Shown: piece by piece, positions 1 to 64,000 of the stretch
How the letters are laid out: the number at the start of each line of letters is the position of its first letter
Numbering within the stretch: the first letter of the stretch is position 1
Translations under genes and position numbers: made by a program
The notes under the pieces: generated by a model
What the model saw: the letters and a program-made list of their open reading frames with translations, nothing else
What the model was told of the DNA's origin: nothing
The model's database searches: none
IMG/VR virus record: IMGVR_UViG_3300035396_001032
Location: 17,214-81,213 of that record
DNA length: 64,000 nucleotides
Direction: 5' to 3' (one strand)
DNA from: a virus
Lineage: Duplodnaviria; Caudoviricetes

Positions 1-2
1 TT

Positions 3-3000
3 GCTGTTGGTAGTGCAAGTCTTGTTGAAATGGATTCAAATACCTCATGTGCTGCAGACCTTAGAATTAAATTAACATCTAATGATGCTTGTGGTACTGG
101 TATTGCAATTGTTAAGACCAGAGGTGAATTAACTACAACAGATGGTGTTGAAACAGGTGATGAACTCGGACATATTTGGTTTAGGTCACGTGTAGCAGAT
201 ACTGGTGTTACAAACAATTCAATTGTAAGTAAATATACAGGTACTGGTTTGCTTGGTTCATATGATGGAGATTTATTGTTTAATACCGCAACAAATTCAT
301 TTCCAACTGAGAAAGTAAGAATCACAGCAGGTGGTAATACTGGTTTCGGCATTAGCGGAGCGACAGCAGTAATTCATCTTAAAGCAGGTACAAGTAGTAA
401 TGCTCCGTTGAAATTCACAAGTGGAACACTTCTTAGTAGTCCACAAACAGGAGCAGTGGAATTTTTAGGTAATAAATATTATGGTACTACAACTGGTAAT
501 ACCAGAAATACATTTGCTTTCTTAGAAAGTCCAGAATTCACTGGAACACCTGTGTTACCATTAACTACTGAATTGGGTAATGTTGTGCTTAATGATTATA
601 TATGGAATTCTGGTGGAACGAATAATCCATTATTAACACTTAAATCGGACTTCGATACGTTTACTGGTTCTACTGTTCCTTGGGATAATATTGATTTTAG
701 TGGTTCAACGCTTGCTGATTTAGAAACTCGTAATGCTGAAGATGTTAATATCAGTGTTCCGCATTGGGACAGCACAAATGTCGATGATTTTACAAATAAA
801 ATTGCAGACTATATCGAAGACACCCAAGGCAGTGGTAGGCTTAGTCCAGAAATTGTATTAAGTGGGTTAAATACGACAAATTTAATTGTTTTCAGTGGAA
901 CTGGTTATATTTCATATACTGGATATCATAGTATTATTACTTGGAGTGGTACTACTATTGATGTTAGTGAATATGTTGAAGGTACGTATTACGTATATGT
1001 TGATACTAACTCAGAAATTCAGATTTCAACAAGTAATCCTGATGGTATTCACAATATAAGATTAGGTTCATTCTTTTGGAGTGGCTCAATAATTGGTGGT
1101 ATTATTCAATGTGGTTGTGTTATTTTGAATTCACTTGCAAGAACAATTAATTTCTTCCTAAGATTAGGTTATTTTATATATGATGATGGAGGTAATATTG
1201 AATTAATGAGTGGTAATACTCGTAAAATCATTAGTTCACCATGTAAAGTACAGTTTGGATTACTTAATATTGATTTACCAGAAATCGGTGCAAATCAGGC
1301 AAGTAATCTTCAATATAAATACATCTATATTTCTGCTGACCAAGGAGTTGAAGTAAATTGGGCATTTGTCCGTTCAGGTGGTATCATACCAACGGGTAGA
1401 TGGAATGATGTGACTAAAAACAGTCACATTCCTTTGACTGGATATACTGTTAATTTCACCAGTGGAAGCACGATAATGACAAGTAGTTCAGACTTAACAT
1501 CGATAATATCTGTAGATAATTTTATATATTTATCTGGTGATAGTCACACATATAGTATACCTATTACTGATGTTACTTGGACAGGTAGTCAAACCAATAT
1601 TTATTCGAATTTCACGTATTTGGGTTCAACAGGTAGTGGTACTGCAATTATCGATGCTTCACTACCACAAATTCCAAGCGGAAAATATGTAAAGTCTTTG
1701 GTAGTAAGAACTACTGATAGTCAATTAATATTTTTTCCTGCTCAAACGTATTATGATACCCAAGATGAGGCATTAAATGGTGTATTACCACTAATTCCAA
1801 CTCAGTTAAATCAAAATTCAATTAAAATGGCATATATTGTTAACGTTGCTGAAGAATTGGATTTAACTGGAAAAATATATGATATTAGACCATTACCTTT
1901 TCATGATAGAGAAGGTGGACAAAGTGGTGGTGGTACGACAATTACTAATCATGGTAGTTTAACTGGATTACTAAATGATGACCATCCACAATATTTACGA
2001 ACTGATGGTACAAGAGCATTGACTGGTATACAAAGTTATCAATCCCAGCCTACATTTAGTAATGATTTACAAATTATCACAAAAAAATATGTTGATGATG
2101 TTGATGTGTTAAAATTAGATAAAAGCATTTTTAATACATATACTGGTACAACTGTGCCAAATACTTATTTAACTATTAGTAATTTCAATACTTATAGTGG
2201 TACAACAGTACCTGCAACATATTTAACTATCAACAATTTTAATACTTATAGTGGGGCAACTGCAATTCTTATTGGAACAAAACAAGATACGATAACTGGT
2301 GCAGCAACTACGATTACAACATCGAATTTAACTATTGATAGAGCATTAATAAGTAACGGTAGCGGTAAAGTTGCTGTAAGTACAGTAACAAGTACTCAAT
2401 TAGGTTATGTTGCTGGAGTAACGTCTGCAATTCAAACACAATTAAATACTAAAGCACCACTTGCAAGTCCTGCATTAACTGGAACTCCAACAACACCAAC
2501 TGCTGCAGCAGATACAAGTACAACACAGATAGCAAGTACTGCATTTGTTGTTGGTCAGGCAAGTGCAATAAACCCTTTAATGAATGGTAGTGTTACAATT
2601 GGTACAAGTTTAAGATATTCACGTCAAGACCATGTGCATCCAGTAGATACTTCAAGGCAAGCAACAATAACTGGTGCTGCGACAACAATAACAACATCAA
2701 ACCTAACGACTGATAGAGTATTAATTTCTGACGGTAGTGGTAAGGTTGCTGTTAGTACAGTTACATCGACACAATTGGCTACAGTTTCTGCTCGTGTATA
2801 TGGTACAGAATATCAACTTGCTTCTGCATTGGCAAGTACAAGTACTAATAGTACAACACCTGTTGCTAAAGTAACTATGACAACAACTGATTTACCATCT
2901 GGTACATATAAAATTGTTGTACACTGGGTATGGTCAAGAAATAGTGCAGCAAACTCAGGAAGGTTTAATGTAACTATTGGTGGTGTTGCGCAAGGTACAA

Positions 3001-3173
3001 GAACAACAATGGAAATTGAGAACGGTGATACTACAGATATTCGTCCAGAAACCAGAATATTTTATAAGGCACTTTCAGGAGTTAATACTATTGTATTTAA
3101 CCATTGGGGTGAAAGTACTTCAAATAGTACAACAACATCAGATGCAACAATTGAATTAATACGAGTAGAATAA
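3..3173 (+). CDS. Tail fibre / long virion fibre protein, 5'-truncated by window edge
   Basis: Frame is open upstream of the ATG at 30 (AVGSASLVE-M). T/S/G-rich. Contains phage tail-fibre repeat APLASPALTGTPTTPT...QIASTAFV, HGSLTGLLNDDHPQYL motif and internal repeats. Confidence 0.8.
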   Translation, partial: AVGSASLVEMDSNTSCAADLRIKLTSNDACGTGIAIVKTRGELTTTDGVETGDELGHIWFRSRVADTGVTNNSIVSKYTGTGLLGSYDGDLLFNTATNSFPTEKVRITAGGNTGFGISGATAVIHLKAGTSSNAPLKFTSGTLLSSPQTGAVEFLGNKYYGTTTGNTRNTFAFLESPEFTGTPVLPLTTELGNVVLNDYIWNSGGTNNPLLTLKSDFDTFTGSTVPWDNIDFSGSTLADLETRNAEDVNISVPHWDSTNVDDFTNKIADYIEDTQGSGRLSPEIVLSGLNTTNLIVFSGTGYISYTGYHSIITWSGTTIDVSEYVEGTYYVYVDTNSEIQISTSNPDGIHNIRLGSFFWSGSIIGGIIQCGCVILNSLARTINFFLRLGYFIYDDGGNIELMSGNTRKIISSPCKVQFGLLNIDLPEIGANQASNLQYKYIYISADQGVEVNWAFVRSGGIIPTGRWNDVTKNSHIPLTGYTVNFTSGSTIMTSSSDLTSIISVDNFIYLSGDSHTYSIPITDVTWTGSQTNIYSNFTYLGSTGSGTAIIDASLPQIPSGKYVKSLVVRTTDSQLIFFPAQTYYDTQDEALNGVLPLIPTQLNQNSIKMAYIVNVAEELDLTGKIYDIRPLPFHDREGGQSGGGTTITNHGSLTGLLNDDHPQYLRTDGTRALTGIQSYQSQPTFSNDLQIITKKYVDDVDVLKLDKSIFNTYTGTTVPNTYLTISNFNTYSGTTVPATYLTINNFNTYSGATAILIGTKQDTITGAATTITTSNLTIDRALISNGSGKVAVSTVTSTQLGYVAGVTSAIQTQLNTKAPLASPALTGTPTTPTAAADTSTTQIASTAFVVGQASAINPLMNGSVTIGTSLRYSRQDHVHPVDTSRQATITGAATTITTSNLTTDRVLISDGSGKVAVSTVTSTQLATVSARVYGTEYQLASALASTSTNSTTPVAKVTMTTTDLPSGTYKIVVHWVWSRNSAANSGRFNVTIGGVAQGTRTTMEIENGDTTDIRPETRIFYKALSGVNTIVFNHWGESTSNSTTTSDATIELIRVE
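2130..2261 (+). repeat. In-frame tandem 54-bp (18-aa) repeat, about 2.5 copies
   Basis: FNTYTGTTVPNTYLTISN / FNTYSGTTVPATYLTINN / FNTYSGAT starting at 2130, 2184, 2238. Confidence 0.9.
2280..2777 (+). repeat. Dispersed 123-bp (41-aa) duplication in fibre gene (2280-2402 and 2655-2777)
   Basis: KQDTITGAATTITTSNLTIDRALISNGSGKVAVSTVTSTQL vs RQATITGAATTITTSNLTTDRVLISDGSGKVAVSTVTSTQL, 36/41 aa identical, many synonymous differences. Confidence 0.9.
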
Positions 3174-3883
3174 TGGAAAAACAATTATTAGCATATCAAA
3201 TAAGCGGTCAAACCGTAGGCATTGACATCCAATCTTGGAATACCGATGATTTAAATGGCAATCCTGCATTTAAAATAATTATTAGCGGAACAACCATCAC
3301 TAATGGTTATGTGGATATTAGTTCAATTGTGAATTGGGATATGTTTGGAGAAGGCGTTGCAAATGACTATATGTGTATCAGATTTAGAATTAAAAGTCTT
3401 TGCAAAACCAAAGGTTGGTCGAATATGACAAATACCGAAAAGGACATTGCAATCAAACATTATATCAGTGACGACCCAACTAATGCTGTGATTTATTTAA
3501 TGACAACCAAAGGCATGACTCAACAACAGGCACAGGGATTTGTATTGGTTGCTTGGCATAAGTATCATGCAAAATTGCTCGAATCCGCAAATCAAAGAAT
3601 GTATTATTTGAAATTTGCAGTACCACAATATCTATCACTTACTGATTGTGAGAAATTGTTTGATGATGCGCAAAGCCTAATTTATGAATTTACTCAATTA
3701 GGTAGATTTGGTATTGAAATGGGTGATAAAAAAAGTGGATTATTGGATTATATAATGTCAACAAATGCCTATGTTGGTGCAGGTCTGGAAGAAAGTGGAT
3801 TAACATTACTTCAAGGAACTTGGGATAATTTTAGGTCTATACTATATTCTATCTTAGTTGACGGTATTTATAATAAATATTAA
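3173..3883 (+). CDS. Hypothetical protein (fibre-associated by position)
   Basis: 236-aa ORF coupled to the fibre gene (TAATG overlap); no recognised motif. Confidence 0.75.
   Translation: MEKQLLAYQISGQTVGIDIQSWNTDDLNGNPAFKIIISGTTITNGYVDISSIVNWDMFGEGVANDYMCIRFRIKSLCKTKGWSNMTNTEKDIAIKHYISDDPTNAVIYLMTTKGMTQQQAQGFVLVAWHKYHAKLLESANQRMYYLKFAVPQYLSLTDCEKLFDDAQSLIYEFTQLGRFGIEMGDKKSGLLDYIMSTNAYVGAGLEESGLTLLQGTWDNFRSILYSILVDGIYNKY
3864..3872 (+). promoter_or_regulatory. GTATTTAT phage promoter motif
   Basis: GTATTTATA 24 nt before ATG 3888. Confidence 0.6.
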
Positions 3884-3887
3884 TGAT

Positions 3888-4274
3888 ATGGGAGAATTAC
3901 TACAAAATATTTTCGGAGATTATACAATTGTTCAATTACTTGGATACCTTTGGTTTTTTGTGATTGGCTATATTGTATATGGTTTAACAGAAACCAGTGG
4001 TCGTGACGTTGAAAGCAGTGCAACTCCAAGAAAATGGAGTTGGAAATTCTGGTTTATGGATAACTGGAAAAGATATCTAACAACAATTTTATGTTCTTAC
4101 ATACTTTTCAGATTTTATATTGAAGTTAGTGGACATCCATTTGGCAATTTCGATGCAGTTGGTTTAGGTCTAATTGGTGATGGTATTGCTGCAACACTTA
4201 AGGAAAGAGTTAAAGCAATTGGTGCAGATAGAAAACAATTAATGGCAAGTATGAGTCCAGAAGAAAAGGGATAA
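3888..4274 (+). CDS. Small membrane protein, putative holin
   Basis: Two to three hydrophobic segments (LLGYLWFFVIGYIVYGL; YLTTILCSYILF; VGLGLIGDGIAA) and a basic C-terminus. Start moved to ATG 3888 to fit motif spacing. Confidence 0.55.
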   Translation: MGELLQNIFGDYTIVQLLGYLWFFVIGYIVYGLTETSGRDVESSATPRKWSWKFWFMDNWKRYLTTILCSYILFRFYIEVSGHPFGNFDAVGLGLIGDGIAATLKERVKAIGADRKQLMASMSPEEKG

Positions 4275-4275
4275 C

Positions 4276-4689
4276 ATGAATTACAGCACATTTGATATTA
4301 ACAATTTCTTTATTAAGAAAGACAGCACTCTCCCTGAGTTGAAATACCCATTGATTCAACAGTTAAGAGAGCAATATGATATCAGTGATGATATGTTGGA
4401 GAACTGTGCAGTAACGTTCTCGATGATAGATGCAAGTACTGGCAATTACCGTATTGCTAACGTTGCAGCAAATCTTGTTGTTAATAATGACAGAGTTAAT
4501 AACCCCGATGAAGAACGCTATACCTTAACATATAGGTTCAAATTGAAGCAAACCTCAAAAGGTGGTAGATTTTATGGTGAGTTTAAAATAGATTTTCTTG
4601 GTGAAAACTGTGGAAAAATCACATTACCAACTCAGGGTCAGATAAATATCATTATTTCTGATGGAATTACAAAAACTACTGTAATTTAA
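4276..4689 (+). CDS. Putative BppU N-terminal-like virion structural protein
   Basis: FFIKKDSTLPELKYPL...VTFSMID...LTYRF...GEFKIDF...ITLP pattern resembles baseplate upper-protein beta-sandwich domains (by eye). Confidence 0.5.
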   Translation: MNYSTFDINNFFIKKDSTLPELKYPLIQQLREQYDISDDMLENCAVTFSMIDASTGNYRIANVAANLVVNNDRVNNPDEERYTLTYRFKLKQTSKGGRFYGEFKIDFLGENCGKITLPTQGQINIIISDGITKTTVI

Positions 4690-4691
4690 TC

Positions 4692-4721
4692 TTGACAATC
4701 TTATTTTTTTAATTATCTTTG
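4692..4721 (+). promoter_or_regulatory. Bacteroidota primary-sigma promoter upstream of helicase
   Basis: TTG (4692-4694)-N19-TATCTTTG (4714-4721), matching the -33 TTG / -7 TAnnTTTG consensus. Confidence 0.8.
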
Positions 4722-4738
4722 CATGATATTGATTAATT

Positions 4739-6550
4739 ATGCAAGAAACTCCTGTCTTTATAGTGCATTGTGAGCGAATCTCAAGGAGACAAGCATATTA
4801 TCTCAGATTCCAAGTTAATGACCAATTAATTCAACGAATAAAGAACTTGCCTGAAGATACTCGCAAGTGGAATGCTGGAATGATGGTATGGGAAGTCAGT
4901 ACAGAATCACTATACTTTTTAATTAAAAGATATAAGGGTTCAACTAAAATACATTTTGACTTCGGCAACGATGAAAGTCGTAAGATTTTCATTCAGCAAA
5001 TCAAGAAGATTGAAACTACAGAGGAAGAAAAGCGCAAATTCATTGCCGACCTCAATATCAAAAAAGAACATTGGGTTAAGTATAAAGAAGAACTTGAAAC
5101 TAAATATCTTGAATATTCAGATAAATGTCATTCATTTTTAAATCCTGAAATAAAATTATTTCCCCATCAACTTCAAGCAGCACTATTCATGAATACCACA
5201 CGTAACACGTTGATTTCACATGAAATGGGTCTTGGTAAAACACTTGCGAGCATTCTTTATGTAGAAATGAATGGTTTTAAAAGAGTTGTGGTTATTACAC
5301 CAAATTCATTAAAGTTTAATTTTTATGGTGAAGTGAAAAAATTCACAAAAAGTACTGCGCACATTGTTAATTGGAAAAAGAATGATTGTGGTATTGAAGA
5401 AGCTAAATATATAATACTTAATTATGATTTCTTCAACCCAAGTAGTAAAGAAAAGTTTTTAACTAAATGGAAGAAACTTGGTATTGATAATATTGATGCG
5501 GTAATTTGTGATGAATCATCAAAATTAAAAAACACTAAGGCGAATACCTATAAGAATTTTAGTAAGACGTTTAAAAAAGAAATGTTTAGAAACGAAAAAA
5601 TTAGTAAGATTTTCTTGTCAGGTACTCCTGCACCAAATCGTGCATATGAATTATACTCGGTATTACATGAAATATCTCCAGAAGATTTTGCAACAAAAAA
5701 ATATTTCTACGAATATTATTGTGGAATGTCATATGATTTAGGTGGTGGCTGGGGATATGTTACGAATTCAATGGAACAGAAATTTGAAGAACTCTATCAT
5801 AAGATTGCACCATATACTCACAGAAAGAGGAAATCAGAGGTTTTAAAGGATTTACCTGATAAAACTTATCAGCGAATCATATTGGAAATGTCTGACGATG
5901 AACAACGAATTTACGAAGAAATTGAAGAAGGTGTTGCAAATGAATTTGTGTTACATCCAACGGGTAATCCACTAACAATTATGATTCGATTGAGACAATA
6001 CTTAGCACAACTTAAAATCAAGCGAATAATTGAATTAATCGAGAATATTCACGAAACAGGTGAAAAGGTTATCGTAGTTGATTTTTTTAAAGAAAGTCTT
6101 TATGAATTAAAAAAACTTCTTGGTGATACTGCAGCACTTCATACTGGTGACCAGAGTGTTGAAGAACGTTCAGAAATTGTTAAAAAATTTCAAGATGTAA
6201 ATAGTAATCTTATTGATTTTCTTGGCAGCATTCAAACCTGTACATACGGACTAACACTAACTGCTGCAAGTAAGCTATTCATTATGACACTTCCATATAG
6301 TGTTGGAGACTATGACCAGATTGCGGATAGGTGTCATAGAATCGGGCAAAAAAATGCCGTTAATATATATGTACTAATATTTCCAGATACAATTGATGAT
6401 TATGTTTTTTCTGCAATCGAAAACAAGAGAAAGGAAATTGTCAAGGTGATTGATAACGAGGATTATACTTCAAATGTCGGTGAATCAGTACTGAGTGAGG
6501 TAATTAAAAAGATAAAAGAGAAGCATGGGAAGTCTACACAAATGGAATAA
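4739..6550 (+). CDS. SNF2/SWI2-family helicase with N-terminal HARP-like domain
   Basis: HEMGLGKT (motif I), DESS (II), LSGTP (III), GLTLTAA (V), QIADRCHRIGQ (VI). N-terminal YLRFQVNDQLIQRIKNLP...KWNAGMMVWEV resembles HARP. Confidence 0.9.
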   Translation: MQETPVFIVHCERISRRQAYYLRFQVNDQLIQRIKNLPEDTRKWNAGMMVWEVSTESLYFLIKRYKGSTKIHFDFGNDESRKIFIQQIKKIETTEEEKRKFIADLNIKKEHWVKYKEELETKYLEYSDKCHSFLNPEIKLFPHQLQAALFMNTTRNTLISHEMGLGKTLASILYVEMNGFKRVVVITPNSLKFNFYGEVKKFTKSTAHIVNWKKNDCGIEEAKYIILNYDFFNPSSKEKFLTKWKKLGIDNIDAVICDESSKLKNTKANTYKNFSKTFKKEMFRNEKISKIFLSGTPAPNRAYELYSVLHEISPEDFATKKYFYEYYCGMSYDLGGGWGYVTNSMEQKFEELYHKIAPYTHRKRKSEVLKDLPDKTYQRIILEMSDDEQRIYEEIEEGVANEFVLHPTGNPLTIMIRLRQYLAQLKIKRIIELIENIHETGEKVIVVDFFKESLYELKKLLGDTAALHTGDQSVEERSEIVKKFQDVNSNLIDFLGSIQTCTYGLTLTAASKLFIMTLPYSVGDYDQIADRCHRIGQKNAVNIYVLIFPDTIDDYVFSAIENKRKEIVKVIDNEDYTSNVGESVLSEVIKKIKEKHGKSTQME

Positions 6551-6893
6551 AAATCCATTCCAAGATTTTTTATTAAAGTCAATTATATTCGATGCAGATA
6601 TCTCTGATAAGAAATTACAGGAAGATATTTATAATGCGTTTGTATATTTTTTACAAAATGTTTTGGATGATGAAAATGATATTGTACATTTGGATTTCAA
6701 AATAACGAGTAAAAACGATTATTTTAAGGTTATTGGAAACAATGCAATCACTGCAGTATGGTTATCAGGTATGTTTCCGAAACGTACCGAACAAGTTCTT
6801 AAGAACAATACATTCGTCATAGGTAAGAGGAAATATACCTACAATGAAAAAACGTGTAAATTAACATATGTTTTAATTAAAACGAAGGAATAA
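6525..6893 (+). CDS. Hypothetical protein
   Basis: 122-aa ORF filling the gap between helicase and polymerase. Confidence 0.7.
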   Translation: MGSLHKWNKNPFQDFLLKSIIFDADISDKKLQEDIYNAFVYFLQNVLDDENDIVHLDFKITSKNDYFKVIGNNAITAVWLSGMFPKRTEQVLKNNTFVIGKRKYTYNEKTCKLTYVLIKTKE

Positions 6894-6899
6894 TCAATC

Positions 6900-9800
6900 A
6901 TGGAAATGGATAAACAAAAGGTCTTGGGAGAAATCAAAGGATTTCTCGAAGGCTACAACAATGACTTGAAGTATTTGGTTAACGTTGAGACCGACCCAAG
7001 GAATAATATTGCTGAGTGTATTATTCATGAACCCAATCAGAAGCCAAAAACAATAAATGTCAAGTACGAACCTTTCATGTATATGAAAGATTTGGAAAAA
7101 CTTGGATATAAATTGTATAGTGGCAGAGTTGATGGTATCGAAGAAAGTAAAAGGATAAAGTATGGCATCAAAATCACCAAGTTAAAGACTGGTAACCAGA
7201 AAAGATTGGTTGATGGTTACTGCTATAAGGTGACGAGTAGTAGGTCGTATAATGACATCACGAGTTACTTCAGGGATGGTGGTATTGACCCCTATGCAAA
7301 ACTAACTGATGAAAGTGGCGAATACGTTAAAGATAAGAAGGGTGACCCGATTTTCTTATACAGAGATTGTTTTTATTCACCAAGAACTACTGAACAATTC
7401 TTTATTTCCACACAATCCAGATTATTTAAGGGATATGAAGAATATAAAAACGTTCACAAGCTAACCTTTGACATTGAAACCACTGGTTTACGTTATCAGA
7501 TAGCGAGAATCATTTTGATTGGTGTCAGGGATAATAGAGGCTTTGAAACCATTCTTGAACCAGCCAAATTAAATGATGATGAATCTGAAATAAGGATGAT
7601 TCAAGACTTCTTTAATTTGATTAATCATTTACAACCTGCAGTAATTTCTGGATATTTCAGTGAAACATTTGACTTTGACTTTATCTTGGGTAGAGCAAAG
7701 ATATTAAAAATGCAACTCGATGAAGTTCCAACAAGTCTTAAAGAAGGATATCATTTAAAACGAAGAGGTAATGTATCGGTAAAGTATGGTAATACTGCCG
7801 ACAAATATACAGCAACCGAAATGTGGGGGTACTCTGTAATTGATATTCTCCACGCTGCAAAACGTACTGCATCAGTTAACTCTGATTTGAAAGAAACTGG
7901 TTTAAAGTATGTATCTAAATTTGAAAAGATTGCCAAGCCAAACCGAACATATATTGAGGGAGAAGATGGTGCAATTGGTAAATATTATCTCGAAAATAAA
8001 ATCTTCTTAATTAACGATAAAAACGAATATGTTCAAGTGCCTGATGAATATCAGGATGTTGCTAAGTGCCTGTATAAACTTCAGGTTAATAAAAACATTA
8101 TTGGCGATGAAGAATATAAAAGATTAAGAGGTCAATGTCTTAATCAGTCAAAGGTATTTGTAGACTGGTTCAGAACTGAGGCACTACCAAAGGGTATGAT
8201 AAACTTTATTGGTGGTAAAAAACTTGTTAAGCAATACTTGCTCGATGACTTGTGGGAAACCGAACATGTTGATGAACTCTACAATCAGTCATCATTCATG
8301 TTGGCAAAGATTGTGCCTACCACATATCAGCGTATATGTACGATGGGAACTGCTGCGGTTTGGAACTTATTGTTGACTGCTTGGAGTTATGAAAACGACT
8401 TGGCTATTCCACAATCAGATAAATATGAGAAGTTTAGTGGTGGATTGGCAAGATGTTTCAAGACTGGATATACAAAAAGGATTAAAAAGATTGACTACGC
8501 TTCACTGTATCCAATGATTCAGTTGACTGAAGGTGTCTTCCCGATTTTTGACATAACAGGTGTTATGAAGAAATTGTTGTTGTATTTAACAACCACTCGT
8601 AACATTTACAAGAAGTTAGCTAAAAAGAAAAAATTGAATGAAGAAGAGGTCATATTGTTGAAAGAAATTGACCCTGAAATCTACATCAAATACATAAATA
8701 ATGCGTTGACTCAGGCAGAAATTTTAATGTCTGAAATCAAACAGTTGCCTATCAAGATTTTGAATAACTCATTGTTTGGTGCGTTGGGTTCAAATATCAG
8801 TTTCAACTGGTCTGATAACGTATGTGCTGCAAGAATTACTTGTGTCGGTAGATTACACCTAAGACATGGTATTGATTGGTTTAGTAAATATGGATTGGTT
8901 GCACTGCTTGCAGTTACTGACGGTATAAACTTCCATATACCAGATACGACTACAATTAGAGTAACTGATGATGGTGTACTTTATGACCAACCAGAAGGTC
9001 TTATTGAAGACATGTGGAAGTATGATGGTCAAGTAGGTGTTCAAGCACTTATCAAAAAGTACAACAGGGAAGAAATGAAAGCACCATATATGAGTGTTGA
9101 TGATGATGGTGATAGTATTTCATGTTTAAACCTTTCACGTATCAACTATGGTTCATTGGCACTTGTTAAAGACAAGAAAACTGGTGAGTTGAAGGAAAAG
9201 ATTAAGTTGACAGGTAATACCATTAAATCAAAGGTAATGCCAGAATATATTGAAACTTTTATTGATAAGGGTTTGGATATGATTCTTCATGGGCAAGGCA
9301 AGGAATTCGTGGAATATTACAACAGTTATGCTGAAGATATTCGTTACATGAGAATTCCATTGAAGAAAATTGCGAGTAAAAGTAAGATTAAGATAAGTTT
9401 AAAGTCATATAAAAACAGGGGTAGTGATAAAAACGGTAAGGATAAAGCTGCCCAAGCACACATGGAATTGTTAATCCAGAAACGTGAGGCAATCGTAAGG
9501 GACTTGTTTGAAAAACATAAATCAGAATTTAATCTTGAAAAGATTAAAAACGTTAATGACATTGATGTAATGGCTAAATTGGTTGCCAATTATATGCCAC
9601 AAGAACCTGAATTGGATAGCGTTGTGTATTATGTTAACGTAGGTACTATGAAATCACATGGTGATGTGAAGAAAGACACAAAAACTGGTGAAGTGGTATT
9701 GCGTTGCGAATTAATTAGTGCAAAAGACCTGCAGGATAATCCGAATATGACAGGTACTTACAATTATAAAAAATATCTTGCAGCATTTAATACGAGAGTT

Positions 9801-10565
9801 GAAACCCTATTAGTAGGGTTTGACGAAGAAACTCGTAAAAAAATGCTTGTCAAGATAAATAAGCAAGGTGAGTTAAAAAAATTCGAATTCAATCCATTGC
9901 ACAATGAATTGGAGTTGAAGAATTTTGATTCTGACAATTATGATGAAGCAATGCACTTAGAAGATTTGGAAGTTGATTTCTGGAATAAAACTGGTTATGA
10001 CCCAAGAAATATTTGGAATGGCTTTAAAATGCGTGACGAATATAATGTTCACTATGAAATTTATCAGAACGCTTTGGACTTCCTTAATGAAAAGATGGTA
10101 GCAAGTGGTAAACCTAAAATTAAATCAATCAATGATGATTATAGTAATGGTGATTTAGTATTAGTTAAAGATGGTAGTGAATATCACGTTGGTTTATATA
10201 ATGACGTTTATATTCAGGTAGTTAGAAGCAATGTTGATATACCTAAAAGCGAAGTTGAATTAGAACTTGATAGAATCCGAGAAGAAAATCAGAAGAAAAT
10301 TGACGATTTGGGAGAAAGTGAACTTACAGTCAAAACTGATAGAGATTTATTCTTAGAATCTAAAGCCAAGAAACAATCACAATATTTTATTGAATTTAAA
10401 CAGGCATTCAACATTGACTTGACATATACTATGGAAAAATTGTTTGCAGATATTCCCGAAGCAAAGGGTGCATTCGAAACATTCATGGAAAGTAATGATG
10501 CTGCTGTTGATGACGAGGCAAGTGAATATTTAGATGTTGATGATGGTGGGGATGGTGCATATTGA
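6900..10565 (+). CDS. polB: Family B DNA polymerase with 3'-5' exonuclease domain
   Basis: ExoI FDIETTG, ExoII GYFSETFDFD, ExoIII YLLDD, motif A DYASLYP (8493), motif B KILNNSLFG (about 8754-8780), motif C variant AVTDG (8910-8924). Confidence 0.93.
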   Translation: MEMDKQKVLGEIKGFLEGYNNDLKYLVNVETDPRNNIAECIIHEPNQKPKTINVKYEPFMYMKDLEKLGYKLYSGRVDGIEESKRIKYGIKITKLKTGNQKRLVDGYCYKVTSSRSYNDITSYFRDGGIDPYAKLTDESGEYVKDKKGDPIFLYRDCFYSPRTTEQFFISTQSRLFKGYEEYKNVHKLTFDIETTGLRYQIARIILIGVRDNRGFETILEPAKLNDDESEIRMIQDFFNLINHLQPAVISGYFSETFDFDFILGRAKILKMQLDEVPTSLKEGYHLKRRGNVSVKYGNTADKYTATEMWGYSVIDILHAAKRTASVNSDLKETGLKYVSKFEKIAKPNRTYIEGEDGAIGKYYLENKIFLINDKNEYVQVPDEYQDVAKCLYKLQVNKNIIGDEEYKRLRGQCLNQSKVFVDWFRTEALPKGMINFIGGKKLVKQYLLDDLWETEHVDELYNQSSFMLAKIVPTTYQRICTMGTAAVWNLLLTAWSYENDLAIPQSDKYEKFSGGLARCFKTGYTKRIKKIDYASLYPMIQLTEGVFPIFDITGVMKKLLLYLTTTRNIYKKLAKKKKLNEEEVILLKEIDPEIYIKYINNALTQAEILMSEIKQLPIKILNNSLFGALGSNISFNWSDNVCAARITCVGRLHLRHGIDWFSKYGLVALLAVTDGINFHIPDTTTIRVTDDGVLYDQPEGLIEDMWKYDGQVGVQALIKKYNREEMKAPYMSVDDDGDSISCLNLSRINYGSLALVKDKKTGELKEKIKLTGNTIKSKVMPEYIETFIDKGLDMILHGQGKEFVEYYNSYAEDIRYMRIPLKKIASKSKIKISLKSYKNRGSDKNGKDKAAQAHMELLIQKREAIVRDLFEKHKSEFNLEKIKNVNDIDVMAKLVANYMPQEPELDSVVYYVNVGTMKSHGDVKKDTKTGEVVLRCELISAKDLQDNPNMTGTYNYKKYLAAFNTRVETLLVGFDEETRKKMLVKINKQGELKKFEFNPLHNELELKNFDSDNYDEAMHLEDLEVDFWNKTGYDPRNIWNGFKMRDEYNVHYEIYQNALDFLNEKMVASGKPKIKSINDDYSNGDLVLVKDGSEYHVGLYNDVYIQVVRSNVDIPKSEVELELDRIREENQKKIDDLGESELTVKTDRDLFLESKAKKQSQYFIEFKQAFNIDLTYTMEKLFADIPEAKGAFETFMESNDAAVDDEASEYLDVDDGGDGAY

Positions 10566-10574
10566 TATTATTAA

Positions 10575-10583
10575 GTATTTATA
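10575..10583 (+). promoter_or_regulatory. GTATTTAT phage promoter motif
   Basis: GTATTTATA 24 nt before ATG 10599. Confidence 0.7.
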
Positions 10584-10598
10584 TGAAAATGTGCACAG

Positions 10599-11219
10599 AT
10601 GAAATTAAAAAAGAAAGACTTACTTGAAATTATCGATTCAAATGGTGAGTTAATTGGTAATAGTGCTGTTCCAACAAGTGGTAGTGACTTGGAAAGTGCT
10701 GCCAGCAATACTACTGACAATAATGCTAAGATAGGTCAACAACCCTTCAGATATGACATGTTGGGTCGCTTTGGCTTTACACTTATGCCATTCATGGAAG
10801 GTAAGGAAAATCAGGGTCAACAAGAACAAATTAAAGATTGGACTGAACTCATGTACGAAATGTACATGAAAACCTTAGAGTATTATTACAGAAATCCAAA
10901 TAAACTAAAATCTGAATTCAGAATTCTTTCAAAAAAAGAAGAAGAAAATCCTTCAAATGAACGCACAAAAATTGAGGATTTTTGGGCAAAAGTAATTATT
11001 GATATAGTTGAGTCACACATTAAGAAGAGTGTAAAACCAATTGATGAAGCAGCAGTTGTTGAAGACAAGGTAGTTGATAAGAAAGGCGAGGATGAAATAT
11101 CAAATAAGTCTGAAGATAAAGAAGTTAGAGAAAAGAAAATCGAAAAAATTGCTGGTTTGATTAACAAACTGGAGAAAAAAGATATTGATAAGCTAATTAA
11201 TTTGTTGGAGAACAAGTAA
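10599..11219 (+). CDS. Hypothetical protein, charged, possibly head-associated
   Basis: 206-aa ORF after the motif; K/E-rich C-terminus. Confidence 0.75.
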   Translation: MKLKKKDLLEIIDSNGELIGNSAVPTSGSDLESAASNTTDNNAKIGQQPFRYDMLGRFGFTLMPFMEGKENQGQQEQIKDWTELMYEMYMKTLEYYYRNPNKLKSEFRILSKKEEENPSNERTKIEDFWAKVIIDIVESHIKKSVKPIDEAAVVEDKVVDKKGEDEISNKSEDKEVREKKIEKIAGLINKLEKKDIDKLINLLENK

Positions 11220-12007
11220 TGTCAAACCAAGCATTATATAATAACAAGTATATCGTTCCTTCAAATATTCTTGAATATATTCGAAGAATGATACTAACCT
11301 ATAAACCAAATGATGGTCAACGTGAAAAAGCTGACCATATTTTAACTCATGGTGGTAGTGATGGTATTACATACCCCTATATGGAAAAGTTGAAGCATGA
11401 CTTTAATAATAACGGATTTTCAAGTAATATTGAGTATGGTCTTGCAGGTGGTGAACTAATGAAAGCATTTGTTGAGTCAAAATTAAATCAAGAAAGGGAT
11501 GGGGTGAATAGGGCGAAACAAGTACGTCAGGACATGACATCGAACCCAAATTCTGAACTAAAACCATATCAAACACCACGTTTGAATGAGGATAAAAAGA
11601 AAAAGAAAGAACTGAAAAAGAACGCAGTGGCTGTTATTGTGAATGATGATAATAAAATATTGTTATTAAAAAGGGCAGACAATAAGGACATTTGGATGCC
11701 AAATAAATGGGCACTTGTTGGTGGTGCAATTGAAAAGGGCGAAACCCCACAGAAAGCATGTGAAAGAGAAATTAAAGAAGAGATTGGCTTGGAGATTAAA
11801 AAGTTTGTCAAATCTTTTAGTATTCATAGAAATGCAGATAGTGTTGAACACATTTTTGCCTGCAGGTATAAAGGTGAACCAACCGACATTGAACTTAATG
11901 ACGAAAATACTAATTATGGATGGTATGATACAAGTGAAATGAAGTATTTGGATATTGTTCCACATTTAATGGAATATATTACACTTGTCTTTAAAAAATA
12001 TGAATAA
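11219..12007 (+). CDS. Nudix hydrolase fused to an unknown N-terminal domain
   Basis: Complete Nudix box GGAIEKGETPQKACEREIKEEIG preceded by ILLLKR...KWALVG; about 120-aa N-terminal domain joined by an RLNED-KKKKK linker. Confidence 0.9.
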   Translation: MSNQALYNNKYIVPSNILEYIRRMILTYKPNDGQREKADHILTHGGSDGITYPYMEKLKHDFNNNGFSSNIEYGLAGGELMKAFVESKLNQERDGVNRAKQVRQDMTSNPNSELKPYQTPRLNEDKKKKKELKKNAVAVIVNDDNKILLLKRADNKDIWMPNKWALVGGAIEKGETPQKACEREIKEEIGLEIKKFVKSFSIHRNADSVEHIFACRYKGEPTDIELNDENTNYGWYDTSEMKYLDIVPHLMEYITLVFKKYE

Positions 12008-12010
12008 TTT

Positions 12011-12019
12011 GTATTTATA
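12011..12019 (+). promoter_or_regulatory. GTATTTAT phage promoter motif
   Basis: GTATTTATA 40 nt before ATG 12051. Confidence 0.65.
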
Positions 12020-12050
12020 GTAAATAACAGAAAAAATTAATAATACTAAA

Positions 12051-12308
12051 ATGAGTAGATTAGAAACAATAAGTAAGGAATATTATGATTGTTCACTTGC
12101 ACAAAATGCTGCACGTTATACAGTAAATAAGGAATATTTGCCAAGTACACCAGATACAATTTCAGATGGTGACATGAAAGGTAGAGACCCTAAAGATGGT
12201 AGTGCCTCAAGTTCAGTTGGAACAGTACTTGATATCGAAAAAAGAAATGCATTACTTGCAAGTAATAGGTATAATCAAAATAAAGAATATAATTCAGGAA
12301 ATGCATAA
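12051..12308 (+). CDS. Small hypothetical protein
   Basis: 85-aa ORF after the motif, TAATG-coupled to next gene. Confidence 0.7.
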   Translation: MSRLETISKEYYDCSLAQNAARYTVNKEYLPSTPDTISDGDMKGRDPKDGSASSSVGTVLDIEKRNALLASNRYNQNKEYNSGNA

Positions 12309-13255
12309 TGTTAACTGAGGAAAAATTATTGTTCGAAAACATTAAAAACTTTCGTCATCTTGTTTCAGAAGGCGTTGGTGGAAATTCTCTTGTGGATGCC
12401 ATAAACAACCATGAATGGATTTACTTATATTATTCTGGTGATGAAAAAACACCAAAAGGATATCGAACAATAAGACCTTATGTTTTGGGCACAAATAAGT
12501 CTGGCAATAAAGTACTGAGAGCATGGCAAGATAATCCAAAAAACAGTTATCATTTCGACAATAGACCAACACGTACTGATAGTCAAAATCACGATTTTTG
12601 GTCTGATGAAGAGGGTGTGAAACCGGGGTGGCGCATGTTCCGAGTCGATAAAATATCGAAAATTTTACCAATTGGTAAGAAGTTTCACGATTCAAATGGT
12701 GCGGTAATGATACCTGCAGGTTATCATGAAGGTGGTGATGATGATATGACAAGCATTGAAGCATATGTTTCTACAAAAACTAAACCCGATGTTGATTACA
12801 AATATTCAAAAGAAGTTCCAAGTACTGGCATGCCTGATAAGGAAGCTGTGTGGAATAGTATTCGTAGAGGTAATAAAAATAGGAAGAAAATCACGTCAAA
12901 TGATATTATTAAGTTACGTGACCTTGCAAGTAAGTTTCATAAGAAAAGCCTTAGCAATTACATGGTAGTAATTGACGATAAAAACAATTTTCAATTAATA
13001 ACTACCAATGATGTTAGAACAAAAAACATTCCTGATTCTGCAATTGTAGGAAGTTTACCTTATCTTTATGATTCGATTGTTAATGCAAATGCACCAGCAG
13101 ATGATAAATTCTTTAAAGACGTTAAAAACAAGGCACAGTCTGGCATTGAACAAAAGAAACAAAAGGATATGGATAAAGGATTTTCGAAAATTATGAAGGA
13201 AGAAGAAAAAATCACTACAATACCATTCAAAATAAAGACTTTTTTCAAACAATAA
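12308..13255 (+). CDS. WYL-like domain protein (no HTH)
   Basis: IYLYYSG...RTIRPYVLG...VLRAWQ...GWRMFRVDKI follows the WYL pattern (R-x-h-x-P...L-x-A-W...WR-x-FR-x-D-x-I); unknown C-terminal domain. Confidence 0.7.
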   Translation: MLTEEKLLFENIKNFRHLVSEGVGGNSLVDAINNHEWIYLYYSGDEKTPKGYRTIRPYVLGTNKSGNKVLRAWQDNPKNSYHFDNRPTRTDSQNHDFWSDEEGVKPGWRMFRVDKISKILPIGKKFHDSNGAVMIPAGYHEGGDDDMTSIEAYVSTKTKPDVDYKYSKEVPSTGMPDKEAVWNSIRRGNKNRKKITSNDIIKLRDLASKFHKKSLSNYMVVIDDKNNFQLITTNDVRTKNIPDSAIVGSLPYLYDSIVNANAPADDKFFKDVKNKAQSGIEQKKQKDMDKGFSKIMKEEEKITTIPFKIKTFFKQ

Positions 13256-13256
13256 C

Positions 13257-13265
13257 GTATTTATA
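13257..13265 (+). promoter_or_regulatory. GTATTTAT phage promoter motif
   Basis: GTATTTATA 31 nt before ATG 13288. Confidence 0.65.
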
Positions 13266-13287
13266 AAAAATAATAAAATTTTATAAA

Positions 13288-13962
13288 ATGGCAAAAACTC
13301 TTGACTTAAATAAAATAAAAGATGAAATCGATAGCCGTAAGAAGGAAAGAAATATGGTTTCATCAAGACTTGGAGAAACTGTAGGTAGTGGTATAAAACC
13401 ACGTGATGAATTCTTAAATGGATTATTGACAGCATACACAACTGGCAGAGATACTGCTTCAAGCAATTTAATTAAAATCGTTGAAAATAAGGTTGCAGCT
13501 AAACATGGCGAAGCACAGAAGCACGTAATTAGTGAAACTCCTGTTCAACAACAACAGCGTCCAGTACAGCATGGACAAGTAGATATGTCACCTGAAAGGG
13601 ATGAACAATTGTTTTTTGATTTGGAAAGAAAACGTAAACAAACTCTTGCGGAATCAATTGAAAATTTCGGTAAAATTCCAGCAATTGGTGCGCCAATGCA
13701 AAACAATCCACAATATGCTGGACAACCAATGCAGATTAATGAAGCATATCTTACAGAGAATGTTAAGAATACTGTAAATAATTACTTGAGTGAAAATCTC
13801 GGTCCTATCTTCGAAGAAGCAATCAAAAGCACAATCATTGAAATGTATGCCGTTGAAAGAATCAAAGAAGTACTTACAGAAAACAAAGAAATGATAAAAA
13901 CGCTTGTATATGATACAATTCGAGAAATACAAGCAGCTAACGCTAAAAAGAAAGTGCAATAA
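13288..13962 (+). CDS. Hypothetical protein
   Basis: 224-aa ORF, helical, Q/P-rich linker. Confidence 0.75.
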   Translation: MAKTLDLNKIKDEIDSRKKERNMVSSRLGETVGSGIKPRDEFLNGLLTAYTTGRDTASSNLIKIVENKVAAKHGEAQKHVISETPVQQQQRPVQHGQVDMSPERDEQLFFDLERKRKQTLAESIENFGKIPAIGAPMQNNPQYAGQPMQINEAYLTENVKNTVNNYLSENLGPIFEEAIKSTIIEMYAVERIKEVLTENKEMIKTLVYDTIREIQAANAKKKVQ

Positions 13963-13978
13963 CCATTGCACTTTTTTT
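13951..13978 (+). terminator. Intrinsic terminator
   Basis: AAAGTGCAAT-aacc-ATTGCACTTT followed by a T-run, spanning the stop of 13288..13962. Confidence 0.85.
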
Positions 13979-13989
13979 AGCTTAAGTTT

Positions 13990-13998
13990 GTATTTATG
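13990..13998 (+). promoter_or_regulatory. GTATTTAT phage promoter motif
   Basis: GTATTTATG 25 nt before ATG 14015, directly after a terminator. Confidence 0.7.
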
Positions 13999-14014
13999 AA
14001 TATAATATACAGAC

Positions 14015-16900
14015 ATGACATACGCAGAATTTCTTGAAAATATCTTAAGTGAACTACTTAAAATCAACTCATTTGCAGGTAGAATAAAATTTGCTGATGG
14101 AAACTTACAAAGAATTGGTAGTGGTAGTGGTAGAATCGTTTATGATATTGATGGTCAGAAAGTTCTAAAGCTGGCTAAAAATCCTAAAGGTGTTGCACAA
14201 AATGGTGCAGAAATGGATACTGGTCGTTATCAAGATACTCAACATATTGTTACAATTGTTTATGAAAGTGCTGATGATAATGCGTGGATAATTTCAGAAA
14301 AAGCAAAAAAAGTTACTGAAAGAAGAATAAAAGAACTTACAGGTATTCCAAGTCTTAGTGACCTATATTACTTTCTCAGTAATTATGAGTCACAAGCTAA
14401 GGGTCGTAGACCAATTCATCGTCAAGACCAAGAACTAACAGATTTTTTCTGGGAAAATGAATTTGCAACACAGATTGGCGATTTGATTGCTAATTACAGT
14501 CAACACGCAGGTGACATGGGAAGACCAAGTACATATGGTGAAGTACTTCGTGATGGTCAACCATCAATCGTTCTAACTGATTATGGTCTAAGTGATGAAG
14601 TGTATTCATCACACTATGAAAGAAAACCCAATAAATATCAAATGTATGAAATGTATAACTTTGCCGATGGCAATGATGATATGCTTTCAGACATTGGTAA
14701 TGTTGGTCAAGACCAAAGGCGTGGAATGTGGGCATTAATTCCACAAGGTGTGGGCGATGGTGATGAACCAATGAATGAAGAATTCATTGACTATGTTCAA
14801 AACAGAAATAAATATCCTGAAAAACGTTTACCTAATCTACCATTCTTAGCTGACAAGTTCAATGAATGTGTAAATAATATCAAAGAAACCCTTAACGTTG
14901 TTGAAAACAAAAAATTGTTTTACAATAACTTATTGGAACTTCAAGATTACCTTGTTTCCCAGAAGTTTTATGAGAAAGAACAACTAAATCATGAGGAATA
15001 TGTTATTAATGAAGCCGATGTTCCTGATGTTCAAATGTTTAGTTTATCTGACGCAAATTATGCAACGAATATGGCAAATATCGTTGCACAGAAATTAGGA
15101 TTAACTACTCCGAAATTATTAGGTAAGGGCGAAAATGGTTTTGCATTTGAAATCAATGATAATTTGGTGTTAAAACTAACTGCAGATGTTAGTGAAGCAG
15201 ATGCTGGAATAAAACTAATGAGAGGAAACCCAAAATATCTTCCCGAAATTTTTAACATATATAAAATTGTTGATACTGAAGCGAATAAAGCATATTTTGG
15301 ATTACTTGAAGAAAATATTAATGAAAAACCACTCGAAAGATTTAGAAAATTTGATGAAGACCTTGCATTGATATTCCCAAATCAAGGACTTAATATGTTT
15401 TATAAGCCAATGAGAAGAAATTTTGATTATAACACATTGGCTGAAAAGGCGAAGGAAATTCTAACAGCTAATCCAGAAGCAAATGTTTCAGAACCCGACA
15501 GAAAAGCTGCATATGATTACGTCATTGGATTGCTGAACATCAAACAAGAAATGGATAACTTTAGTATTAAGTCAAATGACTATACCGTAATAGCAAATCT
15601 TGGATATAAAAATGGTGTTCTTAAATATTTTGACGTAGGTGGTCGTATGGGTACTCCTGAACCACCAATTGACGATAATAATCTATTATATATTCCCGAA
15701 GATGCTACTTCTAAGTTCTCAACTATTGATTCAATAGGCAGGGATGATTTTCCAGTGTATGATAATAACGATACATCACCAATGACTGATAATAATATCA
15801 GAACTAATGAAGATTTAGAATATCGTCATGCAAGTGATGCAACTCAAGATAAATATACGATTGACGAACTTGTTGAAAGGGTTTTGTCATCAATGGCGGG
15901 GAGCAGTACTGTTAATGTAAAAAAAAAGTGTAAGTTAGGTGGTCAAGGTAATACAAGTGCTGCTTGTAATCAGGGTGATATCAGTAACTTAGATATTAAA
16001 CCACTTACTGAAGCATCAATTCCATATAATAAAACTTATTGGGGATGGGTATCACCAAGCAATGAATTTATTCAAGTTCCACAACTACAACATGCAGAAT
16101 ATATTCGAACTAAATACCCAAATCTTTTCATGCTTGACGATGTATTTGAACAAGCATTTAAAGATGGTTGGGTAAGAGTTATATATCAATATTATCAAGA
16201 TAGATTCTCTGGTAGTTTATCAATTAATGGTTACGATAAGAAACGTGTGAAACACGTGTTGAAAACCATGTTTTTTGACAGCATTAAATATGGTGATAAT
16301 CAAATATATTTGGCATATGAAAATCCTGATGGTGGTGACATGTTCAGAACCAATAGTGCAGATAATAAAGCAAAACTGGCGAGTTATATATCTGAAAACG
16401 TTTTAAATGAAACTGGTGAGGGCAATGCTCAACCATATGATGTTACGATTAAAAGAAGTGATGATTATAAAAAGGAATATTCGTTTCGAACCGAAGATAA
16501 TGATTATTATGAAATCATATTTAACGAACAATCATTAGGTGATAATAAATGGTATGTTGCATTTGGTACTAAAGATGCTGATACCGACCATTATAATTTC
16601 AATGTTGTTGTGAATAAAGGCAAGCTATATAGAGTAATGGCAACCTTATTAAAGGTGATGAAAGGCTTCATTGCTAATACAAAACCAGTTAGCATTGAAA
16701 TTGAACCCACAAAAAGAAATACGATGCATGTGCAAGATAGAGGAAGATTTAAACTATATTTGCAATATATTAAGAAAAATTTACCACCTGATTATGAATT
16801 TCTCGAAACTCATGATGCAATCTTCATAGAGAAGAAGAGAGGTGTTAGTGAAACACAATTAATATTAAATAATATTAATGAGGCTAAATTATTATTGTAA
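14015..16900 (+). CDS. Multidomain protein with two protein-kinase-like domains plus unknown C-terminal modules
   Basis: Kinase 1: IGSGSGRIVY (14117), VLKLA, QNGAE, HAGD, LTDYG (14579). Kinase 2: LGKGENGFAF (15122), VLKLT, SEA, SND..IANLG, YFDVG (15632). Confidence 0.75.
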   Translation: MTYAEFLENILSELLKINSFAGRIKFADGNLQRIGSGSGRIVYDIDGQKVLKLAKNPKGVAQNGAEMDTGRYQDTQHIVTIVYESADDNAWIISEKAKKVTERRIKELTGIPSLSDLYYFLSNYESQAKGRRPIHRQDQELTDFFWENEFATQIGDLIANYSQHAGDMGRPSTYGEVLRDGQPSIVLTDYGLSDEVYSSHYERKPNKYQMYEMYNFADGNDDMLSDIGNVGQDQRRGMWALIPQGVGDGDEPMNEEFIDYVQNRNKYPEKRLPNLPFLADKFNECVNNIKETLNVVENKKLFYNNLLELQDYLVSQKFYEKEQLNHEEYVINEADVPDVQMFSLSDANYATNMANIVAQKLGLTTPKLLGKGENGFAFEINDNLVLKLTADVSEADAGIKLMRGNPKYLPEIFNIYKIVDTEANKAYFGLLEENINEKPLERFRKFDEDLALIFPNQGLNMFYKPMRRNFDYNTLAEKAKEILTANPEANVSEPDRKAAYDYVIGLLNIKQEMDNFSIKSNDYTVIANLGYKNGVLKYFDVGGRMGTPEPPIDDNNLLYIPEDATSKFSTIDSIGRDDFPVYDNNDTSPMTDNNIRTNEDLEYRHASDATQDKYTIDELVERVLSSMAGSSTVNVKKKCKLGGQGNTSAACNQGDISNLDIKPLTEASIPYNKTYWGWVSPSNEFIQVPQLQHAEYIRTKYPNLFMLDDVFEQAFKDGWVRVIYQYYQDRFSGSLSINGYDKKRVKHVLKTMFFDSIKYGDNQIYLAYENPDGGDMFRTNSADNKAKLASYISENVLNETGEGNAQPYDVTIKRSDDYKKEYSFRTEDNDYYEIIFNEQSLGDNKWYVAFGTKDADTDHYNFNVVVNKGKLYRVMATLLKVMKGFIANTKPVSIEIEPTKRNTMHVQDRGRFKLYLQYIKKNLPPDYEFLETHDAIFIEKKRGVSETQLILNNINEAKLLL

Positions 16901-16951
16901 AATAATAGACCCGTTTAGAATATTTCGTGCACTTCTATACTATTTATATTT

Positions 16952-17779
16952 ATGGGAAACAAATGGAATGATTTGGAAATAAATTTACTAAGAAGCATTT
17001 ATTCTGAAACAAATGATGCTGATATAATTACTTATTTTAGTGGACGAACATTAACATCAATTAAAGTTAAGGCAAAAAGATTAAAGTTTTATCGTAATGT
17101 TGATGTTAAAGCATCTAATAGACGTAGTGCAAGTACTGGTGAAAAAAATGGCATGTATGGAAAATCGTCAAAGATAAGTGGCAAAACATATGATGATTAT
17201 TATGGTGTTGAAAAATCAAATTCCATAAAAAAAAAGCTGTCTATAGATAAAATTGGTAAAATTGGTTTGGCTGGCGAAAAAAATGGTATGCATGGGAAAA
17301 TACCACACAATAAAGGTATTTCACCAAATGAAACAATAAAACTGAAAATTAAAAGAGGTATTATTGACTATTGGAATAATTTAAATGAAATAGATTTAAA
17401 AAAAAGAAAAGATAAATTAAGAGAAGATTGGATTATTAAAAGGGATAAATATTCGGAAATCGATACATTACCTGAAAAAATTGCAGAAAAATTATTAATT
17501 AAGTTGTGTTTAACATATCAAAAAAAAATAAACATTGGTTATTATAATTGTGACTTTGTAGTTAATGATACAATTCTTGAAGTTCAAGGAGATTATTGGC
17601 ATGGCAATCCTGAGTTTTATAATTCGTTTGATAGTATACAAGAAAAAAATATTAATCGTGATAGAAGAAAATTAAATTATTTACAATCAAAAGGATTTAA
17701 AATAATATATTTGTGGGAAAATGATTTAAAAAAGAATCTCGATTATTGTGAAAAAACATTAATAAAAGAATTAAAATGA
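16952..17779 (+). mobile_element. Free-standing putative homing endonuclease (Myb/HTH + NUMOD3-like repeats + Vsr/DUF559-like nuclease)
   Basis: Two GEKNGM(Y/H)GK repeats; C-terminal CDFVV...ILEVQGDYWHGNP...RDRRK..YLQSKGFKIIYLWENDL; lower G+C than flanks in spot counts (13/60 at 17401-17460 vs 23/60 at 18301-18360). Confidence 0.75.
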
Positions 17780-19602
17780 GTAATATACAAGACTTTATAT
17801 TAAATATAAGACAAAAGTTATTTATTAAATCACTAATAACTGATTTAAAATCAGACATTTATGTTGTGGGTGGAGCAACCAGAGACCTTATACTAAATAA
17901 GCCCAATAAGGATATTGACTTAATTGTTCGAAATGTGCCAATAGATATATTAATTGCACATCTACAAAAATTTGGTAGAGTAGATGCTGTTGGTAAATCA
18001 TTTGGTGTACTTAAGTTTATTGATTCTGATGGACTTGACTATGATATAGCATTACCTCGTAAAGAAATGCCAAACGGTGAAGGCGGTTATCGTGGTTTTG
18101 ATGTTCAAAGTGATGAAAATCTGCCAATTGAAGACGACCTAATCAGAAGGGACGCTAAACTGAACGCAATGGCAATTAGTATTAATAGTGGAAAATTTAT
18201 TGACCCATTGGGTGGTTTGGATGATATCAAAAATAAATTAATATCTGCTGCCAATCCAGATGCATTTAGTGACGACCCATTGAGAATGATTCGGATGGTG
18301 GCTTTCGCAAGTCGTTTTGGTTTTACAATTGAGCCAGAGACTATGCAAATGATAATCGATAATGCACATCGTGTAAAAGAAATTGCACCTGAAAGAATTT
18401 TGACTGAATTTGATAAAATAATCAAAAAGGGTAATAAATTGACAGGTGTTGAGTTGCTTGCAAATACAGGTTTATTTAAGCAGATATTTGGTAATGAAAT
18501 CAAGCCTTCAATGCTTGGTCGTAGAGATTTTGACGGTGTGCGAACTATGGGTGAATTTATATTTCTTATGACATATGGAGTTGTGCAGCATCCTGCTGCA
18601 TTTTTCAAGGAGAAACTAAAGGGTGATATTGATTCATTCAAAGAGATTAAAGCACTTGAACAGGCATTTGATAACGCCAGTGCAGAAAACAGTATTGTTG
18701 CAAGAACTATTGCACACAATATGTTTGTTATTTCACCACCATCGTTACAAAGCCAGATACTGCCAACTGCAATTGAAACTGCAGCACAGGAATTACTTCA
18801 GGGTAAATACCCAAAGACTGTGAATGAACTTGCTTTAAATGGTAATGACTTAATGCAATTAGGATTAAAGGGTAAGGAGATTGGTGATGCACAAAAAATG
18901 ATGTTATTGAAAATCTATTCAGATATTGTTGAAAATAATAAAGAAGATTTACTATCTTTGTTGGGCAAAAATGATGTCAATGAATATGGATTCTCTGAAC
19001 CTAAAAATTCTTGGGAAGCTGATGGTCAGGAAGTTAATGTAGACTTCTTTATCGAAAAATATGACCAATGGAATCAAGGTGAGAGATTCAGAGACCCTTC
19101 AAAAGAGTCTGTTTTACGATTCTTCGAAGACGAATTTGTTGAATTAGTTGGTGATGAAAAGCTAAGACAAGAATTGCTCTGGGCATTGACAGATAGGGAT
19201 GTACTTAACGAAAACGTTGAAATGAATAATATTGCATATACTGGTATCGTTCTTGATGAAACATCAAAACAGAAACTTATTAAGGTTTTCAGTAAAATGA
19301 TACCCGAAGGTTGGGAAGTTATTGCACATCATATGACTTTGAACTTAGGTGCAATTGATTCTAAATATGTGCAGGATTTGGATAAGGAAATCGAACTAAC
19401 TGTTGTTGATTATGCGATAGATGATAAGGTTATGGCAGTTGGTGTGGATGGCTACCCAACTAACAACAAGAAAGCACACATTACCTTAGCAGTTAATAGG
19501 CAGGGTGGCGGTAAGCCAATGATGTCAAACAGTTTAACTGAATGGAGACCAATTGAGTTTCCGCTTGTATTGAAAGGAATTGTAACTCAAGTAAGAAAAT
19601 AA
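17776..19602 (+). CDS. cca: Class II CCA-adding/tRNA nucleotidyltransferase fused to C-terminal 2H phosphoesterase
   Basis: YVVGGATRDL...KDIDL (DxD), RRDAKLNAMA, FSDDPLRMIR, PERILTEFDK. C-terminal HHMTL (about 19327) and HITL (19477) are the paired HxT motifs of 2H enzymes. Confidence 0.88.
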   Translation: MSNIQDFILNIRQKLFIKSLITDLKSDIYVVGGATRDLILNKPNKDIDLIVRNVPIDILIAHLQKFGRVDAVGKSFGVLKFIDSDGLDYDIALPRKEMPNGEGGYRGFDVQSDENLPIEDDLIRRDAKLNAMAISINSGKFIDPLGGLDDIKNKLISAANPDAFSDDPLRMIRMVAFASRFGFTIEPETMQMIIDNAHRVKEIAPERILTEFDKIIKKGNKLTGVELLANTGLFKQIFGNEIKPSMLGRRDFDGVRTMGEFIFLMTYGVVQHPAAFFKEKLKGDIDSFKEIKALEQAFDNASAENSIVARTIAHNMFVISPPSLQSQILPTAIETAAQELLQGKYPKTVNELALNGNDLMQLGLKGKEIGDAQKMMLLKIYSDIVENNKEDLLSLLGKNDVNEYGFSEPKNSWEADGQEVNVDFFIEKYDQWNQGERFRDPSKESVLRFFEDEFVELVGDEKLRQELLWALTDRDVLNENVEMNNIAYTGIVLDETSKQKLIKVFSKMIPEGWEVIAHHMTLNLGAIDSKYVQDLDKEIELTVVDYAIDDKVMAVGVDGYPTNNKKAHITLAVNRQGGGKPMMSNSLTEWRPIEFPLVLKGIVTQVRK

Positions 19603-19603
19603 T

Positions 19604-20110
19604 ATGGCAGATTGGAAAGAATCATCTAAACTTGGTTTTGATTTTGAAGATTTTTGTTTGAAAGATATTAACGAAAAGGTTAATCCACTTGCATATAGAA
19701 ATCAGATTAAAAGTGAATATAGCTTTTATGATATAATACTTCATGATGGTAATTTTGCTGAAAATCATCAACAAAAAACTATTGAATGTAAGTTTGATGA
19801 AAAGGCTAATGAAACTGGTAATATTTGTATTGAAACTGGTTGTAATGGTAGATTGTCTGGATTATTGATTACGAAAGCTGATTATTGGCAGATTGGCGAT
19901 GGATTTCAAATGTTTTTAATTAAAACGGATATGATTAGGACATGTATCAACAATCATCCAAATGAAATTCAATATAAAAGGAAATATCCAGTAACACAGG
20001 AAGATGGTGTTACAAAAGATATGACATTTTATTTAATACCTAAACGATTATTTATTGAATATTGTTTAGAGGTTGCTGGAATTAATGATATGACATATAA
20101 AGATTTATGA
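19604..20110 (+). CDS. PD-(D/E)xK restriction-endonuclease-fold protein
   Basis: GFDFED...YDIIL...TIECKFD...TGNICIE...SGL..TKADYW pattern of small phage PD-(D/E)xK nucleases. Confidence 0.65.
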   Translation: MADWKESSKLGFDFEDFCLKDINEKVNPLAYRNQIKSEYSFYDIILHDGNFAENHQQKTIECKFDEKANETGNICIETGCNGRLSGLLITKADYWQIGDGFQMFLIKTDMIRTCINNHPNEIQYKRKYPVTQEDGVTKDMTFYLIPKRLFIEYCLEVAGINDMTYKDL

Positions 20111-20673
20111 TTAAAAGATTAGTAGCATTTGACTTTGACGGAACACTGATGAATTCTCCTGAACAAGAGAATGGCATACAGTTATGGCAAGATAAAATGG
20201 GTTACCCATATCCACATAAAGGCTGGTGGGGCAGACCTGAAAGCCTTGACTTAGATGTTTTTGACATCAGACCGTTTCCAAGCGTGCTGAAACAATTAGA
20301 AAAAGAGGTTTCAACACCAGATACTTATGTGATAATATTAACATCACGTATGGAAAAGTTACGCCCACAACTCGAAGCAGTCTTAAATAAAAACAATATT
20401 CGTGTTGATAAGGTTGACATGAAGCGTAGTGAAAGAACGAAGGGTGAGAAAATTTTAAGGTATTTAGAAGAGTTTCCAAGCATTGAAGAGATTAATGTAT
20501 ATGATGACCGTGATACAGATATTCAGTCATATGAGGGTATTCGTAACATGATTCCTAAAAACATAGTATTTAATATATACTTGGCTGCAAGTGGTAGTCT
20601 ATCATTGCTTGAAGCCAAAAATAAAATAGTTACCATTGTAAATGAGGTGATTTCGAGTTTTATAAAAAAATAG
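20107..20673 (+). CDS. HAD-family phosphatase (Swiss-Army-Knife RNA-repair-like HAD)
   Basis: LVAFDFDGTL (motif I), ILTSR (II), TKGEK (III), VYDDRD (IV); HKGWWGRPESL segment typical of this HAD clade (by eye). Confidence 0.85.
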   Translation: MIKRLVAFDFDGTLMNSPEQENGIQLWQDKMGYPYPHKGWWGRPESLDLDVFDIRPFPSVLKQLEKEVSTPDTYVIILTSRMEKLRPQLEAVLNKNNIRVDKVDMKRSERTKGEKILRYLEEFPSIEEINVYDDRDTDIQSYEGIRNMIPKNIVFNIYLAASGSLSLLEAKNKIVTIVNEVISSFIKK

Positions 20674-20677
20674 TAAT

Positions 20678-21046
20678 ATGAAAAAAGTATTAATTCCCGA
20701 AGATAATGACATGAATTTCTATCTGTTTACTGAAATGTTGAACGAATTTGATATTGAATTAATTCAGGTAAAAAATGGCTTACAGGCGGTGGAATATTGT
20801 GATAAGTATTCAGATGTTTGTTTAATACTAATGGATATTAATATGCCAGTAATGGGTGGAGAAGAGGCTGCGGTTATTATCAAACAAAGACATCCAGAAA
20901 TTCCAATAATATCACAAACAGCATATAGTGTTTATGGTGCAGTTTCTGAGAAAAATAAAAGTTGTTTTGCACAATTCATTGAGAAACCAATTAATATTGA
21001 GGGATTAAAAGCTATTATTAGGAAATATTGTTTCGATGAAAAATAA
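20678..21046 (+). CDS. Stand-alone response-regulator receiver (CheY-like)
   Basis: LIPEDN (acidic pair), LILMDINMPVMGG (phospho-Asp), IISQTA (Thr), IEKPI (Lys-Pro). Confidence 0.9.
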   Translation: MKKVLIPEDNDMNFYLFTEMLNEFDIELIQVKNGLQAVEYCDKYSDVCLILMDINMPVMGGEEAAVIIKQRHPEIPIISQTAYSVYGAVSEKNKSCFAQFIEKPINIEGLKAIIRKYCFDEK

Positions 21047-21053
21047 AACATCT

Positions 21054-21062
21054 GTATTTATA
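21054..21062 (+). promoter_or_regulatory. GTATTTAT phage promoter motif
   Basis: GTATTTATA 23 nt before ATG 21077. Confidence 0.7.
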
Positions 21063-21076
21063 TTAAAAATATTACG

Positions 21077-21907
21077 ATGATTGACATGAGATATAAACCA
21101 CGTTTTTTACCACAAGTAAGTGCACCATTTGATATTGTGCTACAAAAACTTGATGATGATGGTGTGGGTTATGAAACAACAGAAGTTGACCCTAATGAAT
21201 TACAACCATCACAAGGAATTACATTTAGTGATGAAGTTGGTCATGTAAATGTCGATGACATGAATCCAATTTGGATTAGCAATGACATGAAAGTTCTTGA
21301 TGGTCATCATAGAATGGTTCGTGCATTACTTGATAACATTAAAATAAAGGCAGTTAAAATTGACTTGAATGACAAGGATGCCAGTAGAGTTTTAAATAAG
21401 ATTCAGGACATTTACGAATACGAGCAGTCAAGTAATATGGAAGAGGTTGTTGGACAAGATGTAATAAATTCCGACAATCAAATCAATAGTGGAGTTAGTG
21501 ACAGCGAATTTCTATCTTCATTAGAAGAAGATAATCTTGCAGTCCAGACTGAAACTCCGAGTGCCAATCAGCAATCAATTATTGCATATCGAAAAGAACC
21601 GATAAAAGAAAACTCAATCGTTGGAAACTTTTTTACTCTAAAGCCAGTAAAAGGATTCGATAAATATCAGATTGATTTTGAAAATCTATTAGATACTGCT
21701 TCACTTGGCGTTACATATAAAGATGGTCAACAGCCTGTGGATATTTTGGCAAAAAGCTGGTTTCCACACGTAAACTTTGAAAAACTAAGTGAACAATATA
21801 ATTCACCCTCAATTAATTTAAAAAATAAAGCTATTGCAGAAAAAGCAAGAAAAATGGGTTATGATGGAATCAAATACGGTGACACACTAATCCAAGGATT
21901 AAAATAA
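21077..21907 (+). CDS. ParB/sulfiredoxin-like domain fused to a possible ADP-ribosyltransferase-like domain
   Basis: VDPNELQPSQ...PIWIS..MKVLDGHHR (ParB/Srx GHHR motif). C-terminal AYR...GNFFT...KMGYDGIKY resembles polyvalent-protein ART folds (weaker call). Confidence 0.6.
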   Translation: MIDMRYKPRFLPQVSAPFDIVLQKLDDDGVGYETTEVDPNELQPSQGITFSDEVGHVNVDDMNPIWISNDMKVLDGHHRMVRALLDNIKIKAVKIDLNDKDASRVLNKIQDIYEYEQSSNMEEVVGQDVINSDNQINSGVSDSEFLSSLEEDNLAVQTETPSANQQSIIAYRKEPIKENSIVGNFFTLKPVKGFDKYQIDFENLLDTASLGVTYKDGQQPVDILAKSWFPHVNFEKLSEQYNSPSINLKNKAIAEKARKMGYDGIKYGDTLIQGLK

Positions 21908-21915
21908 CTAAAACT

Positions 21916-22287
21916 ATGTGCACATACAAAATTACTAACATAACAAACAGTCTTGGAAAACGTGAACACAATTTCAACGCAGTACTTAATGTTGAATATG
22001 TAGATAATATTACGAAGAAAATAATTGCTGTGAAACCGGGGGAAACCGTCTTTCTAACAGTGCCTTCACTTCCACTATCAGTACATAGATTAAGAATAAA
22101 AAACCTAATCACAGTATCTGAAATTGGAACAGTTGAACTCACTAAGTTAGTAGAAGAAGCTAAACCTAAAACAGTGAAAAAATCTGTCGTGGTAGATGAT
22201 GACGAAGAAAAAATTGTTGCAGCAAAGACAGCATTCAATAAAAAAAAACTAAGTAAAAAAGAAGAGGAAACTGAGACAGAAGCCTAA
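21916..22287 (+). CDS. Hypothetical protein
   Basis: 123-aa ORF with a charged disordered tail, followed by a terminator. Confidence 0.7.
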   Translation: MCTYKITNITNSLGKREHNFNAVLNVEYVDNITKKIIAVKPGETVFLTVPSLPLSVHRLRIKNLITVSEIGTVELTKLVEEAKPKTVKKSVVVDDDEEKIVAAKTAFNKKKLSKKEEETETEA

Positions 22288-22310
22288 TAATATTCGATTA
22301 TCAAATAAGT

Positions 22311-22337
22311 AAAAGCCAACTAAATGTTGGCTTTTTT
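22311..22337 (+). terminator. Intrinsic terminator
   Basis: AAAAGCCAAC-taaat-GTTGGCTTTT plus T-run. Confidence 0.85.
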
Positions 22338-22427
22338 CATTATTATTTCAAGATTATTCAAGATTTATCGATTTTTCACGTATTTAATAATAAATTACAT
22401 TATTTTATAATTATTTATAAAGACAAT

Positions 22428-23807
22428 ATGGACGGCAAAATCAGAATCTTATTTTATAACCTTGACGGTGCAGGGGTTAATTATTTTAGAACACTAACAC
22501 CAGCAACTGAACTCGATAGAAATCATAGTGATGAATTTCACGTAGAGATAAATCCTGAACTGGATTTCAATGACCCAAAAATAGTTGACTATTTAAAAAC
22601 ATTTCATATCATTCATTACCATCGTCAGTTTTTGGGTGAAACCAAACAGATGTTAGCACTTGCAAGTGAATTGAGAAAAGCTGGTACAATATTGATGGTG
22701 GATATCGATGACTACTGGAACTTACATAAGAAACATCCATTCTATGCAATGAATCTTGAAAAGAAATTGCATGTTCCAATCATTGAAAACTTAAAGATTG
22801 CAGATTACGTTACAACTACTACAGATATTTTTGCATCTGAAATCCGTAAGGTAACTGGAAAAGATAATGTTGAGGTATTTTATAACTCAACTGACCCTAC
22901 ATGGATGAAACAATTCCAAAATAACTGGAAACCAGACCCAGATGGTAGAATTCGAATCACATATATGGCAGGTTCTTCTCACATGGGTGACGTTGAACAA
23001 CTGGAAAGTGTGTTTAATGTACTTAATTCTGACCCAGAATTGAAAGACAGGTTCAAAGTAATTATCGCTGGTTGGGATACTGAAGGTAGTACTACTGACG
23101 TTACATTCAATCAGGAATTTGGTGATGAATTGCAAAAAATGGGATTGTGGACTAATCATGTTGTTAAAGCGATTAACAAGTCCAAAGGTGATATTAATCT
23201 AATCCCAATACCACAGGCATTGAAAGATAAATACAGGGATAAAGTGTTTAACCAAAAACAAAGAGATATTCAGTCAACAGAGAGTGTATATTTGATTTAT
23301 GAAAACATTCTTACTGATAATCATAGAAACATTACCAATAAAGATTATATCGAATGGCTTGGAAATTACGAAAGAAATGTAACCTATGAAAATGAGGGTA
23401 ATTTCGGCAGACGTTGGACACAAAAAGCCAATACTTATGCACAAGTACTTGATGAAACTGATATTGTAATCGCACCTCTTGCTGATAACGAATTTAATCG
23501 AATGAAATCAAACTTGAAACAGGTAGAATGCTGGACAAGAAAACTTCCAATCGTATGCAGCGATATTCCACCATATAACGTTCATGGTAAACATATGGAA
23601 AATTGTATATTAATTCCCGCAGAAAAGAACGCACATAAGTACTGGAAGAAGTACTTGAAAAAATTAATATTAGATGCTGACCTTCGTAAGAAACTTGGTG
23701 AGCAACTATATGAAGACTTCAAAGTTGAATATAATTTGGCAGAAGTTACAAAGAAGCGTGCTGAATTTTATAAAGCAGCAGTAGCAAAAACATTAGCAAT
23801 AGTTTAA
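22428..23807 (+). CDS. GT-B fold glycosyltransferase (GT4-like)
   Basis: MVDIDDYW, ADYVTTTT, RITYMAGSSH, DIVIAPLADNEFNRMKSNLKQVE...PIVCSDIPPY donor-binding signature. Confidence 0.85.
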   Translation: MDGKIRILFYNLDGAGVNYFRTLTPATELDRNHSDEFHVEINPELDFNDPKIVDYLKTFHIIHYHRQFLGETKQMLALASELRKAGTILMVDIDDYWNLHKKHPFYAMNLEKKLHVPIIENLKIADYVTTTTDIFASEIRKVTGKDNVEVFYNSTDPTWMKQFQNNWKPDPDGRIRITYMAGSSHMGDVEQLESVFNVLNSDPELKDRFKVIIAGWDTEGSTTDVTFNQEFGDELQKMGLWTNHVVKAINKSKGDINLIPIPQALKDKYRDKVFNQKQRDIQSTESVYLIYENILTDNHRNITNKDYIEWLGNYERNVTYENEGNFGRRWTQKANTYAQVLDETDIVIAPLADNEFNRMKSNLKQVECWTRKLPIVCSDIPPYNVHGKHMENCILIPAEKNAHKYWKKYLKKLILDADLRKKLGEQLYEDFKVEYNLAEVTKKRAEFYKAAVAKTLAIV

Positions 23808-23817
23808 ATTTAATAAC

Positions 23818-24348
23818 ATGAGAATATTTAGTTTTTTAAAAAGAAAGCCAAAACATCTATCGGTAGTTGAATACGATAAACTGGTAGATAGTAAGTTGGA
23901 AAAAATTCGTGCATTCGTTAGATTGCATATTTATGCTAAACCTGATGATAAGGATTTTGAAGAAGCATTAGCAAAAGCGTTTGAATTATATTTATTTAAT
24001 TTAAAACAAGAACTTACCAAAACAGCACCAAAATGGACAATTCCACTTCCTTGGAAGAAACGAGTATTGTCTCCAATCAATGCGATACATGCATTTAACC
24101 AAATTTATTATAGACGAAGAAAAAAAGTTGTTTGGTATAAAAGGCTACTTAGATACTTCAAGTCAATTAGAGTATATGTTATTCTATTTTTCAAGGACTT
24201 GGCATTAAGACGTGAACTTCTTGAGATTAAGAAGTTGTTTCCAGACTACAAAATGTCAAATAAAACTGCACTGGGTTTACTGAAGGCAGTTGATGTAAAT
24301 AAACGAGTAATGAAAAAGTATCCTCAAGTGACAACAACCAAGAAATAA
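23818..24348 (+). CDS. Hypothetical basic protein
   Basis: 176-aa K/R-rich ORF in the operon. Confidence 0.65.
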   Translation: MRIFSFLKRKPKHLSVVEYDKLVDSKLEKIRAFVRLHIYAKPDDKDFEEALAKAFELYLFNLKQELTKTAPKWTIPLPWKKRVLSPINAIHAFNQIYYRRRKKVVWYKRLLRYFKSIRVYVILFFKDLALRRELLEIKKLFPDYKMSNKTALGLLKAVDVNKRVMKKYPQVTTTKK

Positions 24349-25253
24349 TGAAGAAGTTCTTTCAAAACATATTGCTCTGGATTTACATTAAAATACATTT
24401 GGTGTTGGTTAACCTCAGCATTGCATTGTATAACACCGAACATGAAATTCTCAAAGCAGACCCCAATAATTTGGGTGAAAGGAATAATCACACGCAGCGA
24501 ATGCGTAGCAGGAATCCATTGCTTGAAAAGTTTTACGCTGGGAAGCGTGACGAAAAGTATGTTCAGGATTACTATGAAATACTAAAAAAAGCCGACCTAT
24601 TTATTCGAAACGCAACACCACATCAAATGGCAGTTGCTGCTGATAAATATGGTACAAGCTATGGTATGAAAGACCAATATGGTAGAAGGTATGAGCATTA
24701 TGGTTTCTTCGATGACAAACATAAACATGCTGGCAAGACTCTTGGTGAAGTACTCACCGCAGAATACGAAGAAAGACGTACTAAGGATGATGACTATGAA
24801 ATTCTCTATATTTTCAATAATAAACCAATTGAAGTTGGATTTGTAAAGGTACTCGATGTTGTGGAGCAGAGCATTAAGGAAGACGTTGAATTTGAAGTCA
24901 CAGACATGATTAAGAAATCCAAACAATTTGAATTTCCAATTAAAGCACATCGTGATGACGAAAACATTGAAAATAAAATTGAACAGCTAACAGAATATGT
25001 ACACGTAAAGAAGATTGGATTTGAATTCAGACAGCTTGAATTCTTTATACCATTGAAGTTCAAGACAATGGATATTGATGAAAATTCTCAAATTTTTAAG
25101 GAAATTACGAATATTAAGAGTATATTTGTGAAGAATGATTATGGTGAACTGACTGGATTTGGAATCATTAAATTAATTAAAAGAGTAAAACATAACGATA
25201 CTCATGAAGTCTGGAAATTCGAAGGAATTGAAATGCAGACTGTGGGACAATAA
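24348..25253 (+). CDS. Hypothetical protein
   Basis: 301-aa ORF, hydrophobic N-terminus, TAATG coupling. Confidence 0.75.
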   Translation: MKKFFQNILLWIYIKIHLVLVNLSIALYNTEHEILKADPNNLGERNNHTQRMRSRNPLLEKFYAGKRDEKYVQDYYEILKKADLFIRNATPHQMAVAADKYGTSYGMKDQYGRRYEHYGFFDDKHKHAGKTLGEVLTAEYEERRTKDDDYEILYIFNNKPIEVGFVKVLDVVEQSIKEDVEFEVTDMIKKSKQFEFPIKAHRDDENIENKIEQLTEYVHVKKIGFEFRQLEFFIPLKFKTMDIDENSQIFKEITNIKSIFVKNDYGELTGFGIIKLIKRVKHNDTHEVWKFEGIEMQTVGQ

Positions 25254-25264
25254 AAAATAGTAAT

Positions 25265-25762
25265 ATGGCATCATTTTTAGACAACCTAAAAAACGCTGTT
25301 GATAAAGGTGAATTTAATTCAGAAGCAGCGAAGAAAATATTAGAAATTAACGCACTTGCAGACAGTAAAATACCTAAAGGTGGTATTAAGAGTGAAAGAG
25401 ACCTTGAAGACTTGGAAAAAACTGTTAATGACCGTCTTGAAAAAGCTGGTGTTAGGACAGTTACTGAGGAAGAGGCTGCATCACTCAATTCTGAGTATGA
25501 GAAAAAAATGGAAGAAATTAGACTTGCTGATGCAGAAATCAAGCGCAAGGCAGACCTGATGAACTTAGTTGATAATCAGTTAAAAACTCTTGTTGAAATC
25601 GAAGAAATGGTTAAGGCAAGTGTTGTTGATATGCTTTCATTCTGCGAAGAACTTGAAGATAGTTTTGAAAAAGAACTTGATGGGGAAGACCCGATGTTTG
25701 CTGAACTATCAAAAAAGATTGATGATATTCATTCTAAATATAATTCAACTATTAATAATTAA
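25265..25762 (+). CDS. Hypothetical coiled-coil protein
   Basis: 165-aa E/K/L-rich helical ORF. Confidence 0.75.
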   Translation: MASFLDNLKNAVDKGEFNSEAAKKILEINALADSKIPKGGIKSERDLEDLEKTVNDRLEKAGVRTVTEEEAASLNSEYEKKMEEIRLADAEIKRKADLMNLVDNQLKTLVEIEEMVKASVVDMLSFCEELEDSFEKELDGEDPMFAELSKKIDDIHSKYNSTINN

Positions 25763-25773
25763 AAACAAATTTT

Positions 25774-26235
25774 ATGGCAAAAATTGAAAAAGCGTCTCAG
25801 GATGTAATTACATTATTTGATGAAGTACGAAACAAAACAAGCATTCCTCAATGGTTAATGTTTGAAGTATTGTGTAACAACAAACAGAAAGAATTGTACA
25901 AAATCGTTAAGACAAGCGATATTGTTGAGATTCTTACTGATGGTGTGAACTTCGCAGTGGTATTTAACGAGGAAATTCTCGACCAGTTAACACCAGAAAT
26001 GCAAGAAATTGCAATCGTTGAGTGTCTTGCAGGTGTAAGTGTTAGCGATAGTGATGCAGTATCTCTTGAGAAACCAAATTTTAATACACATACTGGTGTG
26101 TTGCAGAAATATGGACACGAATCCATTATTGTTTTGCACGAGTCAATTAAAAGTCTTTTCGACAAGAAAAAACAGGAAGAAGACGAGTCAAAGGCAGCTA
26201 CCAAAGGAAAACGTGGTAAAAAATCTGGTCAATAA
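25774..26235 (+). CDS. Putative phage metallopeptidase-like fold protein lacking HExxH
   Basis: FAVVFNEEILDQL..EMQEIAIVECLAGV...KPNFNTHTGVLQKYG resembles the small phage metallopeptidase family, with VECLA at the HExxH position. Confidence 0.45.
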   Translation: MAKIEKASQDVITLFDEVRNKTSIPQWLMFEVLCNNKQKELYKIVKTSDIVEILTDGVNFAVVFNEEILDQLTPEMQEIAIVECLAGVSVSDSDAVSLEKPNFNTHTGVLQKYGHESIIVLHESIKSLFDKKKQEEDESKAATKGKRGKKSGQ

Positions 26236-26261
26236 TATAATTCCGACAAGGTTCAGACAAG

Positions 26262-26291
26262 TCCCGACAACAAAATTGTCGGGATTTTTTT
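26262..26291 (+). terminator. Intrinsic terminator
   Basis: TCCCGACAA-caaaa-TTGTCGGGA plus T-run. Confidence 0.85.
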
Positions 26292-26308
26292 ATTTATAAG
26301 TATTTATA
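26291..26308 (+). promoter_or_regulatory. Tandem TATTTATA / GTATTTATA phage promoter motifs
   Basis: TATTTATA 26291-26298 and GTATTTATA 26300-26308; the second is 23 nt before ATG 26323. Confidence 0.7.
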
Positions 26309-26322
26309 GAAAATCGATTAGA

Positions 26323-26721
26323 ATGAATTCATATAATGTAACATTTCCATTTCAGGATAATAATACTACAAGAGGTTTTCTATCAATGAATCGTGTAACT
26401 AAAGATTCATATAGTTCCAATTTATTGTTATTATTATTGACACAAAAGGATGAAAGATACTGTGAACCCGAATATGGTACGAATTTATTGAAATTTATCT
26501 TCGAACCTAACGATAATATCACTGCAAGCATGGTTGAAGAAGAAATTAAAAATACTGTTTCAAAATATATTCCACAGATTAAAATAAAATCAGTTTCATT
26601 TAATTGGCTGATGGATGATTATAAGCAGCCAATATCTGAGAATCAATTAAACGTTAACGTAAAGTTTGAATATAATGAAGGTGCACTTAGTGAAACAGGT
26701 AATATTGATTTAAATTTTTAA
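26323..26721 (+). CDS. Baseplate wedge protein, T4 gp25-like
   Basis: NLLLLLLTQKDERYCEPEYGTNLLKFIFEP...EEIKNTVSKYIPQIKI matches the GPW/gp25 pattern. Confidence 0.88.
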   Translation: MNSYNVTFPFQDNNTTRGFLSMNRVTKDSYSSNLLLLLLTQKDERYCEPEYGTNLLKFIFEPNDNITASMVEEEIKNTVSKYIPQIKIKSVSFNWLMDDYKQPISENQLNVNVKFEYNEGALSETGNIDLNF

Positions 26722-26731
26722 AATATAGAAT

Positions 26732-28582
26732 ATGGCTACAGATACTACAACAAATGTAATACAATATGGAAGCAGGACTTTCGGTGAAATTAGAGCAGAC
26801 CTTATCTCTTTAATTAAACAATCATATCCTGAAGTTCTTTCAGATTTCACTGATTCAAGTGTTGGTGCAATGCTTATTGACCTTAATGCTGGTGTTACAA
26901 ATAACCTATCAATCAATACTGACAGAGTATTTCAAGAAACTCAGTTAGAATATGCTCAACAAAAGTCATCAATACTAAATCTTGCAAAGAATATGGGTTT
27001 TAATGTTCCAGCCAGAAGACCGAGTGTTACTGTTGTGGATTTCACTGTTGTCATTCCAGTACTTGGAAATAAACCAGATGCTTCATATTACCCAGTGTTG
27101 AAAAAGGGTGCACAGGTAATTGGTGGTGGAAAAATCTTCGAAACTCAAGATAACATTGATTGGAACTCTCCACTTAGTAATCTTGGTGACCCTAATCGAA
27201 GAATTGTGCCTAATTTAGACACTAATGGAATTACGGTGAGCTATCTTGTCACTAAACGTGAAGTTGTATTAAATGGTGGTACAAGCGTATTTAAAAAGAG
27301 TATTAGCACATCAGACATAGTACCATTCTTTTCAATAACACTTCCAGACCCAGACGTAATTGAAATTGAAAGTGTAATTTTATTGGAAGGTACGAGTTAC
27401 GTTAGTAATCCAGAAATCGGTGCATTTTATAATTTCAACGATAGATATTATGAAGTAGATTATCTTGCACAACAACGAGTTTTTGTTGAAGATAGTTCAA
27501 GTTCACAAGTGAATCTTAATTCAGATGGATTAAAGGCAGCAACTTGGATTGATGTAACAAAAAAATTCATAAAAGAATTCACACCTCAAGGATATTGTAA
27601 ATTAACATTTGGTTCAGGTGATGCAGATGTGAATGCCTTTCAAGACGGATTTCTTAAAGAAGGTGTTAGCAATCGCTATTTTCTCGAAAACTTTTTAAAT
27701 AACACGGCTTTAGGTGAAAAATTAAAAGCAAACTATACATTATTTGTTCGATATAGAACAGGTGGTGGAGTTAACTCAAATATTGGTTCAGAAGTTCTAA
27801 CACAACTTGGTTCATACGAATTATCTGTAAATGGTTCTCGTCAGGACTATAATCAGGCAGTGCAAAGAAGTTTAAAAACGACTAATCCAATCCCAGCAAT
27901 TGGTGGAAACGATGGATTGAGTATTGAGCAAATCAGACAATTGATTAAATATAATTTCTCTGCACAAAATAGGGATGTAACACTGACTGACTATTTATTA
28001 CAGGTCTATAAGATGCCCGGGAAGTTCGGCTCTCCCTTTCGTGCCAATGCTTTCAAAGAAAATAATAAGGTAGTAATTTCAATTCTTGACATTGGTTCTG
28101 ATGGTAAACTTTATAATGGTAGTAACTCACTACTAAAAGGAAATATTGCTGAATATCTCACGCAGTTCAGAATGATTAATGATTATGTTGAAATTAAAGA
28201 CGGTAAAATATATAATCTTGCATTTGAAATCGATGCATATGTTGAAAACATTACTGACAATACGATTGCCAATAGTATTATCACACTTGTCATGGATTAC
28301 TTCAACATCAATACACATGAAATGAACCAAGACGTGTTTTTGGGACCGCTTCAACGTGAGATTCTCAGTGCAAATGGTGTAATCAACGTAATTAGTATTA
28401 AAGCATTTAATATGGTCGGTGGTCAGTATTCAAGTAATACTATTGCACAGGGTATTTCGGATACAACTACTGGTGAAATTGCAATTACTAATAACACAAT
28501 ATACTCGACACAGGATTCTATGTTTGAAATCAAATATCCAGAAAAAGATATTAAGGTTTTATTGAGAAAAAAAGTTGGATAA
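26732..28582 (+). CDS. Baseplate wedge protein, T4 gp6 / baseplate-J-like
   Basis: RTFGEIRADL...DFTDSSVGAMLID...ETQLEYAQQKSSILNLAKNMGF; LTFGSG; VRYRTGGG; FSAQNRDVTLTDY. Confidence 0.88.
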   Translation: MATDTTTNVIQYGSRTFGEIRADLISLIKQSYPEVLSDFTDSSVGAMLIDLNAGVTNNLSINTDRVFQETQLEYAQQKSSILNLAKNMGFNVPARRPSVTVVDFTVVIPVLGNKPDASYYPVLKKGAQVIGGGKIFETQDNIDWNSPLSNLGDPNRRIVPNLDTNGITVSYLVTKREVVLNGGTSVFKKSISTSDIVPFFSITLPDPDVIEIESVILLEGTSYVSNPEIGAFYNFNDRYYEVDYLAQQRVFVEDSSSSQVNLNSDGLKAATWIDVTKKFIKEFTPQGYCKLTFGSGDADVNAFQDGFLKEGVSNRYFLENFLNNTALGEKLKANYTLFVRYRTGGGVNSNIGSEVLTQLGSYELSVNGSRQDYNQAVQRSLKTTNPIPAIGGNDGLSIEQIRQLIKYNFSAQNRDVTLTDYLLQVYKMPGKFGSPFRANAFKENNKVVISILDIGSDGKLYNGSNSLLKGNIAEYLTQFRMINDYVEIKDGKIYNLAFEIDAYVENITDNTIANSIITLVMDYFNINTHEMNQDVFLGPLQREILSANGVINVISIKAFNMVGGQYSSNTIAQGISDTTTGEIAITNNTIYSTQDSMFEIKYPEKDIKVLLRKKVG

Positions 28583-28827
28583 TGGAAGTGATTAAAAAGA
28601 GAGTGCTTCAAGCAGTGACTACTGGTTCAACAAGTGGTGGTACTGTAATTATTCCTGATTTAACTAAGGACTATTATTTTAAATTCCTGTTAACTCAAGA
28701 CTCACATGATATTGGATTTTTTGATGCAGTTGAAACAGAAGAAACAGAAGAAACTGTTGTATATATTTTTGTTGACAGTAACGATGATGTATTTACAGAC
28801 AGTAATAACGATATATTTATAATGTAA
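28582..28827 (+). CDS. Small virion-cluster protein
   Basis: 81-aa ORF coupled to the wedge gene; acidic C-terminus with a DSNDD/DSNND mini-repeat. Confidence 0.6.
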   Translation: MEVIKKRVLQAVTTGSTSGGTVIIPDLTKDYYFKFLLTQDSHDIGFFDAVETEETEETVVYIFVDSNDDVFTDSNNDIFIM

Positions 28828-28830
28828 AAA

Positions 28831-29340
28831 ATGGCAGAAAAAAAATTATTTGGTTTAGTTCAGGAATCCGAACCTTCCGATTCTTCGATGAATATTGCAT
28901 ATGGTAAAGCAACAGAACCAGCAAAAAATATTACATTAGGTAATTTGAAAACATGGATTACTGGTTCAAATCCAATTAAAAGCATTACAGTTGAAATCGG
29001 TTCTTGGAATATGGGTGATGTTGTAGATTCAACAAAATCTATATCACCGCAGCTTAGTGTTGGTAATCCACTCTTTTATAATAAAATAAGGGGAATTAGT
29101 AGTGTGATAATTCGAAGTGATGATTTAGGTAGTGGTACATATCAGCTTTTTGAGTTATTGAGTGATAGTAGTGGTACTGGTGGGTCAAGTATTCCACTTA
29201 TTCAAGTTACTAAAGGTGGTGGTGTGCAAGATGCCATCATCACATTAAATACTCGAACTGGTAGTATATATAGAACCAACCAATATTATAATGACCCATC
29301 AATTAATCGTGGGTGGATAACAATTTTATATGTTGACTAA
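28831..29340 (+). CDS. Putative tail/baseplate structural protein
   Basis: 169-aa S/G-rich ORF in the baseplate operon. Confidence 0.6.
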   Translation: MAEKKLFGLVQESEPSDSSMNIAYGKATEPAKNITLGNLKTWITGSNPIKSITVEIGSWNMGDVVDSTKSISPQLSVGNPLFYNKIRGISSVIIRSDDLGSGTYQLFELLSDSSGTGGSSIPLIQVTKGGGVQDAIITLNTRTGSIYRTNQYYNDPSINRGWITILYVD

Positions 29341-30209
29341 TGAAAATAATACAATCATTTGCACTATTTAAGGAAGGTAGTCCATATACTAAGAATAATA
29401 AGGTGTCACTAAATTTTTATTCATTTTTACTTAGTTATTTGACATTAAATAAGTATTATGGACACGTAACAATGGTATGTAATCAAACTGCATACGATGC
29501 ATTTATAAAATATATTCCATATGATGAAATTATTTTAATGGAAAATAAAAATGATTTCATGTTTTGGAACTTATATAAAGTAGATGCAATGAAAATAATT
29601 AATGATGAATTTATTCACGTAGATTCAGATGTATTTATTTTTGATGATTTGTTTAGAGAATATATTGATGGAGATTATGATATTATTGTTCAAGATATTA
29701 CACCTGCAAATGTAAATGTTGTAACTCAAGATTTTGTGAAAGACAATGCGGAATTTTTATCGAAAAATGATATTATTGATATCAGTGAATATGATGGTAG
29801 ATTTACGAGTTGTGGTACAATTGGAATGAAAAAACATGTTCAACCAATGTATTTTCTTGCTGTGGATAAGTTGTATCGGGGAGTATTGAATAATGAATTA
29901 TTGAATACTGACCCAACACATGCTTTACATAGTTTTCGTCCATCAATAATTACAGAGGAATTAACACTTTATTTTGTTGCAATACGTAATAAATATAGAA
30001 TTTTTGATATATTATCAGAAAACTCTATTGGTGAACATGGTCATGATATTAGTGCTAATATTCACAAATATACGCACATGTGGTTTGATACAAGATTTGT
30101 TGATAAAAATCTTACGTTGATGAGAAATAAAATAAGAACTGAATTTCCATACTATAGAAAATTGGTTGATAAATATGAATTAGAAGTAATGCAAAATCAA
30201 TTATGGTAA
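29340..30209 (+). CDS. DUF6734-like / nucleotide-diphospho-sugar transferase-like protein
   Basis: MKIIQSF...YYGHVTMVCN...FWNLYKVDAM...FIHVDSDVFIF (DxD); looks more AT-rich than neighbours. Confidence 0.55.
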   Translation: MKIIQSFALFKEGSPYTKNNKVSLNFYSFLLSYLTLNKYYGHVTMVCNQTAYDAFIKYIPYDEIILMENKNDFMFWNLYKVDAMKIINDEFIHVDSDVFIFDDLFREYIDGDYDIIVQDITPANVNVVTQDFVKDNAEFLSKNDIIDISEYDGRFTSCGTIGMKKHVQPMYFLAVDKLYRGVLNNELLNTDPTHALHSFRPSIITEELTLYFVAIRNKYRIFDILSENSIGEHGHDISANIHKYTHMWFDTRFVDKNLTLMRNKIRTEFPYYRKLVDKYELEVMQNQLW

Positions 30210-30640
30210 CTGGTACAACATCATATAGTCGATTAGCCGAATTAAAGAAGTATGCAATTGGTGTCCCATTTACTCAACAATATGTTGGTGGTGGCAGTAC
30301 CTCAGTGGATGGCGTTGATTTCACCAATTCAGTATCTGGTGTTAGTGTAACGTATTATATCGCAGGAATTAAATACATCGACAATGTTAGTGCTGTGACT
30401 ACCACATATAGCGTGGCTGCACAGGGTGAAAGTAGTGCTGATTTCATCAACGTACCGTATCAAAAAAATCCGAATGAAGAAAACATAATCAGTAACCCAA
30501 AAATTATTGATGATGTATTTATAATAAGACAAGAATTGTCAGCATTTGATAAAAACTATCGATTAGAATATATAAGAAGTTTAAGTGATTTAACTACATA
30601 TGCTGGTGGTAGATTCTTTAACATAGTAAATAACACATAA
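30203..30640 (+). CDS. Putative baseplate structural protein
   Basis: 145-aa ORF within the structural operon. Confidence 0.6.
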   Translation: MVTGTTSYSRLAELKKYAIGVPFTQQYVGGGSTSVDGVDFTNSVSGVSVTYYIAGIKYIDNVSAVTTTYSVAAQGESSADFINVPYQKNPNEENIISNPKIIDDVFIIRQELSAFDKNYRLEYIRSLSDLTTYAGGRFFNIVNNT

Positions 30641-30641
30641 A

Positions 30642-31544
30642 ATGGCAGTAGGAACATACGGAACAATAAGACCCTCAGACGTTAGTATCGATGATATTGA
30701 CATTTATTACAGCTATTCTCCAAGTAGAGAAATTAGTAATAATACAATCTACAAGCTAACTGCTTCTGAGATATTAACATACAATTATTTACCAACCGAT
30801 GAACAACTTGTTGGAAATGAGAACTTACTTGAAGGACTTTATAATTTAAGACTTCCAGCATCAGTATTCAGTCAATTGGGAATTTACACAATATATATTA
30901 AGCCGAAAAAAGTAACTACGACAATAATTGATTGTAGTGTGTTATCATCATTACCAAGTGTTAAGGGAATTGTGCTCGATAGTAATCAATTGCCAGAAGC
31001 ATTGAGAGCAAATAATGCATTGCAAGGATATCGTATTGAATATATCGACCCACAGACAAACAATAAGATAAGAAATGTTGTACGATATGTAGTTACATCA
31101 AATAAGGTTAGTGTAATTGAGGGTAATGTTGGAAATACAAGTCAGAAGACTGTGAGATATAAATTTGATGACAGTAGTTCATTACTTTTCTTACAATTAA
31201 CTCCAAGCAGTTCAACAGATGTTAAACCAAATGCATCACCATTTATTGGAAATCCAAATCAAACAATTATAATTTCTAATACATTCTTTTCACCATTGGT
31301 TCTTGAAGTCGATATGGTTCAGAATACAATCGATACACTTTCAGATATTGTAGCAGGTGAACAGGTTAAGGATGTTGATAATGGTATTCTAACATATTAC
31401 GATTCAAATAGGGTGATAACCAAACAGTTTAATATATTTGAAATAAAAGATGATGTTAATAATGTTCCATTGTTTGAAGTAAAAGAAAAACGAACAAATA
31501 TTGACGAATCACAAAACTTTGATAACGTTATTAGTGGTATATAA
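30642..31544 (+). CDS. Putative baseplate/tail structural protein
   Basis: 300-aa beta-rich ORF in the structural operon, followed by a terminator. Confidence 0.6.
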   Translation: MAVGTYGTIRPSDVSIDDIDIYYSYSPSREISNNTIYKLTASEILTYNYLPTDEQLVGNENLLEGLYNLRLPASVFSQLGIYTIYIKPKKVTTTIIDCSVLSSLPSVKGIVLDSNQLPEALRANNALQGYRIEYIDPQTNNKIRNVVRYVVTSNKVSVIEGNVGNTSQKTVRYKFDDSSSLLFLQLTPSSSTDVKPNASPFIGNPNQTIIISNTFFSPLVLEVDMVQNTIDTLSDIVAGEQVKDVDNGILTYYDSNRVITKQFNIFEIKDDVNNVPLFEVKEKRTNIDESQNFDNVISGI

Positions 31545-31569
31545 TCACTGATATTGAATTAATTTGAAG

Positions 31570-31604
31570 AAATCCCAATCCAATAGATTGGGATTTTTCT
31601 TTTT
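31570..31604 (+). terminator. Intrinsic terminator
   Basis: AAATCCCAATC-caata-GATTGGGATTT plus T-rich tail. Confidence 0.85.
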
Positions 31605-31607
31605 ATC

Positions 31608-31616
31608 GTATTTATA
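31608..31616 (+). promoter_or_regulatory. GTATTTAT phage promoter motif
   Basis: GTATTTATA 25 nt before GTG 31633. Confidence 0.7.
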
Positions 31617-31632
31617 GTAAATCGTAAAGACT

Positions 31633-34600
31633 GTGGCAAAAGTAAAAGTAACAAACACAAATCTCAACCAAAATCTAAATGGTACTAATTTTAACGACAC
31701 TCCTTCCAGTACGATATTTTCGTTTGGTAAGTTTTTCGTTACATCAAACTTTGATGGTAAGACTACTATAGATTACACCAACACATTAAGTTCTTTTGTT
31801 CGCCCAGTTACATTAGAAACAATGGGTGTGACAGATACACAGTCACAGATACTACAAACATATTCTACAAATGCGGTACTAAACCTTGATAAATCCGACT
31901 TAAATACGTTCGTTAGATATGGTTCAGCATACGAATTCTTAAGGGTTTCGATACAAAATATTATATTGGCATACCCCGGGAGTTTGTACGCCAATACTCA
32001 GAAAAGACAAGGTGGTGTTCAAACATTTTCAGGATTTACATATGATGTTGTGAATAACGTTAGTACATTTTATGTTCCGACAGGATGTACAGTAAATACA
32101 TTTGGTATTGTGTTCAATAATGGAAATGAAAATGTACCAGATAATTCGGAATTAAAAAATCTAAACGTTTCATATAGCAAATATGTTATATCTACATCAC
32201 TTGAACCCGATGCATCGTATCCAGTAATTGGTTTCACTGGAAATACAATTAATAGTAGTAATAATCTTAAAAAAAATTATTTAAGATTTCAAGTTACTGG
32301 AAATCCATTTGCAGTATACGGAACAGGTAATACAGGTTTCTTAAGTTTTCACATTAAACCAAATAATCTAATTTTTGAGGAATATCGAGCATTATTGAAT
32401 CCATATGAAAAATTTATTGTTTCAAATAGGGATGGTGTAAATGGTTTTAAGTTCACGCTAAAAGACCCAACTTTACTTGATGACGGTACTATTACATATG
32501 CGGATGCAACATTGCTTTGGAATACTTCTGACGGTTATAATGTAGATATTAACACACCATCATATCAACAGTTTTTGAAAATTGCATTAACTATTGGTGC
32601 AAAATACGATAAAGTAAAAACTGACTTAATTGCCAGATTTTTAACTCCTGCGTCACTTAAGACATATGACTATACTGAAGACGGTAAAATAACAAAGTTA
32701 TTGAGAATATATGGTAGTGAATTCGACCAAATTAGGGAGTTTATTGATTCTTTGGTGTATATCAATAAGGTTACATACGATAAATTAAATAACGTTCCAG
32801 ACCAATTGGTTAAGAACCTATCAAGAACATTTGGATGGGATTATTTCTCATTGGTAAATGAGGCAGAGTTGGTTGAAAGTTTTTTAACTATTGACAGTAA
32901 TGAAAGAAATTTAAATGAAGACATACTTCCTGCAGAAATTGATGTTGAACTCTGGAGAAGAATTATAAACAACACCAGCTATTTTTGGAAGTCTAAGGGT
33001 ACTCGTCAGGCAATAAAATCGATGTTTTTATTAATAGGAATTCCTGAACCATTTATAAATATTACAGAATATGTATATACAGTCGATGGAATCATTAACC
33101 CAAATACTGTGACATTAAGTCAATTGGACTTCCCTAATGCTTCATTACCTTATGATACTGAAGGTTATCCAGTAGCACCTCTGGAGTCATCATCATTTTA
33201 TTTCCAGATTTCTGGTGATACAGATGGTGGTCAAGCATATATGAACAATTTTCGTAATGCAGGTTTTAATTTAAGTCAGACGGTTGACAATAAAAAATCG
33301 TGGATGCAAACTGGTTCAACCACCAGAACACATTATAGTACCCCACAATATTATCAAGAAGATAGTAAGTTGATACTTAACACAAAAGAGGTTGATATTG
33401 CATTAGATACTGCGCAGGGCATTGAATATGACGTTTATAAGTATATTCAAGAAGATTTCAAGGCAAATTCAAGTGGATATACACTTTCTTATTCATATGT
33501 TAATATTTCATTAGGTGTTGGAGCAAGTCAAACAACATTCCCTCTACCACAAAAAACACAAGGAGATTTTGAGGTTAGATATAATGGAATTTTATTAAAT
33601 GCACCAAAGACTGGAACAACTACTGGTGTTACATATCGTGCAGATTATAGTATTGATTATGTAAACAATACATTTACATTACTTGGTGGAATTGCAATAA
33701 ATTCTGGTAATCGTAGGGATGTTATTCAAGCAACATATGTTTATAGTGGTGCAACTTCACAACCAATTAGTGGTATTACTGTACAATATGTTGTAACGAG
33801 AGTTAAACCAAACATAACTGGTACTATAATTCCATTGCCAAGTTATCCTCGTGGTGATGTGCAGGTTACTATTAATGGTATTGCACTTACGAAGGGTACA
33901 CCACAGTTCAATGCAGACTACATACTTGACCCAGCAAATACTACTGGATATAGTCAAATTATTGTAAGTAATCCAGATGTAATCGCATTTCTTGCAGGTA
34001 ATCCTGAAGTGCAAATTGCATATGTTGAAGTTAATGGAAGTAATGATATTAATGCAAGAAGTGAGATTGTAAGGATTGACAGTTTTAACTCAAGCAAGAT
34101 TTATTTTAATCCTTCGGCAAACAAATACGTTTACAAGCTCAACTATAAAATGAATAATGCCAGCGATGTTAAGTTATTAATCGATGGTATTGCATTAGAA
34201 CCTAACATGGACTATAGTCTTAATGTTATGAACCCTTATGAAATTTTCTTACCAAAGGGTTTAAGATATGGTACAGTAATTAGTGCCTATTATCTTGTTG
34301 GTGGTAATGCAGCATTTGCACCAGTTGTTGGTGATTCATTTGGTCTTGGAGACATAAGTAAACTATCATTTCTCGAATTCCTTGAATTGGTTCAGAGAAA
34401 AATGATTAATGCAAGAAATAGAAAAACAATTTCAGATTTTAAGGGCGGTTGGTATCCAACAGTTCTTCAAATCTATGAAATGTATCTACAAAGAGCCAAT
34501 TTACCTGCAGATGACCCATTACATTCAAATGGTTATACTTTTGAAAACTTATATCCATTTTTGAGTAAATATAATGCATTCTTCCAAAGATTTGTTGACC

Positions 34601-36021
34601 AGTTATTATCTGCAACAATTATTATGAAGAGAAGTGGTTTATTGGTTAGAAATTCAATATTTACTAAACAAAAATTCATGTACAAAAGGGGAGTAAATGT
34701 TTCTGATGTTACATATGTTACTCCACCACCAGACCCATATTATTATGGCGGTTCAACACCTATTGGTCTTGGTAATCTAACTGGTAGAGCAACTGCTCAG
34801 TATCTTGGTGATGATGGTAGTATGTTTGTAATTGCACAAGAAGCTGAGTTACCACCTATTGAATTATATGTTGAAACTAAAGCAGGTAGTGCTGGAATTG
34901 GTAGATTAAATAATATAGGAGGTAAAAATATCAACTATCACGATATAATTAATCAATATGGCGTACAGTATAGACAAGGAACGTCAGGTGCATGGATTCA
35001 ATATCCATTAATAAATGGTGCTCCATTAACTAATAATTATTCTCTTAGCATATCTGGTTTAACTGAAGACACTACTTATCAATATAGGGCAATCATTAAG
35101 TCAGATATTCTTAGTGCAACAGGTAATATATTATCGTTGAAAACATTATCATCTGCAGTAGTTTACCCAACACCTTCGGGATTAACCACACAGAATACAA
35201 GTGCAACATCAACATCACTTGTTGGTACTGGTGCGCATACAATTCAAGGATATGACCGCATAGATTGGTATGGTATGCAGTATAGTGCAACAACTTGTGC
35301 ATCTGCATTTAATGTGACTCCAAGTACGTTTAATGTTGGTAGTGGTGCTGCAACATGTAATGTAACGGTTGTTGGCGATGTTACAAATACGTTTGGCGTT
35401 ACAACATCATATCCTCTTGGTCAACCAACTGGATGGCTATTTCCAGTATTACCCGACCCGCCAACACCTGCAGGAATAATACAAACTGTTTCTGTGTGTG
35501 CTAATACTGGTGTTGCAAGGACTGGTTGTACGGTTTATACACCAACTGTTGGTACTGCAAAATGTGTTGTATTTAATCAAGCGAATGGTGTTCCAGCATC
35601 TAACGCAATTAATGTTTGTTGTATTGGTAGTTCAACAACTCCAAGTGATTCAGATATGTGTGGTAAATTATGTCCAACAACAACAATGATAAGTGGTCAA
35701 AATTATTATGCAACATTTAATTGGCGTATAACAAAAGCAGCATCAAGTATTATTGCAGGTGCTTGTGTTTGTATCGTATGTAATGGTACTTGCTTATATG
35801 GCTGCGCAATAGACACGAAACTCGCAAAAAATTTATCAGGAAACTGGAGTGGAATACCTGTGGATTATAACGATAATGTTTATTTATGTGCTTGTGCATG
35901 TAATGACAATCCTTCAGATAATGTATTGGGATGTATAACATTAGCATCAATAACAAATGGTGTTGGTACATATAGTATTGGTACACCAACATATGTAATT
36001 AGTACTGTGGGTAGTGCATAA
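31633..36021 (+). CDS. Large baseplate wedge/tail protein (gp7/P2 gpI-like core) with FN3-like and Cys-rich C-terminal modules
   Basis: LVKNLSRTFGW...ELWRRIINNTSYFWKSKGTRQAI resembles gpI/gp7-type wedge proteins; ISGLTEDTTYQYRA FN3-like strand; 18 Cys in the last about 240 aa. Confidence 0.7.
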   Translation: MAKVKVTNTNLNQNLNGTNFNDTPSSTIFSFGKFFVTSNFDGKTTIDYTNTLSSFVRPVTLETMGVTDTQSQILQTYSTNAVLNLDKSDLNTFVRYGSAYEFLRVSIQNIILAYPGSLYANTQKRQGGVQTFSGFTYDVVNNVSTFYVPTGCTVNTFGIVFNNGNENVPDNSELKNLNVSYSKYVISTSLEPDASYPVIGFTGNTINSSNNLKKNYLRFQVTGNPFAVYGTGNTGFLSFHIKPNNLIFEEYRALLNPYEKFIVSNRDGVNGFKFTLKDPTLLDDGTITYADATLLWNTSDGYNVDINTPSYQQFLKIALTIGAKYDKVKTDLIARFLTPASLKTYDYTEDGKITKLLRIYGSEFDQIREFIDSLVYINKVTYDKLNNVPDQLVKNLSRTFGWDYFSLVNEAELVESFLTIDSNERNLNEDILPAEIDVELWRRIINNTSYFWKSKGTRQAIKSMFLLIGIPEPFINITEYVYTVDGIINPNTVTLSQLDFPNASLPYDTEGYPVAPLESSSFYFQISGDTDGGQAYMNNFRNAGFNLSQTVDNKKSWMQTGSTTRTHYSTPQYYQEDSKLILNTKEVDIALDTAQGIEYDVYKYIQEDFKANSSGYTLSYSYVNISLGVGASQTTFPLPQKTQGDFEVRYNGILLNAPKTGTTTGVTYRADYSIDYVNNTFTLLGGIAINSGNRRDVIQATYVYSGATSQPISGITVQYVVTRVKPNITGTIIPLPSYPRGDVQVTINGIALTKGTPQFNADYILDPANTTGYSQIIVSNPDVIAFLAGNPEVQIAYVEVNGSNDINARSEIVRIDSFNSSKIYFNPSANKYVYKLNYKMNNASDVKLLIDGIALEPNMDYSLNVMNPYEIFLPKGLRYGTVISAYYLVGGNAAFAPVVGDSFGLGDISKLSFLEFLELVQRKMINARNRKTISDFKGGWYPTVLQIYEMYLQRANLPADDPLHSNGYTFENLYPFLSKYNAFFQRFVDQLLSATIIMKRSGLLVRNSIFTKQKFMYKRGVNVSDVTYVTPPPDPYYYGGSTPIGLGNLTGRATAQYLGDDGSMFVIAQEAELPPIELYVETKAGSAGIGRLNNIGGKNINYHDIINQYGVQYRQGTSGAWIQYPLINGAPLTNNYSLSISGLTEDTTYQYRAIIKSDILSATGNILSLKTLSSAVVYPTPSGLTTQNTSATSTSLVGTGAHTIQGYDRIDWYGMQYSATTCASAFNVTPSTFNVGSGAATCNVTVVGDVTNTFGVTTSYPLGQPTGWLFPVLPDPPTPAGIIQTVSVCANTGVARTGCTVYTPTVGTAKCVVFNQANGVPASNAINVCCIGSSTTPSDSDMCGKLCPTTTMISGQNYYATFNWRITKAASSIIAGACVCIVCNGTCLYGCAIDTKLAKNLSGNWSGIPVDYNDNVYLCACACNDNPSDNVLGCITLASITNGVGTYSIGTPTYVISTVGSA

Positions 36022-36027
36022 AAATTA

Positions 36028-36036
36028 GTATTTATA
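36028..36036 (+). promoter_or_regulatory. GTATTTAT phage promoter motif
   Basis: GTATTTATA 30 nt before ATG 36058. Confidence 0.65.
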
Positions 36037-36057
36037 TGAAAATAAAAGGTATTTAAT

Positions 36058-36579
36058 ATGACATGGTCAACTACAACACCCTTAAAGGCGGGTCCGCTTG
36101 GTAGTAATTCATATAATTTCACAATTACTGGATTAACTGAGGGTACAAATTATATTTATAGAGCATATTTTCTCGTGGATAGTGTGGAGTATTATGGAGA
36201 CATACTTACAGGAACAACATTATCTGCATCACTTGTAGTGCCAACAATGACTACAGGTATTGCTACGAACATACTTTCAGTTGATTTTTTTGTCACAGGC
36301 AATACTGTTGACAATAATGGTGGTGCACCTATCTTGGAATATGGTACGTTACATACACAAATTGGTGTGGCAGGTAGTCCTGCCCATATGACATATACCA
36401 ATCCTAATGTTAATATAGTCTCAACGCTTTCCAATATCTCGGTTGGTATTCCATATACTAATACCGTAACTGGTCTTGCTGAAGGTACATTGACCTATTA
36501 TCGTTCATTTGCAAGGAATGCTCTTGGTGTTGGGTACGGTAGTGTTAAAACTGCATTAACTGAAACAGGTGGAACGTAA
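36058..36579 (+). CDS. FN3/Ig-like domain virion protein
   Basis: ITGLTEGTNYIYRAY and VTGLAEGTLTYYRSFARN..GVGYG are FN3-type C-terminal strands. Confidence 0.7.
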   Translation: MTWSTTTPLKAGPLGSNSYNFTITGLTEGTNYIYRAYFLVDSVEYYGDILTGTTLSASLVVPTMTTGIATNILSVDFFVTGNTVDNNGGAPILEYGTLHTQIGVAGSPAHMTYTNPNVNIVSTLSNISVGIPYTNTVTGLAEGTLTYYRSFARNALGVGYGSVKTALTETGGT

Positions 36580-36591
36580 AAAAAATTACTC

Positions 36592-36600
36592 GTATTTATG
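36592..36600 (+). promoter_or_regulatory. GTATTTAT phage promoter motif
   Basis: GTATTTATG 24 nt before ATG 36616. Confidence 0.7.
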
Positions 36601-36615
36601 ATAAAGAATAAATAA

Positions 36616-37920
36616 ATGGCATTCATCGATAAAAGTGACCCAATTGTATTAAACATAAAATTAACTTCTAAAGGTAGGGAATTACTATCGAGAGGCACGT
36701 TAAATTTTAAGTATTATGCTCTTGGTGATAGTGAAATGAATTATGAATTAAATGCTGAATTAGAAGCAGCAGATGCTAACTATACTGCATTTAATGCGAA
36801 TATATTAAGACCTGTGGATAAGAATCCAAACATTATCTCATTTATTCCAAGAAATTTAAATGGTGACCCATATAATTTACTTTCAACAGTACCTGTAACT
36901 TCATATGTTGTTGAAAACTCGATTGAACCAATAGGTTTTTTTGCCAATAGTGGAACTACATTTATTACTGATAGTAATCATGTGAAACAACCTGATGCAA
37001 GAGTTCAAGTTAGTACAGTTACTGGTGGCTATAATTTAACATTAAAAAAAGCAAGTACATATGGTTCAAGTGGTGAAGAACCTAAAGCTGGAGACCTATT
37101 GTTTATTAGATGGACTCATGGAAGTAGTACGACTTCAAGCACATATGCAGTTAACAAGACTTATCCAACCCCGAATCTATTTTACAAAATTGTAAATATT
37201 AATGCTGGTGCATTAGCTAATGTAAATGGTGTTAGTGTTACTGTTGATAGGTTGCTACCTAATTTCACAGGAGTAGTTAGTACAGTATATGCTGCAGCAA
37301 TGATTTACTACAATCAAATTGATTTCAGTGGAAATACTGCATTTAATATGACATCTACTGAATATCTTGATGAAAGTGTAATCTCATTTTTACAAAACAG
37401 TCAATGTCCAACAATCGTATTTCCATTTTGGAATATGACAATTGTTCATACAGAAGAAATTGCTGGTGTACAAGCATCAAACTTGAAATTCACTCAATTT
37501 AAAAACAAAGCATTTGGTGGATTCGTATCATACATTCAAAATCAAGCACCTGCTTATAAAAGACTTGGAGTTATTCATTACACGAATTCAAGTCCTGCAA
37601 ACGTATATGCAGAAGGTTTTAATTTAAAAACACCTGTGCTTGATATACCAACAATAATGTATCACAGGTCAACTGGAAAAACATTAGGATTGAAATTGGT
37701 GGCAAAGGGTGCATTAAAATATTTAACTGGTGCAAAAAAATCATTAAATCTTAGGTATTATAACTTGTATGATATTAATGATTTATCACTAACATATCCA
37801 CTTGGCAAAGTATTTAATGATTTAAAAGTGTTTGTAATTGAAGACCAAGAACTATTATATGCAATGTCATATAAGTCAAATAGGTCTTGGACATTACCAA
37901 ATTACGCAATAAGTAAATAA
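36616..37920 (+). CDS. Putative baseplate/tail structural protein
   Basis: N-terminal VLNIKLTSKGRELL..G.LNFKYYALGDSE.NY resembles jumbo-myovirus baseplate-associated proteins (recollection, unverified). Confidence 0.55.
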   Translation: MAFIDKSDPIVLNIKLTSKGRELLSRGTLNFKYYALGDSEMNYELNAELEAADANYTAFNANILRPVDKNPNIISFIPRNLNGDPYNLLSTVPVTSYVVENSIEPIGFFANSGTTFITDSNHVKQPDARVQVSTVTGGYNLTLKKASTYGSSGEEPKAGDLLFIRWTHGSSTTSSTYAVNKTYPTPNLFYKIVNINAGALANVNGVSVTVDRLLPNFTGVVSTVYAAAMIYYNQIDFSGNTAFNMTSTEYLDESVISFLQNSQCPTIVFPFWNMTIVHTEEIAGVQASNLKFTQFKNKAFGGFVSYIQNQAPAYKRLGVIHYTNSSPANVYAEGFNLKTPVLDIPTIMYHRSTGKTLGLKLVAKGALKYLTGAKKSLNLRYYNLYDINDLSLTYPLGKVFNDLKVFVIEDQELLYAMSYKSNRSWTLPNYAISK

Positions 37921-37928
37921 ATATTAAA

Positions 37929-38630
37929 ATGAATTATACTGTTTTTACAACATATGCCTTAGTTCCAACTGGAAACACTGCTGGATATAAACAAGCAATA
38001 CATTGCAATTATATTAAAAGTGTTGAAATCGATACCGATAATCTATATATTCAAGAAATTAGTTTGAATTTCTCTAATAGTAGTGATTTTAAGTTTTTAA
38101 ATACAGGCATTGGTTCTACAGGATTTACTGTACATAGAATTTACATGTTGATTCAAACAGGTATTACTGCAACAAATCTTAAACCAGATGCTGCAAACTG
38201 GAAGGTTTATGATGTTACGAGTCAAATTACTGGATATGCGGGTGTGTTAACCCCTTCTGGATTAACAGGTGTGGTATTCAAAGCACCACTAAACCTTTAT
38301 GCAGGGAAATCTACATATGATTTATCGTATCTTAATTACCCATCAACAAGTCAAACCTCAGCATTAGCATTTGGTGATGAAACATATTTCTTTGGAAATG
38401 TGACAACTGATATTAAAGCAGATGTCTATACCACAGACTTATCGATTACATTATCATTAAACCAATTCAATTCAAGTGATAATTTAACTTGGACTGGTGG
38501 TAAGGTTTATGTAACAGAAGTTGGACTATATGATAGCAACAAAAACCTTGTTGGTATTGCCAAACTTAATGACCCTGTTCCCAAAGATTCTTCGATTTCC
38601 AGAACAATTGTATTCGCAATTGATTTTTAA
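37929..38630 (+). CDS. Tail-collar-fibre/baseplate-like protein
   Basis: C-terminal YVTEVGLYDSNKNLVGIAKL..PVPK, typical of tail-collar/fibre-attachment domains. Confidence 0.65.
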   Translation: MNYTVFTTYALVPTGNTAGYKQAIHCNYIKSVEIDTDNLYIQEISLNFSNSSDFKFLNTGIGSTGFTVHRIYMLIQTGITATNLKPDAANWKVYDVTSQITGYAGVLTPSGLTGVVFKAPLNLYAGKSTYDLSYLNYPSTSQTSALAFGDETYFFGNVTTDIKADVYTTDLSITLSLNQFNSSDNLTWTGGKVYVTEVGLYDSNKNLVGIAKLNDPVPKDSSISRTIVFAIDF

Positions 38631-38673
38631 TTAAAGAAAATCATAAAATTTTATATTTTTTTATAGTTTCTTA

Positions 38674-38682
38674 GTATTTATT
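38674..38682 (+). promoter_or_regulatory. GTATTTAT phage promoter motif
   Basis: GTATTTATT 35 nt before ATG 38709. Confidence 0.55.
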
Positions 38683-38708
38683 ATAAATTATGACAATAAT
38701 AATAATTT

Positions 38709-38936
38709 ATGATACATATGAAAGAATTACTTACACTTAGTGACACAAAGCCAAAATCAATAATAATTGAAGGCGACCTACACAATGCATTCAAGCTATT
38801 ATGTAAAGGAAAAAGTATGAAAATTGGTGGAGTTATTGAAGATTTAATCAAACTTTATCTCAGAGACCCCAAGAATGTTCAAAAAATGATTGATGAAATG
38901 AAAGACGAAAGAATAGTTTTTCAGCAGTTAAAATAA
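38709..38936 (+). CDS. Ribbon-helix-helix DNA-binding protein
   Basis: KSIIIEGDLHNAFKLLCKGKSMKIGGVIEDLIKLYL fits the RHH beta-alpha-alpha pattern. Confidence 0.7.
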   Translation: MIHMKELLTLSDTKPKSIIIEGDLHNAFKLLCKGKSMKIGGVIEDLIKLYLRDPKNVQKMIDEMKDERIVFQQLK

Positions 38937-38941
38937 TCAAT

Positions 38942-39553
38942 ATGGAAAAATATATCTGGTCATTAGACATAAGTACTACTAATATAGGTAGTGCTTTATG
39001 GGATAATAAGGGCAAACTTATTGAACTCAAGCATCTTGAGTTAAAAACTGACAAAAATACTCCTGTTGAGGACAGGGATATTCACAAGGCAGAAATTTTC
39101 AGGAAATACGTTGAAGATTATAAGGCACGCATTTTAAATGAACTCAATGGTGAAATTATTCACATTATTGTTGAAGAACCTCTGGGTGGCAGCAATAACG
39201 CAAATACTGTGTCATTACTATATGGTTTCAATGGTATTTGTAGGTATATATTATTTACAATCTTTGAAATATATCCCAAGAAAATTAGTGTATATGATAG
39301 TCGTAAGCTATTCTGTACTGAATTGGTTAAAATTTCTAAGGTAAAGGGTGAGTTAAAAGAAACACTTAGTTTCCCACCTGAATATCGTGATGAAAAAAAG
39401 TTGTATATCTGGAAAAAGGTTTGTAATTTAGAGCCGCAAATTGAATGGTTTTACAAGAAAGACAGTAAAGAACCAAAAGACATGTGTTTTGATATGTCAG
39501 ATAGTTATGCTGTTGGCTTTGCAGGACTTAAGCAATTGGGTATTATTAAATGA
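38942..39553 (+). CDS. RuvC-like Holliday junction resolvase
   Basis: IWSLDISTTNIG (Asp1), IIVEEP (Glu), DMSDSYAVG (D-x-x-D). Confidence 0.8.
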   Translation: MEKYIWSLDISTTNIGSALWDNKGKLIELKHLELKTDKNTPVEDRDIHKAEIFRKYVEDYKARILNELNGEIIHIIVEEPLGGSNNANTVSLLYGFNGICRYILFTIFEIYPKKISVYDSRKLFCTELVKISKVKGELKETLSFPPEYRDEKKLYIWKKVCNLEPQIEWFYKKDSKEPKDMCFDMSDSYAVGFAGLKQLGIIK

Positions 39554-39903
39554 GGAAACACAACTTAGTAACATCAACAAACCCACATGATAAGGTTAAA
39601 TATGTTTATTTAATACAGTCATTAGAAAATGGGTATTATAAAATAGGGGTATCGAAGCATCCCCAAAAAAGAAGAAGTGGATTACAAACAGGTAATCCAT
39701 CACCAATCAAAGTAATTGACACATATTCGTCAATGTTTGCACACCTAATTGAAAGAACCTTACAGAGAAGGTATGAATATCTTCGTAAAGAGGGTGAATG
39801 GTTTGATTTATCTCTCCAAGAGGAACTTTCATTCCATAAAAACTGCCAACAAATCGAAGAAAATCTAATTTTTTTGAAAAAAAGTGGTAATGTATTTATA
39901 TAA
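39550..39903 (+). CDS. T5orf172/MUG113-type GIY-YIG nuclease
   Basis: YVYLI...YYKIGVSKHPQKRRSGLQTGNP...IERTLQ...EGEWF. Confidence 0.85.
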   Translation: MRKHNLVTSTNPHDKVKYVYLIQSLENGYYKIGVSKHPQKRRSGLQTGNPSPIKVIDTYSSMFAHLIERTLQRRYEYLRKEGEWFDLSLQEELSFHKNCQQIEENLIFLKKSGNVFI

Positions 39904-39907
39904 ACCC

Positions 39908-39938
39908 TTGTGTTTTCAATATTTTTGTTATAGTTTTG
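39908..39938 (+). promoter_or_regulatory. Bacteroidota primary-sigma promoter (GTATTTATA also at 39892-39900)
   Basis: TTG (39908-39910)-N20-TAGTTTTG (39931-39938). Confidence 0.7.
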
Positions 39939-39977
39939 ACAAAAATTCAAATAATTCTATATAAATTATTTTCTAAT

Positions 39978-41414
39978 ATGAAAAGAGAACGAATTGAAAA
40001 AGCAGTAGAAGTTATCAATTATGCAATACAAAATCAAATATCGGTTAAGGAAGCGTCAGTCAAGTGTGGATTTGCTGACACCTATGTAAAAAACGTTAAA
40101 GCAATTGCTTATGACGAATATACGTCAGGAGTCCTTGATGATGAATTATTTGGCATATTTACTGAAGCATATGCCAGATATGAAAATAGAGGAATTTTAC
40201 GAGACGTAGAAACCAACGAAAAACCTAAAGACCTTCCTAAATCTGAAGGTGAACAAACAAAATTTGATGTAAAAGGAAATGAAGCTGAGATTGAGTGGAA
40301 AAGCGGTTCTAACTATCCTGCAGACCATATTAAAACTCTCGATGAATTACTTAAAATCTGTGATGTTGACACTGAAATCTGGGGTGTTAAAGACTATACA
40401 GTAAATAAATGGGATGTCACAGCCATTATTGATAAAACCCCAAAGACCTTCCAAAACTTCCAAGTTAAAGCACGTCTGGAAAAAAATGTTGTTGCCAGTG
40501 ATGCATTGTACATCGAGAAGATGTTCAAAAATATGGTGAAGAACTATGAACCACCAGTGCTTAATTGGACTAAAATACAAAACAGTTTTGATAATAACGA
40601 AAATAATCTCTTGGAGATTTCAATTTTTGACCTACATATTGGAAAACTTGCTTGGGGTGGAGAAACTGGTGAAAACTACGATACTAAAATTGCACGTGAA
40701 AGATTTCTATCTTCAATCGAAAAACTGTTGAAAAACGCAAGTGGATTCCCATATTCAAGAATACTCTTCCCAATTGGTAATGATTTCTTCAACAGTGACA
40801 CAATTTTTAACACGACAACTAAAGGAACACAACAAGACGAAGACTTACGTTGGCAGAAAACGTTTAATGTAGGTGTAAGACTTCTTGTTGATGCAATTAA
40901 TATGTTGAAACAAACGGGAGTGCCTGTGGACGTGGTGGTTATCCCCGGGAATCACGACTTCGAACGTAGCTACTACATGGGTAAATATCTCGAAGCATGG
41001 TTCAACAATGACCCCTCAGTTTGGATAAACAATGGTGCTTCTCCAAGAAAATATTACCGTTTTGGTAACGTATTACTTGGTTTAACGCATGGTAGTGAAG
41101 AAAAAGAAAGTAGCTTACCAATGTTAATGGCAACAGACATTGAGTCCAAACCATTGTGGAGTGAAACCAAGTTCCACGAATGGCACTTAGGACATATTCA
41201 TAGAAAACGTAATGTGAAGTATGAAATTAACAGGTCGAGACCATTGAATGAAGACTTAGGTGTTACAGTAAGATATTTGTCAAGTCTTACTGGAACAGAA
41301 GAATGGCATCATAAAAAAGGATTTGTTGGTTGTACTAAAGCAGCAGATGCTTTTATCTGGAATTACGAGTTTGGGTTAATCGCTCACTTAAATACAAATT
41401 TAATAATTGAATAA
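39978..41414 (+). CDS. Calcineurin-like metallophosphoesterase with N-terminal HTH-like region
   Basis: FDLHIGK, GNDFFNSD, PGNHD, LTHG, GHIH. The track's TTG start overlaps the promoter, so ATG 39978 is preferred. Confidence 0.85.
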   Translation: MKRERIEKAVEVINYAIQNQISVKEASVKCGFADTYVKNVKAIAYDEYTSGVLDDELFGIFTEAYARYENRGILRDVETNEKPKDLPKSEGEQTKFDVKGNEAEIEWKSGSNYPADHIKTLDELLKICDVDTEIWGVKDYTVNKWDVTAIIDKTPKTFQNFQVKARLEKNVVASDALYIEKMFKNMVKNYEPPVLNWTKIQNSFDNNENNLLEISIFDLHIGKLAWGGETGENYDTKIARERFLSSIEKLLKNASGFPYSRILFPIGNDFFNSDTIFNTTTKGTQQDEDLRWQKTFNVGVRLLVDAINMLKQTGVPVDVVVIPGNHDFERSYYMGKYLEAWFNNDPSVWINNGASPRKYYRFGNVLLGLTHGSEEKESSLPMLMATDIESKPLWSETKFHEWHLGHIHRKRNVKYEINRSRPLNEDLGVTVRYLSSLTGTEEWHHKKGFVGCTKAADAFIWNYEFGLIAHLNTNLIIE

Positions 41415-41417
41415 TAT

Positions 41418-41972
41418 ATGGCAAAAAATTTAATGAATTTGGCAAAAGGTGGTAATAAGAAAACCATACCTGCCGTTAAAAAACCTGTTGAAAAGAAGGT
41501 TGTTGCAAAAACAATTTCACCTGCAGAAGAACGTGACTTGAAAGCAAAAGCAAAAGTAGAAGAACTATTACAAGATGTGAATCTATCGCCAATTGCTAAG
41601 GAAGAACTACTTGAGATTGAAGCAAATGATGATGACGATGCACCAAAAGGTGCGGAATGGCTTGAAGAACAAGTAACACTTTTAACTGAAAAGAACGAAT
41701 TGTTACGAAGTGAATTAGCACTTGCAAAAGAAGATTATGCAAGACTATTTCATGACCATCAGCAAATGAGAGGTGGCGGTGTTGTTGGCGGTACAAATGA
41801 CGGTGCTGTTGCTGCAAAAGTAATTGAATTGTTCAATGAATTGCAGGATAATCACATTAAATTGGGGACTGATATGAATACTGGAATTGGTAATTTCAGG
41901 ATTTTCTGCCCCGGTTTTCTCAACCGAATGATATCCTTTTTCCCCTTCTTAGCTACCGAAAGAAGATACTAA
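41418..41972 (+). CDS. Hypothetical coiled-coil protein
   Basis: 184-aa ORF, central heptad-rich helix. Confidence 0.7.
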   Translation: MAKNLMNLAKGGNKKTIPAVKKPVEKKVVAKTISPAEERDLKAKAKVEELLQDVNLSPIAKEELLEIEANDDDDAPKGAEWLEEQVTLLTEKNELLRSELALAKEDYARLFHDHQQMRGGGVVGGTNDGAVAAKVIELFNELQDNHIKLGTDMNTGIGNFRIFCPGFLNRMISFFPFLATERRY

Positions 41973-41990
41973 CTAAACTAAATTTAAATG

Positions 41991-42029
41991 ATTTGCCTTA
42001 AAACCTTTGTTTTGAGGCAAATTTTTTTT
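41991..42029 (+). terminator. Intrinsic terminator overlapping the primase promoter
   Basis: ATTTGCCTTAAAAC-cttt-GTTTTGAGGCAAAT (one G-U) plus T-run. Confidence 0.75.
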
Positions 42030-42036
42030 ATATTTG
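42007..42036 (+). promoter_or_regulatory. Bacteroidota primary-sigma promoter upstream of primase
   Basis: TTG (42007-42009)-N19-TATATTTG (42029-42036). Confidence 0.75.
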
Positions 42037-42041
42037 TCACT

Positions 42042-43112
42042 ATGATAAGGGGACAAGAATTTCATTCGATAGTTCAGAACGTCTTTGGTGATGTGAATGG
42101 TCTCATGCAATCCGAACAATTGCAGGTTAACTGTCCTCATTGTCAGGAACGAGAAGGACTTGCATATCCTGATGGGAAATTTAATCTTGAAATCAACACT
42201 GCCAAAAGAATGTTTAGGTGTTGGAAGTGTGATGAACCAAGATTTTCAGGCTCATTAGGAAAACTTGTCAGAATGTTTGGTAGTCGTATTGATTACGAAA
42301 TGTATAAGTCATATGCAGGAATTTATCGTGATTATGATTACGTTGGTGACGATGATGAAGTAGAAACACTTCATGTTCACCTACCCGAAGAAATGATTTT
42401 ATTTTCACAAATGGAAGCAGGTAATGCTGAACATTTTGCTGCTTATAATTACATGGTGAATGACAGAAAAATATCAAGAGATATCATATTAAGATATCGG
42501 CTTGGTTTTTGTACTACTGGAAAGTATGCTGAAAGAGTAATAATTCCATCATATGATAAATATGGTGATGTTAATTATTTTGTCGGCAGATATTATGGAA
42601 ATGACCTGAAAATTAAAAAGAAACTACCATATCTTAATCCACAGGCAGATAAAGATGCGATTATTTTTAATGAAGGTCTTGTTAATTGGGACTCTACTGT
42701 ATACCTTGTTGAAGGTGCGTTTGAAATGTTAAGTTTTCCTGTGAATATTATTCCAATATTGGGAAAAACATTATCAACCACATTGTTTTTAAAATTGCAA
42801 GAACTAAAACCTGATGTCGTTGTGTTGTTAGACCCTGATGCCTACAAAAATGCTGTCGAACTCTATTATACGTTATACACTATTTATGTGGGTTGTGAGG
42901 AAAGAGTTAAACTGGTTAAAATCCCAAGCGAAAAAGATTTAGATGACCTTCGTAAAAAACAAGGTATTGATGAAGTTATTAAAAGTCTTTATACTGCAAG
43001 AGGTTTAACTGTTGACGATTACTTTATTAAAAAGTTGGATAAACCGTATGATAAACGAGCAGGAAGATATCAATCTTATTCAAAGTATTTTGAATGGGAA
43101 TCACCACGCTGA
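42042..43112 (+). CDS. dnaG: DNA primase (Zn-finger + TOPRIM)
   Basis: NCPHC...FRCWKC zinc-binding domain; RVIIPSYD...YFVGRY; YLVEGAFE; LLDPDA (DxD). Confidence 0.88.
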   Translation: MIRGQEFHSIVQNVFGDVNGLMQSEQLQVNCPHCQEREGLAYPDGKFNLEINTAKRMFRCWKCDEPRFSGSLGKLVRMFGSRIDYEMYKSYAGIYRDYDYVGDDDEVETLHVHLPEEMILFSQMEAGNAEHFAAYNYMVNDRKISRDIILRYRLGFCTTGKYAERVIIPSYDKYGDVNYFVGRYYGNDLKIKKKLPYLNPQADKDAIIFNEGLVNWDSTVYLVEGAFEMLSFPVNIIPILGKTLSTTLFLKLQELKPDVVVLLDPDAYKNAVELYYTLYTIYVGCEERVKLVKIPSEKDLDDLRKKQGIDEVIKSLYTARGLTVDDYFIKKLDKPYDKRAGRYQSYSKYFEWESPR

Positions 43113-43719
43113 AGAAGTATTTTTCAATAAATATCAAAAAATAGTTAAGAATTATATTAGAGGTAAGTTTACGAAAATTAATAGTGATGACCTTGATGAT
43201 TGTGTCTCAGAGATTTTAATTAAAACGTTTCAATATCTTAGCAAATACGATAAAGAAAAGTCAAGCGTTAAGACTTGGGTGTTAGTTATAGCTAAACACT
43301 ACTTAATTGATAGGTGGCGTAGCAATACTGCGGTTTCTGCATCAACTGGTACACATACCTTTACGATATCAACAGACACAGCATTTGACATAGGAAGTAC
43401 ATCATCAAATAGTGGGTTTATCGCAAGCACATCAAATAGTGGTTTTATCACTGCCAGTAACGTTAATAATTTAGCATTTACTGCAAATAATACATTCACT
43501 TCCAGCAACAATTCTTTCGAAAACTGTAGTGCAATTAATTATATCTCAACACAGATTTCTCCAACAGATTTTACACTTTTGGATATGAAATACGTTCAGG
43601 GTTATGACTATAATGAAATCGGTAAAGAGTTTAACGTTACAAGTTCTACAATCAGCAATAGGGTTAACTATATTAAAACCAAGTTGAAAAAAAATTATTC
43701 TGAGATAATTTACGACTAA
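43048..43719 (+). CDS. ECF-like RNA polymerase sigma factor
   Basis: Region 2: DLDDCVSEILIKTFQYLSKYD..KSSVKTWVLVIAKHYLIDRWR. Region 4: LLDMKYVQGYDYNEIGKEFNVTSSTISNRV. S/T/N-rich spacer. Confidence 0.85.
   Translation: MINEQEDINLIQSILNGNHHAEEVFFNKYQKIVKNYIRGKFTKINSDDLDDCVSEILIKTFQYLSKYDKEKSSVKTWVLVIAKHYLIDRWRSNTAVSASTGTHTFTISTDTAFDIGSTSSNSGFIASTSNSGFITASNVNNLAFTANNTFTSSNNSFENCSAINYISTQISPTDFTLLDMKYVQGYDYNEIGKEFNVTSSTISNRVNYIKTKLKKNYSEIIYD
43403..43449 (+). repeat. 27-bp-period direct repeat in the sigma spacer
   Basis: CATCAAATAGTGGGTTTATC (43403-43422) and CATCAAATAGTGGTTTTATC (43430-43449), encoding (S/T)SNSGFI twice. Confidence 0.85.
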
Positions 43720-43724
43720 ATCAA

Positions 43725-43733
43725 GTATTTATA
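43725..43733 (+). promoter_or_regulatory. GTATTTAT phage promoter motif
   Basis: GTATTTATA 25 nt before ATG 43750. Confidence 0.7.
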
Positions 43734-43749
43734 GAAAATATTTGACGCA

Positions 43750-45117
43750 ATGGGAAAACAGGGCATATTTGAATACGTTAATATACAGAAACAAGAACGT
43801 AAAAAACCGAATGGTGATTCATATTTTTCATATGTTCTTGTATCAAAAAATCCAAATGAGGTAAAAGCATTCTACCCAACATTAAAAAGACTTGGGTTTA
43901 GGGAAATTAGAGATAAGAGAACTGGAAAATCAATATTATTTAAATACGATAGAGAATTTAGCGATAAAGATTGGGAAGCAATTAAAAATTTTAATGCTGA
44001 ATTAGAAGCAAATGGTGGTCAGACAGACGACATCCAAGTATTCATATCAGAATTGGAACAACTTAGAGCAGAGATTGAAGCAGCACGAATACCATTAAAA
44101 ACAAAAACTGAACTTGAATTAAAACTTGAAGATTATATTGAAAAAATAGCAAATGGTGTTGAAGATGAAACTGCCGATGCAATTCTTCAACAATTCATTG
44201 CATTCTCAAGTAAATTTCATGATTATAGTGCAAAAAACATCATTTTAATTTATTTACAAAAGCCTGATGCAACAAGGATTGCAGCAAAAAGCGTGTGGAA
44301 TAAAATGGGTCGTCAAGTTAATGTAAATGCTGCAATTACAATTAATTGTGTAAATAAGTATTATAAATTACCTAATGGTAAATCTATTGAATATAAACTT
44401 GAAGACCAAAAAAAAGATAGAGAATATTTAAAAAAACCTGCACACTTACAATCACAAGAAATGTTGCGTCAGATTAGAATGAGGAAAAATTATACGTTAG
44501 GTCCTTTCAACGCATGCCCAGTATTTGATATTTCAGACACGCATGGTGCTGATGTTCCAGAAGAGCAAAAATGGACAAGTACTAATGATAATAATGCTGA
44601 TGCAAACACATTGTTTGATATTGCTAAGAAAAGTCTTGAAAGTATTGGAATAAGAGTTACACAAGACCCTGCAACTGCAGGTGAAACTGGTTGGAGTAGA
44701 AATGGACAAATAAATGTAAGTCAAGACGTTACTGGCAGTAATGCAGCAGCGACTATTTTTAAAGAATGGGCAAGTGATTTATTATATAATACGACCAATG
44801 TTACACCCGAAACTGATTTTGGACAAAAAGCAATTAAATATTTGGAAGATAAGGGTGATTTAACAAATGCTGAAGTAAAAGTTATTAAGGCAATTCAAGC
44901 AGAAGCAATTGCAGCAGCAGTTTGTAAACATTATAATTTACCTGCACCATCAGTTACATCAAAGTTTAAAACATTAACACAAACAAGTGGTGGCATGTCA
45001 ATTAAACAAATTATAAACGAAAATCTTTCCACATTAACTGGCGTGGGTAGTTATATTGTATCGCAAATCGAAGATTATAACAATCCAAATCGAAGTAGAC
45101 AATCTAATTATGAATAA
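43750..45117 (+). CDS. ArdC-like antirestriction protein (ssDNA-binding domain + degenerate zincin domain)
   Basis: FHDYSAKNIILIYLQKPDATRIAAKSVWNKMGRQV...VFDISDT.G is ArdC-N-like; IFKEWAS sits at the HExxH position; downstream AEAIAAAVC helix. Confidence 0.72.
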   Translation: MGKQGIFEYVNIQKQERKKPNGDSYFSYVLVSKNPNEVKAFYPTLKRLGFREIRDKRTGKSILFKYDREFSDKDWEAIKNFNAELEANGGQTDDIQVFISELEQLRAEIEAARIPLKTKTELELKLEDYIEKIANGVEDETADAILQQFIAFSSKFHDYSAKNIILIYLQKPDATRIAAKSVWNKMGRQVNVNAAITINCVNKYYKLPNGKSIEYKLEDQKKDREYLKKPAHLQSQEMLRQIRMRKNYTLGPFNACPVFDISDTHGADVPEEQKWTSTNDNNADANTLFDIAKKSLESIGIRVTQDPATAGETGWSRNGQINVSQDVTGSNAAATIFKEWASDLLYNTTNVTPETDFGQKAIKYLEDKGDLTNAEVKVIKAIQAEAIAAAVCKHYNLPAPSVTSKFKTLTQTSGGMSIKQIINENLSTLTGVGSYIVSQIEDYNNPNRSRQSNYE

Positions 45118-45120
45118 TAA

Positions 45121-45147
45121 AAAAAGGCATCTAAATGATGCCTTTTT
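45121..45147. terminator. Bidirectional intrinsic terminator between convergent genes
   Basis: AAAAAGGCATC-taaat-GATGCCTTTTT, with A-run and T-run on either side. Confidence 0.88.
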
Positions 45148-45166
45148 GTTTCTGGGACTTTTAGAA

Positions 45167-45580
45167 TTACTTAATTTCAATTGTTTTCTTACCTAACTTC
45201 GTATTGTCCTCAAGTTTTGGTATAGTTATTTTGAGTATCCCGTCAATTAACGAAGCATCGATTTTTTCTTTATCAACATTATCTGGAAGTTTGAAAGACC
45301 TTTCATATTTTCCAAAATACGTTTCTTTACGATTATATTTTACGTCTTTACTTTCTTTACGTTCAGCATTAATCTTCAACATATTTTTTTCAATGTCAAT
45401 GCTGATGTCTTCTTTTTTTAAGCCAGCCAATAATAATTCGATTTGAAACTCTTTCTCGTTTTCAATCACGTCATGTACTGGCGTTTTTGCCATTGTATCC
45501 ATTTCAGAAAGTTCAAATAAATCATCAAGAATTGATGTAAATAAATTAATTGATGGTGATGTGTGTCTAATAGTTATCAT
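45167..45580 (-). CDS. hsp20: Small heat-shock protein (Hsp20/alpha-crystallin)
   Basis: PVHDVIENEKEFQIELLLAGLKKEDISI...ETYFGKYERSFKLPDNVD..IDASL.DGILKITIPK. ATG 45580 preferred over GTG 45613. Confidence 0.93.
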   Translation of the reverse strand: MITIRHTSPSINLFTSILDDLFELSEMDTMAKTPVHDVIENEKEFQIELLLAGLKKEDISIDIEKNMLKINAERKESKDVKYNRKETYFGKYERSFKLPDNVDKEKIDASLIDGILKITIPKLEDNTKLGKKTIEIK

Positions 45581-45619
45581 AATTTTTGTTTTAATAATAA
45601 TGTTATTTTTCACATATAG

Positions 45620-45662
45620 TTCAAATTCAGTACCATTGCTGATTATCTGACAACTTGTCAGA
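45620..45662 (-). promoter_or_regulatory. sigma54-like -24/-12 element plus perfect inverted repeat upstream of hsp20
   Basis: Minus strand TGGTAC-TGAAT-TTGA (45635 to 45621); TCTGACAA-c-TTGTCAGA palindrome at 45646-45662. Confidence 0.55.
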
Positions 45663-45705
45663 AAAAATCATAGTATTTAAACAAAATTGTCATAGTAAAA
45701 AAGTC

Positions 45706-45736
45706 TTGCATATTCGGATGATTTTAAATATATTTG
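45706..45736 (+). promoter_or_regulatory. Bacteroidota primary-sigma promoter upstream of sbcD-sbcC
   Basis: TTG (45706-45708)-N20-TATATTTG (45729-45736). Confidence 0.8.
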
Positions 45737-45752
45737 TGAAAAAATATAATAC

Positions 45753-48700
45753 ATGATAAAAAAGATTGCACACCTTGCAGATATACACATCCGTAAAACA
45801 CCCACACGCAATGCCGAATATGAAATTGTATTCAAAAACTTAATAGAATCCCTCACCAATGAAAAACCAGATAGAATAGTAATTGATGGTGACTTGGTTC
45901 ACGACTACCTTGACCTTCAGGGTGAACAACTAATACTTGCTTCAAATTTTCTCAACGAATTAAGTATGATTGCACCAGTGAGGGTGACCAGAGGTAATCA
46001 TGATTGCCGTAAGAAGAATCTGAATCGTGTTGATAGTGTTAAAGCTATTGTTGAAACCCTACATAATCCAAGAGTAATTTATTATGAATCAACAGGTTTC
46101 TTCGATGACGATAATGTGACTTGGGCAGTATGGCATCATGGGGAAAAAAATAATAATCCTTGGAAGTCTAAGGATGGTAAAAATATTCTTGCAAATCCTA
46201 ATCATTATTATGCCATTGACTTATTTCATGACCCTATCACTGGTTGTAAATCTACCACTGGTTTTGAAATGAAAAGTAAGTCATATTACAAGATTTCTGA
46301 CTTCAAGGGAACTCTTTCGATGTTCGGTGATATTCATCGCATGCAATTTTTAGATAAAGCTCAAACCAAAGCATATTGTGGCTCATTAATCGCACAAGAT
46401 TTTTCAGAAGGTGATGATAACTTTCATGGTTATCTTATGTGGGATATTCAGACCAAGGTTGCTGAAATGATACCAATAAAGAATGATTATTCCTTCAAGA
46501 ATGTATTACTCACACCATATACAGATTTTGACGATTTAGATTTCGAAATAGATAGTCCTACTAACCACATGAAAGTTCGATTTATCTGGGGCACTTTACC
46601 ACAAACACGCACAAAGGATAATGAAAGAAAGGCTATTGCGTACATTAAATCCAAACACCAGAATTTAACCATTTCTCACAAGAATGAGTTTATTGAAAAC
46701 GAAAAGATTGTTGTTAATGAAAGCATTACATTGCAAAATGTAACTGATAAGGGAGTGCAACATGAGATTTTTAAAGAGTTTTTAATTAAGATAGGTGTCG
46801 ATGAACACGTAATTGCCGATGTTATTGCACTTGACGAAGAAATCTTAACTGAAATTGATGTCACTGATGACCTGAGCATTGAATGGAACGTTATTAAGTT
46901 TGGTGGTAAGAATTTCATGTCATATGGCGAACTTGAAATCGATTGGCGTGATAAAGATGGGTTGTTTCAGATTACTGGTGTTAATACAGCAGGTAAGACA
47001 ACCATTATGAAAATTATAAGCTACATATTGTTTGGTAAGACATTGGAAACCGAATCACGTATGAAGTTCGGTGATATGCGTTTTGTCAATAATAGAAATG
47101 GTGCAAGTTATTGTGAAGCATATCTTGTACTGGAAGCTAATGGTGAATATTTTGGAATCAAGAAAAAAACTGAAATTGTTAAAAATAGGGGTGGTGAAAT
47201 CACAAGTGCCCCAACAACATTGAGTTATTACGTACTGGCAACACCTGATGATGAAATGAATGTTGATACTGCAATTGAAACACTTGATGGAGACCGTAGA
47301 GCAAAAACTCAGAAGAAAATTGAATCAATTATTGGCACATACGATAATTTCATGAGAATCGTTATGACTACCAGTGATACATTGAATCGTATTCTTTCAA
47401 ATGACATGGCAGTTTTTATTGATTCGTTATTATACGATAGTGGTCTGGATATTTTTGACAAGAAACTCGAAGGCTGGAAGGTTGTTAATAAACGTGCAAA
47501 TGAGAAGACAAGAATTACTTGTAATGTCGAATTAACTAATCTCAATAATGCTACACTAACTGAAGATATTCGTGTATTAGAGGGTGAGATTACTAAAATT
47601 GAAAACGAAACCTTACCAAAGATTCAGGAAAGTATTAAAACTGGTAGGTCATATCTGGAAACTATTACTAAGAAACTTTATAAAATTGACTCAGATATCT
47701 ACAATTTAGACGTTGATGTTGCACGAGAGGATATAAGTAACAACAAAAAGAATATCGTTGAAATAAAGGCACAGAAAATGGTTCTAATGCAAAGTATTCT
47801 ACCATTGAAGGAAACTTATGACGAAAAACGATTAACTGAACTCAATGGAAAGAAAGATGCACATAAAACCAACGAATTTAAATTAAAACTGGAAGTTAAG
47901 GACTATGAAAAAAAGATTAGTGACCTTGACCATGAAATCGAAATCATTAATGGAAAAATTTTTAATTTAAAAAATGATGGTGCTAAGTTAAAACAAGAAA
48001 TTGCTAATCTAAAAAGTAGTAAGACTTGCAGTCAGTGCGGACAGTTAATTGATAAACAAGAACATATAGACCACATCAATAAGACTGTTAAGGAAAAAGA
48101 AGCTGAAATGTTTAAGATTGCTGATGAAATAAAAAAACAGCAAGCAATTATAGACAGCACACATAAAGTGGCAATTGAGGCTAATCGTGTCGAAATCGAC
48201 ACAATTAAAAAGAAAATCGAAGCACAATCACTTGAAATGGAAGAAATTCTAAAGGAAATTGGGATAATCACCAATGATAAGAACGATGTTGATAAGCGTA
48301 AGGAACTTCAAGCAGAATTAGACCAGATTCCAACTAAAATTCAGAATGAAGAACTGAAAATCGGCATCTTGGAACAGAAGATAACCAGTCATGAGAATAG
48401 TTTACTTCAGATTGAGGAAAATCAGAAGATTGAAAAGGGTATTGCTGCAGCTAAATTAAAAATTGCTGCGCTTGAAGACGAAGAAAGTGACGAAAAAGAA
48501 AACGTTTACATTAGAAAGACAAATATCGGTGATAAACAACTTAGAATCAAGTATAATGAATCAATAATTGCTGAGTTTAAGGCACAGGAGTATCGAGATA
48601 CTGTTATGAACCTATATAAGAAATGCGTTCACAGGGATGGTATTCCAAGGCAAATGTTGAGTAACTACATTATACCTAAAATCAATTTAACTTTAGAGAA

Positions 48701-49076
48701 TATACTGACAGTAGCACCATTTAAGGTTTGGCTTGATGTTGATGACCTTAGACCTAAATTGGTGTATAATGATAGACCACAATCAGTAATTGACTGTATT
48801 GGTGCAAGTGGTAAGGAAAGAACGTTCTCAAGTGTTGTATTGAAGTTTGCTTTAAATCAGATTAATGTGAAAGCCAAACCCACAATATTCTTGCTTGATG
48901 AAGTAATGGGTAAATTGGATGAAAATGCTGTGGAAGAGTTCATTGAAATGTTACAATTAATTAAAACCAATATGAAGAAGGTTTTGGTTGTTGAGCATAT
49001 ACATGAGATTAATCCAGACTATCTAATTAATGTTCAATTGGGTGATGATGGAATATCAAGTGTTGTACTCGAATAA
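45753..49076 (+). CDS. sbcD-sbcC: Fused SbcD(Mre11)-SbcC(Rad50) nuclease-ATPase (T4 gp47+gp46 equivalent)
   Basis: ADIHI, GDLVHD, RGNHD, GDIH, GSL phosphoesterase motifs; then KNFMSY, GVNTAGKTT (Walker A), coiled coil with CSQC hook, SGKER signature, LLDE (Walker B), VEH. Confidence 0.92.
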   Translation: MIKKIAHLADIHIRKTPTRNAEYEIVFKNLIESLTNEKPDRIVIDGDLVHDYLDLQGEQLILASNFLNELSMIAPVRVTRGNHDCRKKNLNRVDSVKAIVETLHNPRVIYYESTGFFDDDNVTWAVWHHGEKNNNPWKSKDGKNILANPNHYYAIDLFHDPITGCKSTTGFEMKSKSYYKISDFKGTLSMFGDIHRMQFLDKAQTKAYCGSLIAQDFSEGDDNFHGYLMWDIQTKVAEMIPIKNDYSFKNVLLTPYTDFDDLDFEIDSPTNHMKVRFIWGTLPQTRTKDNERKAIAYIKSKHQNLTISHKNEFIENEKIVVNESITLQNVTDKGVQHEIFKEFLIKIGVDEHVIADVIALDEEILTEIDVTDDLSIEWNVIKFGGKNFMSYGELEIDWRDKDGLFQITGVNTAGKTTIMKIISYILFGKTLETESRMKFGDMRFVNNRNGASYCEAYLVLEANGEYFGIKKKTEIVKNRGGEITSAPTTLSYYVLATPDDEMNVDTAIETLDGDRRAKTQKKIESIIGTYDNFMRIVMTTSDTLNRILSNDMAVFIDSLLYDSGLDIFDKKLEGWKVVNKRANEKTRITCNVELTNLNNATLTEDIRVLEGEITKIENETLPKIQESIKTGRSYLETITKKLYKIDSDIYNLDVDVAREDISNNKKNIVEIKAQKMVLMQSILPLKETYDEKRLTELNGKKDAHKTNEFKLKLEVKDYEKKISDLDHEIEIINGKIFNLKNDGAKLKQEIANLKSSKTCSQCGQLIDKQEHIDHINKTVKEKEAEMFKIADEIKKQQAIIDSTHKVAIEANRVEIDTIKKKIEAQSLEMEEILKEIGIITNDKNDVDKRKELQAELDQIPTKIQNEELKIGILEQKITSHENSLLQIEENQKIEKGIAAAKLKIAALEDEESDEKENVYIRKTNIGDKQLRIKYNESIIAEFKAQEYRDTVMNLYKKCVHRDGIPRQMLSNYIIPKINLTLENILTVAPFKVWLDVDDLRPKLVYNDRPQSVIDCIGASGKERTFSSVVLKFALNQINVKAKPTIFLLDEVMGKLDENAVEEFIEMLQLIKTNMKKVLVVEHIHEINPDYLINVQLGDDGISSVVLE

Positions 49077-49112
49077 AACATAATTTTTACTATTTATGGA
49101 TAAACTGAAAAC

Positions 49113-50264
49113 ATGGATTTAAAAAAATACGATGAATTAAGGAAGAAGATTAATACCAAAGACTTTGAGGGTAATAATAAGGTGCTTGATAAGTGGTTGT
49201 ATGGATTTTCATTTGTTGGAAATATAGTGTCAATCTTTTTCTCATACTTTCTACTGTACCCTGCATTACTGAAAGCAATATCAATTAATTTAGTGTCTGG
49301 AATCTGGGGCACAACGTTGGCATTTATATTCGCCAATACATTTCTGATTATATTTGAAATTATTAAGAGATATTTGTTTAGGAATTTCTCGTCAGATTTT
49401 GTTGCAAGTGGTAGAAAAATCAGTGCATCATTACTTGGTTGGCTTAGTGTATCAGTTGCAATCGTATCATTGAGTTTCTTTCTTTCACTTGTGGGTGCTA
49501 AGAATCTTGCAAGTACAAGCGTGACTAAGAACACAGTTGCTGCGACAACTGTTGATATTCAAAAGGATAATCTTACAATTACTTATGAGAATAAAAAGAA
49601 GACCTATGAAAATGACAATCAAGCACTGAGGGATGTGAACAACGATTTGCGTAATACTTTAGCACAAACACCTATTGGATATGTGTCAATTCGTAAAGAC
49701 TATCAGTCGAGTATCGATAAAAATACTGGAATCATCGAAAGTAATCAGGCTGAAATTGCAAAGATTGATAAACAGTTAGAACAAAGAGTTGAAGAATTAA
49801 AGTCTGGTCTTAATAAAACAATTGCTGGTAATGCAACTGAAGACACAAAAAATATATTTTTGTTCATAATTATCGCTATTTTTGCTGAAGCCATTATTAT
49901 TGGTGGTGTATATTTCAGGGAATGGTATGAATATAATCTATATCTTATCAATCAACAAAAATTTGAAAAGATTTATCTGAAGAAAGATAGGTATCGTTCA
50001 TTACTCTCATTTGTATATCGTGATGGTAAGTTGACTGCTGGTGATAAGGTAATTAGTGGTATGGAACTGAAAGAAATTGTTGCAGAAAAGACAAACATTC
50101 AAAACTCCAACAAATTTGTTGATGAATTCCTGAAAGAAATGGATGGATTGGGTATATTTACCACAATAGGTAAAAGAAGGTCGATTGCTGTAACATATGC
50201 TGAAGCACAGGTGATTATTGAAAATTTTGATGACGCATTTAGGGCACTTGAAAATATAAAGTAA
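49113..50264 (+). CDS. Multi-pass membrane protein with coiled coil and C-terminal soluble domain
   Basis: Three N-terminal hydrophobic helices, a coiled coil, a fourth helix (IFLFIIIAIFAEAIIIGGVYF); CTATTTATG motif variant 23 nt upstream. Confidence 0.75.
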   Translation: MDLKKYDELRKKINTKDFEGNNKVLDKWLYGFSFVGNIVSIFFSYFLLYPALLKAISINLVSGIWGTTLAFIFANTFLIIFEIIKRYLFRNFSSDFVASGRKISASLLGWLSVSVAIVSLSFFLSLVGAKNLASTSVTKNTVAATTVDIQKDNLTITYENKKKTYENDNQALRDVNNDLRNTLAQTPIGYVSIRKDYQSSIDKNTGIIESNQAEIAKIDKQLEQRVEELKSGLNKTIAGNATEDTKNIFLFIIIAIFAEAIIIGGVYFREWYEYNLYLINQQKFEKIYLKKDRYRSLLSFVYRDGKLTAGDKVISGMELKEIVAEKTNIQNSNKFVDEFLKEMDGLGIFTTIGKRRSIAVTYAEAQVIIENFDDAFRALENIK

Positions 50265-50265
50265 C

Positions 50266-50436
50266 ATGGAAAACGAAACTGCAAAGATTCTCAAAGAATC
50301 ATTAAAAATCGTAGACAAGTTGGCGACACTTGAATTTGAAGACATGGATGATTTTATCAATGTTCAAGACGATTTAGAAGAGCTAATTAAACGTGCTAAA
50401 GTGTTGAAGAAAAACAAATTGTGGAAACTAAATTAA
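50266..50436 (+). CDS. Small 56-aa hypothetical protein (missing from ORF track)
   Basis: MENETAKILKESLKIVDKLATLEFEDMDDFINVQDDLEELIKRAKVLKKNKLWKLN*; fills the gap between flanking genes. Confidence 0.65.
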   Translation: MENETAKILKESLKIVDKLATLEFEDMDDFINVQDDLEELIKRAKVLKKNKLWKLN

Positions 50437-50441
50437 ATACT

Positions 50442-50915
50442 ATGAGTAAAACGAATTGGGATTTAAAAATGATGGAACTTGCTGACCACATCGCTGGTTG
50501 GAGCAAAGACCGTAGTACTGTTGTTGGTGCTGTAATTGTGAGGGGTAAAGACCCTATTGCTATGGGAGTTAATGGATTTCCAATTGGTTGTGATGATGAC
50601 AAGGAAGAAAGACATGAAAGACCATTGAAGTATGATTGGGTATTGCATGCAGAAGAAAATGCTTTACTGAAAGCAGCTAAATATGGTCATGCAACAGATG
50701 GTGCTGACATGTATGTTAATTGGTTTCCATGTGCAAAATGTGCTGGAATGATTGTGAATGCAGGTATTAAAAGAATATTCTGCGACAAAGAACCTGATTT
50801 CGAAAACAAACAATTTGGTGCAGGATTCAGATTAGCGTTGGAAAAACTGAGTGAAGGTGGAGTTGAAATAATTTATATGAATTTTGAAGCGCATAGGGAT
50901 GCTAAAAATAGATAA
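50442..50915 (+). CDS. dCMP deaminase
   Basis: SKDRSTVVGAVI, GVNGFP, LHAEENAL, PCAKC zinc motif. Confidence 0.9.
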   Translation: MSKTNWDLKMMELADHIAGWSKDRSTVVGAVIVRGKDPIAMGVNGFPIGCDDDKEERHERPLKYDWVLHAEENALLKAAKYGHATDGADMYVNWFPCAKCAGMIVNAGIKRIFCDKEPDFENKQFGAGFRLALEKLSEGGVEIIYMNFEAHRDAKNR

Positions 50916-51507
50916 TACTACATATGTGGTTAATGAAGTTAATCGCTATAAGACTCAGACAGCTAAAACACAAATTGTGTTGGCAACGAGTTTGAGAAAA
51001 GATAATCATCACATAACCAGACTACTTCATAAGGATTTTGGTAAGACCAAGCGTTGGAATACCTATACTGTTGGCAGGGATGGTACTGTTTATCAGCACT
51101 ATGAAGATAAATTCCATTCAGATTTTCTTGGAATGAAAGAAGCTGATAAGCAATCTGTTTCAATTGTAATTGAGAACATGGGCACATTATTCCAGATGCC
51201 AAATAGTAAGTATGTTAATTGGTTAAATGAGGTTTGTGATGATGACCGTGTTTTTGAAAAAAGCTGGTTTGGTTATAATTTCTGGGAAGTCTTTTCAGAA
51301 TCTCAATTAGAGAGTACTGCCGAACTATGTAAGTTAATTTGTATTCAGTACAATATACCGAAAGTCTGTATGGAATTCAACCATTATCATAAAGATACTC
51401 TGAAGTTCAGGGGTATTGTATTCAGAAGTAATTATATTGAAGACAGTAGTGACATCAATCCATTGTTCGATATTGGGAAATTCAACGAAATGTTACATAA
51501 TGAATAG
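50899..51507 (+). CDS. Amidase_2/PGRP-fold protein lacking zinc ligands (pseudo-amidase)
   Basis: YTVGRDGTVYQ, SVSIVIENMG, SESQLESTAELC...YNIP, DINP align with the 56307 amidase, but IVLATS replaces IVIHHT. Confidence 0.65.
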   Translation: MLKIDNTTYVVNEVNRYKTQTAKTQIVLATSLRKDNHHITRLLHKDFGKTKRWNTYTVGRDGTVYQHYEDKFHSDFLGMKEADKQSVSIVIENMGTLFQMPNSKYVNWLNEVCDDDRVFEKSWFGYNFWEVFSESQLESTAELCKLICIQYNIPKVCMEFNHYHKDTLKFRGIVFRSNYIEDSSDINPLFDIGKFNEMLHNE

Positions 51508-51515
51508 TATTTATA
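51507..51515 (+). promoter_or_regulatory. GTATTTAT phage promoter motif
   Basis: GTATTTATA 21 nt before ATG 51528. Confidence 0.7.
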
Positions 51516-51527
51516 TGAAAAAGAATT

Positions 51528-52028
51528 ATGGACAATAAAAACATTAACGACAAAACCTCACCGAATCAAATGAGGGTGTTCATGAAAAGAATGCGCAATG
51601 GATATGTTGTTGAATCAACGAAAACTGCTGAACGTAATCTTAATTTATCTATGCGTGATATGTTGAAAATCACACGTAATTTAAGTGAACAAGTAGAAGA
51701 TGGTGAAAAAGCGTTGAATAAAAAAACCGTTTACGACCAAAGTCGTGAAGAAGAAAATTTTAATAGATTTTTTAGTGATTTGAATATTAATACCAAGTTT
51801 ATTGATTTGGAAGTTTATGATAACTTAATTTTTTGGGGTGGTACTGTTGACGGAATTATTCAGTTCGTTTATAAGGTAACTCCTGATGAAAAAACATCTG
51901 GTGTTGAATTTAACTACTTAGAAGACTTTTCTGCAGATAATCCAGAAAACGATGAAGTAGTTGGTAGAATCAAGTCATATTATGACACATTTTACAGATA
52001 CTGGAAAAACAATATGTTGCAAAAATAA
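51528..52028 (+). CDS. Hypothetical protein
   Basis: 166-aa ORF after the motif. Confidence 0.75.
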   Translation: MDNKNINDKTSPNQMRVFMKRMRNGYVVESTKTAERNLNLSMRDMLKITRNLSEQVEDGEKALNKKTVYDQSREEENFNRFFSDLNINTKFIDLEVYDNLIFWGGTVDGIIQFVYKVTPDEKTSGVEFNYLEDFSADNPENDEVVGRIKSYYDTFYRYWKNNMLQK

Positions 52029-52034
52029 TCATAT

Positions 52035-52850
52035 ATGAACACTATATTATTAAAACTCTGGAAGTTTTTAAAACAAAAAAATAGGTGGCTAATTGCATTA
52101 GTTATCCTAATTATCTTGGGGCAGTACGGTATTATTCGTTTAAAGAATAATAAAATCGCAGACCTAAGTGGAAAATACGAAACTGAGGTAAAACTCAAAA
52201 ATGCTTTATTAGATAGCGTTACTTATTATCAGAATGCACATAAAGAGTGGGTTGCTGAGAAACTAACAATTCAGGAAAGCGTTAAGAATCTTGAAAAAAT
52301 GTATGGTCAATTAAATGACATGCAGAGAGAATTAATTGCAAGGGTAAAAGAAGTGAATAAAAAGAATGATGTGATTACTGCATCACTTGTAAAAACTGAA
52401 ATTAAAATTGATTCATTACTTCATAGAACCGACAAGGGTGGAACAACTACTATTGATACGACTAAGAAATCAGTAACATTCACAGATACAACTGCAGTTG
52501 ACTTTAAATATGATATAAAAATTGGTAATATAATTCCTGCATACCCTAAGATTGAACCCTACTTATTATTTAAGTCAATTGAAATTCCAAATGAGCAATT
52601 TGCAGAATTTCATTGGAAAAACGATAAGAAAAAGGGATATCCAATATCATTTAGCATTAGCAATTCTAATAAGTATATTAAGGTATTGAACGTTGAAAGC
52701 TATGCAATTCCACCACTTGATAAGGTAAAACTTAACCCAAATGGTTGGCAGAAAATTGGAAACTTTTTAATTAAAAACGGTAGAACCTTAATGTATGTGG
52801 GCATTGGCGCAGCAGGTGGTGTTGGTGGCTATTACTTATTAACTAAATAA
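52035..52850 (+). CDS. Doubly membrane-anchored coiled-coil protein, possible spanin-like lysis protein
   Basis: N-terminal TM (WLIALVILIILGQYGII), coiled coil, beta-rich region, C-terminal hydrophobic Gly-rich helix. Confidence 0.45.
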   Translation: MNTILLKLWKFLKQKNRWLIALVILIILGQYGIIRLKNNKIADLSGKYETEVKLKNALLDSVTYYQNAHKEWVAEKLTIQESVKNLEKMYGQLNDMQRELIARVKEVNKKNDVITASLVKTEIKIDSLLHRTDKGGTTTIDTTKKSVTFTDTTAVDFKYDIKIGNIIPAYPKIEPYLLFKSIEIPNEQFAEFHWKNDKKKGYPISFSISNSNKYIKVLNVESYAIPPLDKVKLNPNGWQKIGNFLIKNGRTLMYVGIGAAGGVGGYYLLTK

Positions 52851-52889
52851 TATACCCACTAAGATGGGGACTTTTTAATATGTTAGTAC

Positions 52890-52920
52890 AAGCGCATAAT
52901 TTATGTTATGCGCTTTTTTT
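52890..52920 (+). terminator. Intrinsic terminator
   Basis: AAGCGCATAA-tttatg-TTATGCGCTT plus T-run. Confidence 0.85.
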
Positions 52921-52948
52921 GATATTAACATTTTTTCGAGTTATTTAA

Positions 52949-52957
52949 GTATTTATT
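52949..52957 (+). promoter_or_regulatory. GTATTTAT phage promoter motif
   Basis: GTATTTATT 27 nt before ATG 52976. Confidence 0.65.
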
Positions 52958-52975
52958 GTTAATAGATAACACAAC

Positions 52976-53182
52976 ATGGATAATTCAGATGTTAAAGAGA
53001 TAGTTAAGGATGAAATAAATAAGTTTGTTAGCGATTCTCTGGATAAAGAAGTTAAGAAGATTCTTGCGAAGTCAAATACTATGTCAAGAAATGAAATGAT
53101 TTCTACGATTAAGAACAGTATGGAAGCAGTATACAAGGTGTTGTGGCAAAAACGTGACTTCTGGAAAACTGATATTAAATAA
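52976..53182 (+). CDS. Small hypothetical protein
   Basis: 68-aa helical ORF after the motif. Confidence 0.7.
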   Translation: MDNSDVKEIVKDEINKFVSDSLDKEVKKILAKSNTMSRNEMISTIKNSMEAVYKVLWQKRDFWKTDIK

Positions 53183-53185
53183 TAT

Positions 53186-55846
53186 ATGGCAACAATAAAA
53201 CCAACATTTGATAAACCAATTAGTCCACAATCAAAGAGTTTTGAGAAAAACTTTAAAAAGACTATGATACAAAATGGTGTGCAATTAAATGAAGTAGATG
53301 GCTTATTAAGTGAAGCCGAACAGTCATTAAAAAAGAAAATCTTCAGCTTGGCTAAGATGGAGGCATTGGTATTTAGTGACCCTAAACTAACTGCTGTATA
53401 TGAAGACATGGCGCAGAACGGTGAAGAAAAATATGGTTATCATTACAATGAAACCATTCAAAATATGATATTTAATGACTATGTTCTCAATAGTCCAAGA
53501 TACTTACAAAAATATAAAATGGCAATACCTAAAGAGAAGAAAAGAAGGGATGCAAGTGGTATTAACCAATTAAAAAAAGCAGGAGAAAAGAAAATGACAC
53601 AATCTGGCTTACCTAAAGCGAAAAAAACTGAAGTTGATGAAAGTGACGAACACTTAACTAAGGTACAATTTCTGGTTAATGAAAAAGACCCTGAAAATCA
53701 GGATTTATATGCATACTTTCCAGAAGAACGTTATAACGACCAATACATGAGTGGATATTCACATGTTGGTCAACACACTGGTGTACATCCAGAATATGCT
53801 GCTGAAAGTCGTCCAGCAACACCAGAAGAATATGCACCATTAAAAGCAGAACTTGAAGGTATTGGATATAATCTTGATGTTCTAAATGGTATGGAAGAAA
53901 CAACAGGTGCTGCAGGTGGCGCAGGAGCATTTGCACCAGCATTAGGATATGAGAAAAAAGTTCAGGAAACAACTACAAGTGCATCTTCAGGTGCTTATTC
54001 AGGTCCTGCAGCTTGGGGTGGTGGAGATTTAATGAAGGGTGGTAAAAGCAATGCAATGCGTAAACCAATCTGGCAGGGTGGTAAAATTATTCAAGAAAGT
54101 AATTACTTAACTGACCCAGCAGGATTCCAAAAATATTTTAATGCAATCAATGAACAATCAGATGTTGAATTCATTCAAAAGAATAGCGAAGCCTATGGTA
54201 GCTTAGATAATATGAATCAGGACAATAAAAATATCATTAAAAAAGATATTAATACAGGTAAATTAGACACACCTGAATTAAAAACTGTGAATGAGTTTTT
54301 AAGCCTTCATGATGCAGTAGAATATGTGTCAGATAGAAATGGTGAAAATCCATTCGAATTAGGTGGAGCTAAATGGCAATTTGTAAATGCAAAATATCCT
54401 GATGGAAAAACAGATATTGGTGTTTATAGATTTGGTCATGATATCGTATATGACTACGCAAGGTGGAGAGAAGAAATGGGTATTGACGGAAACAATAACT
54501 CACATATTAAAGAAGAAACACAAACAATGATACAATCAAATGGTACTTCAATGTCGAATAAACCACAACCAAGTGGTGACCAACCAAGTGGTTTAGACAT
54601 GGGTATGCAGGCAAGTGGTGGATTAAATGAAGCAATTTCGAAGGAAAGACGTTATGAAATGATGAAAAAAATCGTTGACGTTAGTTTTCAAGGTAATTCA
54701 GGAATTCCAACTATGGATTACTTAAAAACACTTTCAGATGAAGAATTAACACAAAAATTTAATGTAGCACTAAAAAATGACCCTGAAATGAAAAATAAAA
54801 TGAGTGCAATGTTTGGACTACAAGAAAATTTTAGTCTATTAGAAGAATTAAATAACGAGTTGAATGCATATTCAATTCATCAAGATAAATTAAAGAAAAT
54901 GACAGAAGATAGAAAACCATCAGCATTGGTTCTTAGAGACCGTGTAGGTAGTGAAAATGAAGTAAACTTCAAAAAAGATTTACAGCACAGTGGTACTAAA
55001 GAAATCATTGACGTTGAAAAAGAACTTCAGTGGAAAGACCAGCAAACCAATGTTCCTAAAGACCCACAGAAATTAGGTATGGACATTGAAAAGAAAGCTA
55101 TTAGTGTATCTAAGGATGCTGCACTTAAGAATGTTGGAAATAGTGCTAACGATAAGGGTGACGAAATCAGTAAACGCAACCTAACCAAAGAAGAACAGGA
55201 CGAAGTTAATAACTATCGTTTAGGTCTTGGTGACTTGGTTTATGATAACGAAGTTGGAAAACGTTTCGAAGACCGTATGAAGGCTGACATGGGTGACCCA
55301 TTATATCAGCAAAGACAAGATAAACTCAAATTCCGTGGCAAAGCTCCTATGTATAACAAAGAAGCACAACCAACTGAAGCAACTGGTGTTGACAAAGTTC
55401 AGTTTGACAAGGAAGAAAGTGGCTGGAATGAAAGAGAAGGTATTAAAGAATCCATGATTACTGGTAGATATCATGATGCATTAGGTAAGAGAAAACTTAT
55501 TGATTTCACTCTGAATGAGGTGACTAAAATAATTACAATTGACAAACTTAATGAAGGCTTATTCGAATTGGACTTCACAGGTCTTGGAAATACTTACAAC
55601 AGCAAAACTGTTGACAATAAAGTTAGTGTGAATGAAGGTGTTGTTAACGCTATATCGAGCAACAAATTCTATACTAATGGAAAAGCAATTTTTGCAGTTA
55701 AAGTTCAAGCAAAATCATTGAATGAAAATACTATTACAGCTAAACCTGTAATGAACGAGCAGATGGATAAAATGAAACACTTGCTTGGTTATAAACCAGA
55801 AACATTCACAAACACAACTAACGTAAAGAAAAACAGAGGTTTCTAA
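53186..55846 (+). CDS. Large modular protein with repeated hydrophobic-x-Glu linkers (candidate internal head polyprotein)
   Basis: 886 aa; about 17 [LIVM]-x-E sites between short globular modules and low-complexity G/A/S linkers. Confidence 0.65.
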   Translation: MATIKPTFDKPISPQSKSFEKNFKKTMIQNGVQLNEVDGLLSEAEQSLKKKIFSLAKMEALVFSDPKLTAVYEDMAQNGEEKYGYHYNETIQNMIFNDYVLNSPRYLQKYKMAIPKEKKRRDASGINQLKKAGEKKMTQSGLPKAKKTEVDESDEHLTKVQFLVNEKDPENQDLYAYFPEERYNDQYMSGYSHVGQHTGVHPEYAAESRPATPEEYAPLKAELEGIGYNLDVLNGMEETTGAAGGAGAFAPALGYEKKVQETTTSASSGAYSGPAAWGGGDLMKGGKSNAMRKPIWQGGKIIQESNYLTDPAGFQKYFNAINEQSDVEFIQKNSEAYGSLDNMNQDNKNIIKKDINTGKLDTPELKTVNEFLSLHDAVEYVSDRNGENPFELGGAKWQFVNAKYPDGKTDIGVYRFGHDIVYDYARWREEMGIDGNNNSHIKEETQTMIQSNGTSMSNKPQPSGDQPSGLDMGMQASGGLNEAISKERRYEMMKKIVDVSFQGNSGIPTMDYLKTLSDEELTQKFNVALKNDPEMKNKMSAMFGLQENFSLLEELNNELNAYSIHQDKLKKMTEDRKPSALVLRDRVGSENEVNFKKDLQHSGTKEIIDVEKELQWKDQQTNVPKDPQKLGMDIEKKAISVSKDAALKNVGNSANDKGDEISKRNLTKEEQDEVNNYRLGLGDLVYDNEVGKRFEDRMKADMGDPLYQQRQDKLKFRGKAPMYNKEAQPTEATGVDKVQFDKEESGWNEREGIKESMITGRYHDALGKRKLIDFTLNEVTKIITIDKLNEGLFELDFTGLGNTYNSKTVDNKVSVNEGVVNAISSNKFYTNGKAIFAVKVQAKSLNENTITAKPVMNEQMDKMKHLLGYKPETFTNTTNVKKNRGF

Positions 55847-55848
55847 TC

Positions 55849-56208
55849 ATGACAATCACAAAAGAACAATTTGAAGTAGCATATAATAGGCATTTGCCAA
55901 GTAAATGGGTTTCATTTGCCTTTAAATACTTTTCAAAAGAAACTGTGAAAAAAGATATGGCACTAACAAACATACTAACATTTTTATTGTTGGGTCTTTT
56001 TGGCGTTGGGTTTATATCAGTAGCTTTAGGATTATCAAAAGTAATTATCGCAGCATCAACAATTGGATATACATCACTATTAGCATTATTTGTTTTGTAT
56101 CTATTCAGTGCAGTTGAGCTAAACAACAAGAGAATTACTAAGATTTGTAAAGAACTTGACATAACTAAGTTTCAATACAATGAATTAGTTAAAGAATTTT
56201 ATAAATAA
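55849..56208 (+). CDS. Small two-TM membrane protein
   Basis: ILTFLLLGLFGVGFISVALG and IIAASTIGYTSLLALFVLYLFSAV. Confidence 0.7.
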   Translation: MTITKEQFEVAYNRHLPSKWVSFAFKYFSKETVKKDMALTNILTFLLLGLFGVGFISVALGLSKVIIAASTIGYTSLLALFVLYLFSAVELNNKRITKICKELDITKFQYNELVKEFYK

Positions 56209-56231
56209 ATCCAAATTTTTAATTAACTTTG

Positions 56232-56262
56232 AAGGGTATTATTCATTTAATACCCTTTTTTT
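56232..56262 (+). terminator. Intrinsic terminator
   Basis: AAGGGTATTA-ttcatt-TAATACCCTT plus T-run. Confidence 0.85.
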
Positions 56263-56283
56263 GTTCTTAAACTTATGATTGTA

Positions 56284-56292
56284 GTATTTATT
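56284..56292 (+). promoter_or_regulatory. GTATTTAT phage promoter motif
   Basis: GTATTTATT 23 nt before ATG 56307. Confidence 0.7.
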
Positions 56293-56306
56293 AAAAAAGA
56301 TGTACT

Positions 56307-57062
56307 ATGGCAAGTTTAAAAAAAATGTTGTTTGGTGGCTCAACAATCGATACGCCAAAACAAGCTGAAAAGGAAAAGGTTATTGAAAGTAAAGCATTAG
56401 CTAAATTAAATATAAGTGATATTATTTCAGTTGATTTTCCTGATGAACAATATTTTAAAGAGCAGACAGATAAAAAACAAATTGTGATACATCATACAGT
56501 TAGTGGTCAAGGAATTGAAGGGGATTTAGCATGGTGGAGAAGTACTGTTGATAGAATCGGTACTGCAATAATTGTTGGCTGGGATGGTAAAATTTATCAA
56601 TGCTTCAGTACTAAATATTGGGCGCATCACCTTGGCACACATGCTGCGAATAACAAAGCACTTAATATGGCAAGTATTGGTCTTGAAATCGATGCTTGGG
56701 GTGGTTTGATTCGTACTAATAGATTATGGTATCCAACAAAATTTGATGAAGTTACTAAACAATATGTTGCAAATACTAATGCAAAACCAGTAGAAAACGT
56801 TCAGGTATATGAAGAAGGTTTCATGGGTTACTATGGATATGAAAAATATACCGATGCACAGATTGAAGCAGTACGACAATTATTGGTGTTCTGGAGTGAG
56901 AAATTCAACATACCACTAACATACAATGAAGATATGTGGAATTTATCAGATAAAGCATTACGTGGCGATGCTGGCGTTTGGACACACGTTAGTTTTAGGG
57001 GAAGTGGAAAATCCGATTGTCACCCACAACCAGAATTGATACAGATGTTAAAGTCATTATAA
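56307..57062 (+). CDS. N-acetylmuramoyl-L-alanine amidase (Amidase_2), endolysin candidate
   Basis: IVIHHT (56481), WAHHLG, SIGLEI, YTDAQIEA, GVWTH...KSDCHP: zinc ligands present. Confidence 0.88.
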   Translation: MASLKKMLFGGSTIDTPKQAEKEKVIESKALAKLNISDIISVDFPDEQYFKEQTDKKQIVIHHTVSGQGIEGDLAWWRSTVDRIGTAIIVGWDGKIYQCFSTKYWAHHLGTHAANNKALNMASIGLEIDAWGGLIRTNRLWYPTKFDEVTKQYVANTNAKPVENVQVYEEGFMGYYGYEKYTDAQIEAVRQLLVFWSEKFNIPLTYNEDMWNLSDKALRGDAGVWTHVSFRGSGKSDCHPQPELIQMLKSL

Positions 57063-57064
57063 AT

Positions 57065-57490
57065 ATGGGTAGCACACAGAAATATATAATAGTTAAGGAT
57101 AGGGTTGAAATTTATCGTGATTTTGCATTGAATTTACTATATTATATTCATAACTATTATATTGATAAAGAAAGTCTAAGCACAGATGAAGATATTCATA
57201 ATCACTACAGTTGGTGTTTCAAAAAAGTCTGTGATGAATTTAAAGAAGAGGGTCTGGACTTTAGCGGAAATAAGGAATTGAAAAAATATTTCTATTCATA
57301 CTATTACATTCAATTCTATAATGCAAAATCAAATCAAGACACGACTGTTGCGTATTTCGAAAAATTCTGGAAAAATATATTCGAAATAGACAAGCAGAAA
57401 AATAAAAATATCATCAATATTCTCATTGAGATATATAGTATCTACGATAAGTCAATAAATCAGGAAAAAAATATTTTAGAAATTGTTTAA
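57065..57490 (+). CDS. Hypothetical protein
   Basis: ATG 57065 just after the amidase stop; aromatic-rich 141 aa. Confidence 0.7.
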   Translation: MGSTQKYIIVKDRVEIYRDFALNLLYYIHNYYIDKESLSTDEDIHNHYSWCFKKVCDEFKEEGLDFSGNKELKKYFYSYYYIQFYNAKSNQDTTVAYFEKFWKNIFEIDKQKNKNIINILIEIYSIYDKSINQEKNILEIV

Positions 57491-57496
57491 AATTCC

Positions 57497-57527
57497 TTGC
57501 ATGTCGTATTTATATTCACTATTTTTA
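57497..57527 (+). promoter_or_regulatory. Overlapping host-like promoter and GTATTTATA motif
   Basis: TTG (57497-57499)-N20-TATTTTTA (one mismatch) with GTATTTATA at 57506-57514 in the spacer. Confidence 0.45.
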
Positions 57528-57566
57528 CAATCACAAAAATAATATTATTTAAAATTTAAAACACAA

Positions 57567-57854
57567 ATGGCAAATTTAAAACTTGACCTCATTAACAAAT
57601 TAAACAACGACAAGTATTATGAAGAACTTGAGTTAGTACGTCTCGCACAAGACCCAAACACAAATTACAAAGAAAAAATTGATGCAATGTCATTTCAACT
57701 CGAAAGTCTTGCAATTCTTAATGCACAGTTGGGTTTAGTTAATCAGTATTTTCAAGAACCTGCTGCACAAGCAGAACAAGTTCCAGTTAATGCTGCACCA
57801 GTACAAAATGCACCTGCAGGACAGGTTCATCAGGGTCAGACTCACGGAGAATAA
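57567..57854 (+). CDS. Hypothetical protein
   Basis: 95 aa, helical hairpin plus a Q/P/A-rich tail. Confidence 0.7.
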   Translation: MANLKLDLINKLNNDKYYEELELVRLAQDPNTNYKEKIDAMSFQLESLAILNAQLGLVNQYFQEPAAQAEQVPVNAAPVQNAPAGQVHQGQTHGE

Positions 57855-57857
57855 TTC

Positions 57858-58055
57858 ATGATAGTCTTAATTGAAATATATCAGTTTCTTTTTATAGCCT
57901 CTATAATATTTATGATTCACATTCTTGGTGACTTAATCATAAAAATGTATGGAAGATTTAAATTAAAAGAAGAAACCAGATTTGTTTTAAGTATAACTGA
58001 AAAAATAATGCTATGGGTATCCATAGCAATATTTTTTTCATATATAATACAATAA
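57858..58055 (+). CDS. Small two-TM membrane protein
   Basis: 65 aa with two hydrophobic helices. Confidence 0.65.
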   Translation: MIVLIEIYQFLFIASIIFMIHILGDLIIKMYGRFKLKEETRFVLSITEKIMLWVSIAIFFSYIIQ

Positions 58056-58571
58056 ATGAAAACAATTGAATTAGCATTACAACCCATTACAGGTTTTCTC
58101 GTATCAATTACAAGAAATACTCAAAATGGCTGGTATGAAATTGAAATAGGTTTGCCAAGCACTTGGTATTATGACGAGAACGATGAAATTGGTTGTGAAG
58201 TCATAAGTGAAATTAAGACCGAAAATGCTTCAGGTAAAATAATTAAAATATTTCCCAAAAACGAAGAAATTGTTATTGACGATTTAGTTGCGTTTGTTCA
58301 AGTTATCATCGACACCAACAAAAGAATCGCTGATAAGGAAAAACAATTTACTGATAGAATGCAGGAAATGAAAGGTGTTTTGGAAAAAGAAGCTAAAAAG
58401 TTCTATGAGGAACTTGATGAATTGAAGATTAACTCAATCAAAACCCTAAACGATAATTTTGTCAAGGTCTTACGTCCAGATGCTGAAAAGAAGACCAGAA
58501 AACCAAGAACTCCCAGAGTTGTTACGGGCACTACCGACACACAAACACAAAACGTTGAAGAAGTAAAATAA
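58056..58571 (+). CDS. Hypothetical protein
   Basis: 171-aa ORF in the operon. Confidence 0.72.
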   Translation: MKTIELALQPITGFLVSITRNTQNGWYEIEIGLPSTWYYDENDEIGCEVISEIKTENASGKIIKIFPKNEEIVIDDLVAFVQVIIDTNKRIADKEKQFTDRMQEMKGVLEKEAKKFYEELDELKINSIKTLNDNFVKVLRPDAEKKTRKPRTPRVVTGTTDTQTQNVEEVK

Positions 58572-58576
58572 TCGTT

Positions 58577-58930
58577 ATGGCTATTGACGAAAAGATATTG
58601 TCTATCGATGCCGATGATGATAACAAAGATTATCAGGCATTTGAGGAATATATTCAAGACGATACTGAAAGAAAGAAAAATCGTACTGCTGCGGTTATTG
58701 ATGAATGGGGTGAACAACTATTAAAAGAAATTGATAGAAAGAAGAAGCTGGAGAAGCTAAGAATTGAAAAACTTATACCCTATATTATTAGACACTCAGA
58801 TGGTAAGTATGATGCAGATGAATTGATAACTTATACGTTTAAAGACGTGCAGGATATCTACGATGAACTAAAAAAAGAAAATCAACCATTTTTTTCAAAA
58901 TTTTTTCACTTTCTATTCAATATTGATTGA
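58577..58930 (+). CDS. Hypothetical protein
   Basis: 117-aa acidic/basic ORF in the operon. Confidence 0.7.
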   Translation: MAIDEKILSIDADDDNKDYQAFEEYIQDDTERKKNRTAAVIDEWGEQLLKEIDRKKKLEKLRIEKLIPYIIRHSDGKYDADELITYTFKDVQDIYDELKKENQPFFSKFFHFLFNID

Positions 58931-58938
58931 TTATTAAC

Positions 58939-58946
58939 TATATTTG
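58939..58946 (+). promoter_or_regulatory. Bacteroidota -7 element
   Basis: TATATTTG 39 nt before ATG 58978; no correctly spaced TTG found. Confidence 0.5.
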
Positions 58947-58977
58947 CGTAGTATAAACAATTAAATCAACATATCTT

Positions 58978-59751
58978 ATGGCACTATTTGATGACGTTTT
59001 TAATGCAAAATCAATCTACGGAACACTTTTCTTTAATGTAAAGTCAGTTCTAATTTATCCTACACTCGCAGACCTCGAAAGTAAAAACAAGCCATTGTTT
59101 GACCGTTGGCAACAACTAAGAATGACTAAATATTTTCGAGTTGTAATGTCTCCAGATGAACTGTATCAGGAATATGCACCAAACTTTCCTGAGTATACAA
59201 GAATCGTTGCAATAACATATGCAACACTGTATAGCGAAAATGGTACGTTGAAACGTTTCTTCAAAAAAATCGTGAATGAAGACGAATATATTGTCTTGGC
59301 AACATTCATGGATGTATTATATGAACTATCAACTGCAGGTGTTCAATCAAATCCACAGTATTTCCCAATCTTATGTGGACATGATATTATTGGTCACGAC
59401 ATTCCACTCTTAATTAAAAGATTCCTTGCTAATAAGGAGAAGTTTGGTGCAGAGAAGCAATTGCCTTACATGCTTAAAAGATGTCTGAATATCAAGCCTT
59501 GGGAACCGGGCGTAGTTGATATCTTAAACGTTTGGAAATTCAATGGATTTGAAAACGTTTCATTAATGCTTATTGCTGATTATATGGGTCTTAAAAAGAC
59601 TGTTGATTTACTTTCACTTCCAGAATTGTCAAAATATTATTGGAATAATGTTGGTGAAAAACCAGTTGAGACTTTGGAACATATTTCTTTACAATCTGCC
59701 ACACAAACAAATCTCGTTATTCAATTGATGAATGAACTAAGGCATCTGTAA
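58978..59751 (+). CDS. PolB-exo-related DEDD 3'-5' exonuclease fold with degenerate active site
   Basis: PEYTRIVAITYA...ILCGHDIIGHDIPLLIKR...KPWE..VVD...VSLMLIADYMGL matches the family layout; ExoI reads FNVKS and ExoIII reads ISLQS. Confidence 0.65.
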   Translation: MALFDDVFNAKSIYGTLFFNVKSVLIYPTLADLESKNKPLFDRWQQLRMTKYFRVVMSPDELYQEYAPNFPEYTRIVAITYATLYSENGTLKRFFKKIVNEDEYIVLATFMDVLYELSTAGVQSNPQYFPILCGHDIIGHDIPLLIKRFLANKEKFGAEKQLPYMLKRCLNIKPWEPGVVDILNVWKFNGFENVSLMLIADYMGLKKTVDLLSLPELSKYYWNNVGEKPVETLEHISLQSATQTNLVIQLMNELRHL

Positions 59752-59780
59752 GATTTTCTGTTTTTATATTTTTACTACAT

Positions 59781-59819
59781 AAATAAAGTAAATCCGAGTG
59801 ATTTACTTTATTTTTTTTT
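59781..59819 (+). terminator. Intrinsic terminator
   Basis: AAATAAAGTAAATC-cgagt-GATTTACTTTATTT plus T-run. Confidence 0.8.
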
Positions 59820-59828
59820 GTATTTATA
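59820..59828 (+). promoter_or_regulatory. GTATTTAT phage promoter motif
   Basis: GTATTTATA 24 nt before ATG 59844, abutting the terminator T-run. Confidence 0.7.
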
Positions 59829-59843
59829 TGAAAACGGAAAAAT

Positions 59844-62800
59844 ATGAATTTAGATTTTCTTAGTTCGATAAACGTAAAACGTATTACTGCAACATTCATT
59901 TCAGGTGCAACTATTTCTGGAACTGGATTGGTTTCAAGTGCAACCACAGCAACTAATGCATTATGTTTAGGTGGTAATCTTGCAAGTACTTACTCAAGTA
60001 AGGTAAGTGGTGCTGTTGCAGATGATATTGCAACATTTGCTTCTGGTGGAAATCCCCAAGATAGTGGAAAACAATTTATAATAACAGTAAATACTTCTTC
60101 AACTGCGACTGACACTAAAGTTCCAACTGAATTAGCAGTTAGAACTGCAATTAATCAAGCAGTTAGTGCTGCGATTATATTACAAGGTGATTGGAATGCC
60201 AATACAAATAGTCCTAATTTAACTTCAAGCACAATGACCACTGGTTATGCTTGGAGAGTGTCAACAAGTGGTCATACTAATTTAAGTGGTGAAACTACAT
60301 GGTATGTAGGCGATTTGGCAGTTAAATCTGCAACTGGTTGGATAAGAATTGCAAGTACCGATATTTCAGCTATTTGGGGAAACATTAGTGGAACACTTAG
60401 TAATCAAACTGATTTACAAAGTGCTTTAAATGCAAAGACTTCATGTTTAGGTACTGTAACAGGAACTGGGACTGCAAATGAATTGTCATATTGGACATCT
60501 GCAAGTGCACTGGGAACACTCGCTGTTGCATCATATCCTTCTTTAACAGAAATCTCCTATGTAAAGGGTGTTACAAGTGCTATACAAACACAATTAAATG
60601 ACAAATCACCTATTGCCAGTCCTACTTTTACAGGCACGGTTACATTACCCATCACCTGTTTAACAGATAATTCATATTTTCTTGGTTCACCAACTTATGG
60701 TTATAGATTTAATGATAGTACTTCTACATACAATAACTTCATCATTAAGGAAAATGGTGATACATGTACAAGAGGTAATGCATACATACCAAACGGAATA
60801 TCAATAGGAAGTGATGGTACATATACTCTAATAAAAACCCCTGCTGCTGGTGGTGCTATTCAGTTTGGTGCTAATAGTGCTACTTGGGATAGAAATTTGC
60901 ATCTTGGATTTGTAGATGGTTCGGGTGCATTTGGTGCAAATCTTAGTATTATTTATGAAACAGGTAATGTAGGTGTTGGTGGAGACCCTAATGGAAACGC
61001 AAAATTACACGTTTATGGTGATTCAATATATTTAGGGGCATTGTCAAATTATGGTTATATGACATCTGTTGAAAATACATTTAACACAAGAAGACTTGAT
61101 ATTGGTACTACTTGGGGATTTGATGCAAAAATCCCAGCAATATCAATTCTTAATGGTAGTGTAGGTATTGGCGGTGTTACTAATCCATCTACAAAGTTAG
61201 AAGTTGCTGGAGCAATTCGTAGTTCAAGTTCTTCCGACCAAATACAAGTTCAATCTTATGACCAAACTACTAAACAATGGCGTTTAGGAACAGCCATAGG
61301 AAGTAGTGGAACTAATCGTAATTTTACAATATGGGAAAGCGACCTTGGAAATGCTTTAACTATTACTCAATCTAATGGTAATGCACAATTTGCTGGTGTT
61401 GTTACAGCACCAAGTTTGACTACTAACAGTGGAAGAATAGATGCAAATACTAATGGTGGTAATGGTGGTTTTATTAGTTCAGGTAATTATCAAGGTACTG
61501 GTTCTGCTGCATATTTTCCTACTGGTCTTTATTCGCTTGGTTCTAATTGGTTATATGGTACTACAAATTTTGATGGTACTATTGGTTCTAGTGTTGATAC
61601 TTGGGATATAGATAGTACTACTGGTATTGGTAGATTTGATGGTAATGTTTCAGCAGTAAAATTCATAGAGAATGGTACTTGTTTGGCTTCAAAATATTTA
61701 GGTATTAGTGCAACTGCTACATATGCGCAGCATACTACTTGTGTATGTATTTGCGATGATGGTGTAAGGAGTGCCAATACTTTTCTACCAACCAATAATC
61801 CACATGCAATGCAGATGAATTTTGTAAGTTCAAATACTGTTGGTACTGGTGGTAGTTATGCTGGTTTGATGACTATAAATCCATATGACGGTACTTCTAT
61901 AAGTGGTGGTGATTCAAGTTATCAATTAGCATTTGGTGGCACTGCAATGAATGGTGGTGTACCTATGTTGAGAATAAGAAATGGGATTAATAGCACTTGG
62001 AATAGTTTTTATAATATATTTACTTCAGCAAATAATATTGTTTTTAGTAGCACCGCCCATAGATGTATTTATGTGGAAGATACTACAACGGCTGCAAGTA
62101 CTTGTAATTTAATGATAAAATCATCAACACTAACTATGAATACTACTGGAGTAGTTACTGGTGGAAATACTTATGTATGTGCAGGTGGTGGATTTAACTC
62201 AAGTAGTGGTGGTGGTACTGGTTGTGGTGGGCAGCTTTATATTGTCGGTGGTTGTGGTACAATCGGTACTGGTAGTTATCAAGGTGGACATGTAACCATT
62301 TGTGGTGGTACTGGTGCTGCAAGTACTGGTGGTGGTGCTGGTGGAAATATATATCTTTGTGGTGGTACTGGTAGTACCGTTGGTTGTGTTGCATTATATC
62401 ACAGTACTGTACAAAGATTGATTACTAATTCTGGTGGTGTTTGTGTAATAGGTGCATTAAATGCAAGTACAATTGTTTATGGAACAACTTGTGTTTGTTC
62501 ACCAATTGTTTGTGCAGTAGGTACAGGTGCAAGAATGTTGGCAAGTACTGGATGTGGTAGTGCTGTGGATTGGATAGCAACTTCTGATTGCCGTATAAAG
62601 AAAAATATAACACCGATTATTAGTGCACTTTCAAAAGTAGATTCTCTCTGCGGTGTTTGTTATGAATTATGTGAAGATGGTACACCTGATATGGGACTTA
62701 TAGCGCAAGACGTTTTATGTGTTGAACCACGACTTGTAACCAGAGGTGAAGTACCTGAAGAATATAAAAAATATGGTATTGAAGACCAAATGTTGGGACT

Positions 62801-62906
62801 TAAATACGATAAGTTTGTAGGTTTATTAGTTGAAGCAATTAAAGAATTAAAAGAACAAAATATATGTCTTCAAAATCAAATAAATGAATTAAATAATAAT
62901 AAATAA
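59844..62906 (+). CDS. Tail fibre/spike with C-terminal peptidase S74 intramolecular chaperone
   Basis: G/S/T-rich body with VGIGGVTNPSTKLEVAG-type repeats; C-terminal TSDCRIKKNI...GLIAQDV...KYDKFVGLLVEAIKEL coiled coil. Confidence 0.88.
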   Translation: MNLDFLSSINVKRITATFISGATISGTGLVSSATTATNALCLGGNLASTYSSKVSGAVADDIATFASGGNPQDSGKQFIITVNTSSTATDTKVPTELAVRTAINQAVSAAIILQGDWNANTNSPNLTSSTMTTGYAWRVSTSGHTNLSGETTWYVGDLAVKSATGWIRIASTDISAIWGNISGTLSNQTDLQSALNAKTSCLGTVTGTGTANELSYWTSASALGTLAVASYPSLTEISYVKGVTSAIQTQLNDKSPIASPTFTGTVTLPITCLTDNSYFLGSPTYGYRFNDSTSTYNNFIIKENGDTCTRGNAYIPNGISIGSDGTYTLIKTPAAGGAIQFGANSATWDRNLHLGFVDGSGAFGANLSIIYETGNVGVGGDPNGNAKLHVYGDSIYLGALSNYGYMTSVENTFNTRRLDIGTTWGFDAKIPAISILNGSVGIGGVTNPSTKLEVAGAIRSSSSSDQIQVQSYDQTTKQWRLGTAIGSSGTNRNFTIWESDLGNALTITQSNGNAQFAGVVTAPSLTTNSGRIDANTNGGNGGFISSGNYQGTGSAAYFPTGLYSLGSNWLYGTTNFDGTIGSSVDTWDIDSTTGIGRFDGNVSAVKFIENGTCLASKYLGISATATYAQHTTCVCICDDGVRSANTFLPTNNPHAMQMNFVSSNTVGTGGSYAGLMTINPYDGTSISGGDSSYQLAFGGTAMNGGVPMLRIRNGINSTWNSFYNIFTSANNIVFSSTAHRCIYVEDTTTAASTCNLMIKSSTLTMNTTGVVTGGNTYVCAGGGFNSSSGGGTGCGGQLYIVGGCGTIGTGSYQGGHVTICGGTGAASTGGGAGGNIYLCGGTGSTVGCVALYHSTVQRLITNSGGVCVIGALNASTIVYGTTCVCSPIVCAVGTGARMLASTGCGSAVDWIATSDCRIKKNITPIISALSKVDSLCGVCYELCEDGTPDMGLIAQDVLCVEPRLVTRGEVPEEYKKYGIEDQMLGLKYDKFVGLLVEAIKELKEQNICLQNQINELNNNK

Positions 62907-62907
62907 A

Positions 62908-63240
62908 ATGGCTAAAGTAGATTTAATAACAATATCAGGGTTAACCGCAAGTGACGGTAGTTTTATAGCAAGTGGTGCAACATTAAAGTTTGACAGTAAT
63001 TTTTTTGCTGCATCAACACACATTAAAATATCACCTAAACTCTATAGAAGTAGAGAATTATTTGAAAATGGATATCGAGAAATCTCCATGTCTGAACAAG
63101 TACTTCCTGTTGATTTTTTAATTACGTTACCAGAAGTACAATATTATCAATTAACCCCTCTTCAATTATATGAAGAAGTTAAGACATATTTAAATAATTT
63201 GTTTGGTGTCGAAATGTTTAGAGTATTAATAACTGAATAA
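62908..63240 (+). CDS. Hypothetical fibre-associated protein
   Basis: 110-aa ORF coupled downstream of the fibre. Confidence 0.65.
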   Translation: MAKVDLITISGLTASDGSFIASGATLKFDSNFFAASTHIKISPKLYRSRELFENGYREISMSEQVLPVDFLITLPEVQYYQLTPLQLYEEVKTYLNNLFGVEMFRVLITE

Positions 63241-63256
63241 ATAAAACAAACTAATT

Positions 63257-63889
63257 ATGGCAATGCCAGTAAGTGGATGTATCGCTTTACGTACATGCGT
63301 TACAGGAATAAATTGTTCGAGTATATCATGTGCTGTTAATGGCAGTGCAGCAGGTACTTGTTGTCTTAGTGCTTTGAGTGTAACTGCAGGTAAAGCAGCA
63401 CCTCATGGTATGAGAGAATTTTATGGATATACATCTGCTGCTGGTAATGCAGTTTCAATTACAAATGTTTCAAGTACAGGTACTAATGGTGTTTCTACTG
63501 CGGTATGTAATTGCAGTTGCTTAAGCTATAGTTTAACAAGAACTGTTGGTCAATGTTATTGTCCAGCATTTGATTACAACATAATTAAACTTGCATCACA
63601 GGGAATAGCAAATAAGTGTGCTTTTGTTTGTATCCTATGTAATGGAACATGTATTTATGGATGTGGTTATAATGGAATCGGTACTTTTAATGTAAGCGGT
63701 ACGTTTGCTGCAAGATGTGTTGACTATAATGATACAATTAATATTATTACATGCGCTTCAATAAATGTAGATGACACCGCAGCAGCTAATGCATCAATAA
63801 CTATTTCATCAATAACTGCAGGTGTGGGCACATATTGTATTGGAACTCCATCATCTATATATAGATATACTAGTGGCATATTAGTGTAA
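63257..63889 (+). CDS. Cys-rich virion (tail tip-associated) protein
   Basis: 19 Cys in 210 aa; N-terminal MAMPVSG..I...AAPHGMREFYGY resembles small tail-associated phage proteins; C-terminal domain similar to the end of 31633..36021. Confidence 0.65.
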   Translation: MAMPVSGCIALRTCVTGINCSSISCAVNGSAAGTCCLSALSVTAGKAAPHGMREFYGYTSAAGNAVSITNVSSTGTNGVSTAVCNCSCLSYSLTRTVGQCYCPAFDYNIIKLASQGIANKCAFVCILCNGTCIYGCGYNGIGTFNVSGTFAARCVDYNDTINIITCASINVDDTAAANASITISSITAGVGTYCIGTPSSIYRYTSGILV

Positions 63890-63907
63890 AGTTGTTAAAT
63901 AAAAATT

Positions 63908-64000
63908 ATGAAAAATAAACGTGCAGCATTAATTTCAGGCGGGGGTGCTTGGGGTGCATATGGTGGTGGCACATTAGCTAAAATTAACGGAAATTATGAC
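63908..64000 (+). CDS. Patatin-like phospholipase, 3'-truncated by window edge
   Basis: MKNKRAALISGGGAWGAYGGG: beta-strand plus the Gly-rich GGGAxGA oxyanion loop of patatins. Confidence 0.7.
   Translation, partial: MKNKRAALISGGGAWGAYGGGTLAKINGNYD

Follow-up and report, generated by a model that had tools for sequence, protein, structure and literature searches.

The window analysed, a stretch of 64,000 nucleotides, comes from an uncultured T4-related jumbo phage of about 330 kb. Genomes of this lineage, whose host is probably a member of the Bacteroidota, are 320-365 kb in size and encode PolB, a gp23-type capsid protein, a gp21-type protease and their own sigma factors; this is the 'group 2' type (gp23 capsid, sigma factors, no RNAP; PMC7824862). 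The region at 10599-22287, encompassing genes i1 to i13 (Table 1), forms a syntenic core block in approximately 40 relatives, with the order SNF2-PolB-i1..i6-CCA2H preserved in every sufficiently long locus. Its description in the first-pass annotation as an island is therefore not upheld, as the block is not variable but conserved and syntenic in all relatives. The expected conservation of gene content among related jumbo phages is observed for this core, but not for the DUF559 (i7), 168-aa (i9) and receiver (i11) genes, which are sporadic. The block adjoins PolB, and the head module is far off, at a distance of about 110 kb in the relative G001.

Table 1. Genes, promoters, terminators and motif-bearing module joints, in coordinates of the window
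Feature	Position	Strand	Support or remark
i1, conserved 206-aa protein	10599..11219	+	49 relatives by tblastn
i2, N-domain, Lys-rich linker and Nudix hydrolase	11219..12007	+	Pfam NUDIX 1e-19
i3, small conserved 85-aa protein	12051..12308	+	
i4, 315-aa protein, WYL/Sm-like beta-barrel (about residues 35-155)	12308..13255	+	AF2 model and Foldseek
i5, 224-aa protein	13288..13962	+	candidate prohead-protease substrate
i6, 961-aa N-terminal part of split polyvalent protein	14015..16900	+	
i7, DUF559/Vsr-like endonuclease gene between the polyvalent-protein halves	16952..17779	+	PHROG endonuclease 7e-7
i8, 608-aa C-terminal part of split polyvalent protein	17776..19602	+	
i9, 168-aa protein, sporadic	19604..20110	+	phrog_13596
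i10, HAD phosphatase, RNA-repair 'Swiss Army Knife' type	20107..20673	+	HAD_SAK_1 28.7 bits
i11, stand-alone receiver domain	20678..21046	+	Response_reg 9e-16
i12, 276-aa protein, ParB/Srx-like DGHHR motif and C-domain	21077..21907	+	phrog_2859
i13, 123-aa protein	21916..22287	+	
Phage promoter of i1 (start 10599)	10575..10589	+	conserved at G001 ortholog
Phage promoter (start 12051)	12011..12025	+	GTATTTAT copy
Phage promoter (start 13288)	13257..13271	+	conserved in G001
Phage promoter of polyvalent-protein unit (start 14015)	13990..14004	+	GTATTTAT copy
Phage promoter (start 21077)	21054..21068	+	conserved in G001
Hairpin plus T-run terminator, divides two transcription units	13951..13974	+	
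Strong intrinsic terminator, end of block	22311..22335	+	
i6 joint I-N-E333	15005-15013	+	
i6 joint I-P-E562	15692-15700	+	
i6 joint I-D-E618	15860-15868	+	
i6 joint L-T-E666	16004-16012	+	
i6 joint L-N-E799	16403-16411	+	
i6 joint I-N-E956	16874-16882	+	
i8 joint V-N-E403	18976-18984	+	
i8 joint L-N-E479	19204-19212	+	
Phage ECF-type sigma factor, outside region	43048..43719	+	Sigma70_r2 2e-11, ECF region 4

The domains originally proposed for these proteins are mostly borne out: the Nudix, CCA, 2H, HAD and receiver assignments stand, the WYL-like domain is recovered by fold, one kinase-like module is recovered with moderate confidence and the nuclease is below threshold in Pfam. The AF2 model of i4 (pLDDT 72.5) supports a WYL-like identity, its top Foldseek matches being PafBC, BrxR, CapW and DriD (E 6e-3 to 1e-2). 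The HAD_SAK_1 score of i10 is above the cut-off, and this protein also matches phrog_415 PNK; the receiver gene i11 was found at just one other locus. Neither Pfam nor PDB contained a match to i12, and its ParB/ART-like label is a lead taken from the DGHHR motif and from Atlas leads (ART-PolyVal 0.83, ParB_N 0.76). For i1, no match could be found in Pfam, PHROG or PDB.

The two largest products, i6 and i8, are parts of what in most relatives (at least 13) is a single ORF of 1,293-2,174 aa. The first contains kinase-like module 1, a divergent kinase-like module 2 and three further modules; the second consists of a CCA-adding nucleotidyltransferase (PolyA_pol head 8e-21, RNA-binding domain 6e-17), a small domain and a 2H phosphoesterase with two HxT motifs, which matches tRNA_lig_CPD at 23.3 bits when scanned alone. 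As some fused orthologs also bear ART-PolyVal, GNAT or Acb1/2H modules, the protein qualifies as 'polyvalent' as Iyer et al. 2017 use the term, and modules have been shuffled, duplicated and replaced between its orthologs. The intervening gene i7, for which both Pfam DUF559 and MTES_1575 are sub-threshold, is present in 4 loci only and interrupts the polyvalent protein exactly at a module joint, the stop codon of i6 lying five codons past the joint Glu; it is a probable mobile (homing-type) endonuclease insert. The split leaves i8 as an ORF of its own that lacks the N-terminal peptide of i6, so that it may go unpackaged in this genome.

Module 1 retains an invariant G-loop, K52, E66, D167 and D189xG191, and matches the SteC kinase profile (8e-4), so that a kinase-like identity is moderately supported; the likeness of module 2 to module 1 is marginal only. 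Pfam, whose Kinase-PolyVal model is unmatched, and fold searches gave no support for the assignment. Elsewhere the module is fused to ART-PolyVal, GNAT, ParB and Mom, and its stand-alone homologs carry variable N-terminal extensions ending in [LIVM]xE at the domain start, exactly so in 25 of 38 and within 2 aa in 36 of 38. Some of these extensions resemble the T4 IP targeting peptide MKTYQEFIAE. The N-terminal peptide of i6, MTYAEFLENILSE13 (L-S-E at 14045-14053), likewise resembles the T4 capsid-targeting sequence, a likeness that is short and was spotted post hoc; the peptide may be no more than the helix with which the domain begins.

Transcription of the block depends on a real phage promoter, GTATTTAT(A)nnAAA, which is a single element without a -35 box. 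The window contains 24 copies of GTATTTAT against 7.6 expected, a number reached in 0 of 100 shuffles, and 22 of the 24 are on the plus strand. All five copies listed in the first-pass annotation for this region indeed fall between genes, with 23-40 nt separating them from the start downstream; the general position of the promoter is 21-31 nt from starts. The promoter is conserved at orthologous genes of G001, where phage and host-type promoters are almost mutually exclusive (81 vs 20 genes, with 1 having both). As had been proposed for tail and baseplate genes, it is common to structural genes, and also to lysis genes, preceding those for the baseplate wedge (26323), tail fibre (59844) and amidase (56307), while head genes have one-mismatch variants. 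The suggested use of host-type promoters by replication genes is true of SNF2/PolB (4692-4721), SbcCD (45706-45736) and the 3'-5' exonuclease (58939), all preceded by Bacteroidota-type TTG..TAnnTTTG promoters, but the exonuclease-primase-sigma operon has both GTATTTAT (39892) and a TAnnTTTG box. Since GTATTTAT is present on this operon and the amidase gene, the promoter could be that of middle/late genes in general, rather than of virion genes specifically. Furthermore, no terminator was found between PolB and the first promoter of the block, such that early read-through is possible. A candidate reader of these promoters is the ECF-type sigma factor encoded outside the region; relatives have two sigma genes per genome.

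The seven pentapeptides first noted as linkers (RLNED, VINEA, PLTEA, VLNET, NINEA, DVNEY and VLNEN) are all found where reported, six of them at module joints defined independently of the motif. An [LIVM]-x-E lies within 4 aa of 7 of the 9 internal junction peaks in the window. All 13 of 13 orthologs have the motif at the joint preceding the CCA enzyme, with constant spacing to an LPF[KR] landmark, even though the upstream modules are unrelated. Across orthologs, 58.6% of 2,255 internal HSP ends are no more than 5 aa from an [LIVM]xE Glu, against 24.9% (sd 0.9) for random positions and 17-41% of HSP ends for control motifs, although the motif is short and HSP ends are non-independent observations. 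Joint sites have Asn at P2 in 27% of cases, compared with 10% elsewhere, and a polar P1'. Hence the enrichment at domain boundaries, the absence of which had been named as evidence against packaging, is strong and specific at the joints of the 961-aa and CCA-2H proteins.

This pattern is not general, as the region-wide excess is small (89 sites vs 72 expected). The 224-aa protein i5 has 12 sites vs 5.6 expected, its family containing 383 vs 164 expected; this 2.3-fold excess is comparable to that of the scaffold-like protein. With an invariant I-N-E152 (nt 13735-13743) following a hypervariable linker in the alignment, i5 is a candidate prohead-protease substrate of internal-head or scaffold-like type. 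In i1 the excess is 1.31-fold, and L-L-E10 near the N-terminus and I-D-E150 / V-V-E155 are invariant. Invariant sites are also found in i4 (V-S-E21, nt 12362-12370) and in i2, where L-N-E124 (nt 11582-11590) separates the N-domain from the Lys-rich linker, this RLNED site being retained at the domain boundary in 30 of 30 Nudix orthologs. No excess is observed in i3, nor in the HAD, receiver, ParB-like, 168-aa and 123-aa families (ratios of 0.82-1.21).

The T4 protease gp21 cleaves after L/I-X-E, degrading core proteins and stripping targeting propeptides (PMC9026906, PMC5694885). A protease of this type (Peptidase_S77) is encoded beside the gp23-type capsid gene in all 5 of 5 complete relatives, whose capsid protein has an invariant M-I-N-E|S ahead of the mature core. 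The protein in the scaffold position of these relatives has 27-32 motif sites vs 14-19 expected; when the 335 proteins of G001 are ranked by the motif, the scaffold-like protein is 1st, the i5 ortholog 3rd and the i6 ortholog 10th. Together with the joint motif, these signatures support packaging and cleavage of the polyvalent and 224-aa proteins, to which the original interpretation of the whole region as packaged effectors should be narrowed. For the 206-aa, WYL-like and Nudix proteins the case is less strong, and for the HAD, receiver, ParB-like, 168-aa and endonuclease genes the idea has no support.

The reading we favour, with somewhat better than even confidence, is that the polyvalent protein and the 224-aa protein of this conserved block are packaged, cut by the prohead protease and injected. 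A possible but clearly less probable alternative is that these are intracellular enzymes only, made in the cell from middle/late promoters, with the multidomain protein uncut or cut by another protease, the motif acting as a linker or domain cap and nothing packaged. This would fit the location of the block beside replication genes, with the potential for read-through from PolB, the use of the GTATTTAT promoter by non-virion genes, the intracellular action of the RNA-repair enzymes of T4, the encoding of the lineage's RNA ligases elsewhere and the free-standing CCA-2H ORF in this genome. However, the motif is specific, since no such enrichment at the joints is seen for control motifs of the same density; it keeps its position even where the flanking modules are unrelated; and it recurs at the capsid propeptide boundary and abundantly in the scaffold-like protein. 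Furthermore, module 1 occurs at the polyprotein N-terminus without a preceding [LIVM]xE, so the fold does not require the motif.

It is improbable that every protein of the region, from Nudix to ParB-like, is packaged, trimmed and injected, even though all belong to transcription units under the phage promoter and phage P1 incorporates DdrB-like ParB proteins in its head (PMC5512222). The families without motif excess argue against this, as do the sporadic distribution of the DUF559 (4 loci) and receiver (1 locus) genes and the fact that the endonuclease interrupts the polyprotein rather than being part of it; a role as ordinary accessory enzymes inside the cell is likelier for the HAD, receiver, ParB-like and small proteins. 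Marginally more doubtful still is the idea that the joint motif marks a boundary for recombination or cassette exchange, like the conserved peptides ahead of variable toxin domains in polymorphic toxin systems, and is no cleavage site. The orthologs clearly shuffle, duplicate and replace modules, and Iyer et al. noted that the loci of kinase-containing polyvalent proteins are cassette-like (PMC5512222), yet a tripeptide that is degenerate, spanning 9 nt with a free P2 position, offers no useful DNA homology, and it is also found at the non-shuffled capsid propeptide, the Nudix linker and stand-alone N-terminal extensions.

Packaging and injection of such proteins is not a new idea in kind, as it restates the polyvalent-protein hypothesis with another protease. 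Polyvalent proteins, known from phages and conjugative elements (Iyer, Burroughs, Anand, de Souza, Aravind 2017, PMC5512222), are large polypeptides that in phages join disparate enzymes, are encoded among late genes and were predicted to be packaged and injected; their listed domains include a truncated kinase clade (Bacteroidetes phages), ART, GNAT, Pol-beta nucleotidyltransferase, 2H and ParB. Orthologs of the present protein share the Pfam ART-PolyVal domain, but zincin-like metallopeptidase and MuF domains were not found here, the string includes a CCA-adding enzyme and the Pfam Kinase-PolyVal model is unmatched; cutting of [LIVM]-x-E joints by a prohead protease of the T4 type, as predicted here, is not described there. 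With T4 IPI-III and Alt the system would share a gp21-family protease, cleavage after Glu at L/I-x-E and short N-terminal targeting propeptides, the injection known for the T4 effectors being here a prediction from sequence. By contrast, T4 cargo is single-domain with one N-terminal cut, and the IPs are hypervariable, whereas a multi-module string from a block conserved across the lineage would here be cut at all joints. The jumbo phages phiKZ, 201phi2-1 and SPN3US also have a gp21-homologous protease, which processes many head-internal (ejection/inner-body) proteins after Glu (PMC5694885, PMC9026906), but differ in having S/A/G-x-E sites, long propeptides, virion RNA polymerases and a different capsid lineage.

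With the cut site of a T4-type head protease at their joints, the enzymes are probably taken up into the head, separated from each other and injected. In this scheme the prohead would receive, late in infection, the polyprotein and the 224-aa protein, and perhaps the 206-aa, WYL-like and Nudix proteins as well; the protease would cut after the Glu of [LIVM]-x-E at each joint; and the freed single-domain enzymes would exit with the DNA and act ahead of phage gene expression. As in phage tRNA repair (T4 Pnkp/Rnl1, jumbo-phage CCA enzymes), the CCA-adding enzyme, 2H and HAD_SAK proteins make up a 3'-end healing set, although the NTase-2H unit differs in lying inside a polyvalent protein without linkage to a ligase; relatives encode Rnl1- and Rnl2-type ligases. 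In one ortholog the 2H module also gives a weak match to Acb1, an anti-CBASS family, making degradation of nucleotide signals an alternative role. The injected enzymes may rebuild tRNA 3' ends or remove 2',3'-cyclic or signal nucleotides, while the kinase-like modules may phosphorylate host proteins.

The 961-aa protein and the CCA-2H protein (608 aa) are encoded as one ORF of 1,293-2,174 aa in at least 13 relatives. Both are multi-modular in the window, and their fused orthologs carry kinase-like, ART or GNAT, NTase and 2H modules. Some of these orthologs have ART-PolyVal (8e-14 and 2.5e-9), GNAT or Acb1-like 2H modules, with ART-PolyVal being absent from the window's own copy. In its predicted combination of disparate activities and hallmark domains, the pair matches a polyvalent protein in the sense of Iyer et al. 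2017, who described a clade of truncated kinases from Bacteroidetes phages and predicted delivery with the virion (PMC5512222). The zincin-like metallopeptidase or MuF anchor of their proteins is common but not universal, and no Pfam match to either was found in the two window proteins or in five fused orthologs. In the window, the 961-aa ORF stops five codons past a joint Glu (I-N-E956) and is followed by the DUF559 endonuclease gene, the end of which is overlapped by the CCA-2H ORF start. The joint between the two halves seems to be a recurrent point of insertion or splitting. In the complete relative G001, the corresponding orthologs are separated at this joint by another gene (334 aa), encoded on the opposite strand, and in the related locus L006 the ORFs are split without an insert.

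The surrounding genes had been described in the first-pass annotation as an island, which is not borne out: the order SNF2, PolB, 206 aa, Nudix, 85 aa, 315 aa, 224 aa, 961 aa, CCA-2H is syntenic in every related locus of sufficient length. Only the genes for DUF559 (four loci), the 168-aa protein (seven loci) and the receiver (one locus) are sporadic. The domains originally assigned to the block fared unevenly. Nudix, CCA-adding enzyme, 2H, HAD_SAK and receiver domains were recovered by HMM, and the nuclease as a sub-threshold DUF559/Vsr-like match. A possible WYL-like barrel in the 315-aa protein is backed by fold only, the top 11 Foldseek matches all being WYL proteins at weak scores (E 6e-3 to 1e-2, TM ~0.2), without a Pfam match. 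For the 276-aa ParB-like protein, no Pfam or PDB profile match to ParB_N was obtained, the only leads being a DGHHR motif and Atlas. Profiles of the 206-, 315-, 224- and 276-aa proteins matched no PDB sequence and revealed no paralogs in the proteomes of G001 and of the window's own contig; the 276-aa and other small proteins likewise had no BLAST or phmmer match in the fused orthologs. Within the CCA-2H protein, a class II CCA-adding nucleotidyltransferase is predicted from both a PolyA_pol head (8e-21) and an RNA-binding domain (6e-17), alongside phrog_2244 (5e-55). A 2H phosphoesterase is predicted from HHMT and HIT motifs and a tRNA_lig_CPD score of 23.3 bits (cut-off 23), with the module scanned alone.

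The tandem kinase proposed for the 961-aa protein is moderately supported for module 1, which has the invariant residues G37, K52, E66, D167 and D189xG191 and may be kinase-like. Its profile matches SteC at 8e-4, then PKC at ~1, and the Atlas lead is Kinase-PolyVal (0.92; PF18762). The AF2 model of this module is of low confidence (pLDDT 59), and a wide VIA-align search returned generic helical matches only. In G001 and the window's contig the module profile finds the polyvalent protein only, and the second module is reached at a domain E of 2.8. No Pfam kinase family was matched among 44 homologs of the module. Phage contigs carry many homologs of it as stand-alone proteins of ~220 aa, and fusions of the module to ART-PolyVal, GNAT, ParB_N or Mom occur elsewhere.

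Among orthologs, modules have been duplicated, deleted and replaced, so that the joints can be located from the ends of BLAST HSPs without reference to a motif. For the window proteins, the Glu of an [LIVM]xE site, of the type cut by the T4 prohead protease gp21, lies within 4 aa of seven of the nine internal junction peaks (see table), and six of these seven joints coincide with linkers singled out in the first-pass annotation. Across 25 proteins, such a Glu is no more than 5 aa away from 58.6% of 2,255 internal HSP ends, which are not independent observations. Random positions give 24.9% (sd 0.9) and control motifs matched for density 17-41%; the boundary enrichment that had been suggested is therefore found. 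At the joint preceding the CCA-adding enzyme, the motif is positioned eight residues before an LPF[KR] landmark in 13 of 13 fused orthologs, despite the upstream modules being unrelated. At the joint sites, P2 is preferentially Asn and P1' preferentially polar. The excess of [LIVM]xE across the island is small (1.23-fold, shuffle p ~0.014), with one site per 43 aa, and hence the overall count alone cannot justify the choice of the seven sites.

Coordinates of features in the window and in the complete relative G001
Feature	Sequence	Position	Strand	Detail
961-aa protein	window	14015-16900		joint Glu E333, E562, E618, E666, E799
DUF559 endonuclease	window	16952-17779		
CCA-2H protein	window	17776-19602		joint Glu E403, E479
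N-terminus common to split CCA-2H proteins	window	17776-17811		MSNIQDFILN
ECF-type sigma factor gene	window	43048-43719	+	
Small heat-shock protein-like ORF	window	45167-45613	-	
886-aa ORF	window	53186-55846	+	
Bacteroidota-type promoter	window	4692-4721		upstream of SNF2/PolB
Bacteroidota-type promoter	window	45706-45736		upstream of SbcCD
Bacteroidota-type promoter	window	58939-58946		upstream of 3'-5' exonuclease
Baseplate wedge gene	window	26323		GTATTTAT upstream
Amidase gene	window	56307		GTATTTAT upstream
Tail fibre gene	window	59844		GTATTTAT upstream
334-aa gene	G001	94665-95669	+	
Long prohead-protease ORF	G001	214152-216080		642 aa
Rnl1-type and Rnl2-type RNA ligases	G001	248207-248767, 21049-21546		

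The T4 internal proteins IPII and IPIII start with MKTYQEFIAE (read from NC_000866), a peptide in which targeting depends on residues 4 and 7, and processing on residues 8 and 10 (PMC9026906). The 961-aa protein starts with MTYAEFLENILSE, and polyvalent ORFs in general with MTY-x-EF-(L/K)..-L-x-E13, an N-terminus that is unique in both proteomes. The likeness, which concerns a short motif compared post hoc, is suggestive of a loading peptide of the T4 internal protein type. Stand-alone homologs of the kinase-like module have N-terminal extensions of 4 to ~160 aa, ending in [LIVM]xE at a conserved x-Y-P domain start; extension end and domain start coincide exactly in 25 of 38 homologs and to within 2 aa in 36. 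In seven homologs from other large phage contigs (P0035, P0036, P0041, P0063, P0067, P0070 and P0075) the protein begins with a peptide of 10-13 residues, for example MYEYKQFFAE followed by AYP or MKYKDFYSDLTE followed by DYP, and such peptides closely resemble the T4 capsid-targeting sequence with its gp21-type site. The CCA-2H half in the window is without this N-terminal peptide. The split CCA-2H proteins do share an N-terminus of their own, alike in the loci L002, L064 and L006, whose I-Q-D-F-I loosely echoes the Y-Q-E-F-I of T4; no [LIVM]xE is nearby and the resemblance may be chance.

The virus contig (81,213 bp, 33% G+C, nearly all genes on the plus strand) is without a terminal repeat and is estimated by CheckV to be 27% complete. 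No megablast match to the region was found in cultured phages, and the identity of the PolB to Salinibacter and cyanophage polymerases is just 25-30%, leaving no close cultured phage. PolB identity is 52-78% in 71 related IMG/VR loci; among these are complete genomes that have terminal repeats and measure 321-365 kb, and the lineage is hence a jumbo-phage clade. Each complete relative has genes for a gp23-type capsid protein, an adjoining Peptidase_S77 (T4 gp21) protease and two sigma factors, which places the lineage in 'group 2' as defined in an overview of jumbo phages (PMC7824862). Peptidase_S77 is present in five of five complete relatives, and its absence from the window's contig reflects this 27% fragment not including the head module. 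The prohead-protease ORF is 234-239 aa in three relatives and much longer in two others (642 aa in G001; 635 aa in G003, locus L105), with an insertion of ~385 aa that splits the Peptidase_S77 match in two.

In the capsid proteins of five relatives, an invariant M-I-N-E followed by S directly precedes the conserved mature core, and the protein in the gp22 (scaffold) position contains 27-32 [LIVM]xE sites against 14-19 expected. When all 335 G001 proteins of at least 100 aa were ranked by motif excess, this scaffold-like protein came first, the 224-aa ortholog third, the ortholog of the 886-aa ORF seventh and the 961-aa ortholog tenth. The 224-aa family has 383 sites where 164 are expected, and E152 is a predicted cut position in the window's member. 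Smaller excesses characterise the 206-aa (1.31-fold) and 315-aa (1.23-fold) families, with invariant L-L-E10 and V-S-E21 respectively; the Nudix family has no excess and an invariant L-N-E124 at a domain boundary, and no excess is seen in the HAD, ParB-like, 168-aa and 123-aa families. The 886-aa ORF is the contig's strongest outlier for [LIVM]-N-E (10 sites against 1.2 expected, p ~6e-7), as is its ortholog in G001, making it a candidate for a second polyprotein cut by the protease.

The motif GTATTTAT occurs 24 times in the window, compared to 7.6 expected, with 22 copies on the plus strand. Seventeen copies are intergenic, 21-61 nt upstream of start codons and often directly after a hairpin and T-run. 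The extended consensus, GTATTTAT(A)nnAAA, has no -35 element, a single-element architecture like that of T4 late promoters. As the first-pass annotation had claimed, the motif is common to the region and to tail and baseplate genes: it precedes the five genes of the region named there, those for the baseplate wedge, tail fibre and amidase, and several unknown genes. In G001, 82 of 147 copies have a same-strand start no more than 80 nt away, the distances peaking at 22-25 nt; 13 genes orthologous between the window and G001 retain the motif, and the G001 head operon has one-mismatch variants. A scan for E. coli-type sigma-70 promoters gave chance levels (71 against 69). The attribution of replication genes to host-type promoters (TTG, 15-23 nt, TAnnTTTG) holds for SNF2/PolB, SbcCD and the 3'-5' exonuclease, with an exception in the exonuclease-primase-sigma operon, which has GTATTTAT plus a host-type box upstream. 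In G001, host-type promoters precede 20 genes against 2.1 expected, with just one gene having both types. Such TTG..TAnnTTTG sequences in front of replication genes suggest that the host belongs to the Bacteroidota. The contig has just two minus-strand ORFs, and one of them, by eye resembling an Hsp20/alpha-crystallin-type small heat-shock protein, is oriented divergently to SbcCD and the host-type promoter of that gene.

The primase gene shares its last 65 nt with a gene for an ECF-type sigma factor, which a simple filter for non-overlapping ORFs would thus hide. Either this sigma factor or the second one of the lineage presumably reads the GTATTTAT promoter. The promoter is common to baseplate, tail-fibre and lysis genes, with baseplate genes 4 kb downstream of the block, and also serves non-virion genes; 'late' timing is an interpretation drawn from the genes served.

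As gp21 cuts after L/I-x-E, shredding core proteins and trimming targeting propeptides (PMC9026906, PMC5694885), the simplest account of the joint motif is that the polyvalent and 224-aa proteins are putative prohead-protease substrates, which would make them head-internal and ejected. In this large uncultured clade of T4-related jumbo phages, interchangeable cassettes (kinase-like, ART, GNAT, CCA-adding enzyme, 2H and unknown folds) would be set apart by [LIVM]-x-E punctuation, and the whole string would enter the head by means of its short N-terminal peptide resembling those of T4 internal proteins. It would then be cut into single enzymes and injected, bringing in a tRNA CCA-repair enzyme in finished form along with the DNA; the same processed cargo may include the 224-aa protein and the product of the 886-aa ORF. 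This complete reading, in which the prohead protease doubles as the maturase of a packaged, cut and injected effector polyprotein, is a tentative one, given slightly less than an even chance. As to the function of the cargo, the predicted CCA-adding enzyme, 2H and HAD domains fit the healing of tRNA 3' ends, and a possible alternative is that the 2H module breaks down nucleotide signals. No tRNA genes were detected in the window. Rnl1-type and Rnl2-type RNA ligases are encoded far from the block in complete relatives (G001, and also G004 and G005), indicating that the RNA-repair set of the lineage is fuller than the window shows, and no RtcB was found in the relatives.

Polyvalent proteins are widespread in phages, and their packaging and release have so far been largely conjecture; no paper joining them to prohead-protease processing was found in the searchable literature. 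The comparative data yield predictions at the level of residues: cut sites are named at 13 positions, and a peptide of 13 residues is a candidate for loading. If true, the capsid targeting and gp21 processing of T4 would be joined to polyvalent effectors, cargo cassettes would be swappable between protease sites, and tRNA 3'-end repair or nucleotide-signal removal would be deliverable pre-made. Such a system would also be a natural template for loading multiple enzymes into T4-like heads.

Follow-up and report, generated by a model that had tools for sequence, protein, structure and literature searches.

Why would a phage fuse a CCA-type nucleotidyltransferase (NTase) to a 2H phosphoesterase and encode a HAD phosphatase close by? 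The locus lies in the window, by which we mean the whole 64,000-nucleotide stretch analysed here. Its source is an uncultured huge phage with a genome of roughly 300 kb, and the window contig makes up about 27% of a genome. We compared the locus with 70 non-redundant related huge-phage loci, mostly syntenic relatives. Our answer is that the three enzymes probably form a module that heals and rebuilds tRNA 3' ends, a proposal made from sequence and predicted structure.

Three enzymes in one block

All three open reading frames (ORFs) of the sequence-only reading were found again at the same positions and on the plus strand: 17776-19602 (608 aa), 19604-20110 (168 aa) and 20107-20673 (188 aa). 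They belong to a larger block with the following predicted features.

13990-13998, plus strand: recurrent upstream motif GTATTTATG, 24 nt before the start of the 961-aa gene
14015-16900, plus strand: 961-aa protein with two truncated kinase-like domains and further modules (phmmer, Pfam, Atlas leads)
16952-17779, plus strand: free-standing endonuclease gene with a Vsr/DUF559-like C-terminus (weak Pfam, PHROG)
17776-18969, plus strand: class II CCA-type tRNA NTase (head, neck, body, tail), residues 1 to about 398 of the 608-aa ORF
18994-19200, plus strand: linker module, residues about 407-475 of the 608-aa ORF (structure model)
19231-19602, plus strand: mini 2H phosphoesterase of about 125 aa, CNPase/CPD-like (VIA-align, Foldseek, Pfam, HxT motifs)
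19604-20110, plus strand: optional 168-aa gene between the 2H and HAD genes (alignment A5, phrog_13596)
20107-20673, plus strand: HAD_SAK_1 phosphatase with DxDGT, T79, K112 and D134 (Pfam PF10307)
20678-21046, plus strand: stand-alone response-regulator receiver (Rec) gene (Pfam Response_reg, 58.5 bits)
21077-21907, plus strand: 276-aa conserved protein with a DGHHR (ParB/Srx-like) motif (conserved synteny, Atlas leads)

The motif GTATTTATG is a putative promoter. It matches 23 times in the window, 22 times on the plus strand, while 6.2 matches are expected. After the copy at 13990 the next one is found at 21054-21062, ahead of the 276-aa gene, and there is none between 13998 and 21054. Hence, 14015-21046 is probably one transcription unit.

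The 608-aa ORF starts with a complete class II CCA-type NTase, continues with a small linker domain and ends with a 125-aa 2H domain. Judged by profiles and motifs, its N-terminal part is a class II nucleotidyltransferase. The PolyA_pol head (PF01743) matches residues 28-156 (E 8e-21, 75.1 bits, cut-off 23) and PolyA_pol_RNAbd (PF12627) matches residues 182-238 (E 6e-17, 61.7 bits, cut-off 22). Motifs A (DxD), B (RRD), D ([ED]DxxR) and E (RxxxExxK) are present, and across 18 full-length relatives D46/D48, R124-R125-D126, D166-D167-x-x-R170 and R207/E211/K214 are invariant. Thus the class II assignment, first read from DxD, RRD and DDPLR, stands. The RRDAKLNA form of motif B, described earlier as atypical, is also there: RRDAKxNA is a clade-wide variant, and RRDF(T/S)INA or RRDITINA is retained in 4/18 relatives.

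Which nucleotides would this enzyme add? Its best NCBIfam match is NF009814 'CCA tRNA nucleotidyltransferase' (141 bits), in which residues 27-398 align with model positions 22-392 of 396. PcnB (87 bits) and the A-adding model (72 bits) score lower. The NTase reaches none of the NCBIfam equivalog cut-offs (290 bits for NF009814), so the score ranking favours CCA addition over CC, A or poly(A) addition at a level short of equivalog membership. The NTase can be aligned with 1miv across the flexible loop and motifs A-E, and Foldseek also finds 1miv for its model (E 8e-18, TM 0.70). Among the top PDB sequence and fold matches, the CCA-adding enzymes 1miv, 3h37 and 6ibp precede A-adding enzymes and poly(A) polymerase.

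An NTase that is not directed at tRNA, but is a poly(A) polymerase or a tagger of other RNAs or proteins, would parallel what is predicted for the Pol-beta NTases listed among polyvalent-protein domains. We consider this very improbable. CCA-adding models and structures match best and do so from head to tail; the tRNA-binding tail is covered as well (tRNA_NucTran2_2, up to 40.7 bits in relative P0015). PcnB and PAP score lower, even though motifs A-E are common to CCA-adding enzymes and poly(A) polymerases. The missed equivalog cut-offs and the variant motif B (RRDAKxNA) would suit a different substrate, but the phage group has many tRNA genes without CCA.

The linker module seen earlier between NTase and 2H is real in the predicted model: a folded domain of about 70 aa with a beta-hairpin and three helices (pLDDT 84-94). 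Disordered joints lie on both sides of it (398-410 and 475-486, pLDDT <50). Its fold matches are weak (Z about 5) and point to small winged-helix-like or S17e-like domains. The module is found in 34/70 related loci.

The C-terminal domain is a member of the 2H superfamily, as it has both HxT motifs and a matching fold. In the motifs H519-x-T521 and H568-x-T570, three residues (H519, T521 and H568) are invariant in 18 relatives and T570 is conserved in at least 90% (alignment A1); in alignment A2 the first His is conserved in at least 90%. VIA-align matches the domain to mouse CNPase (2xmi_A, Z 13.6, rmsd 2.0 Å, 126 residues). The next 2H enzymes follow at Z 5.6-7.3, and all ranks to 9 are 2H proteins except one protein of unknown function. 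In Foldseek (E 1e-4), the top 46 matches are CNPase except the fungal Trl1 KIN-CPD 6u05. Pfam tRNA_lig_CPD (PF08302) matches residues 510-589 below its gathering cut-off (E 9e-4, 19.2 bits, cut-off 23) and is passed in relatives (27.4 bits in P0097; best relative E 5.7e-8). The domain is best described, from its sequence, as a distant, miniaturised tRNA_lig_CPD relative, and its fusion to the NTase was read correctly. The mini-2H family has 2229 cluster representatives, and partners elsewhere include PNK-like P-loop kinases.

By profile score, the 20107-20673 product is a HAD_SAK_1 member of the HAD superfamily (28.7 bits against PF10307, cut-off 25.6). All four HAD motifs are present: I (DxD), II (T/S), III (K) and IV (DD). 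All 25 relatives compared share D9, D11, R81, K112 and D134, and at least 90% of them have T79. The protein also matches phrog_415 'polynucleotide kinase' (E 2e-6). The DxD HAD described as two genes downstream is therefore a HAD indeed; its gene is the second after the fusion, with the 168-aa gene in between.

The other members of the block vary more in their presence. The 168-aa protein is a candidate nuclease from its motif, a PD-(D/E)xK-like signature (E15, D43, E61-x-K63, D65; alignment A5). It matches phrog_13596 (function unknown in PHROG), Pfam and PDB sequence searches gave no match, and the gene is found in 22/70 loci. The endonuclease gene sits between the 961-aa gene and the NTase gene, and its product has weak Pfam matches to MTES_1575, DUF559 and Vsr and matches phrog_13076 'endonuclease'. 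It occupies this junction only in the window and in L003, L019 and L025/L027; in most other loci the 961-aa and NTase genes are a single ORF with no endonuclease gene between them. According to phmmer, the 961-aa protein and the NTase form an in-frame fusion in 39/70 loci; in 22/70 the 961-aa protein is encoded upstream. It has weak Pfam matches to Salyut and DUF6934 and Atlas leads to Phage_T7_kinase, Pkinase and Kinase-PolyVal (0.92-0.94). The Rec gene directly 3' of the HAD gene has an equivalent position only in L028 and L059. The last block member, the 276-aa gene, follows the HAD gene in 61/70 loci; its product has no match in Pfam and Atlas leads only, to ART-PolyVal (0.83) and ParB_N (0.76).

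Linkage of the three enzymes in related phages

Do the three enzymes belong together? NTase, 2H and HAD are all present in 60/70 loci, so the co-occurrence in related phages that had been set as a check is found, and fusions come on top of it. The HAD is downstream of the NTase in 59/70 loci and fused to it in 2/70. The complete genomes G001-G004 have exactly one mini 2H and one HAD each, both adjoining the NTase. Fusions take several orders: NTase-2H in the window, NTase-linker-2H-HAD in L008, 2H-NTase-HAD in L080, P0085, P0097, P0109, P0164, P0191, P0231 and P0268, and 2H-HAD alone in P0163, P0254 and P0272. A tRNA cluster is found 3-5 kb from the trio in both L080 and L078, and L080 also has an RlaP RNA-repair gene nearby.

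With syntenic relatives making up most of the 70 loci, adjacency in part reflects shared ancestry. The independent evidence of linkage is the fusions and the context in L078 and L080. A functional link of the three parts is supported by co-occurrence and by fusions in several orders. The NTase can also do without its two partners, since L073, L077 and L001 retain it with no 2H or HAD.

The trio lies inside a larger conserved and variably fused block that resembles a polyvalent protein in its domains. Single ORFs of relatives (1400-2700 aa) string together kinase-like domains, NTase, ART-PolyVal or GNAT, and 2H; ART-PolyVal scores 35.5 bits in P0034. In the window the block is split into separate genes, and Kinase-PolyVal on the 961-aa protein is an Atlas lead only. 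In close relatives an Acb1/LigT-like second 2H or an ADP-ribosyltransferase is inserted after the NTase, which hints at other counter-defence uses.

Could the 2H and the HAD act on small molecules instead? The NTase would then only mature phage tRNAs, while 2H and HAD would degrade host immune signals or toxic nucleotides in the manner of Acb1: 2',3'-cyclic nucleotides, cyclic oligonucleotides or ADP-ribose derivatives. They would adjoin the NTase only because the block gathers counter-defence enzymes. The polyvalent-protein-like composition fits this idea, and so do the extra Acb1/LigT-like 2H, ART-PolyVal or GNAT domains after the NTase in relatives. Iyer et al. 2017 (PMC5512222) proposed RNase or anti-signal roles for polyvalent 2H domains on the ground that these were never seen with RNA ligases. 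Acb1 (7t27) is indeed among the fold matches of our 2H, but the domain fits CNPase far better (Z 13.6 versus 6.7), and its Pfam match is the tRNA-ligase CPD family, not Acb1. Like CNPase and Trl1, the mini-2H family pairs with PNK-like kinases. An Acb1-like 2H, in proteins that have one, comes on top of the mini 2H and does not replace it (P0002). The NTase fusions in several orders and the persistence of the trio near tRNAs and RlaP elsewhere also argue against small-molecule targets, which we regard as unlikely.

RNA ligases, tRNA genes and a proposed mechanism

Alternatively, 2H and HAD could be the 3'-healing half of ligase-dependent anticodon-loop repair as in T4 Pnkp/Rnl, with the ligases elsewhere and the NTase serving separately. 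No RNA ligase family was found in the window contig (about 27% of a genome), in line with what had been noted for the window, and Pfam finds no P-loop 5'-kinase in the block. Elsewhere in the genome, 4/5 complete relatives do have Rnl1/Rnl2 or RtcB: Rnl1 and Rnl2 occur in G002, G003 and G005, and RtcB in G001. Kinase-2H fusions within the mini-2H family also fit ligase-dependent repair, and the excerpted text of PMC7824862 makes 2H and Swiss-army-knife HADs the end-clearing partners of jumbo-phage ATP-grasp ligases. However, these ligases are never beside the trio (in G002, G003 and G005 they are tens to hundreds of kb away), and in G004, the closest complete relative, which has the trio, none of the three RNA ligase families was found. 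RtcB, the only RNA ligase of G001, seals 2',3'-cyclic phosphate or 3'-phosphate ends directly and needs no healing. An RNA ligase domain is absent from all 47 multidomain mini-2H proteins scanned, and the physical fusions join the NTase, not a ligase. We find this alternative quite improbable. Ligase independence, as first suggested, is consistent with G004 and with the surroundings of the trio, but 4/5 complete relatives carry ligases elsewhere.

The search for tRNAs and RNA ligases proposed earlier was made in complete relatives, with ligases in four of five. Complete relatives (327-372 kb) have 36-65 tRNA matches each; in the window contig (about 27% of a genome) no tRNA gene was found. Among the tRNA genes of three complete relatives, CCA is encoded in 9/141 and not encoded in 132/141. 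Hence, CCA addition is also a routine need, a role on phage tRNAs beyond the repair-only view of the sequence-only reading. C74 is encoded in 94% of the relatives' tRNA genes, and C75 is avoided (CAA or CTA for CCA).

How might tRNA ends be healed and rebuilt? Where an RNA has been clipped and its 3' end carries a 2',3'-cyclic phosphate, the mini 2H would open this group, most likely leaving a 2'-phosphate. HAD_SAK_1 would strip the remaining monophosphate, and the fused class II NTase would then re-add the missing C, C and A. Because the phage tRNA genes lack an encoded CCA, the NTase would routinely finish the CCA tails of the phage's own tRNAs too, and probably that of tmRNA. The module would require no RNA ligase. 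The trio is part of the larger polyvalent-protein-like block, which forms one giant multi-enzyme ORF in many relatives. We infer the substrates, the step order and the link to host defence.

Enzymes of the CNPase/Trl1-CPD clade convert 2',3'-cyclic phosphate to 2'-phosphate. Therefore the likely route of a CNPase/Trl1-CPD-like 2H (Z 13.6, rmsd 2.0 Å) runs from cyclic phosphate through 2'-phosphate to OH, and not through 3'-phosphate. Of the original interpretation, the domain identities, catalytic residues and linkage hold, ligase independence holds in part and the 3'-phosphate step is probably to be replaced by a 2'-phosphate. The ends made by RNase P, RNase Z and RuvC-type nucleases carry a 3'-OH, which weighs against cyclic-phosphate ends on tRNA tails. 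Immunity aimed at tRNA 3' ends is known: Cas12a3 cleaves the CCA tail of tRNA (PMC13594972), and toxSAS/CapRel pyrophosphorylates the tRNA CCA end (PMC9712102; bioRxiv 10.1101/2021.04.30.441581).

There is a small but real chance that the trio does more than occasional repair. It could be an obligatory route of tRNA and tmRNA 3' maturation, in which the tRNA is specifically cut after C74, perhaps by a cyclizing nuclease, and its end is then healed and completed with CA; C74 in 94% of tRNA genes with C75 avoided would fit such a cut. Or it could be part of a giant polyprotein that is processed at [LIVM]-x-E joints and travels in the capsid to be injected, which would pre-empt immunity aimed at tRNA 3' ends.

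Comparison with known systems

The individual parts are known phage RNA-repair components. The excerpted text of PMC7824862 (Iyer, Anantharaman, Krishnan, Burroughs, Aravind 2021) counts a CCA-adding enzyme, 2H phosphoesterases and stand-alone Swiss-army-knife HADs among jumbo-phage RNA-repair parts, and the Pfam entry PF10307 names 'Swiss Army Knife RNA repair proteins'. There NTase, 2H and HAD are separate items, with 2H and HAD as helpers of RNA ligases. A ligase-free NTase, 2H and HAD unit with several fusion orders does not appear in that excerpt; Burroughs and Aravind 2016 may describe one.

The domains of the relatives' block overlap with those of polyvalent proteins of phages and conjugative elements, which in the excerpt of PMC5512222 (Iyer et al. 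2017) include truncated kinases, ARTs, GNATs, Pol-beta NTases, 2H and ParB-like domains. The excerpted list contains neither a CCA-type tRNA NTase nor a HAD_SAK phosphatase, and the term 'CCA' is absent from PMC5512222. Polyvalent proteins unite several conflict-related catalytic domains in one polypeptide and travel in the virion together with the DNA. The relatives' long ORFs have the first of these traits, whereas the window block is split into separate genes.

T4 Pnkp and Rnl1 are also a case of phage-encoded RNA end healing, and our HAD weakly matches the PHROG polynucleotide kinase family, which holds the Pnkp-type DxDxT phosphatase. In contrast to T4, the block has no 5'-kinase and no ligase, and the end would be rebuilt by template-independent nucleotide addition rather than sealed. 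Ligase-dependent repair (T4 Pnkp/Rnl, Pnkp-Hen1, RtcAB) combines a ligase and a 5'-kinase with healing enzymes, a combination that is not found here.

With CNPase and Trl1 the mini 2H shares the tRNA_lig_CPD match and, in some members, fusion to PNK-like P-loop kinases. Unlike CNPase or the tRNA ligase CPD, it is small (about 125 versus about 210 aa), often a stand-alone 125-aa protein, and its partners are a CCA enzyme and a HAD, not a ligase.

A parallel in chemistry would be the E. coli-type multifunctional CCA addition/repair protein Cca (NF008137), a class II NTase plus an HD domain. Its HD domain reportedly acts as 2',3'-cyclic phosphodiesterase, 2'-nucleotidase and phosphatase, as Yakunin et al. 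are said to have described in 2004. Both systems combine a class II CCA-type NTase with phosphoesterase activities that clear blocked 3' ends, and the predicted chemistry is alike: cyclic phosphate to 2'-phosphate to OH, then CCA addition. However, the window NTase has no HD domain (no HD Pfam match), and NF008137 covers only positions 2-207 of 409. Here a CNPase-like mini 2H and HAD_SAK_1, which are unrelated in fold and occur either fused or as separate proteins, would clear the ends instead. By its predicted chemistry, the window module is a functional analogue of Cca and not a member of its family.

Gene content and order of the module

Reading the sequence alone had placed a CCA-type class II nucleotidyltransferase (NTase) fused to a 2H phosphoesterase near a HAD phosphatase. 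This observation is confirmed. The named ORFs lie where they were claimed to lie, and the window's ORFs are open under table 11. The HAD gene is indeed near the fusion, with a 168-aa gene standing between the two. The genes of the module and of the wider block around it are as follows.

14015-16900, 961-aa protein
16952-17779, 275-aa endonuclease with a Vsr/DUF559-like C-terminus, overlapped by 4 nt by the NTase start
17776-19602, + strand, 608-aa protein: NTase, linker module and mini 2H domain
19604-20110, 168-aa protein
20107-20673, + strand, 188-aa HAD phosphatase
20678-21046, stand-alone Rec domain
21077-21907, 276-aa protein

The window is phage DNA. It carries helicase, DNA polymerase and SbcCD-like genes along with genes for a baseplate wedge and for tail fibres, and nearly all genes in it lie on the + strand. 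Its contig (81,213 bp) amounts to about 27% of the genome according to CheckV, and no tRNA genes were found in it. A megablast search of 17000-21000 against the phage collection gave no match. The top protein match among phage records is LR756504.1 (636 kb), where the NTase stands alone as a protein of 388 aa.

The motif GTATTTAT[AGT] occurs at 23 sites in the window (for example 13990, 21054, 26300, 31608 and 59820), 22 of them on the + strand, for 6.2 expected. At the sites checked, the GTATTTAT copies lie about 23-25 nt ahead of a start codon, and the motif precedes DNA-metabolism as well as virion genes. It is probably a phage promoter element. Copies of it bracket 14015-21046, a probable single transcription unit.

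Predicted activities of the NTase, 2H and HAD domains

In Pfam, the 608-aa protein matches the head (E 8e-21) and neck (E 6e-17) of class II nucleotidyltransferases, and motifs A, B, D and E are invariant across 18 full-length relatives. Its RRDAKLNA had been called atypical. RRDAKxNA is in fact the usual motif B of this clade, and four relatives retain RRDF(T/S)INA or RRDITINA. The top curated model is the Bacillus-type CCA tRNA nucleotidyltransferase (141 bits), aligned head-to-tail (residues 27-398 against model positions 22-392 of 396). The rival PcnB and A-adding models score 87 and 72 bits, and none of the three reaches its equivalog cut-off. CCA-adding enzymes also rank first in PDB sequence and fold searches, with A-adding enzymes and poly(A) polymerase lower. 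For the CCA-adding structure 1miv, the sequence match has E 3e-25 and the Foldseek match E 8e-18, with TM 0.70 over 413 columns; the flexible loop from motif A to motif B is about equally long in both proteins. The fit to CCA-adding models and structures is better and spans the full length, which makes a poly(A) polymerase unlikely. Exact specificity aside, we read the NTase as a predicted tRNA-directed, CCA-type enzyme.

At about 125 aa the mini 2H domain is unusually small, and many relatives encode it as a separate gene (about 127 aa). Both HxT motifs are conserved. Residues 510-589 weakly match the fungal tRNA-ligase cyclic phosphodiesterase family (E 9e-4, under the cut-off). A structural model of residues 405-608 has a pLDDT of 88, and mouse CNPase is the clear best fold match for residues 480-608 (Z 13.6, rmsd 2.0 Å, 126 aligned residues). 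Further 2H enzymes come next at Z 5.6-7.3, among them Acb1, LigT, a Burkholderia phage phosphodiesterase and the CPDases of Deinococcus and Arabidopsis. Foldseek concurs on CNPase and also returns the fungal Trl1 kinase-CPD structure. Searching the mini-2H profile against PDB sequences gave nothing significant (best match interferon gamma, E 0.24), so the 2H assignment depends on the motifs, the fold and weak matches in Pfam.

Enzymes of the CNPase/CPD clade leave a 2'-phosphate and a 3'-OH. Therefore the healing route should be read as 2',3'-cyclic phosphate to 2'-phosphate to OH. The earlier proposal, cyclic-phosphate healing by way of a 3'-phosphate, keeps its 2H enzyme and loses its intermediate.

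The module suspected between NTase and 2H is borne out by the model, in which residues ~407-475 are confidently folded and flanked by two disordered joints. It is found in 34 of 70 loci. A fold search gave no significant match; Z values of about 5 to small winged-helix-like or ribosomal S17e-like domains lie in the noise range. At both joints most relatives carry an [LIV]-x-E triplet (VNE near residue 403 and LNE near residue 478 here). That these joints might be protease cut sites is only a lead, the motif being three residues long. Four of the closest relatives (P0002, P0014, P0015 and P0030) hold a second, LigT/Acb1-type 2H between the NTase and the linker/mini-2H. It is missing from the window protein, whose NTase is 85% identical to that of P0002.

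An exhaustive profile search expanded the mini-2H family to 2229 cluster representatives. The partners in 47 multidomain members are NTase (19), HAD_SAK_1 (5), PNK-like AAA_33 kinases (5), ART-PolyVal and GNAT; no RNA ligase domain was found in these 47. Five proteins of about 300-400 aa (P0207, P0221, P0225, P0239 and P0257) join an N-terminal Walker A motif to a C-terminal mini 2H. Five members of this set match AAA_33, and the layout is a miniature of CNPase and of Trl1 KIN-CPD.

The HAD protein passes HAD_SAK_1 with 28.7 bits (cut-off 25.6). Across 25 relatives D9, D11, R81, K112 and D134 are invariant, T79 is at least 90% conserved, and a GWWGRPESLD insert is conserved too. It weakly matches a PHROG family annotated as polynucleotide kinase. 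Its profile found no significant structure among PDB sequences (best match Pnkp1 4xrp, E 0.09). The neighbouring 168-aa protein has invariant E15, E61-x-K63, D65, N73 and E77 and a near-invariant D43, a PD-(D/E)xK-like signature; its profile had zero matches among PDB sequences. The gene is optional (22/70 loci) and always sits in the 2H-HAD interval. The gene could encode an accessory nuclease or be another mobile nuclease gene.

Linkage of the trio and the wider block

To read gene order, window proteins were compared by phmmer with every ORF of 80 related loci from an IMG/VR pattern scan (contigs up to 372 kb), 70 of them non-redundant and used for counts. The conserved order is 961-aa protein, NTase, variable inserts, mini 2H, optional 168-aa gene, HAD and 276-aa protein. 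Co-occurrence of the three domains in related phages holds: the trio is complete in 60 of the 70 loci. The NTase is fused to the 2H in 26 loci and to the HAD in two. Where unfused, the 2H lies downstream of the NTase in 37 loci and upstream in one, and the HAD lies downstream in 59. Of the ten loci without a full trio, five are clipped by a contig end. Real exceptions are three loci whose NTase has neither 2H nor HAD (L001, L073 and L077), together with L081 (without HAD) and L067 (2H undetected).

Adjacency alone is weak evidence, because most of these loci are syntenic relatives. Rearranged fusions are stronger evidence for the predicted linkage. A single chain of about 700 aa in the order 2H-NTase-HAD occurs in P0085, P0097 and P0109 and in locus L080, and an NTase-linker-2H-HAD fusion occurs in L008. 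P0163, P0254 and P0272 fuse 2H to HAD without the NTase; P0218 and P0219 are 2H-NTase fusions. L078 and L080 lack the flanking 961-aa and 276-aa genes, and in both a tRNA cluster lies 3-5 kb from the trio. In L080, a distant relative, the single-chain gene has a seven-tRNA cluster on one side and an RlaP gene on the other (L080 9797-10903 and 111-3154). RlaP, an RNA-ligase-associated Pol-beta NTase, is an RNA-repair gene (68.5 bits). The neighbourhood further includes a UvdE-like endonuclease gene.

Four complete genomes have a single mini 2H and a single HAD each, both adjoining the NTase. In the complete relative G005 the NTase has no adjoining 2H or HAD. A divergent mini-2H (G005:C1:183351-183632, E 3e-10) lies there about 10 kb or less from Rnl2 and Rnl1 (172-192 kb).

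In 39 of 70 loci the 961-aa protein and the NTase form one in-frame fusion, and the resulting ORFs run to 1400-2700 aa. At its N-terminus the 961-aa protein looks like truncated phage kinases, with Atlas leads to T7 kinase, Pkinase and Kinase-PolyVal. It has two truncated kinase-like domains and the conserved micro-modules KCKLGG...ACNQGD and DIGNV..RRGMWA, which reappear at the N-terminus of P0083, an NTase-2H relative, much as portable joints or targeting signals might. In this window the endonuclease gene stands between the 961-aa and NTase genes. The same insertion is found in L003, L019 and L025/L027, and elsewhere there is mostly one continuous 961-aa/NTase ORF. The gene looks like a free-standing homing endonuclease splitting a giant gene.

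After the NTase, relatives carry inserts of a second 2H (Acb1/LigT-like), ART-PolyVal or GNAT. The 276-aa protein follows the HAD in 61 of 70 loci and has a DGHHR (ParB/Srx-like) motif. A Pfam search gave no match for it; ParB_N and, for the C-terminal part, a weak likeness to ART-PolyVal clusters (Atlas 0.83) are leads only. The block's domain repertoire resembles that of polyvalent proteins (PMC5512222). Directly 3' of the HAD gene, as in L028 and L059, lies the canonical-looking Rec domain gene. Iyer et al. 2021 (PMC7824862) tie divergent 'cRec' domains to cyclic-phosphate processing and RNA ligases.

tRNA demand, RNA ligases and known systems

tRNA matches number 36-65 in each of five complete relatives, whose genomes measure 327-372 kb (terminal repeats in two). 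Within the arrays of three of these genomes, CCA is encoded by only 9 of the 141 tRNA genes. Hence CCA completion is a standing need of this phage group, with or without damage. Each of the three arrays also has a tmRNA gene, full-length and matching Rfam RF00023 at 69-105 bits.

L082 8756-9121, tmRNA
L085 8328-8693, - strand, tmRNA
L086 6011-6373, tmRNA

We counted tail positions in 138 tRNA genes with a good acceptor stem (L082-L087, the arrays of G001, G004 and G002). C occupies position 74 in 130 of them (94%). Position 75 holds A in 83, T in 35 and C in only 12, and position 76 holds A in 108. The commonest triplets are CAA (69) and CTA (20), with CCA in 9. Thus C74 is encoded and C75 avoided, in genomes of about 33% GC; C74 is also present in 9 of 10 tRNAs of L078 and L080. 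The pattern could reflect a signal that halts 3' trimming, a fixed site of cutting, or an NTase dependent on C74.

A ribozyme origin of cyclic-phosphate ends is unsupported: an Rfam 15 scan for self-cleaving ribozymes over 103 kb of arrays from the three relatives found tRNAs and tmRNA alone, Theta-type ribozymes perhaps not being modelled in Rfam. ARAGORN reports CTA-anticodon tRNAs (amber suppressor type) in L083 and L087 (L087 11386-11463), from two complete relatives. Some phages of the group may read TAG as sense.

The module had been proposed to work independently of a ligase. No RNA ligase family was found in the window's contig, which is about 27% of the genome, and none of three families in G004 (64% NTase identity with the window). 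Rnl1 and Rnl2 are present in G002, G003 and G005, and RtcB in G001. No ligase lies near the trio in the complete relatives. The proposal thus stands for the module itself and mostly fails for the phages, since four of the five complete relatives bear ligases. Altogether the sequence-only interpretation is partly supported, with corrections to the chemistry, the ligase claim and the role in routine maturation.

On the plainest reading, huge phages that bear large tRNA arrays would retain a CCA enzyme of their own to complete dozens of tRNAs encoded without CCA. Iyer et al. 2021 (PMC7824862) already list the trio's parts as jumbo-phage RNA-repair components. We found no paper describing NTase, mini 2H and HAD as a unit, in a search that did not cover Burroughs and Aravind 2016 (NAR 44:8525). 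For a CCA enzyme with a 2H in phages, the literature gave only the 2021 survey and a paper on an E. coli LigT structure. The very small 2H, from a large and uncharacterised family, and the structure-less HAD_SAK_1 family are attractive enzymology targets.

In bacterial immunity, Cas12a3 clips tRNA CCA tails (PMC13594972), and the CCA end is a target of pyrophosphorylation by toxSAS/CapRel enzymes (PMC9712102 and related preprints). Ligase-free clearing of blocked 3' ends with rebuilding of CCA would, if true, be a counter-measure matching such tRNA-3'-end immunity. The functional analogue is bacterial Cca with its HD domain, which is missing from the phage NTase. If the proposed activities are true, two unrelated enzymes would have replaced that domain in evolution.

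Follow-up and report, generated by a model that had tools for sequence, protein, structure and literature searches.

To our knowledge, disulfide bonds and reactive Cys residues of phage tails have so far been described for a few defined residues only, as in Pam3, gp39, and P22. The contractile cyanophage Pam3 has its fibres disulfide-bonded to the baseplate wedge through a few defined Cys residues (fibre Cys28 and two Cys-rich wedge loops), as confirmed in virions, and reduction releases the fibres; thus, proteins folded in the cytoplasm can become disulfide-bonded in the particle (PMC9942802). In gp39, which forms the tail tube of a siphovirus, inter-ring disulfides add thermal stability, Cys-free homologues assemble normally, and Cys is found in only about 14% of the family as a lineage-restricted gain (PMC13576161). 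The C-terminal cysteine annulus of the P22 tailspike, a trimeric adhesin, contains reactive Cys residues that form transient disulfides during folding and belongs to an auto-chaperone region (PMC3357383).

The window analysed here is a 64,000-nucleotide stretch of an 81,213-bp virus record of the Caudoviricetes. The source phage is a member of a widespread, uncultured clade of giant phages with genomes of about 320–350 kb (complete genomes, 320–350 kb) in which one baseplate protein has at least 296 homologues. The phage carries the habitat label microbial mat, as do 4 of 4 well-matching runs; microbial mats have steep redox gradients. An initial annotation had reported that Cys residues are loaded into the distal parts of three virion proteins. 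The three counts are exact: 18 Cys in the last 241 residues of a 1462-aa protein (31633..36021), 23 in the distal 408 residues of a tail fibre (59844..62906), and 19 in 210 residues (9.05%) of a small tip protein (63257..63889). Compared with the 69 remaining ORFs (≥80 aa) of the entire record (174 Cys in 23,399 aa, 0.74%), the enrichment is ~10-fold, with binomial tail probabilities of 6e-13, 1.6e-13, and 4e-15, respectively (about 1e-13 to 1e-15), so that the loading was rightly called unusual. It is not limited to three proteins, however, since three further fibre-like ORFs upstream of the window (330-2246, 7316-8695, and 8697-10505 of G000, the last with a second S74 module) are also Cys-rich, with 13, 15, and 25 Cys, respectively.

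The 1462-aa gene lies directly downstream of gp25-like and gp6-like baseplate wedge genes (families matched in Pfam/PHROG at 26323-28582), each of whose products has a single Cys. It is preceded, 17 nt upstream of its start codon, by the promoter-like motif GTATTTATA (31608..31616, + strand), which is also found ahead of the fibre gene (59820..59828, + strand; repeat family D12) and occurs 15 times in the window (1.9 expected), with 14 of the matches on the + strand and many right before gene starts. The first 1221 residues of the protein contain only one Cys (residue 152), and the other 18 of its 19 Cys are located within residues 1222–1434, in the Cys-rich C-terminal part (residues 1222–1462; 35296..36021, + strand). 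Among the 120 homologues listed (67–84% identical), the conserved N-terminal part (residues 1–1050; 31633..34782, + strand) has 75 Cys in 126,000 residues (0.06%), whereas the Cys content of the variable part is 2.27%. The abrupt onset noted in the initial annotation lies within the swappable C-terminal part that follows the conserved one. The tips of the 120 listed orthologues fall into 17 BLAST clusters, eight Cys-rich (79/120) and nine Cys-poor (41/120), and the tip of this phage belongs to the largest (35/120). The outcome that the initial annotation had set against its own claim, similar Cys levels in all orthologues together with buried canonical disulfides, was not observed: the tips of orthologues range from 0 to ~11% Cys, and their Cys numbers are not preferentially even. 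About two thirds of the tips examined, from several BLAST-unrelated families, have roughly 4–11% Cys, and the virion core proteins of the clade are almost Cys-free.

The last ~115 residues of the 1462-aa protein (about 35659-35997, + strand) form a β-sandwich tip module that is shared with the 210-aa protein (BLASTP, 3e-21, 43% identity over 118 residues; own-genome search, 1.3e-18). Judged from this similarity, the two tips are paralogous copies of one module; hence, the three cases of the initial annotation are each enriched, but two of them are one module. The 210-aa protein has an N-terminal adaptor domain (residues 1–58; 63257..63430, + strand; 6 Cys), belonging to a family of 141 representatives at 50% identity without a match in Pfam, PHROG, or solved structures, and an all-β sandwich tip domain (residues 62–207; 63440..63877, + strand; 13 Cys). 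An AF2 model of the tip (89 sequences; pLDDT 92.1; pTM 0.77) has ten strands, and a fold comparison matched it with nothing but generic sandwiches (best Z-score, 7.9). Low-depth reads show strain variants with Cys gain or loss (G51C, C100R, and S206C). Between the fibre and the tip-protein genes lies a 110-aa ORF without Cys (62908..63240, + strand) that matched no Pfam or PHROG family and has 108-aa homologues at the equivalent position in loci L003 and L006. The gene order of S74 fibre, optional 108-aa ORF, and tip protein is conserved in 11 related loci (L003–L007, L010, L011, and L013–L016), from which we infer that the 210-aa protein may be attached to the fibre tip. Its Cys content tracks that of the adjacent fibre genes (Spearman 0.69, p 1.7e-4, over 24 loci, of which the effective number is smaller because near-duplicates are included). 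The tip was also considered as a target of a diversity-generating retroelement and rejected within the 27% of the genome covered: its coding DNA is repeated only in D6 and D11, both of them paralogous copies, with no template repeat, and no reverse transcriptase family was detected among the 54 window and 10 upstream ORFs.

Across the family, Cys is the third commonest residue of the tip domain (9.9%), after Ser (11.0%) and Thr (10.7%). This joint abundance would suit Cys residues that serve as acceptors of modification (S-glycosylation, lipidation, or thioether cross-links with Ser/Thr), as would a glycosyltransferase-like ORF (phrog_7162) at 22428-23807 and a DUF6734 ORF within the baseplate block. 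However, no lanthipeptide-type, radical-SAM, or S-glycosyltransferase family was detected among the 54 window and 10 upstream ORFs, and in those related loci that were examined the Cys-rich genes have no enzyme gene linked to them. The proposed link to the glycosyltransferase-like gene of the window is without support, and modification is very unlikely.

The fibre protein (1020 aa, 27 Cys), which matches tail-fibre PHROGs, consists of a Cys-poor proximal part (residues 1–612; 59844..61679, + strand; 4 Cys), a Cys-rich distal shaft (residues 613–913; 61680..62582, + strand; 17 Cys), and an S74 intramolecular chaperone module (residues 914–1020; 62583..62906, + strand; 6 Cys), with 23 of the 27 Cys located at residues 613–1008. 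The shaft includes repeats rich in glycine, in which the pattern h-x-h-C-G-G recurs (repeat family D4, spacing 180–186 nt), and phrog_18186 and phrog_5668 match residues 770–1019. The Cys-containing strings quoted in the initial annotation were all located in the fibre (TCVCIC, 632–637; LCGVCYELC, 935–943; DVLCVE, 956–961; NICLQ, 1006–1010). A restriction of the loading to distal parts does not hold for homologous fibres, which have Cys in both halves.

The Cys loading extends into the S74 module, as had been claimed. Peptidase_S74 (PF13884) matches residues 914–965 (E 2.4e-7; 31.4 bits; cut-off, 22), while the second S74 copy upstream of the window (8697-10505) scores 18.9 bits, under the cut-off. 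The cleavage-site sequence T-S-D-C-R-I-K-K gives Ser914 and Lys919 of the motif S-D-x-R-x-K, which we take to be the S74 catalytic dyad, and this motif was located in 43 of 44 close homologues. By profile and motif, the module is a predicted self-cleaving chaperone. Its Cys residues, in the contexts SD-C-R, L-C-G-V-C-Y-E-L-C, L-C-V-E, and I-C-L-Q, recur in most of the 43 clade homologues in the alignment, whose tails carry 3–8 Cys per ~110 aa. Two control sets of S74 tails, by comparison, have 4 Cys in 7065 aa (64 tails from genome bins, 61 of them Cys-free) and 11 Cys in 7478 aa (77 viral ORFs, with 6 of the 11 from one close relative), so that the clade exceeds the 141 controls by at least 30-fold. 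At the positions of the window's Cys the controls have I/A/L/R, R/Q/K/N, T/Y/S/H, and K/N/R/W, i.e., mostly polar or charged residues, and the statement that Cys occupies usually polar positions thus holds for the S74 part.

Few positions are fixed. Only about five alignment columns exceed 60% Cys, most Cys positions vary, and columns that are Cys in the tip protein of the window are otherwise mostly Ser, Thr, Ala, Tyr, Val, or Asn in the family. It could be supposed that Cys has no specific function and is merely tolerated in fast-evolving receptor-binding cassettes, where it would stand in for Ser, Thr, Tyr, or Gly, owing to codon proximity and abundant sulfur; the exchange chiefly with Ser, Thr, Ala, and Tyr, the variable positions and random parity, and the Cys-free tips working on the same baseplate protein are consistent with this. 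Nevertheless, Cys is the best retained residue in pairwise comparisons of tip domains (0.41, about twice the 0.21–0.23 of Ser and Thr) and is retained at 0.49 versus 0.28 in the fibres. The ~10-fold excess over the record background, the at least 30-fold excess in the S74 tails over the 141 controls, and the recurrence in eight BLAST-unrelated tip clusters mounted on a conserved part with 0.06% Cys also argue against mere tolerance, which we consider very unlikely.

The spacing of the Cys residues is distinctive. In the tip family, i+2 spacings are in excess (189 observed vs 117 expected; z 7.5), and those of i+1, i+3, and i+5 occur less often than expected (z −4 to −5); in the fibres, i+1 (9 vs 61.5 expected) and i+3 (21 vs 62) are likewise rare. 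Hydrophobic residues are enriched at ±1 of Cys (0.41–0.46; background, 0.27–0.31), and Cys, Thr, Ser, and Gly at ±2. Cys thus lies on β-strands at i and i+2, in antiphase to the hydrophobic residues, while in the tip protein of the window alone the face assignment is ambiguous (5 Cys on the more hydrophobic face and 7 on the other). Both CC and CxxC are scarcer than expected (z −4 to −7), and CxC is enriched, but within the i, i+2, i+4 periodicity of the strands. A zinc-finger or metallothionein-type site was rejected on these grounds, and the metal-binding option of the initial annotation gains no support from the classical chelating spacings. In the complete relative G006, the nucleases, taken as a positive control, show 22 CxxC versus 3.2 expected; among its 16 most Cys-dense ORFs, seven encode Zn-finger nucleases or a transposase, and eight belong to the fibre cluster or are located next to or inside the baseplate protein, with tail-fibre PHROGs matching two of the eight.

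Metal binding of another kind would have the thiol-bearing sheet faces hold Zn, Fe, Cu, or metal-sulfide particles, at structural sites on the trimer axis or for sticking to mineral-coated cells of a sulfidic mat. Metal sites occur on fibre axes, and the lambda tail-tip protein gpL contains an Fe–S cluster. The Cys density of 5–11% is like that of metal-binding proteins, odd Cys counts are compatible with it, the mat label is carried by all four well-matching runs, and C8, C14, C20, and C25 of the N-terminal domain are gained jointly (phi 0.54–0.74 for the co-occurrence of C8, C14, and C25 across the family). Yet the depletion of CC and CxxC contrasts with the Zn-finger nucleases, no ligand set is conserved beyond the about five columns, and the same N-terminal domain is kept in Cys-free members, with S/A/R/Q/E at the four positions. 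On balance, metal binding is unlikely.

The maximal N-terminal hydrophobicity of the Cys-rich proteins (≤1.43; about 2.7 where family members evidently have signal peptides) gives no export signal; therefore, folding in the cytoplasm is indicated, in agreement with the initial annotation. Cys numbers are even about as often as odd (57 and 50, respectively, in whole proteins; 43 and 39 in tip domains), and only one pair of tip-domain columns co-varies past Bonferroni correction. The random parity, the variable positions, and the single co-varying pair count against disulfide cross-linking, and a canonical disulfide-rich extracellular domain was rejected for want of even counts, a fixed Cys framework, and an export signal.

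The Cys-rich stretches are best explained as those tail regions that face outward, touch the host, and can be swapped (shafts, tips, small tip protein, and the tip of the baseplate protein). From the sequence patterns, the Cys loading points to a selected chemical role, most likely cross-linking outside the cell, and we tentatively favour, at somewhat less than even odds, disulfide cross-linking of thiol-rich sheet faces after lysis. Folding and trimerisation of the proteins would take place in the reducing cytoplasm and leave the thiols free; once the cell has lysed, the dense thiol rows on the sheet faces would oxidise into a partly promiscuous disulfide network within and between chains, which may stiffen and protect the exposed fibres. 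Fixed positions and even counts would not be needed, because each Cys has several possible partners. The Cys residues of the S74 chaperone could not serve the mature virion, because the module is predicted to be discarded; they may act earlier, prior to cleavage, keeping the three chains aligned in register or else shielding the fibre thiols during folding, as has been proposed for the cysteine annulus of P22. The eight of 17 tip clusters that are Cys-rich on a conserved part with 0.06% Cys count for post-lysis cross-linking, as do the retention of Cys, its strand geometry, its shared level in neighbouring fibre and tip genes, the Cys of the S74 clade, the ORFs of G006, the lack of signal peptides, and the disulfides of other phage tails. 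Sulfide in the mat, which could hold the thiols reduced, counts against it, as do the Cys residues conserved in a module that would be discarded and the ambiguous strand faces of the tip protein. No DsbA was found in five records searched (7–34% complete), and thioredoxin is present in three of five large relatives. Overall, the observation of the initial annotation is confirmed and its interpretation is partly supported, with each of its functional options (disulfides formed after lysis, binding of metal or mineral, adhesion through thiols, and modification) being a candidate role.

Alternatively, the reactive thiols may form a redox switch that gates fibre deployment or host binding, or may undergo thiol–disulfide exchange with the host surface. 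In Pam3, reduction with DTT freed the fibres and set off tail contraction (PMC9942802). The location of Cys on the non-hydrophobic strand face, the ongoing Cys gain and loss among strains at low depth (G51C, C100R, and S206C), and the mat label, which generally implies steep redox gradients, would also fit. Against it, the wedge proteins are Cys-poor (1 Cys each), unlike the Pam3 wedge, and the Cys residues in the discarded chaperone are left unexplained; we regard a switch as improbable. Redox sensing in oxic/sulfidic mats, in which the oxidised state would be disulfide-locked and sulfide or host thiols would unlock it to gate deployment, binding, or firing, with the Cys-bearing S74 chaperone setting the initial reduced and correctly registered state, is quite improbable.

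In this phage clade, Cys is found in several unrelated host-contact modules and a predicted self-cleaving chaperone, and hardly occurs in the remainder of the particle. Should the thiols become cross-linked once the particle is released, receptor-binding proteins that are synthesised in a reducing cytoplasm could be hardened by a generally applicable route, bearing on the engineering of stable fibres and on predicting phage persistence in harsh habitats; if they bind metal or sense redox instead, host recognition would be under a further, new level of control. The presence of both Cys-rich and Cys-free tips on one conserved scaffold is a natural experiment, which makes the question directly testable.

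Small adhesins at the tips of long tail fibres are exemplified by gp38 of T2 and S16, encoded next to the fibre and having a C-terminal polyglycine-II lattice. The 210-aa protein likewise is encoded by a small fibre-adjacent gene and has a conserved attachment-like N-terminus with a variable C-terminal recognition domain, but, unlike gp38, its C-terminal AF2 fold is a strand-rich β-sandwich with no polyglycine-II lattice. The 6F45 chain, which we take to be a T2/S16-type gp38 adhesin, is a weak sequence match to the fibre; a gp38 chain is absent among the fold matches listed for the tip domain, and kinship may still exist. The S74 module resembles endosialidase/T5-type S74 (PF13884) in its score above the cut-off, Ser-x4-Lys motif, and C-terminal helix, and differs from ordinary S74 tails, which are essentially Cys-free, in the 3–8 Cys of this clade at normally charged or polar positions. 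The P22 annulus is the nearest precedent for these conserved Cys residues, though the P22 domain is not S74 and is not cleaved off, and the native P22 tailspike has no disulfides. As with gp39, Cys-rich and Cys-free versions coexist, here as tips on one conserved baseplate protein; unlike gp39, each monomer of which has two Cys at fixed positions of a ring interface, a single chain here has dozens, their positions vary, and several unrelated folds carry them. A Pam3-type attachment of fibre to wedge was rejected, as the wedge ORFs have 1 Cys each and fibre residues 1–612 only 4. A literature search found no published description of such Cys-loaded fibre tips. As in Pam3, the Cys residues belong to the outer tail, but here they are spread over shafts, tips, and chaperone at 5–11% and at variable positions, and the novelty lies in Cys as a bulk building material of the outer tail parts in a large, uncultured clade of giant phages.

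Of the 19 cysteines in the baseplate protein (1462 aa, 31633..36021), 18 fall at residues 1222–1434; 23 of the 27 in the fibre (1020 aa, 59844..62906) lie at residues 613–1008; and the tip protein contains 19 in 210 aa (63257..63889), all as counted in the initial annotation. Against the background of 0.74% Cys in the 69 remaining ORFs of the record (80 aa or longer), the binomial tails are 6e-13, 1.6e-13, and 4e-15 for the baseplate-protein end, the fibre, and the tip protein, respectively. A wrong-frame artefact is ruled out by the 141 representative tip-protein homologues, the pLDDT of 92 for the tip protein predicted by AF2, and 44 close homologues of the fibre tail. The Cys-loading of these three proteins thus stands, but its restriction to them does not, since three more Cys-rich fibre-like ORFs are located upstream of the window (330–2246, 7316–8695, and 8697–10505 of L008, the first 17,300 bp of the record, with 13, 15, and 25 Cys, respectively). 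Two of the three upstream ORFs carry N-I-A-I-G-x-x-A-L repeats, which we take to resemble the YadA head, and the 25-Cys ORF (8697–10505) combines glycine-rich repeats with a Cys-containing tail that gave a second, weaker match to S74. Within the same fibre gene block, two adjacent NHL-repeat β-propeller proteins (PF01436, E 1e-34 to 1e-36; L008 2246–3751 and 3751–5448) contain 1 and 3 Cys. Hypervariation of the DGR type was also considered and rejected, with no template repeat and no RT family among the 54 window and 10 upstream ORFs of the 81,213-bp record, which is 27% complete (CheckV).

Residues 1–1050 of the baseplate protein have at least 296 homologues, and the 120 listed ones are 67–84% identical and originate from contigs of up to 372 kb. 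In these 120 listed orthologues, the conserved part contains 75 Cys in 126,000 residues (0.06%; 0–4 per protein), and the variable remainder 1163 Cys in 51,312 residues (2.27%). The abrupt onset of Cys described initially is real, and its position is the variable part, past conserved residues 1–1050. The 0.06% of the conserved part (31633–34782 in the window, together with the listed orthologues) compares with the record background of 0.74%, and the conserved sequence suggests active avoidance of Cys. By BLAST, the last 160 residues of the 120 listed orthologues form 17 clusters, eight of them Cys-rich (79 proteins; medians, 6–18 Cys; 35 proteins in the cluster of the window) and nine Cys-poor (41 proteins; medians, 0–2 Cys). 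About two thirds of the listed tips are therefore Cys-loaded, and they come from several families unrelated by BLAST. The conserved part and the 17 tip clusters together point to a single scaffold with interchangeable tips. A Pfam search with baseplate residues 1222–1336 and with the incomplete ORF at the end of the window gave no match.

Residues 86–201 of the tip protein match the baseplate-protein C-terminus at 43% identity (BLASTP, 3e-21; 1.3e-18 in a search of its own genome), and two of the three cases set out in the initial annotation, the tip protein and the baseplate-protein end, are at the sequence level one module. In the tip-protein family (141 representatives at 50% identity), the N-terminal ~58 residues form a conserved domain and the C-terminal domain behind it varies; the Cys content of the members ranges from 0 to 15%. 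For this family, the searches returned no match in Pfam, PHROG, or solved structures, and genome bins contained no relative of the N-terminal adaptor domain. PDB sequence searches, the fibre included, gave no useful match, and a protein atlas returned unnamed viral clusters only (scores <0.8). The AF2 model of the tip protein, based on an 89-sequence alignment (pLDDT, 92.1), consists of a small N-terminal domain and a predicted ten-strand β-sandwich at residues 62–207; a homotrimer test (score, 0.00) pointed neither way. The fold matches of the tip domain are carbohydrate-binding modules, TNF-like domains, the λ gpJ C-terminus, and C-termini of uncultured-phage fibres, all generic sandwiches (Foldseek TM, ~0.3; BFVD TM, ≤0.36; best VIA-align Z, 7.9, inside the noise range described for that tool). 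In several aligned Cys-free members, the C-terminal domain is of another kind, presumably fibronectin-III-like, with the motifs W-x-x-P and Y-x-Y-R-V; in these members, C8, C14, C20, and C25 of the window protein are replaced by S, A, R, Q, or E. A signal-peptide-like start, ending in A-Q, lies just ahead of the conserved domain in family members P0131, P0132, P0136, P0139, and P0147 and in locus L009 (6246–7322); these members are Cys-poor, and the start is an odd trait for a phage tail part.

A Peptidase_S74 module (PF13884), scoring 31.4 bits where the cut-off is 22 and bearing an S-D-x-R-x-K motif, forms the C-terminal end of the fibre. The last 141 fibre residues have 44 close homologues (46–79% identical), all from proteins with 1.8–8.3% Cys, and one further, more distant homologue with 0 Cys. 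The S74 tails of the close homologues contain 3–8 Cys at recurring positions, namely after S-D, two in L-C-G-V-C, at the next L-C, and near the C-terminal helix. The controls are nearly free of Cys, with 4 in 7065 residues of 64 S74 tails taken from genome bins of bacteria and archaea and 11 in 7478 residues of 77 viral S74 ORFs, 6 of the 11 being in the sole close relative (L114); the extension of Cys into the S74 chaperone, as proposed initially, is thus borne out. The distal location does not hold as a trait of the clade: homologous fibres hold Cys along both halves, indicating that the distal restriction is a feature of the mosaic fibre in the window. An AF2 monomer of the last 353 fibre residues had a pLDDT of 61, too low to use.

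The spacing of Cys was analyzed in 82 tip-family sequences (1169 Cys) and 44 fibres (996 Cys). In the tip family, i+2 pairs are enriched (189 observed vs 117 expected; z, 7.5), as are i+4 pairs, and i+1, i+3, and i+5 pairs are depleted (z, −4 to −5). The fibres show enrichment at i+2, i+4, i+7, and i+11, with only 9 i+1 pairs against 61.5 expected and 21 i+3 pairs against 62. Judged by spacing, this is a β-strand, same-face pattern, opposite to the CC and CxxC motifs of chelating sites, and metal binding by the tail thiols is on this account unlikely; in the positive control, Zn-finger nucleases from a complete relative, CxxC occurred 22 times against 3.2 expected. Hydrophobic residues are enriched at ±1 of Cys (0.41–0.46 vs 0.27–0.31), and C, T, S, and G at ±2, which places Cys, at the family level, on a strand face otherwise bearing small polar residues; for the tip protein of the window alone, the strand-face assignment is ambiguous (5 vs 7). 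The Cys counts show no preference for even numbers (57 even vs 50 odd for whole proteins; 43 vs 39 for tip domains). About five columns exceed 60% Cys (C20, C88, C100, C128, and C136), and co-variation beyond Bonferroni correction is confined to an N-terminal trio and one tip pair. At the strain level, Cys turnover is seen as G51C, C100R, and S206C (contigs of matching runs at a depth of ~2, and a 99%-identical database protein). Drift, leaving Cys without function, is quite improbable, since Cys is the best-retained residue in pairwise comparisons of the tip domain (0.41 vs 0.21–0.23 for Ser and Thr) and is likewise retained in the fibres (0.49 vs 0.28).

The locus scan used two alignments of the tip-protein family (A1 and A3), the third (A2) being too diverse. 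A Cys-rich S74 fibre gene is followed by a tip-protein gene in 11 related viral loci (L003–L007, L010, L011, and L013–L016). Between these two genes, the window (62908–63240, 110 aa), L003, and L006 have a Cys-free ORF of 108–110 aa belonging to no known family, which may encode a fibre assembly or linker protein. Over 24 loci, the Cys percentage of the tip-family member correlates with the highest among its neighbours (Spearman, 0.69; p, 1.7e-4), the effective sample being below 24 because several loci are near-duplicates; members with 5–10.5% Cys adjoin fibres of 31–63 Cys, and those with ≤2% adjoin Cys-poor genes. In the complete relative G006 (348,923 bp; CheckV, 100%), the 340 ORFs that reach 100 aa together contain 1.40% Cys, and 16 of them are Cys-dense (at least 9 Cys in some 150-residue window). 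Eight of the 16 belong to the fibre gene cluster or lie next to, or inside, the baseplate protein; these include the baseplate orthologue itself (17 of 20 Cys in the last 150 residues), an adjoining tip-protein relative (E 3e-18), and a 62-Cys ORF of 916 aa. Tail-fibre PHROGs are matched by two of the eight, and no family by the other six. Of the remainder, seven encode nucleases (HNH or treble-clef, or endonuclease VII) or a TnpB-like transposase, and one is a hypothetical 113-aa ORF. Loading is much weaker in G008, a second complete relative (fibres of ~2% Cys), so that the trait varies within the clade. Homing-endonuclease-like genes of the HNH or treble-clef type number at least five in G006, which likewise carries one TnpB/IS605 OrfB-like gene (loci L274–L292; for example, 65126–66268, 81013–81915, 144619–145722, 47332–48228, and 336991–338139).

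The window spans bases 17214–81213 of the IMG/VR record. Its large ORFs are all on the + strand (GC, ~33%) and encode a family-B DNA polymerase, an SNF2 helicase, an Mre11/Rad50-like fusion, a sigma factor, amidases, and gp25-like and gp6-like baseplate wedge proteins (26323–28582, + strand), a gene content pointing to a fragment of a giant contractile-tailed phage. The SNF2 helicase (4739–6550, 603 aa) is without intein or LAGLIDADG domains, both of which are carried by that of the related locus L003 (6091–10083, 1330 aa). Among named phages, the nearest wedge proteins are those of Flavobacterium and Microcystis phages (26–28% identical), and the polymerase is ~25–30% identical to its Salinibacter and Nostoc phage counterparts; these are so distant that both Bacteroidota and Cyanobacteria are host candidates. 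A cultured-phage collection gave no match to the fibre DNA, the tip protein, or the large baseplate protein. The motif GTATTTATA occurs in 15 copies in the window (1.9 expected), 14 of them on the + strand and mostly 15–30 nt ahead of start codons, among them the starts of the baseplate and fibre genes (for example, 26300–26308, 31608–31616, 36028–36036, and 59820–59828), and is probably a late or middle promoter element of the phage. Four runs from four studies, all labelled microbial mat metagenome, contained 43–97% of the sampled words, and contigs of all four include pieces near-identical to the window; one of them may be the source sample, and the mat label applies to these runs, the orthologues being derived from many other data sets. 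No RNA run was among those listed as containing the window sequence. In all four mat runs, contig depth rises 4- to 60-fold at 62290–62359, where the fibre gene has ~40 nt of glycine codons; many unrelated contigs end there, indicating a low-complexity GGT-rich word common to other organisms.

Export to the periplasm was rejected, because no signal-peptide-like N-terminus was seen in any of the Cys-rich proteins, and they should accordingly fold in the cytoplasm. A ~120-aa thioredoxin is present in three of five large relatives, and neither DsbA nor glutaredoxin turned up in five records of 7–34% completeness; a search for Erv1-type oxidases had no match, but its control likewise matched nowhere. 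The sequence patterns fit selected, surface-face thiol arrays on exposed tail parts. A role of these thiols as a redox switch or as reactive groups is doubtful, and a role as modification sites is quite improbable. Most likely, though we hold it tentatively, the thiols would be oxidized after lysis into a dense, partly promiscuous network of putative disulfides. Such a network would explain why Cys is restricted to exposed modules and almost missing from the core, why variable positions and odd counts are tolerated, and why working Cys-free alternatives exist, the last of these paralleled by gp39 and gp13 (PMC13576161).

Neither fibre tips loaded with Cys in bulk nor S74 chaperones rich in Cys were described in the full-text literature searched. 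According to the Pam3 report (PMC9942802), disulfide bonds of the kind proposed here exist in virions. Once the S74 module has been shed, its conserved Cys can be of no use to the mature particle, and their nearest precedent is the cysteine annulus forming transient disulfides in the auto-chaperone domain of the P22 tailspike (PMC3357383). Cysteine-stabilised phage tail parts are already known, and the present case would be a variant of these.
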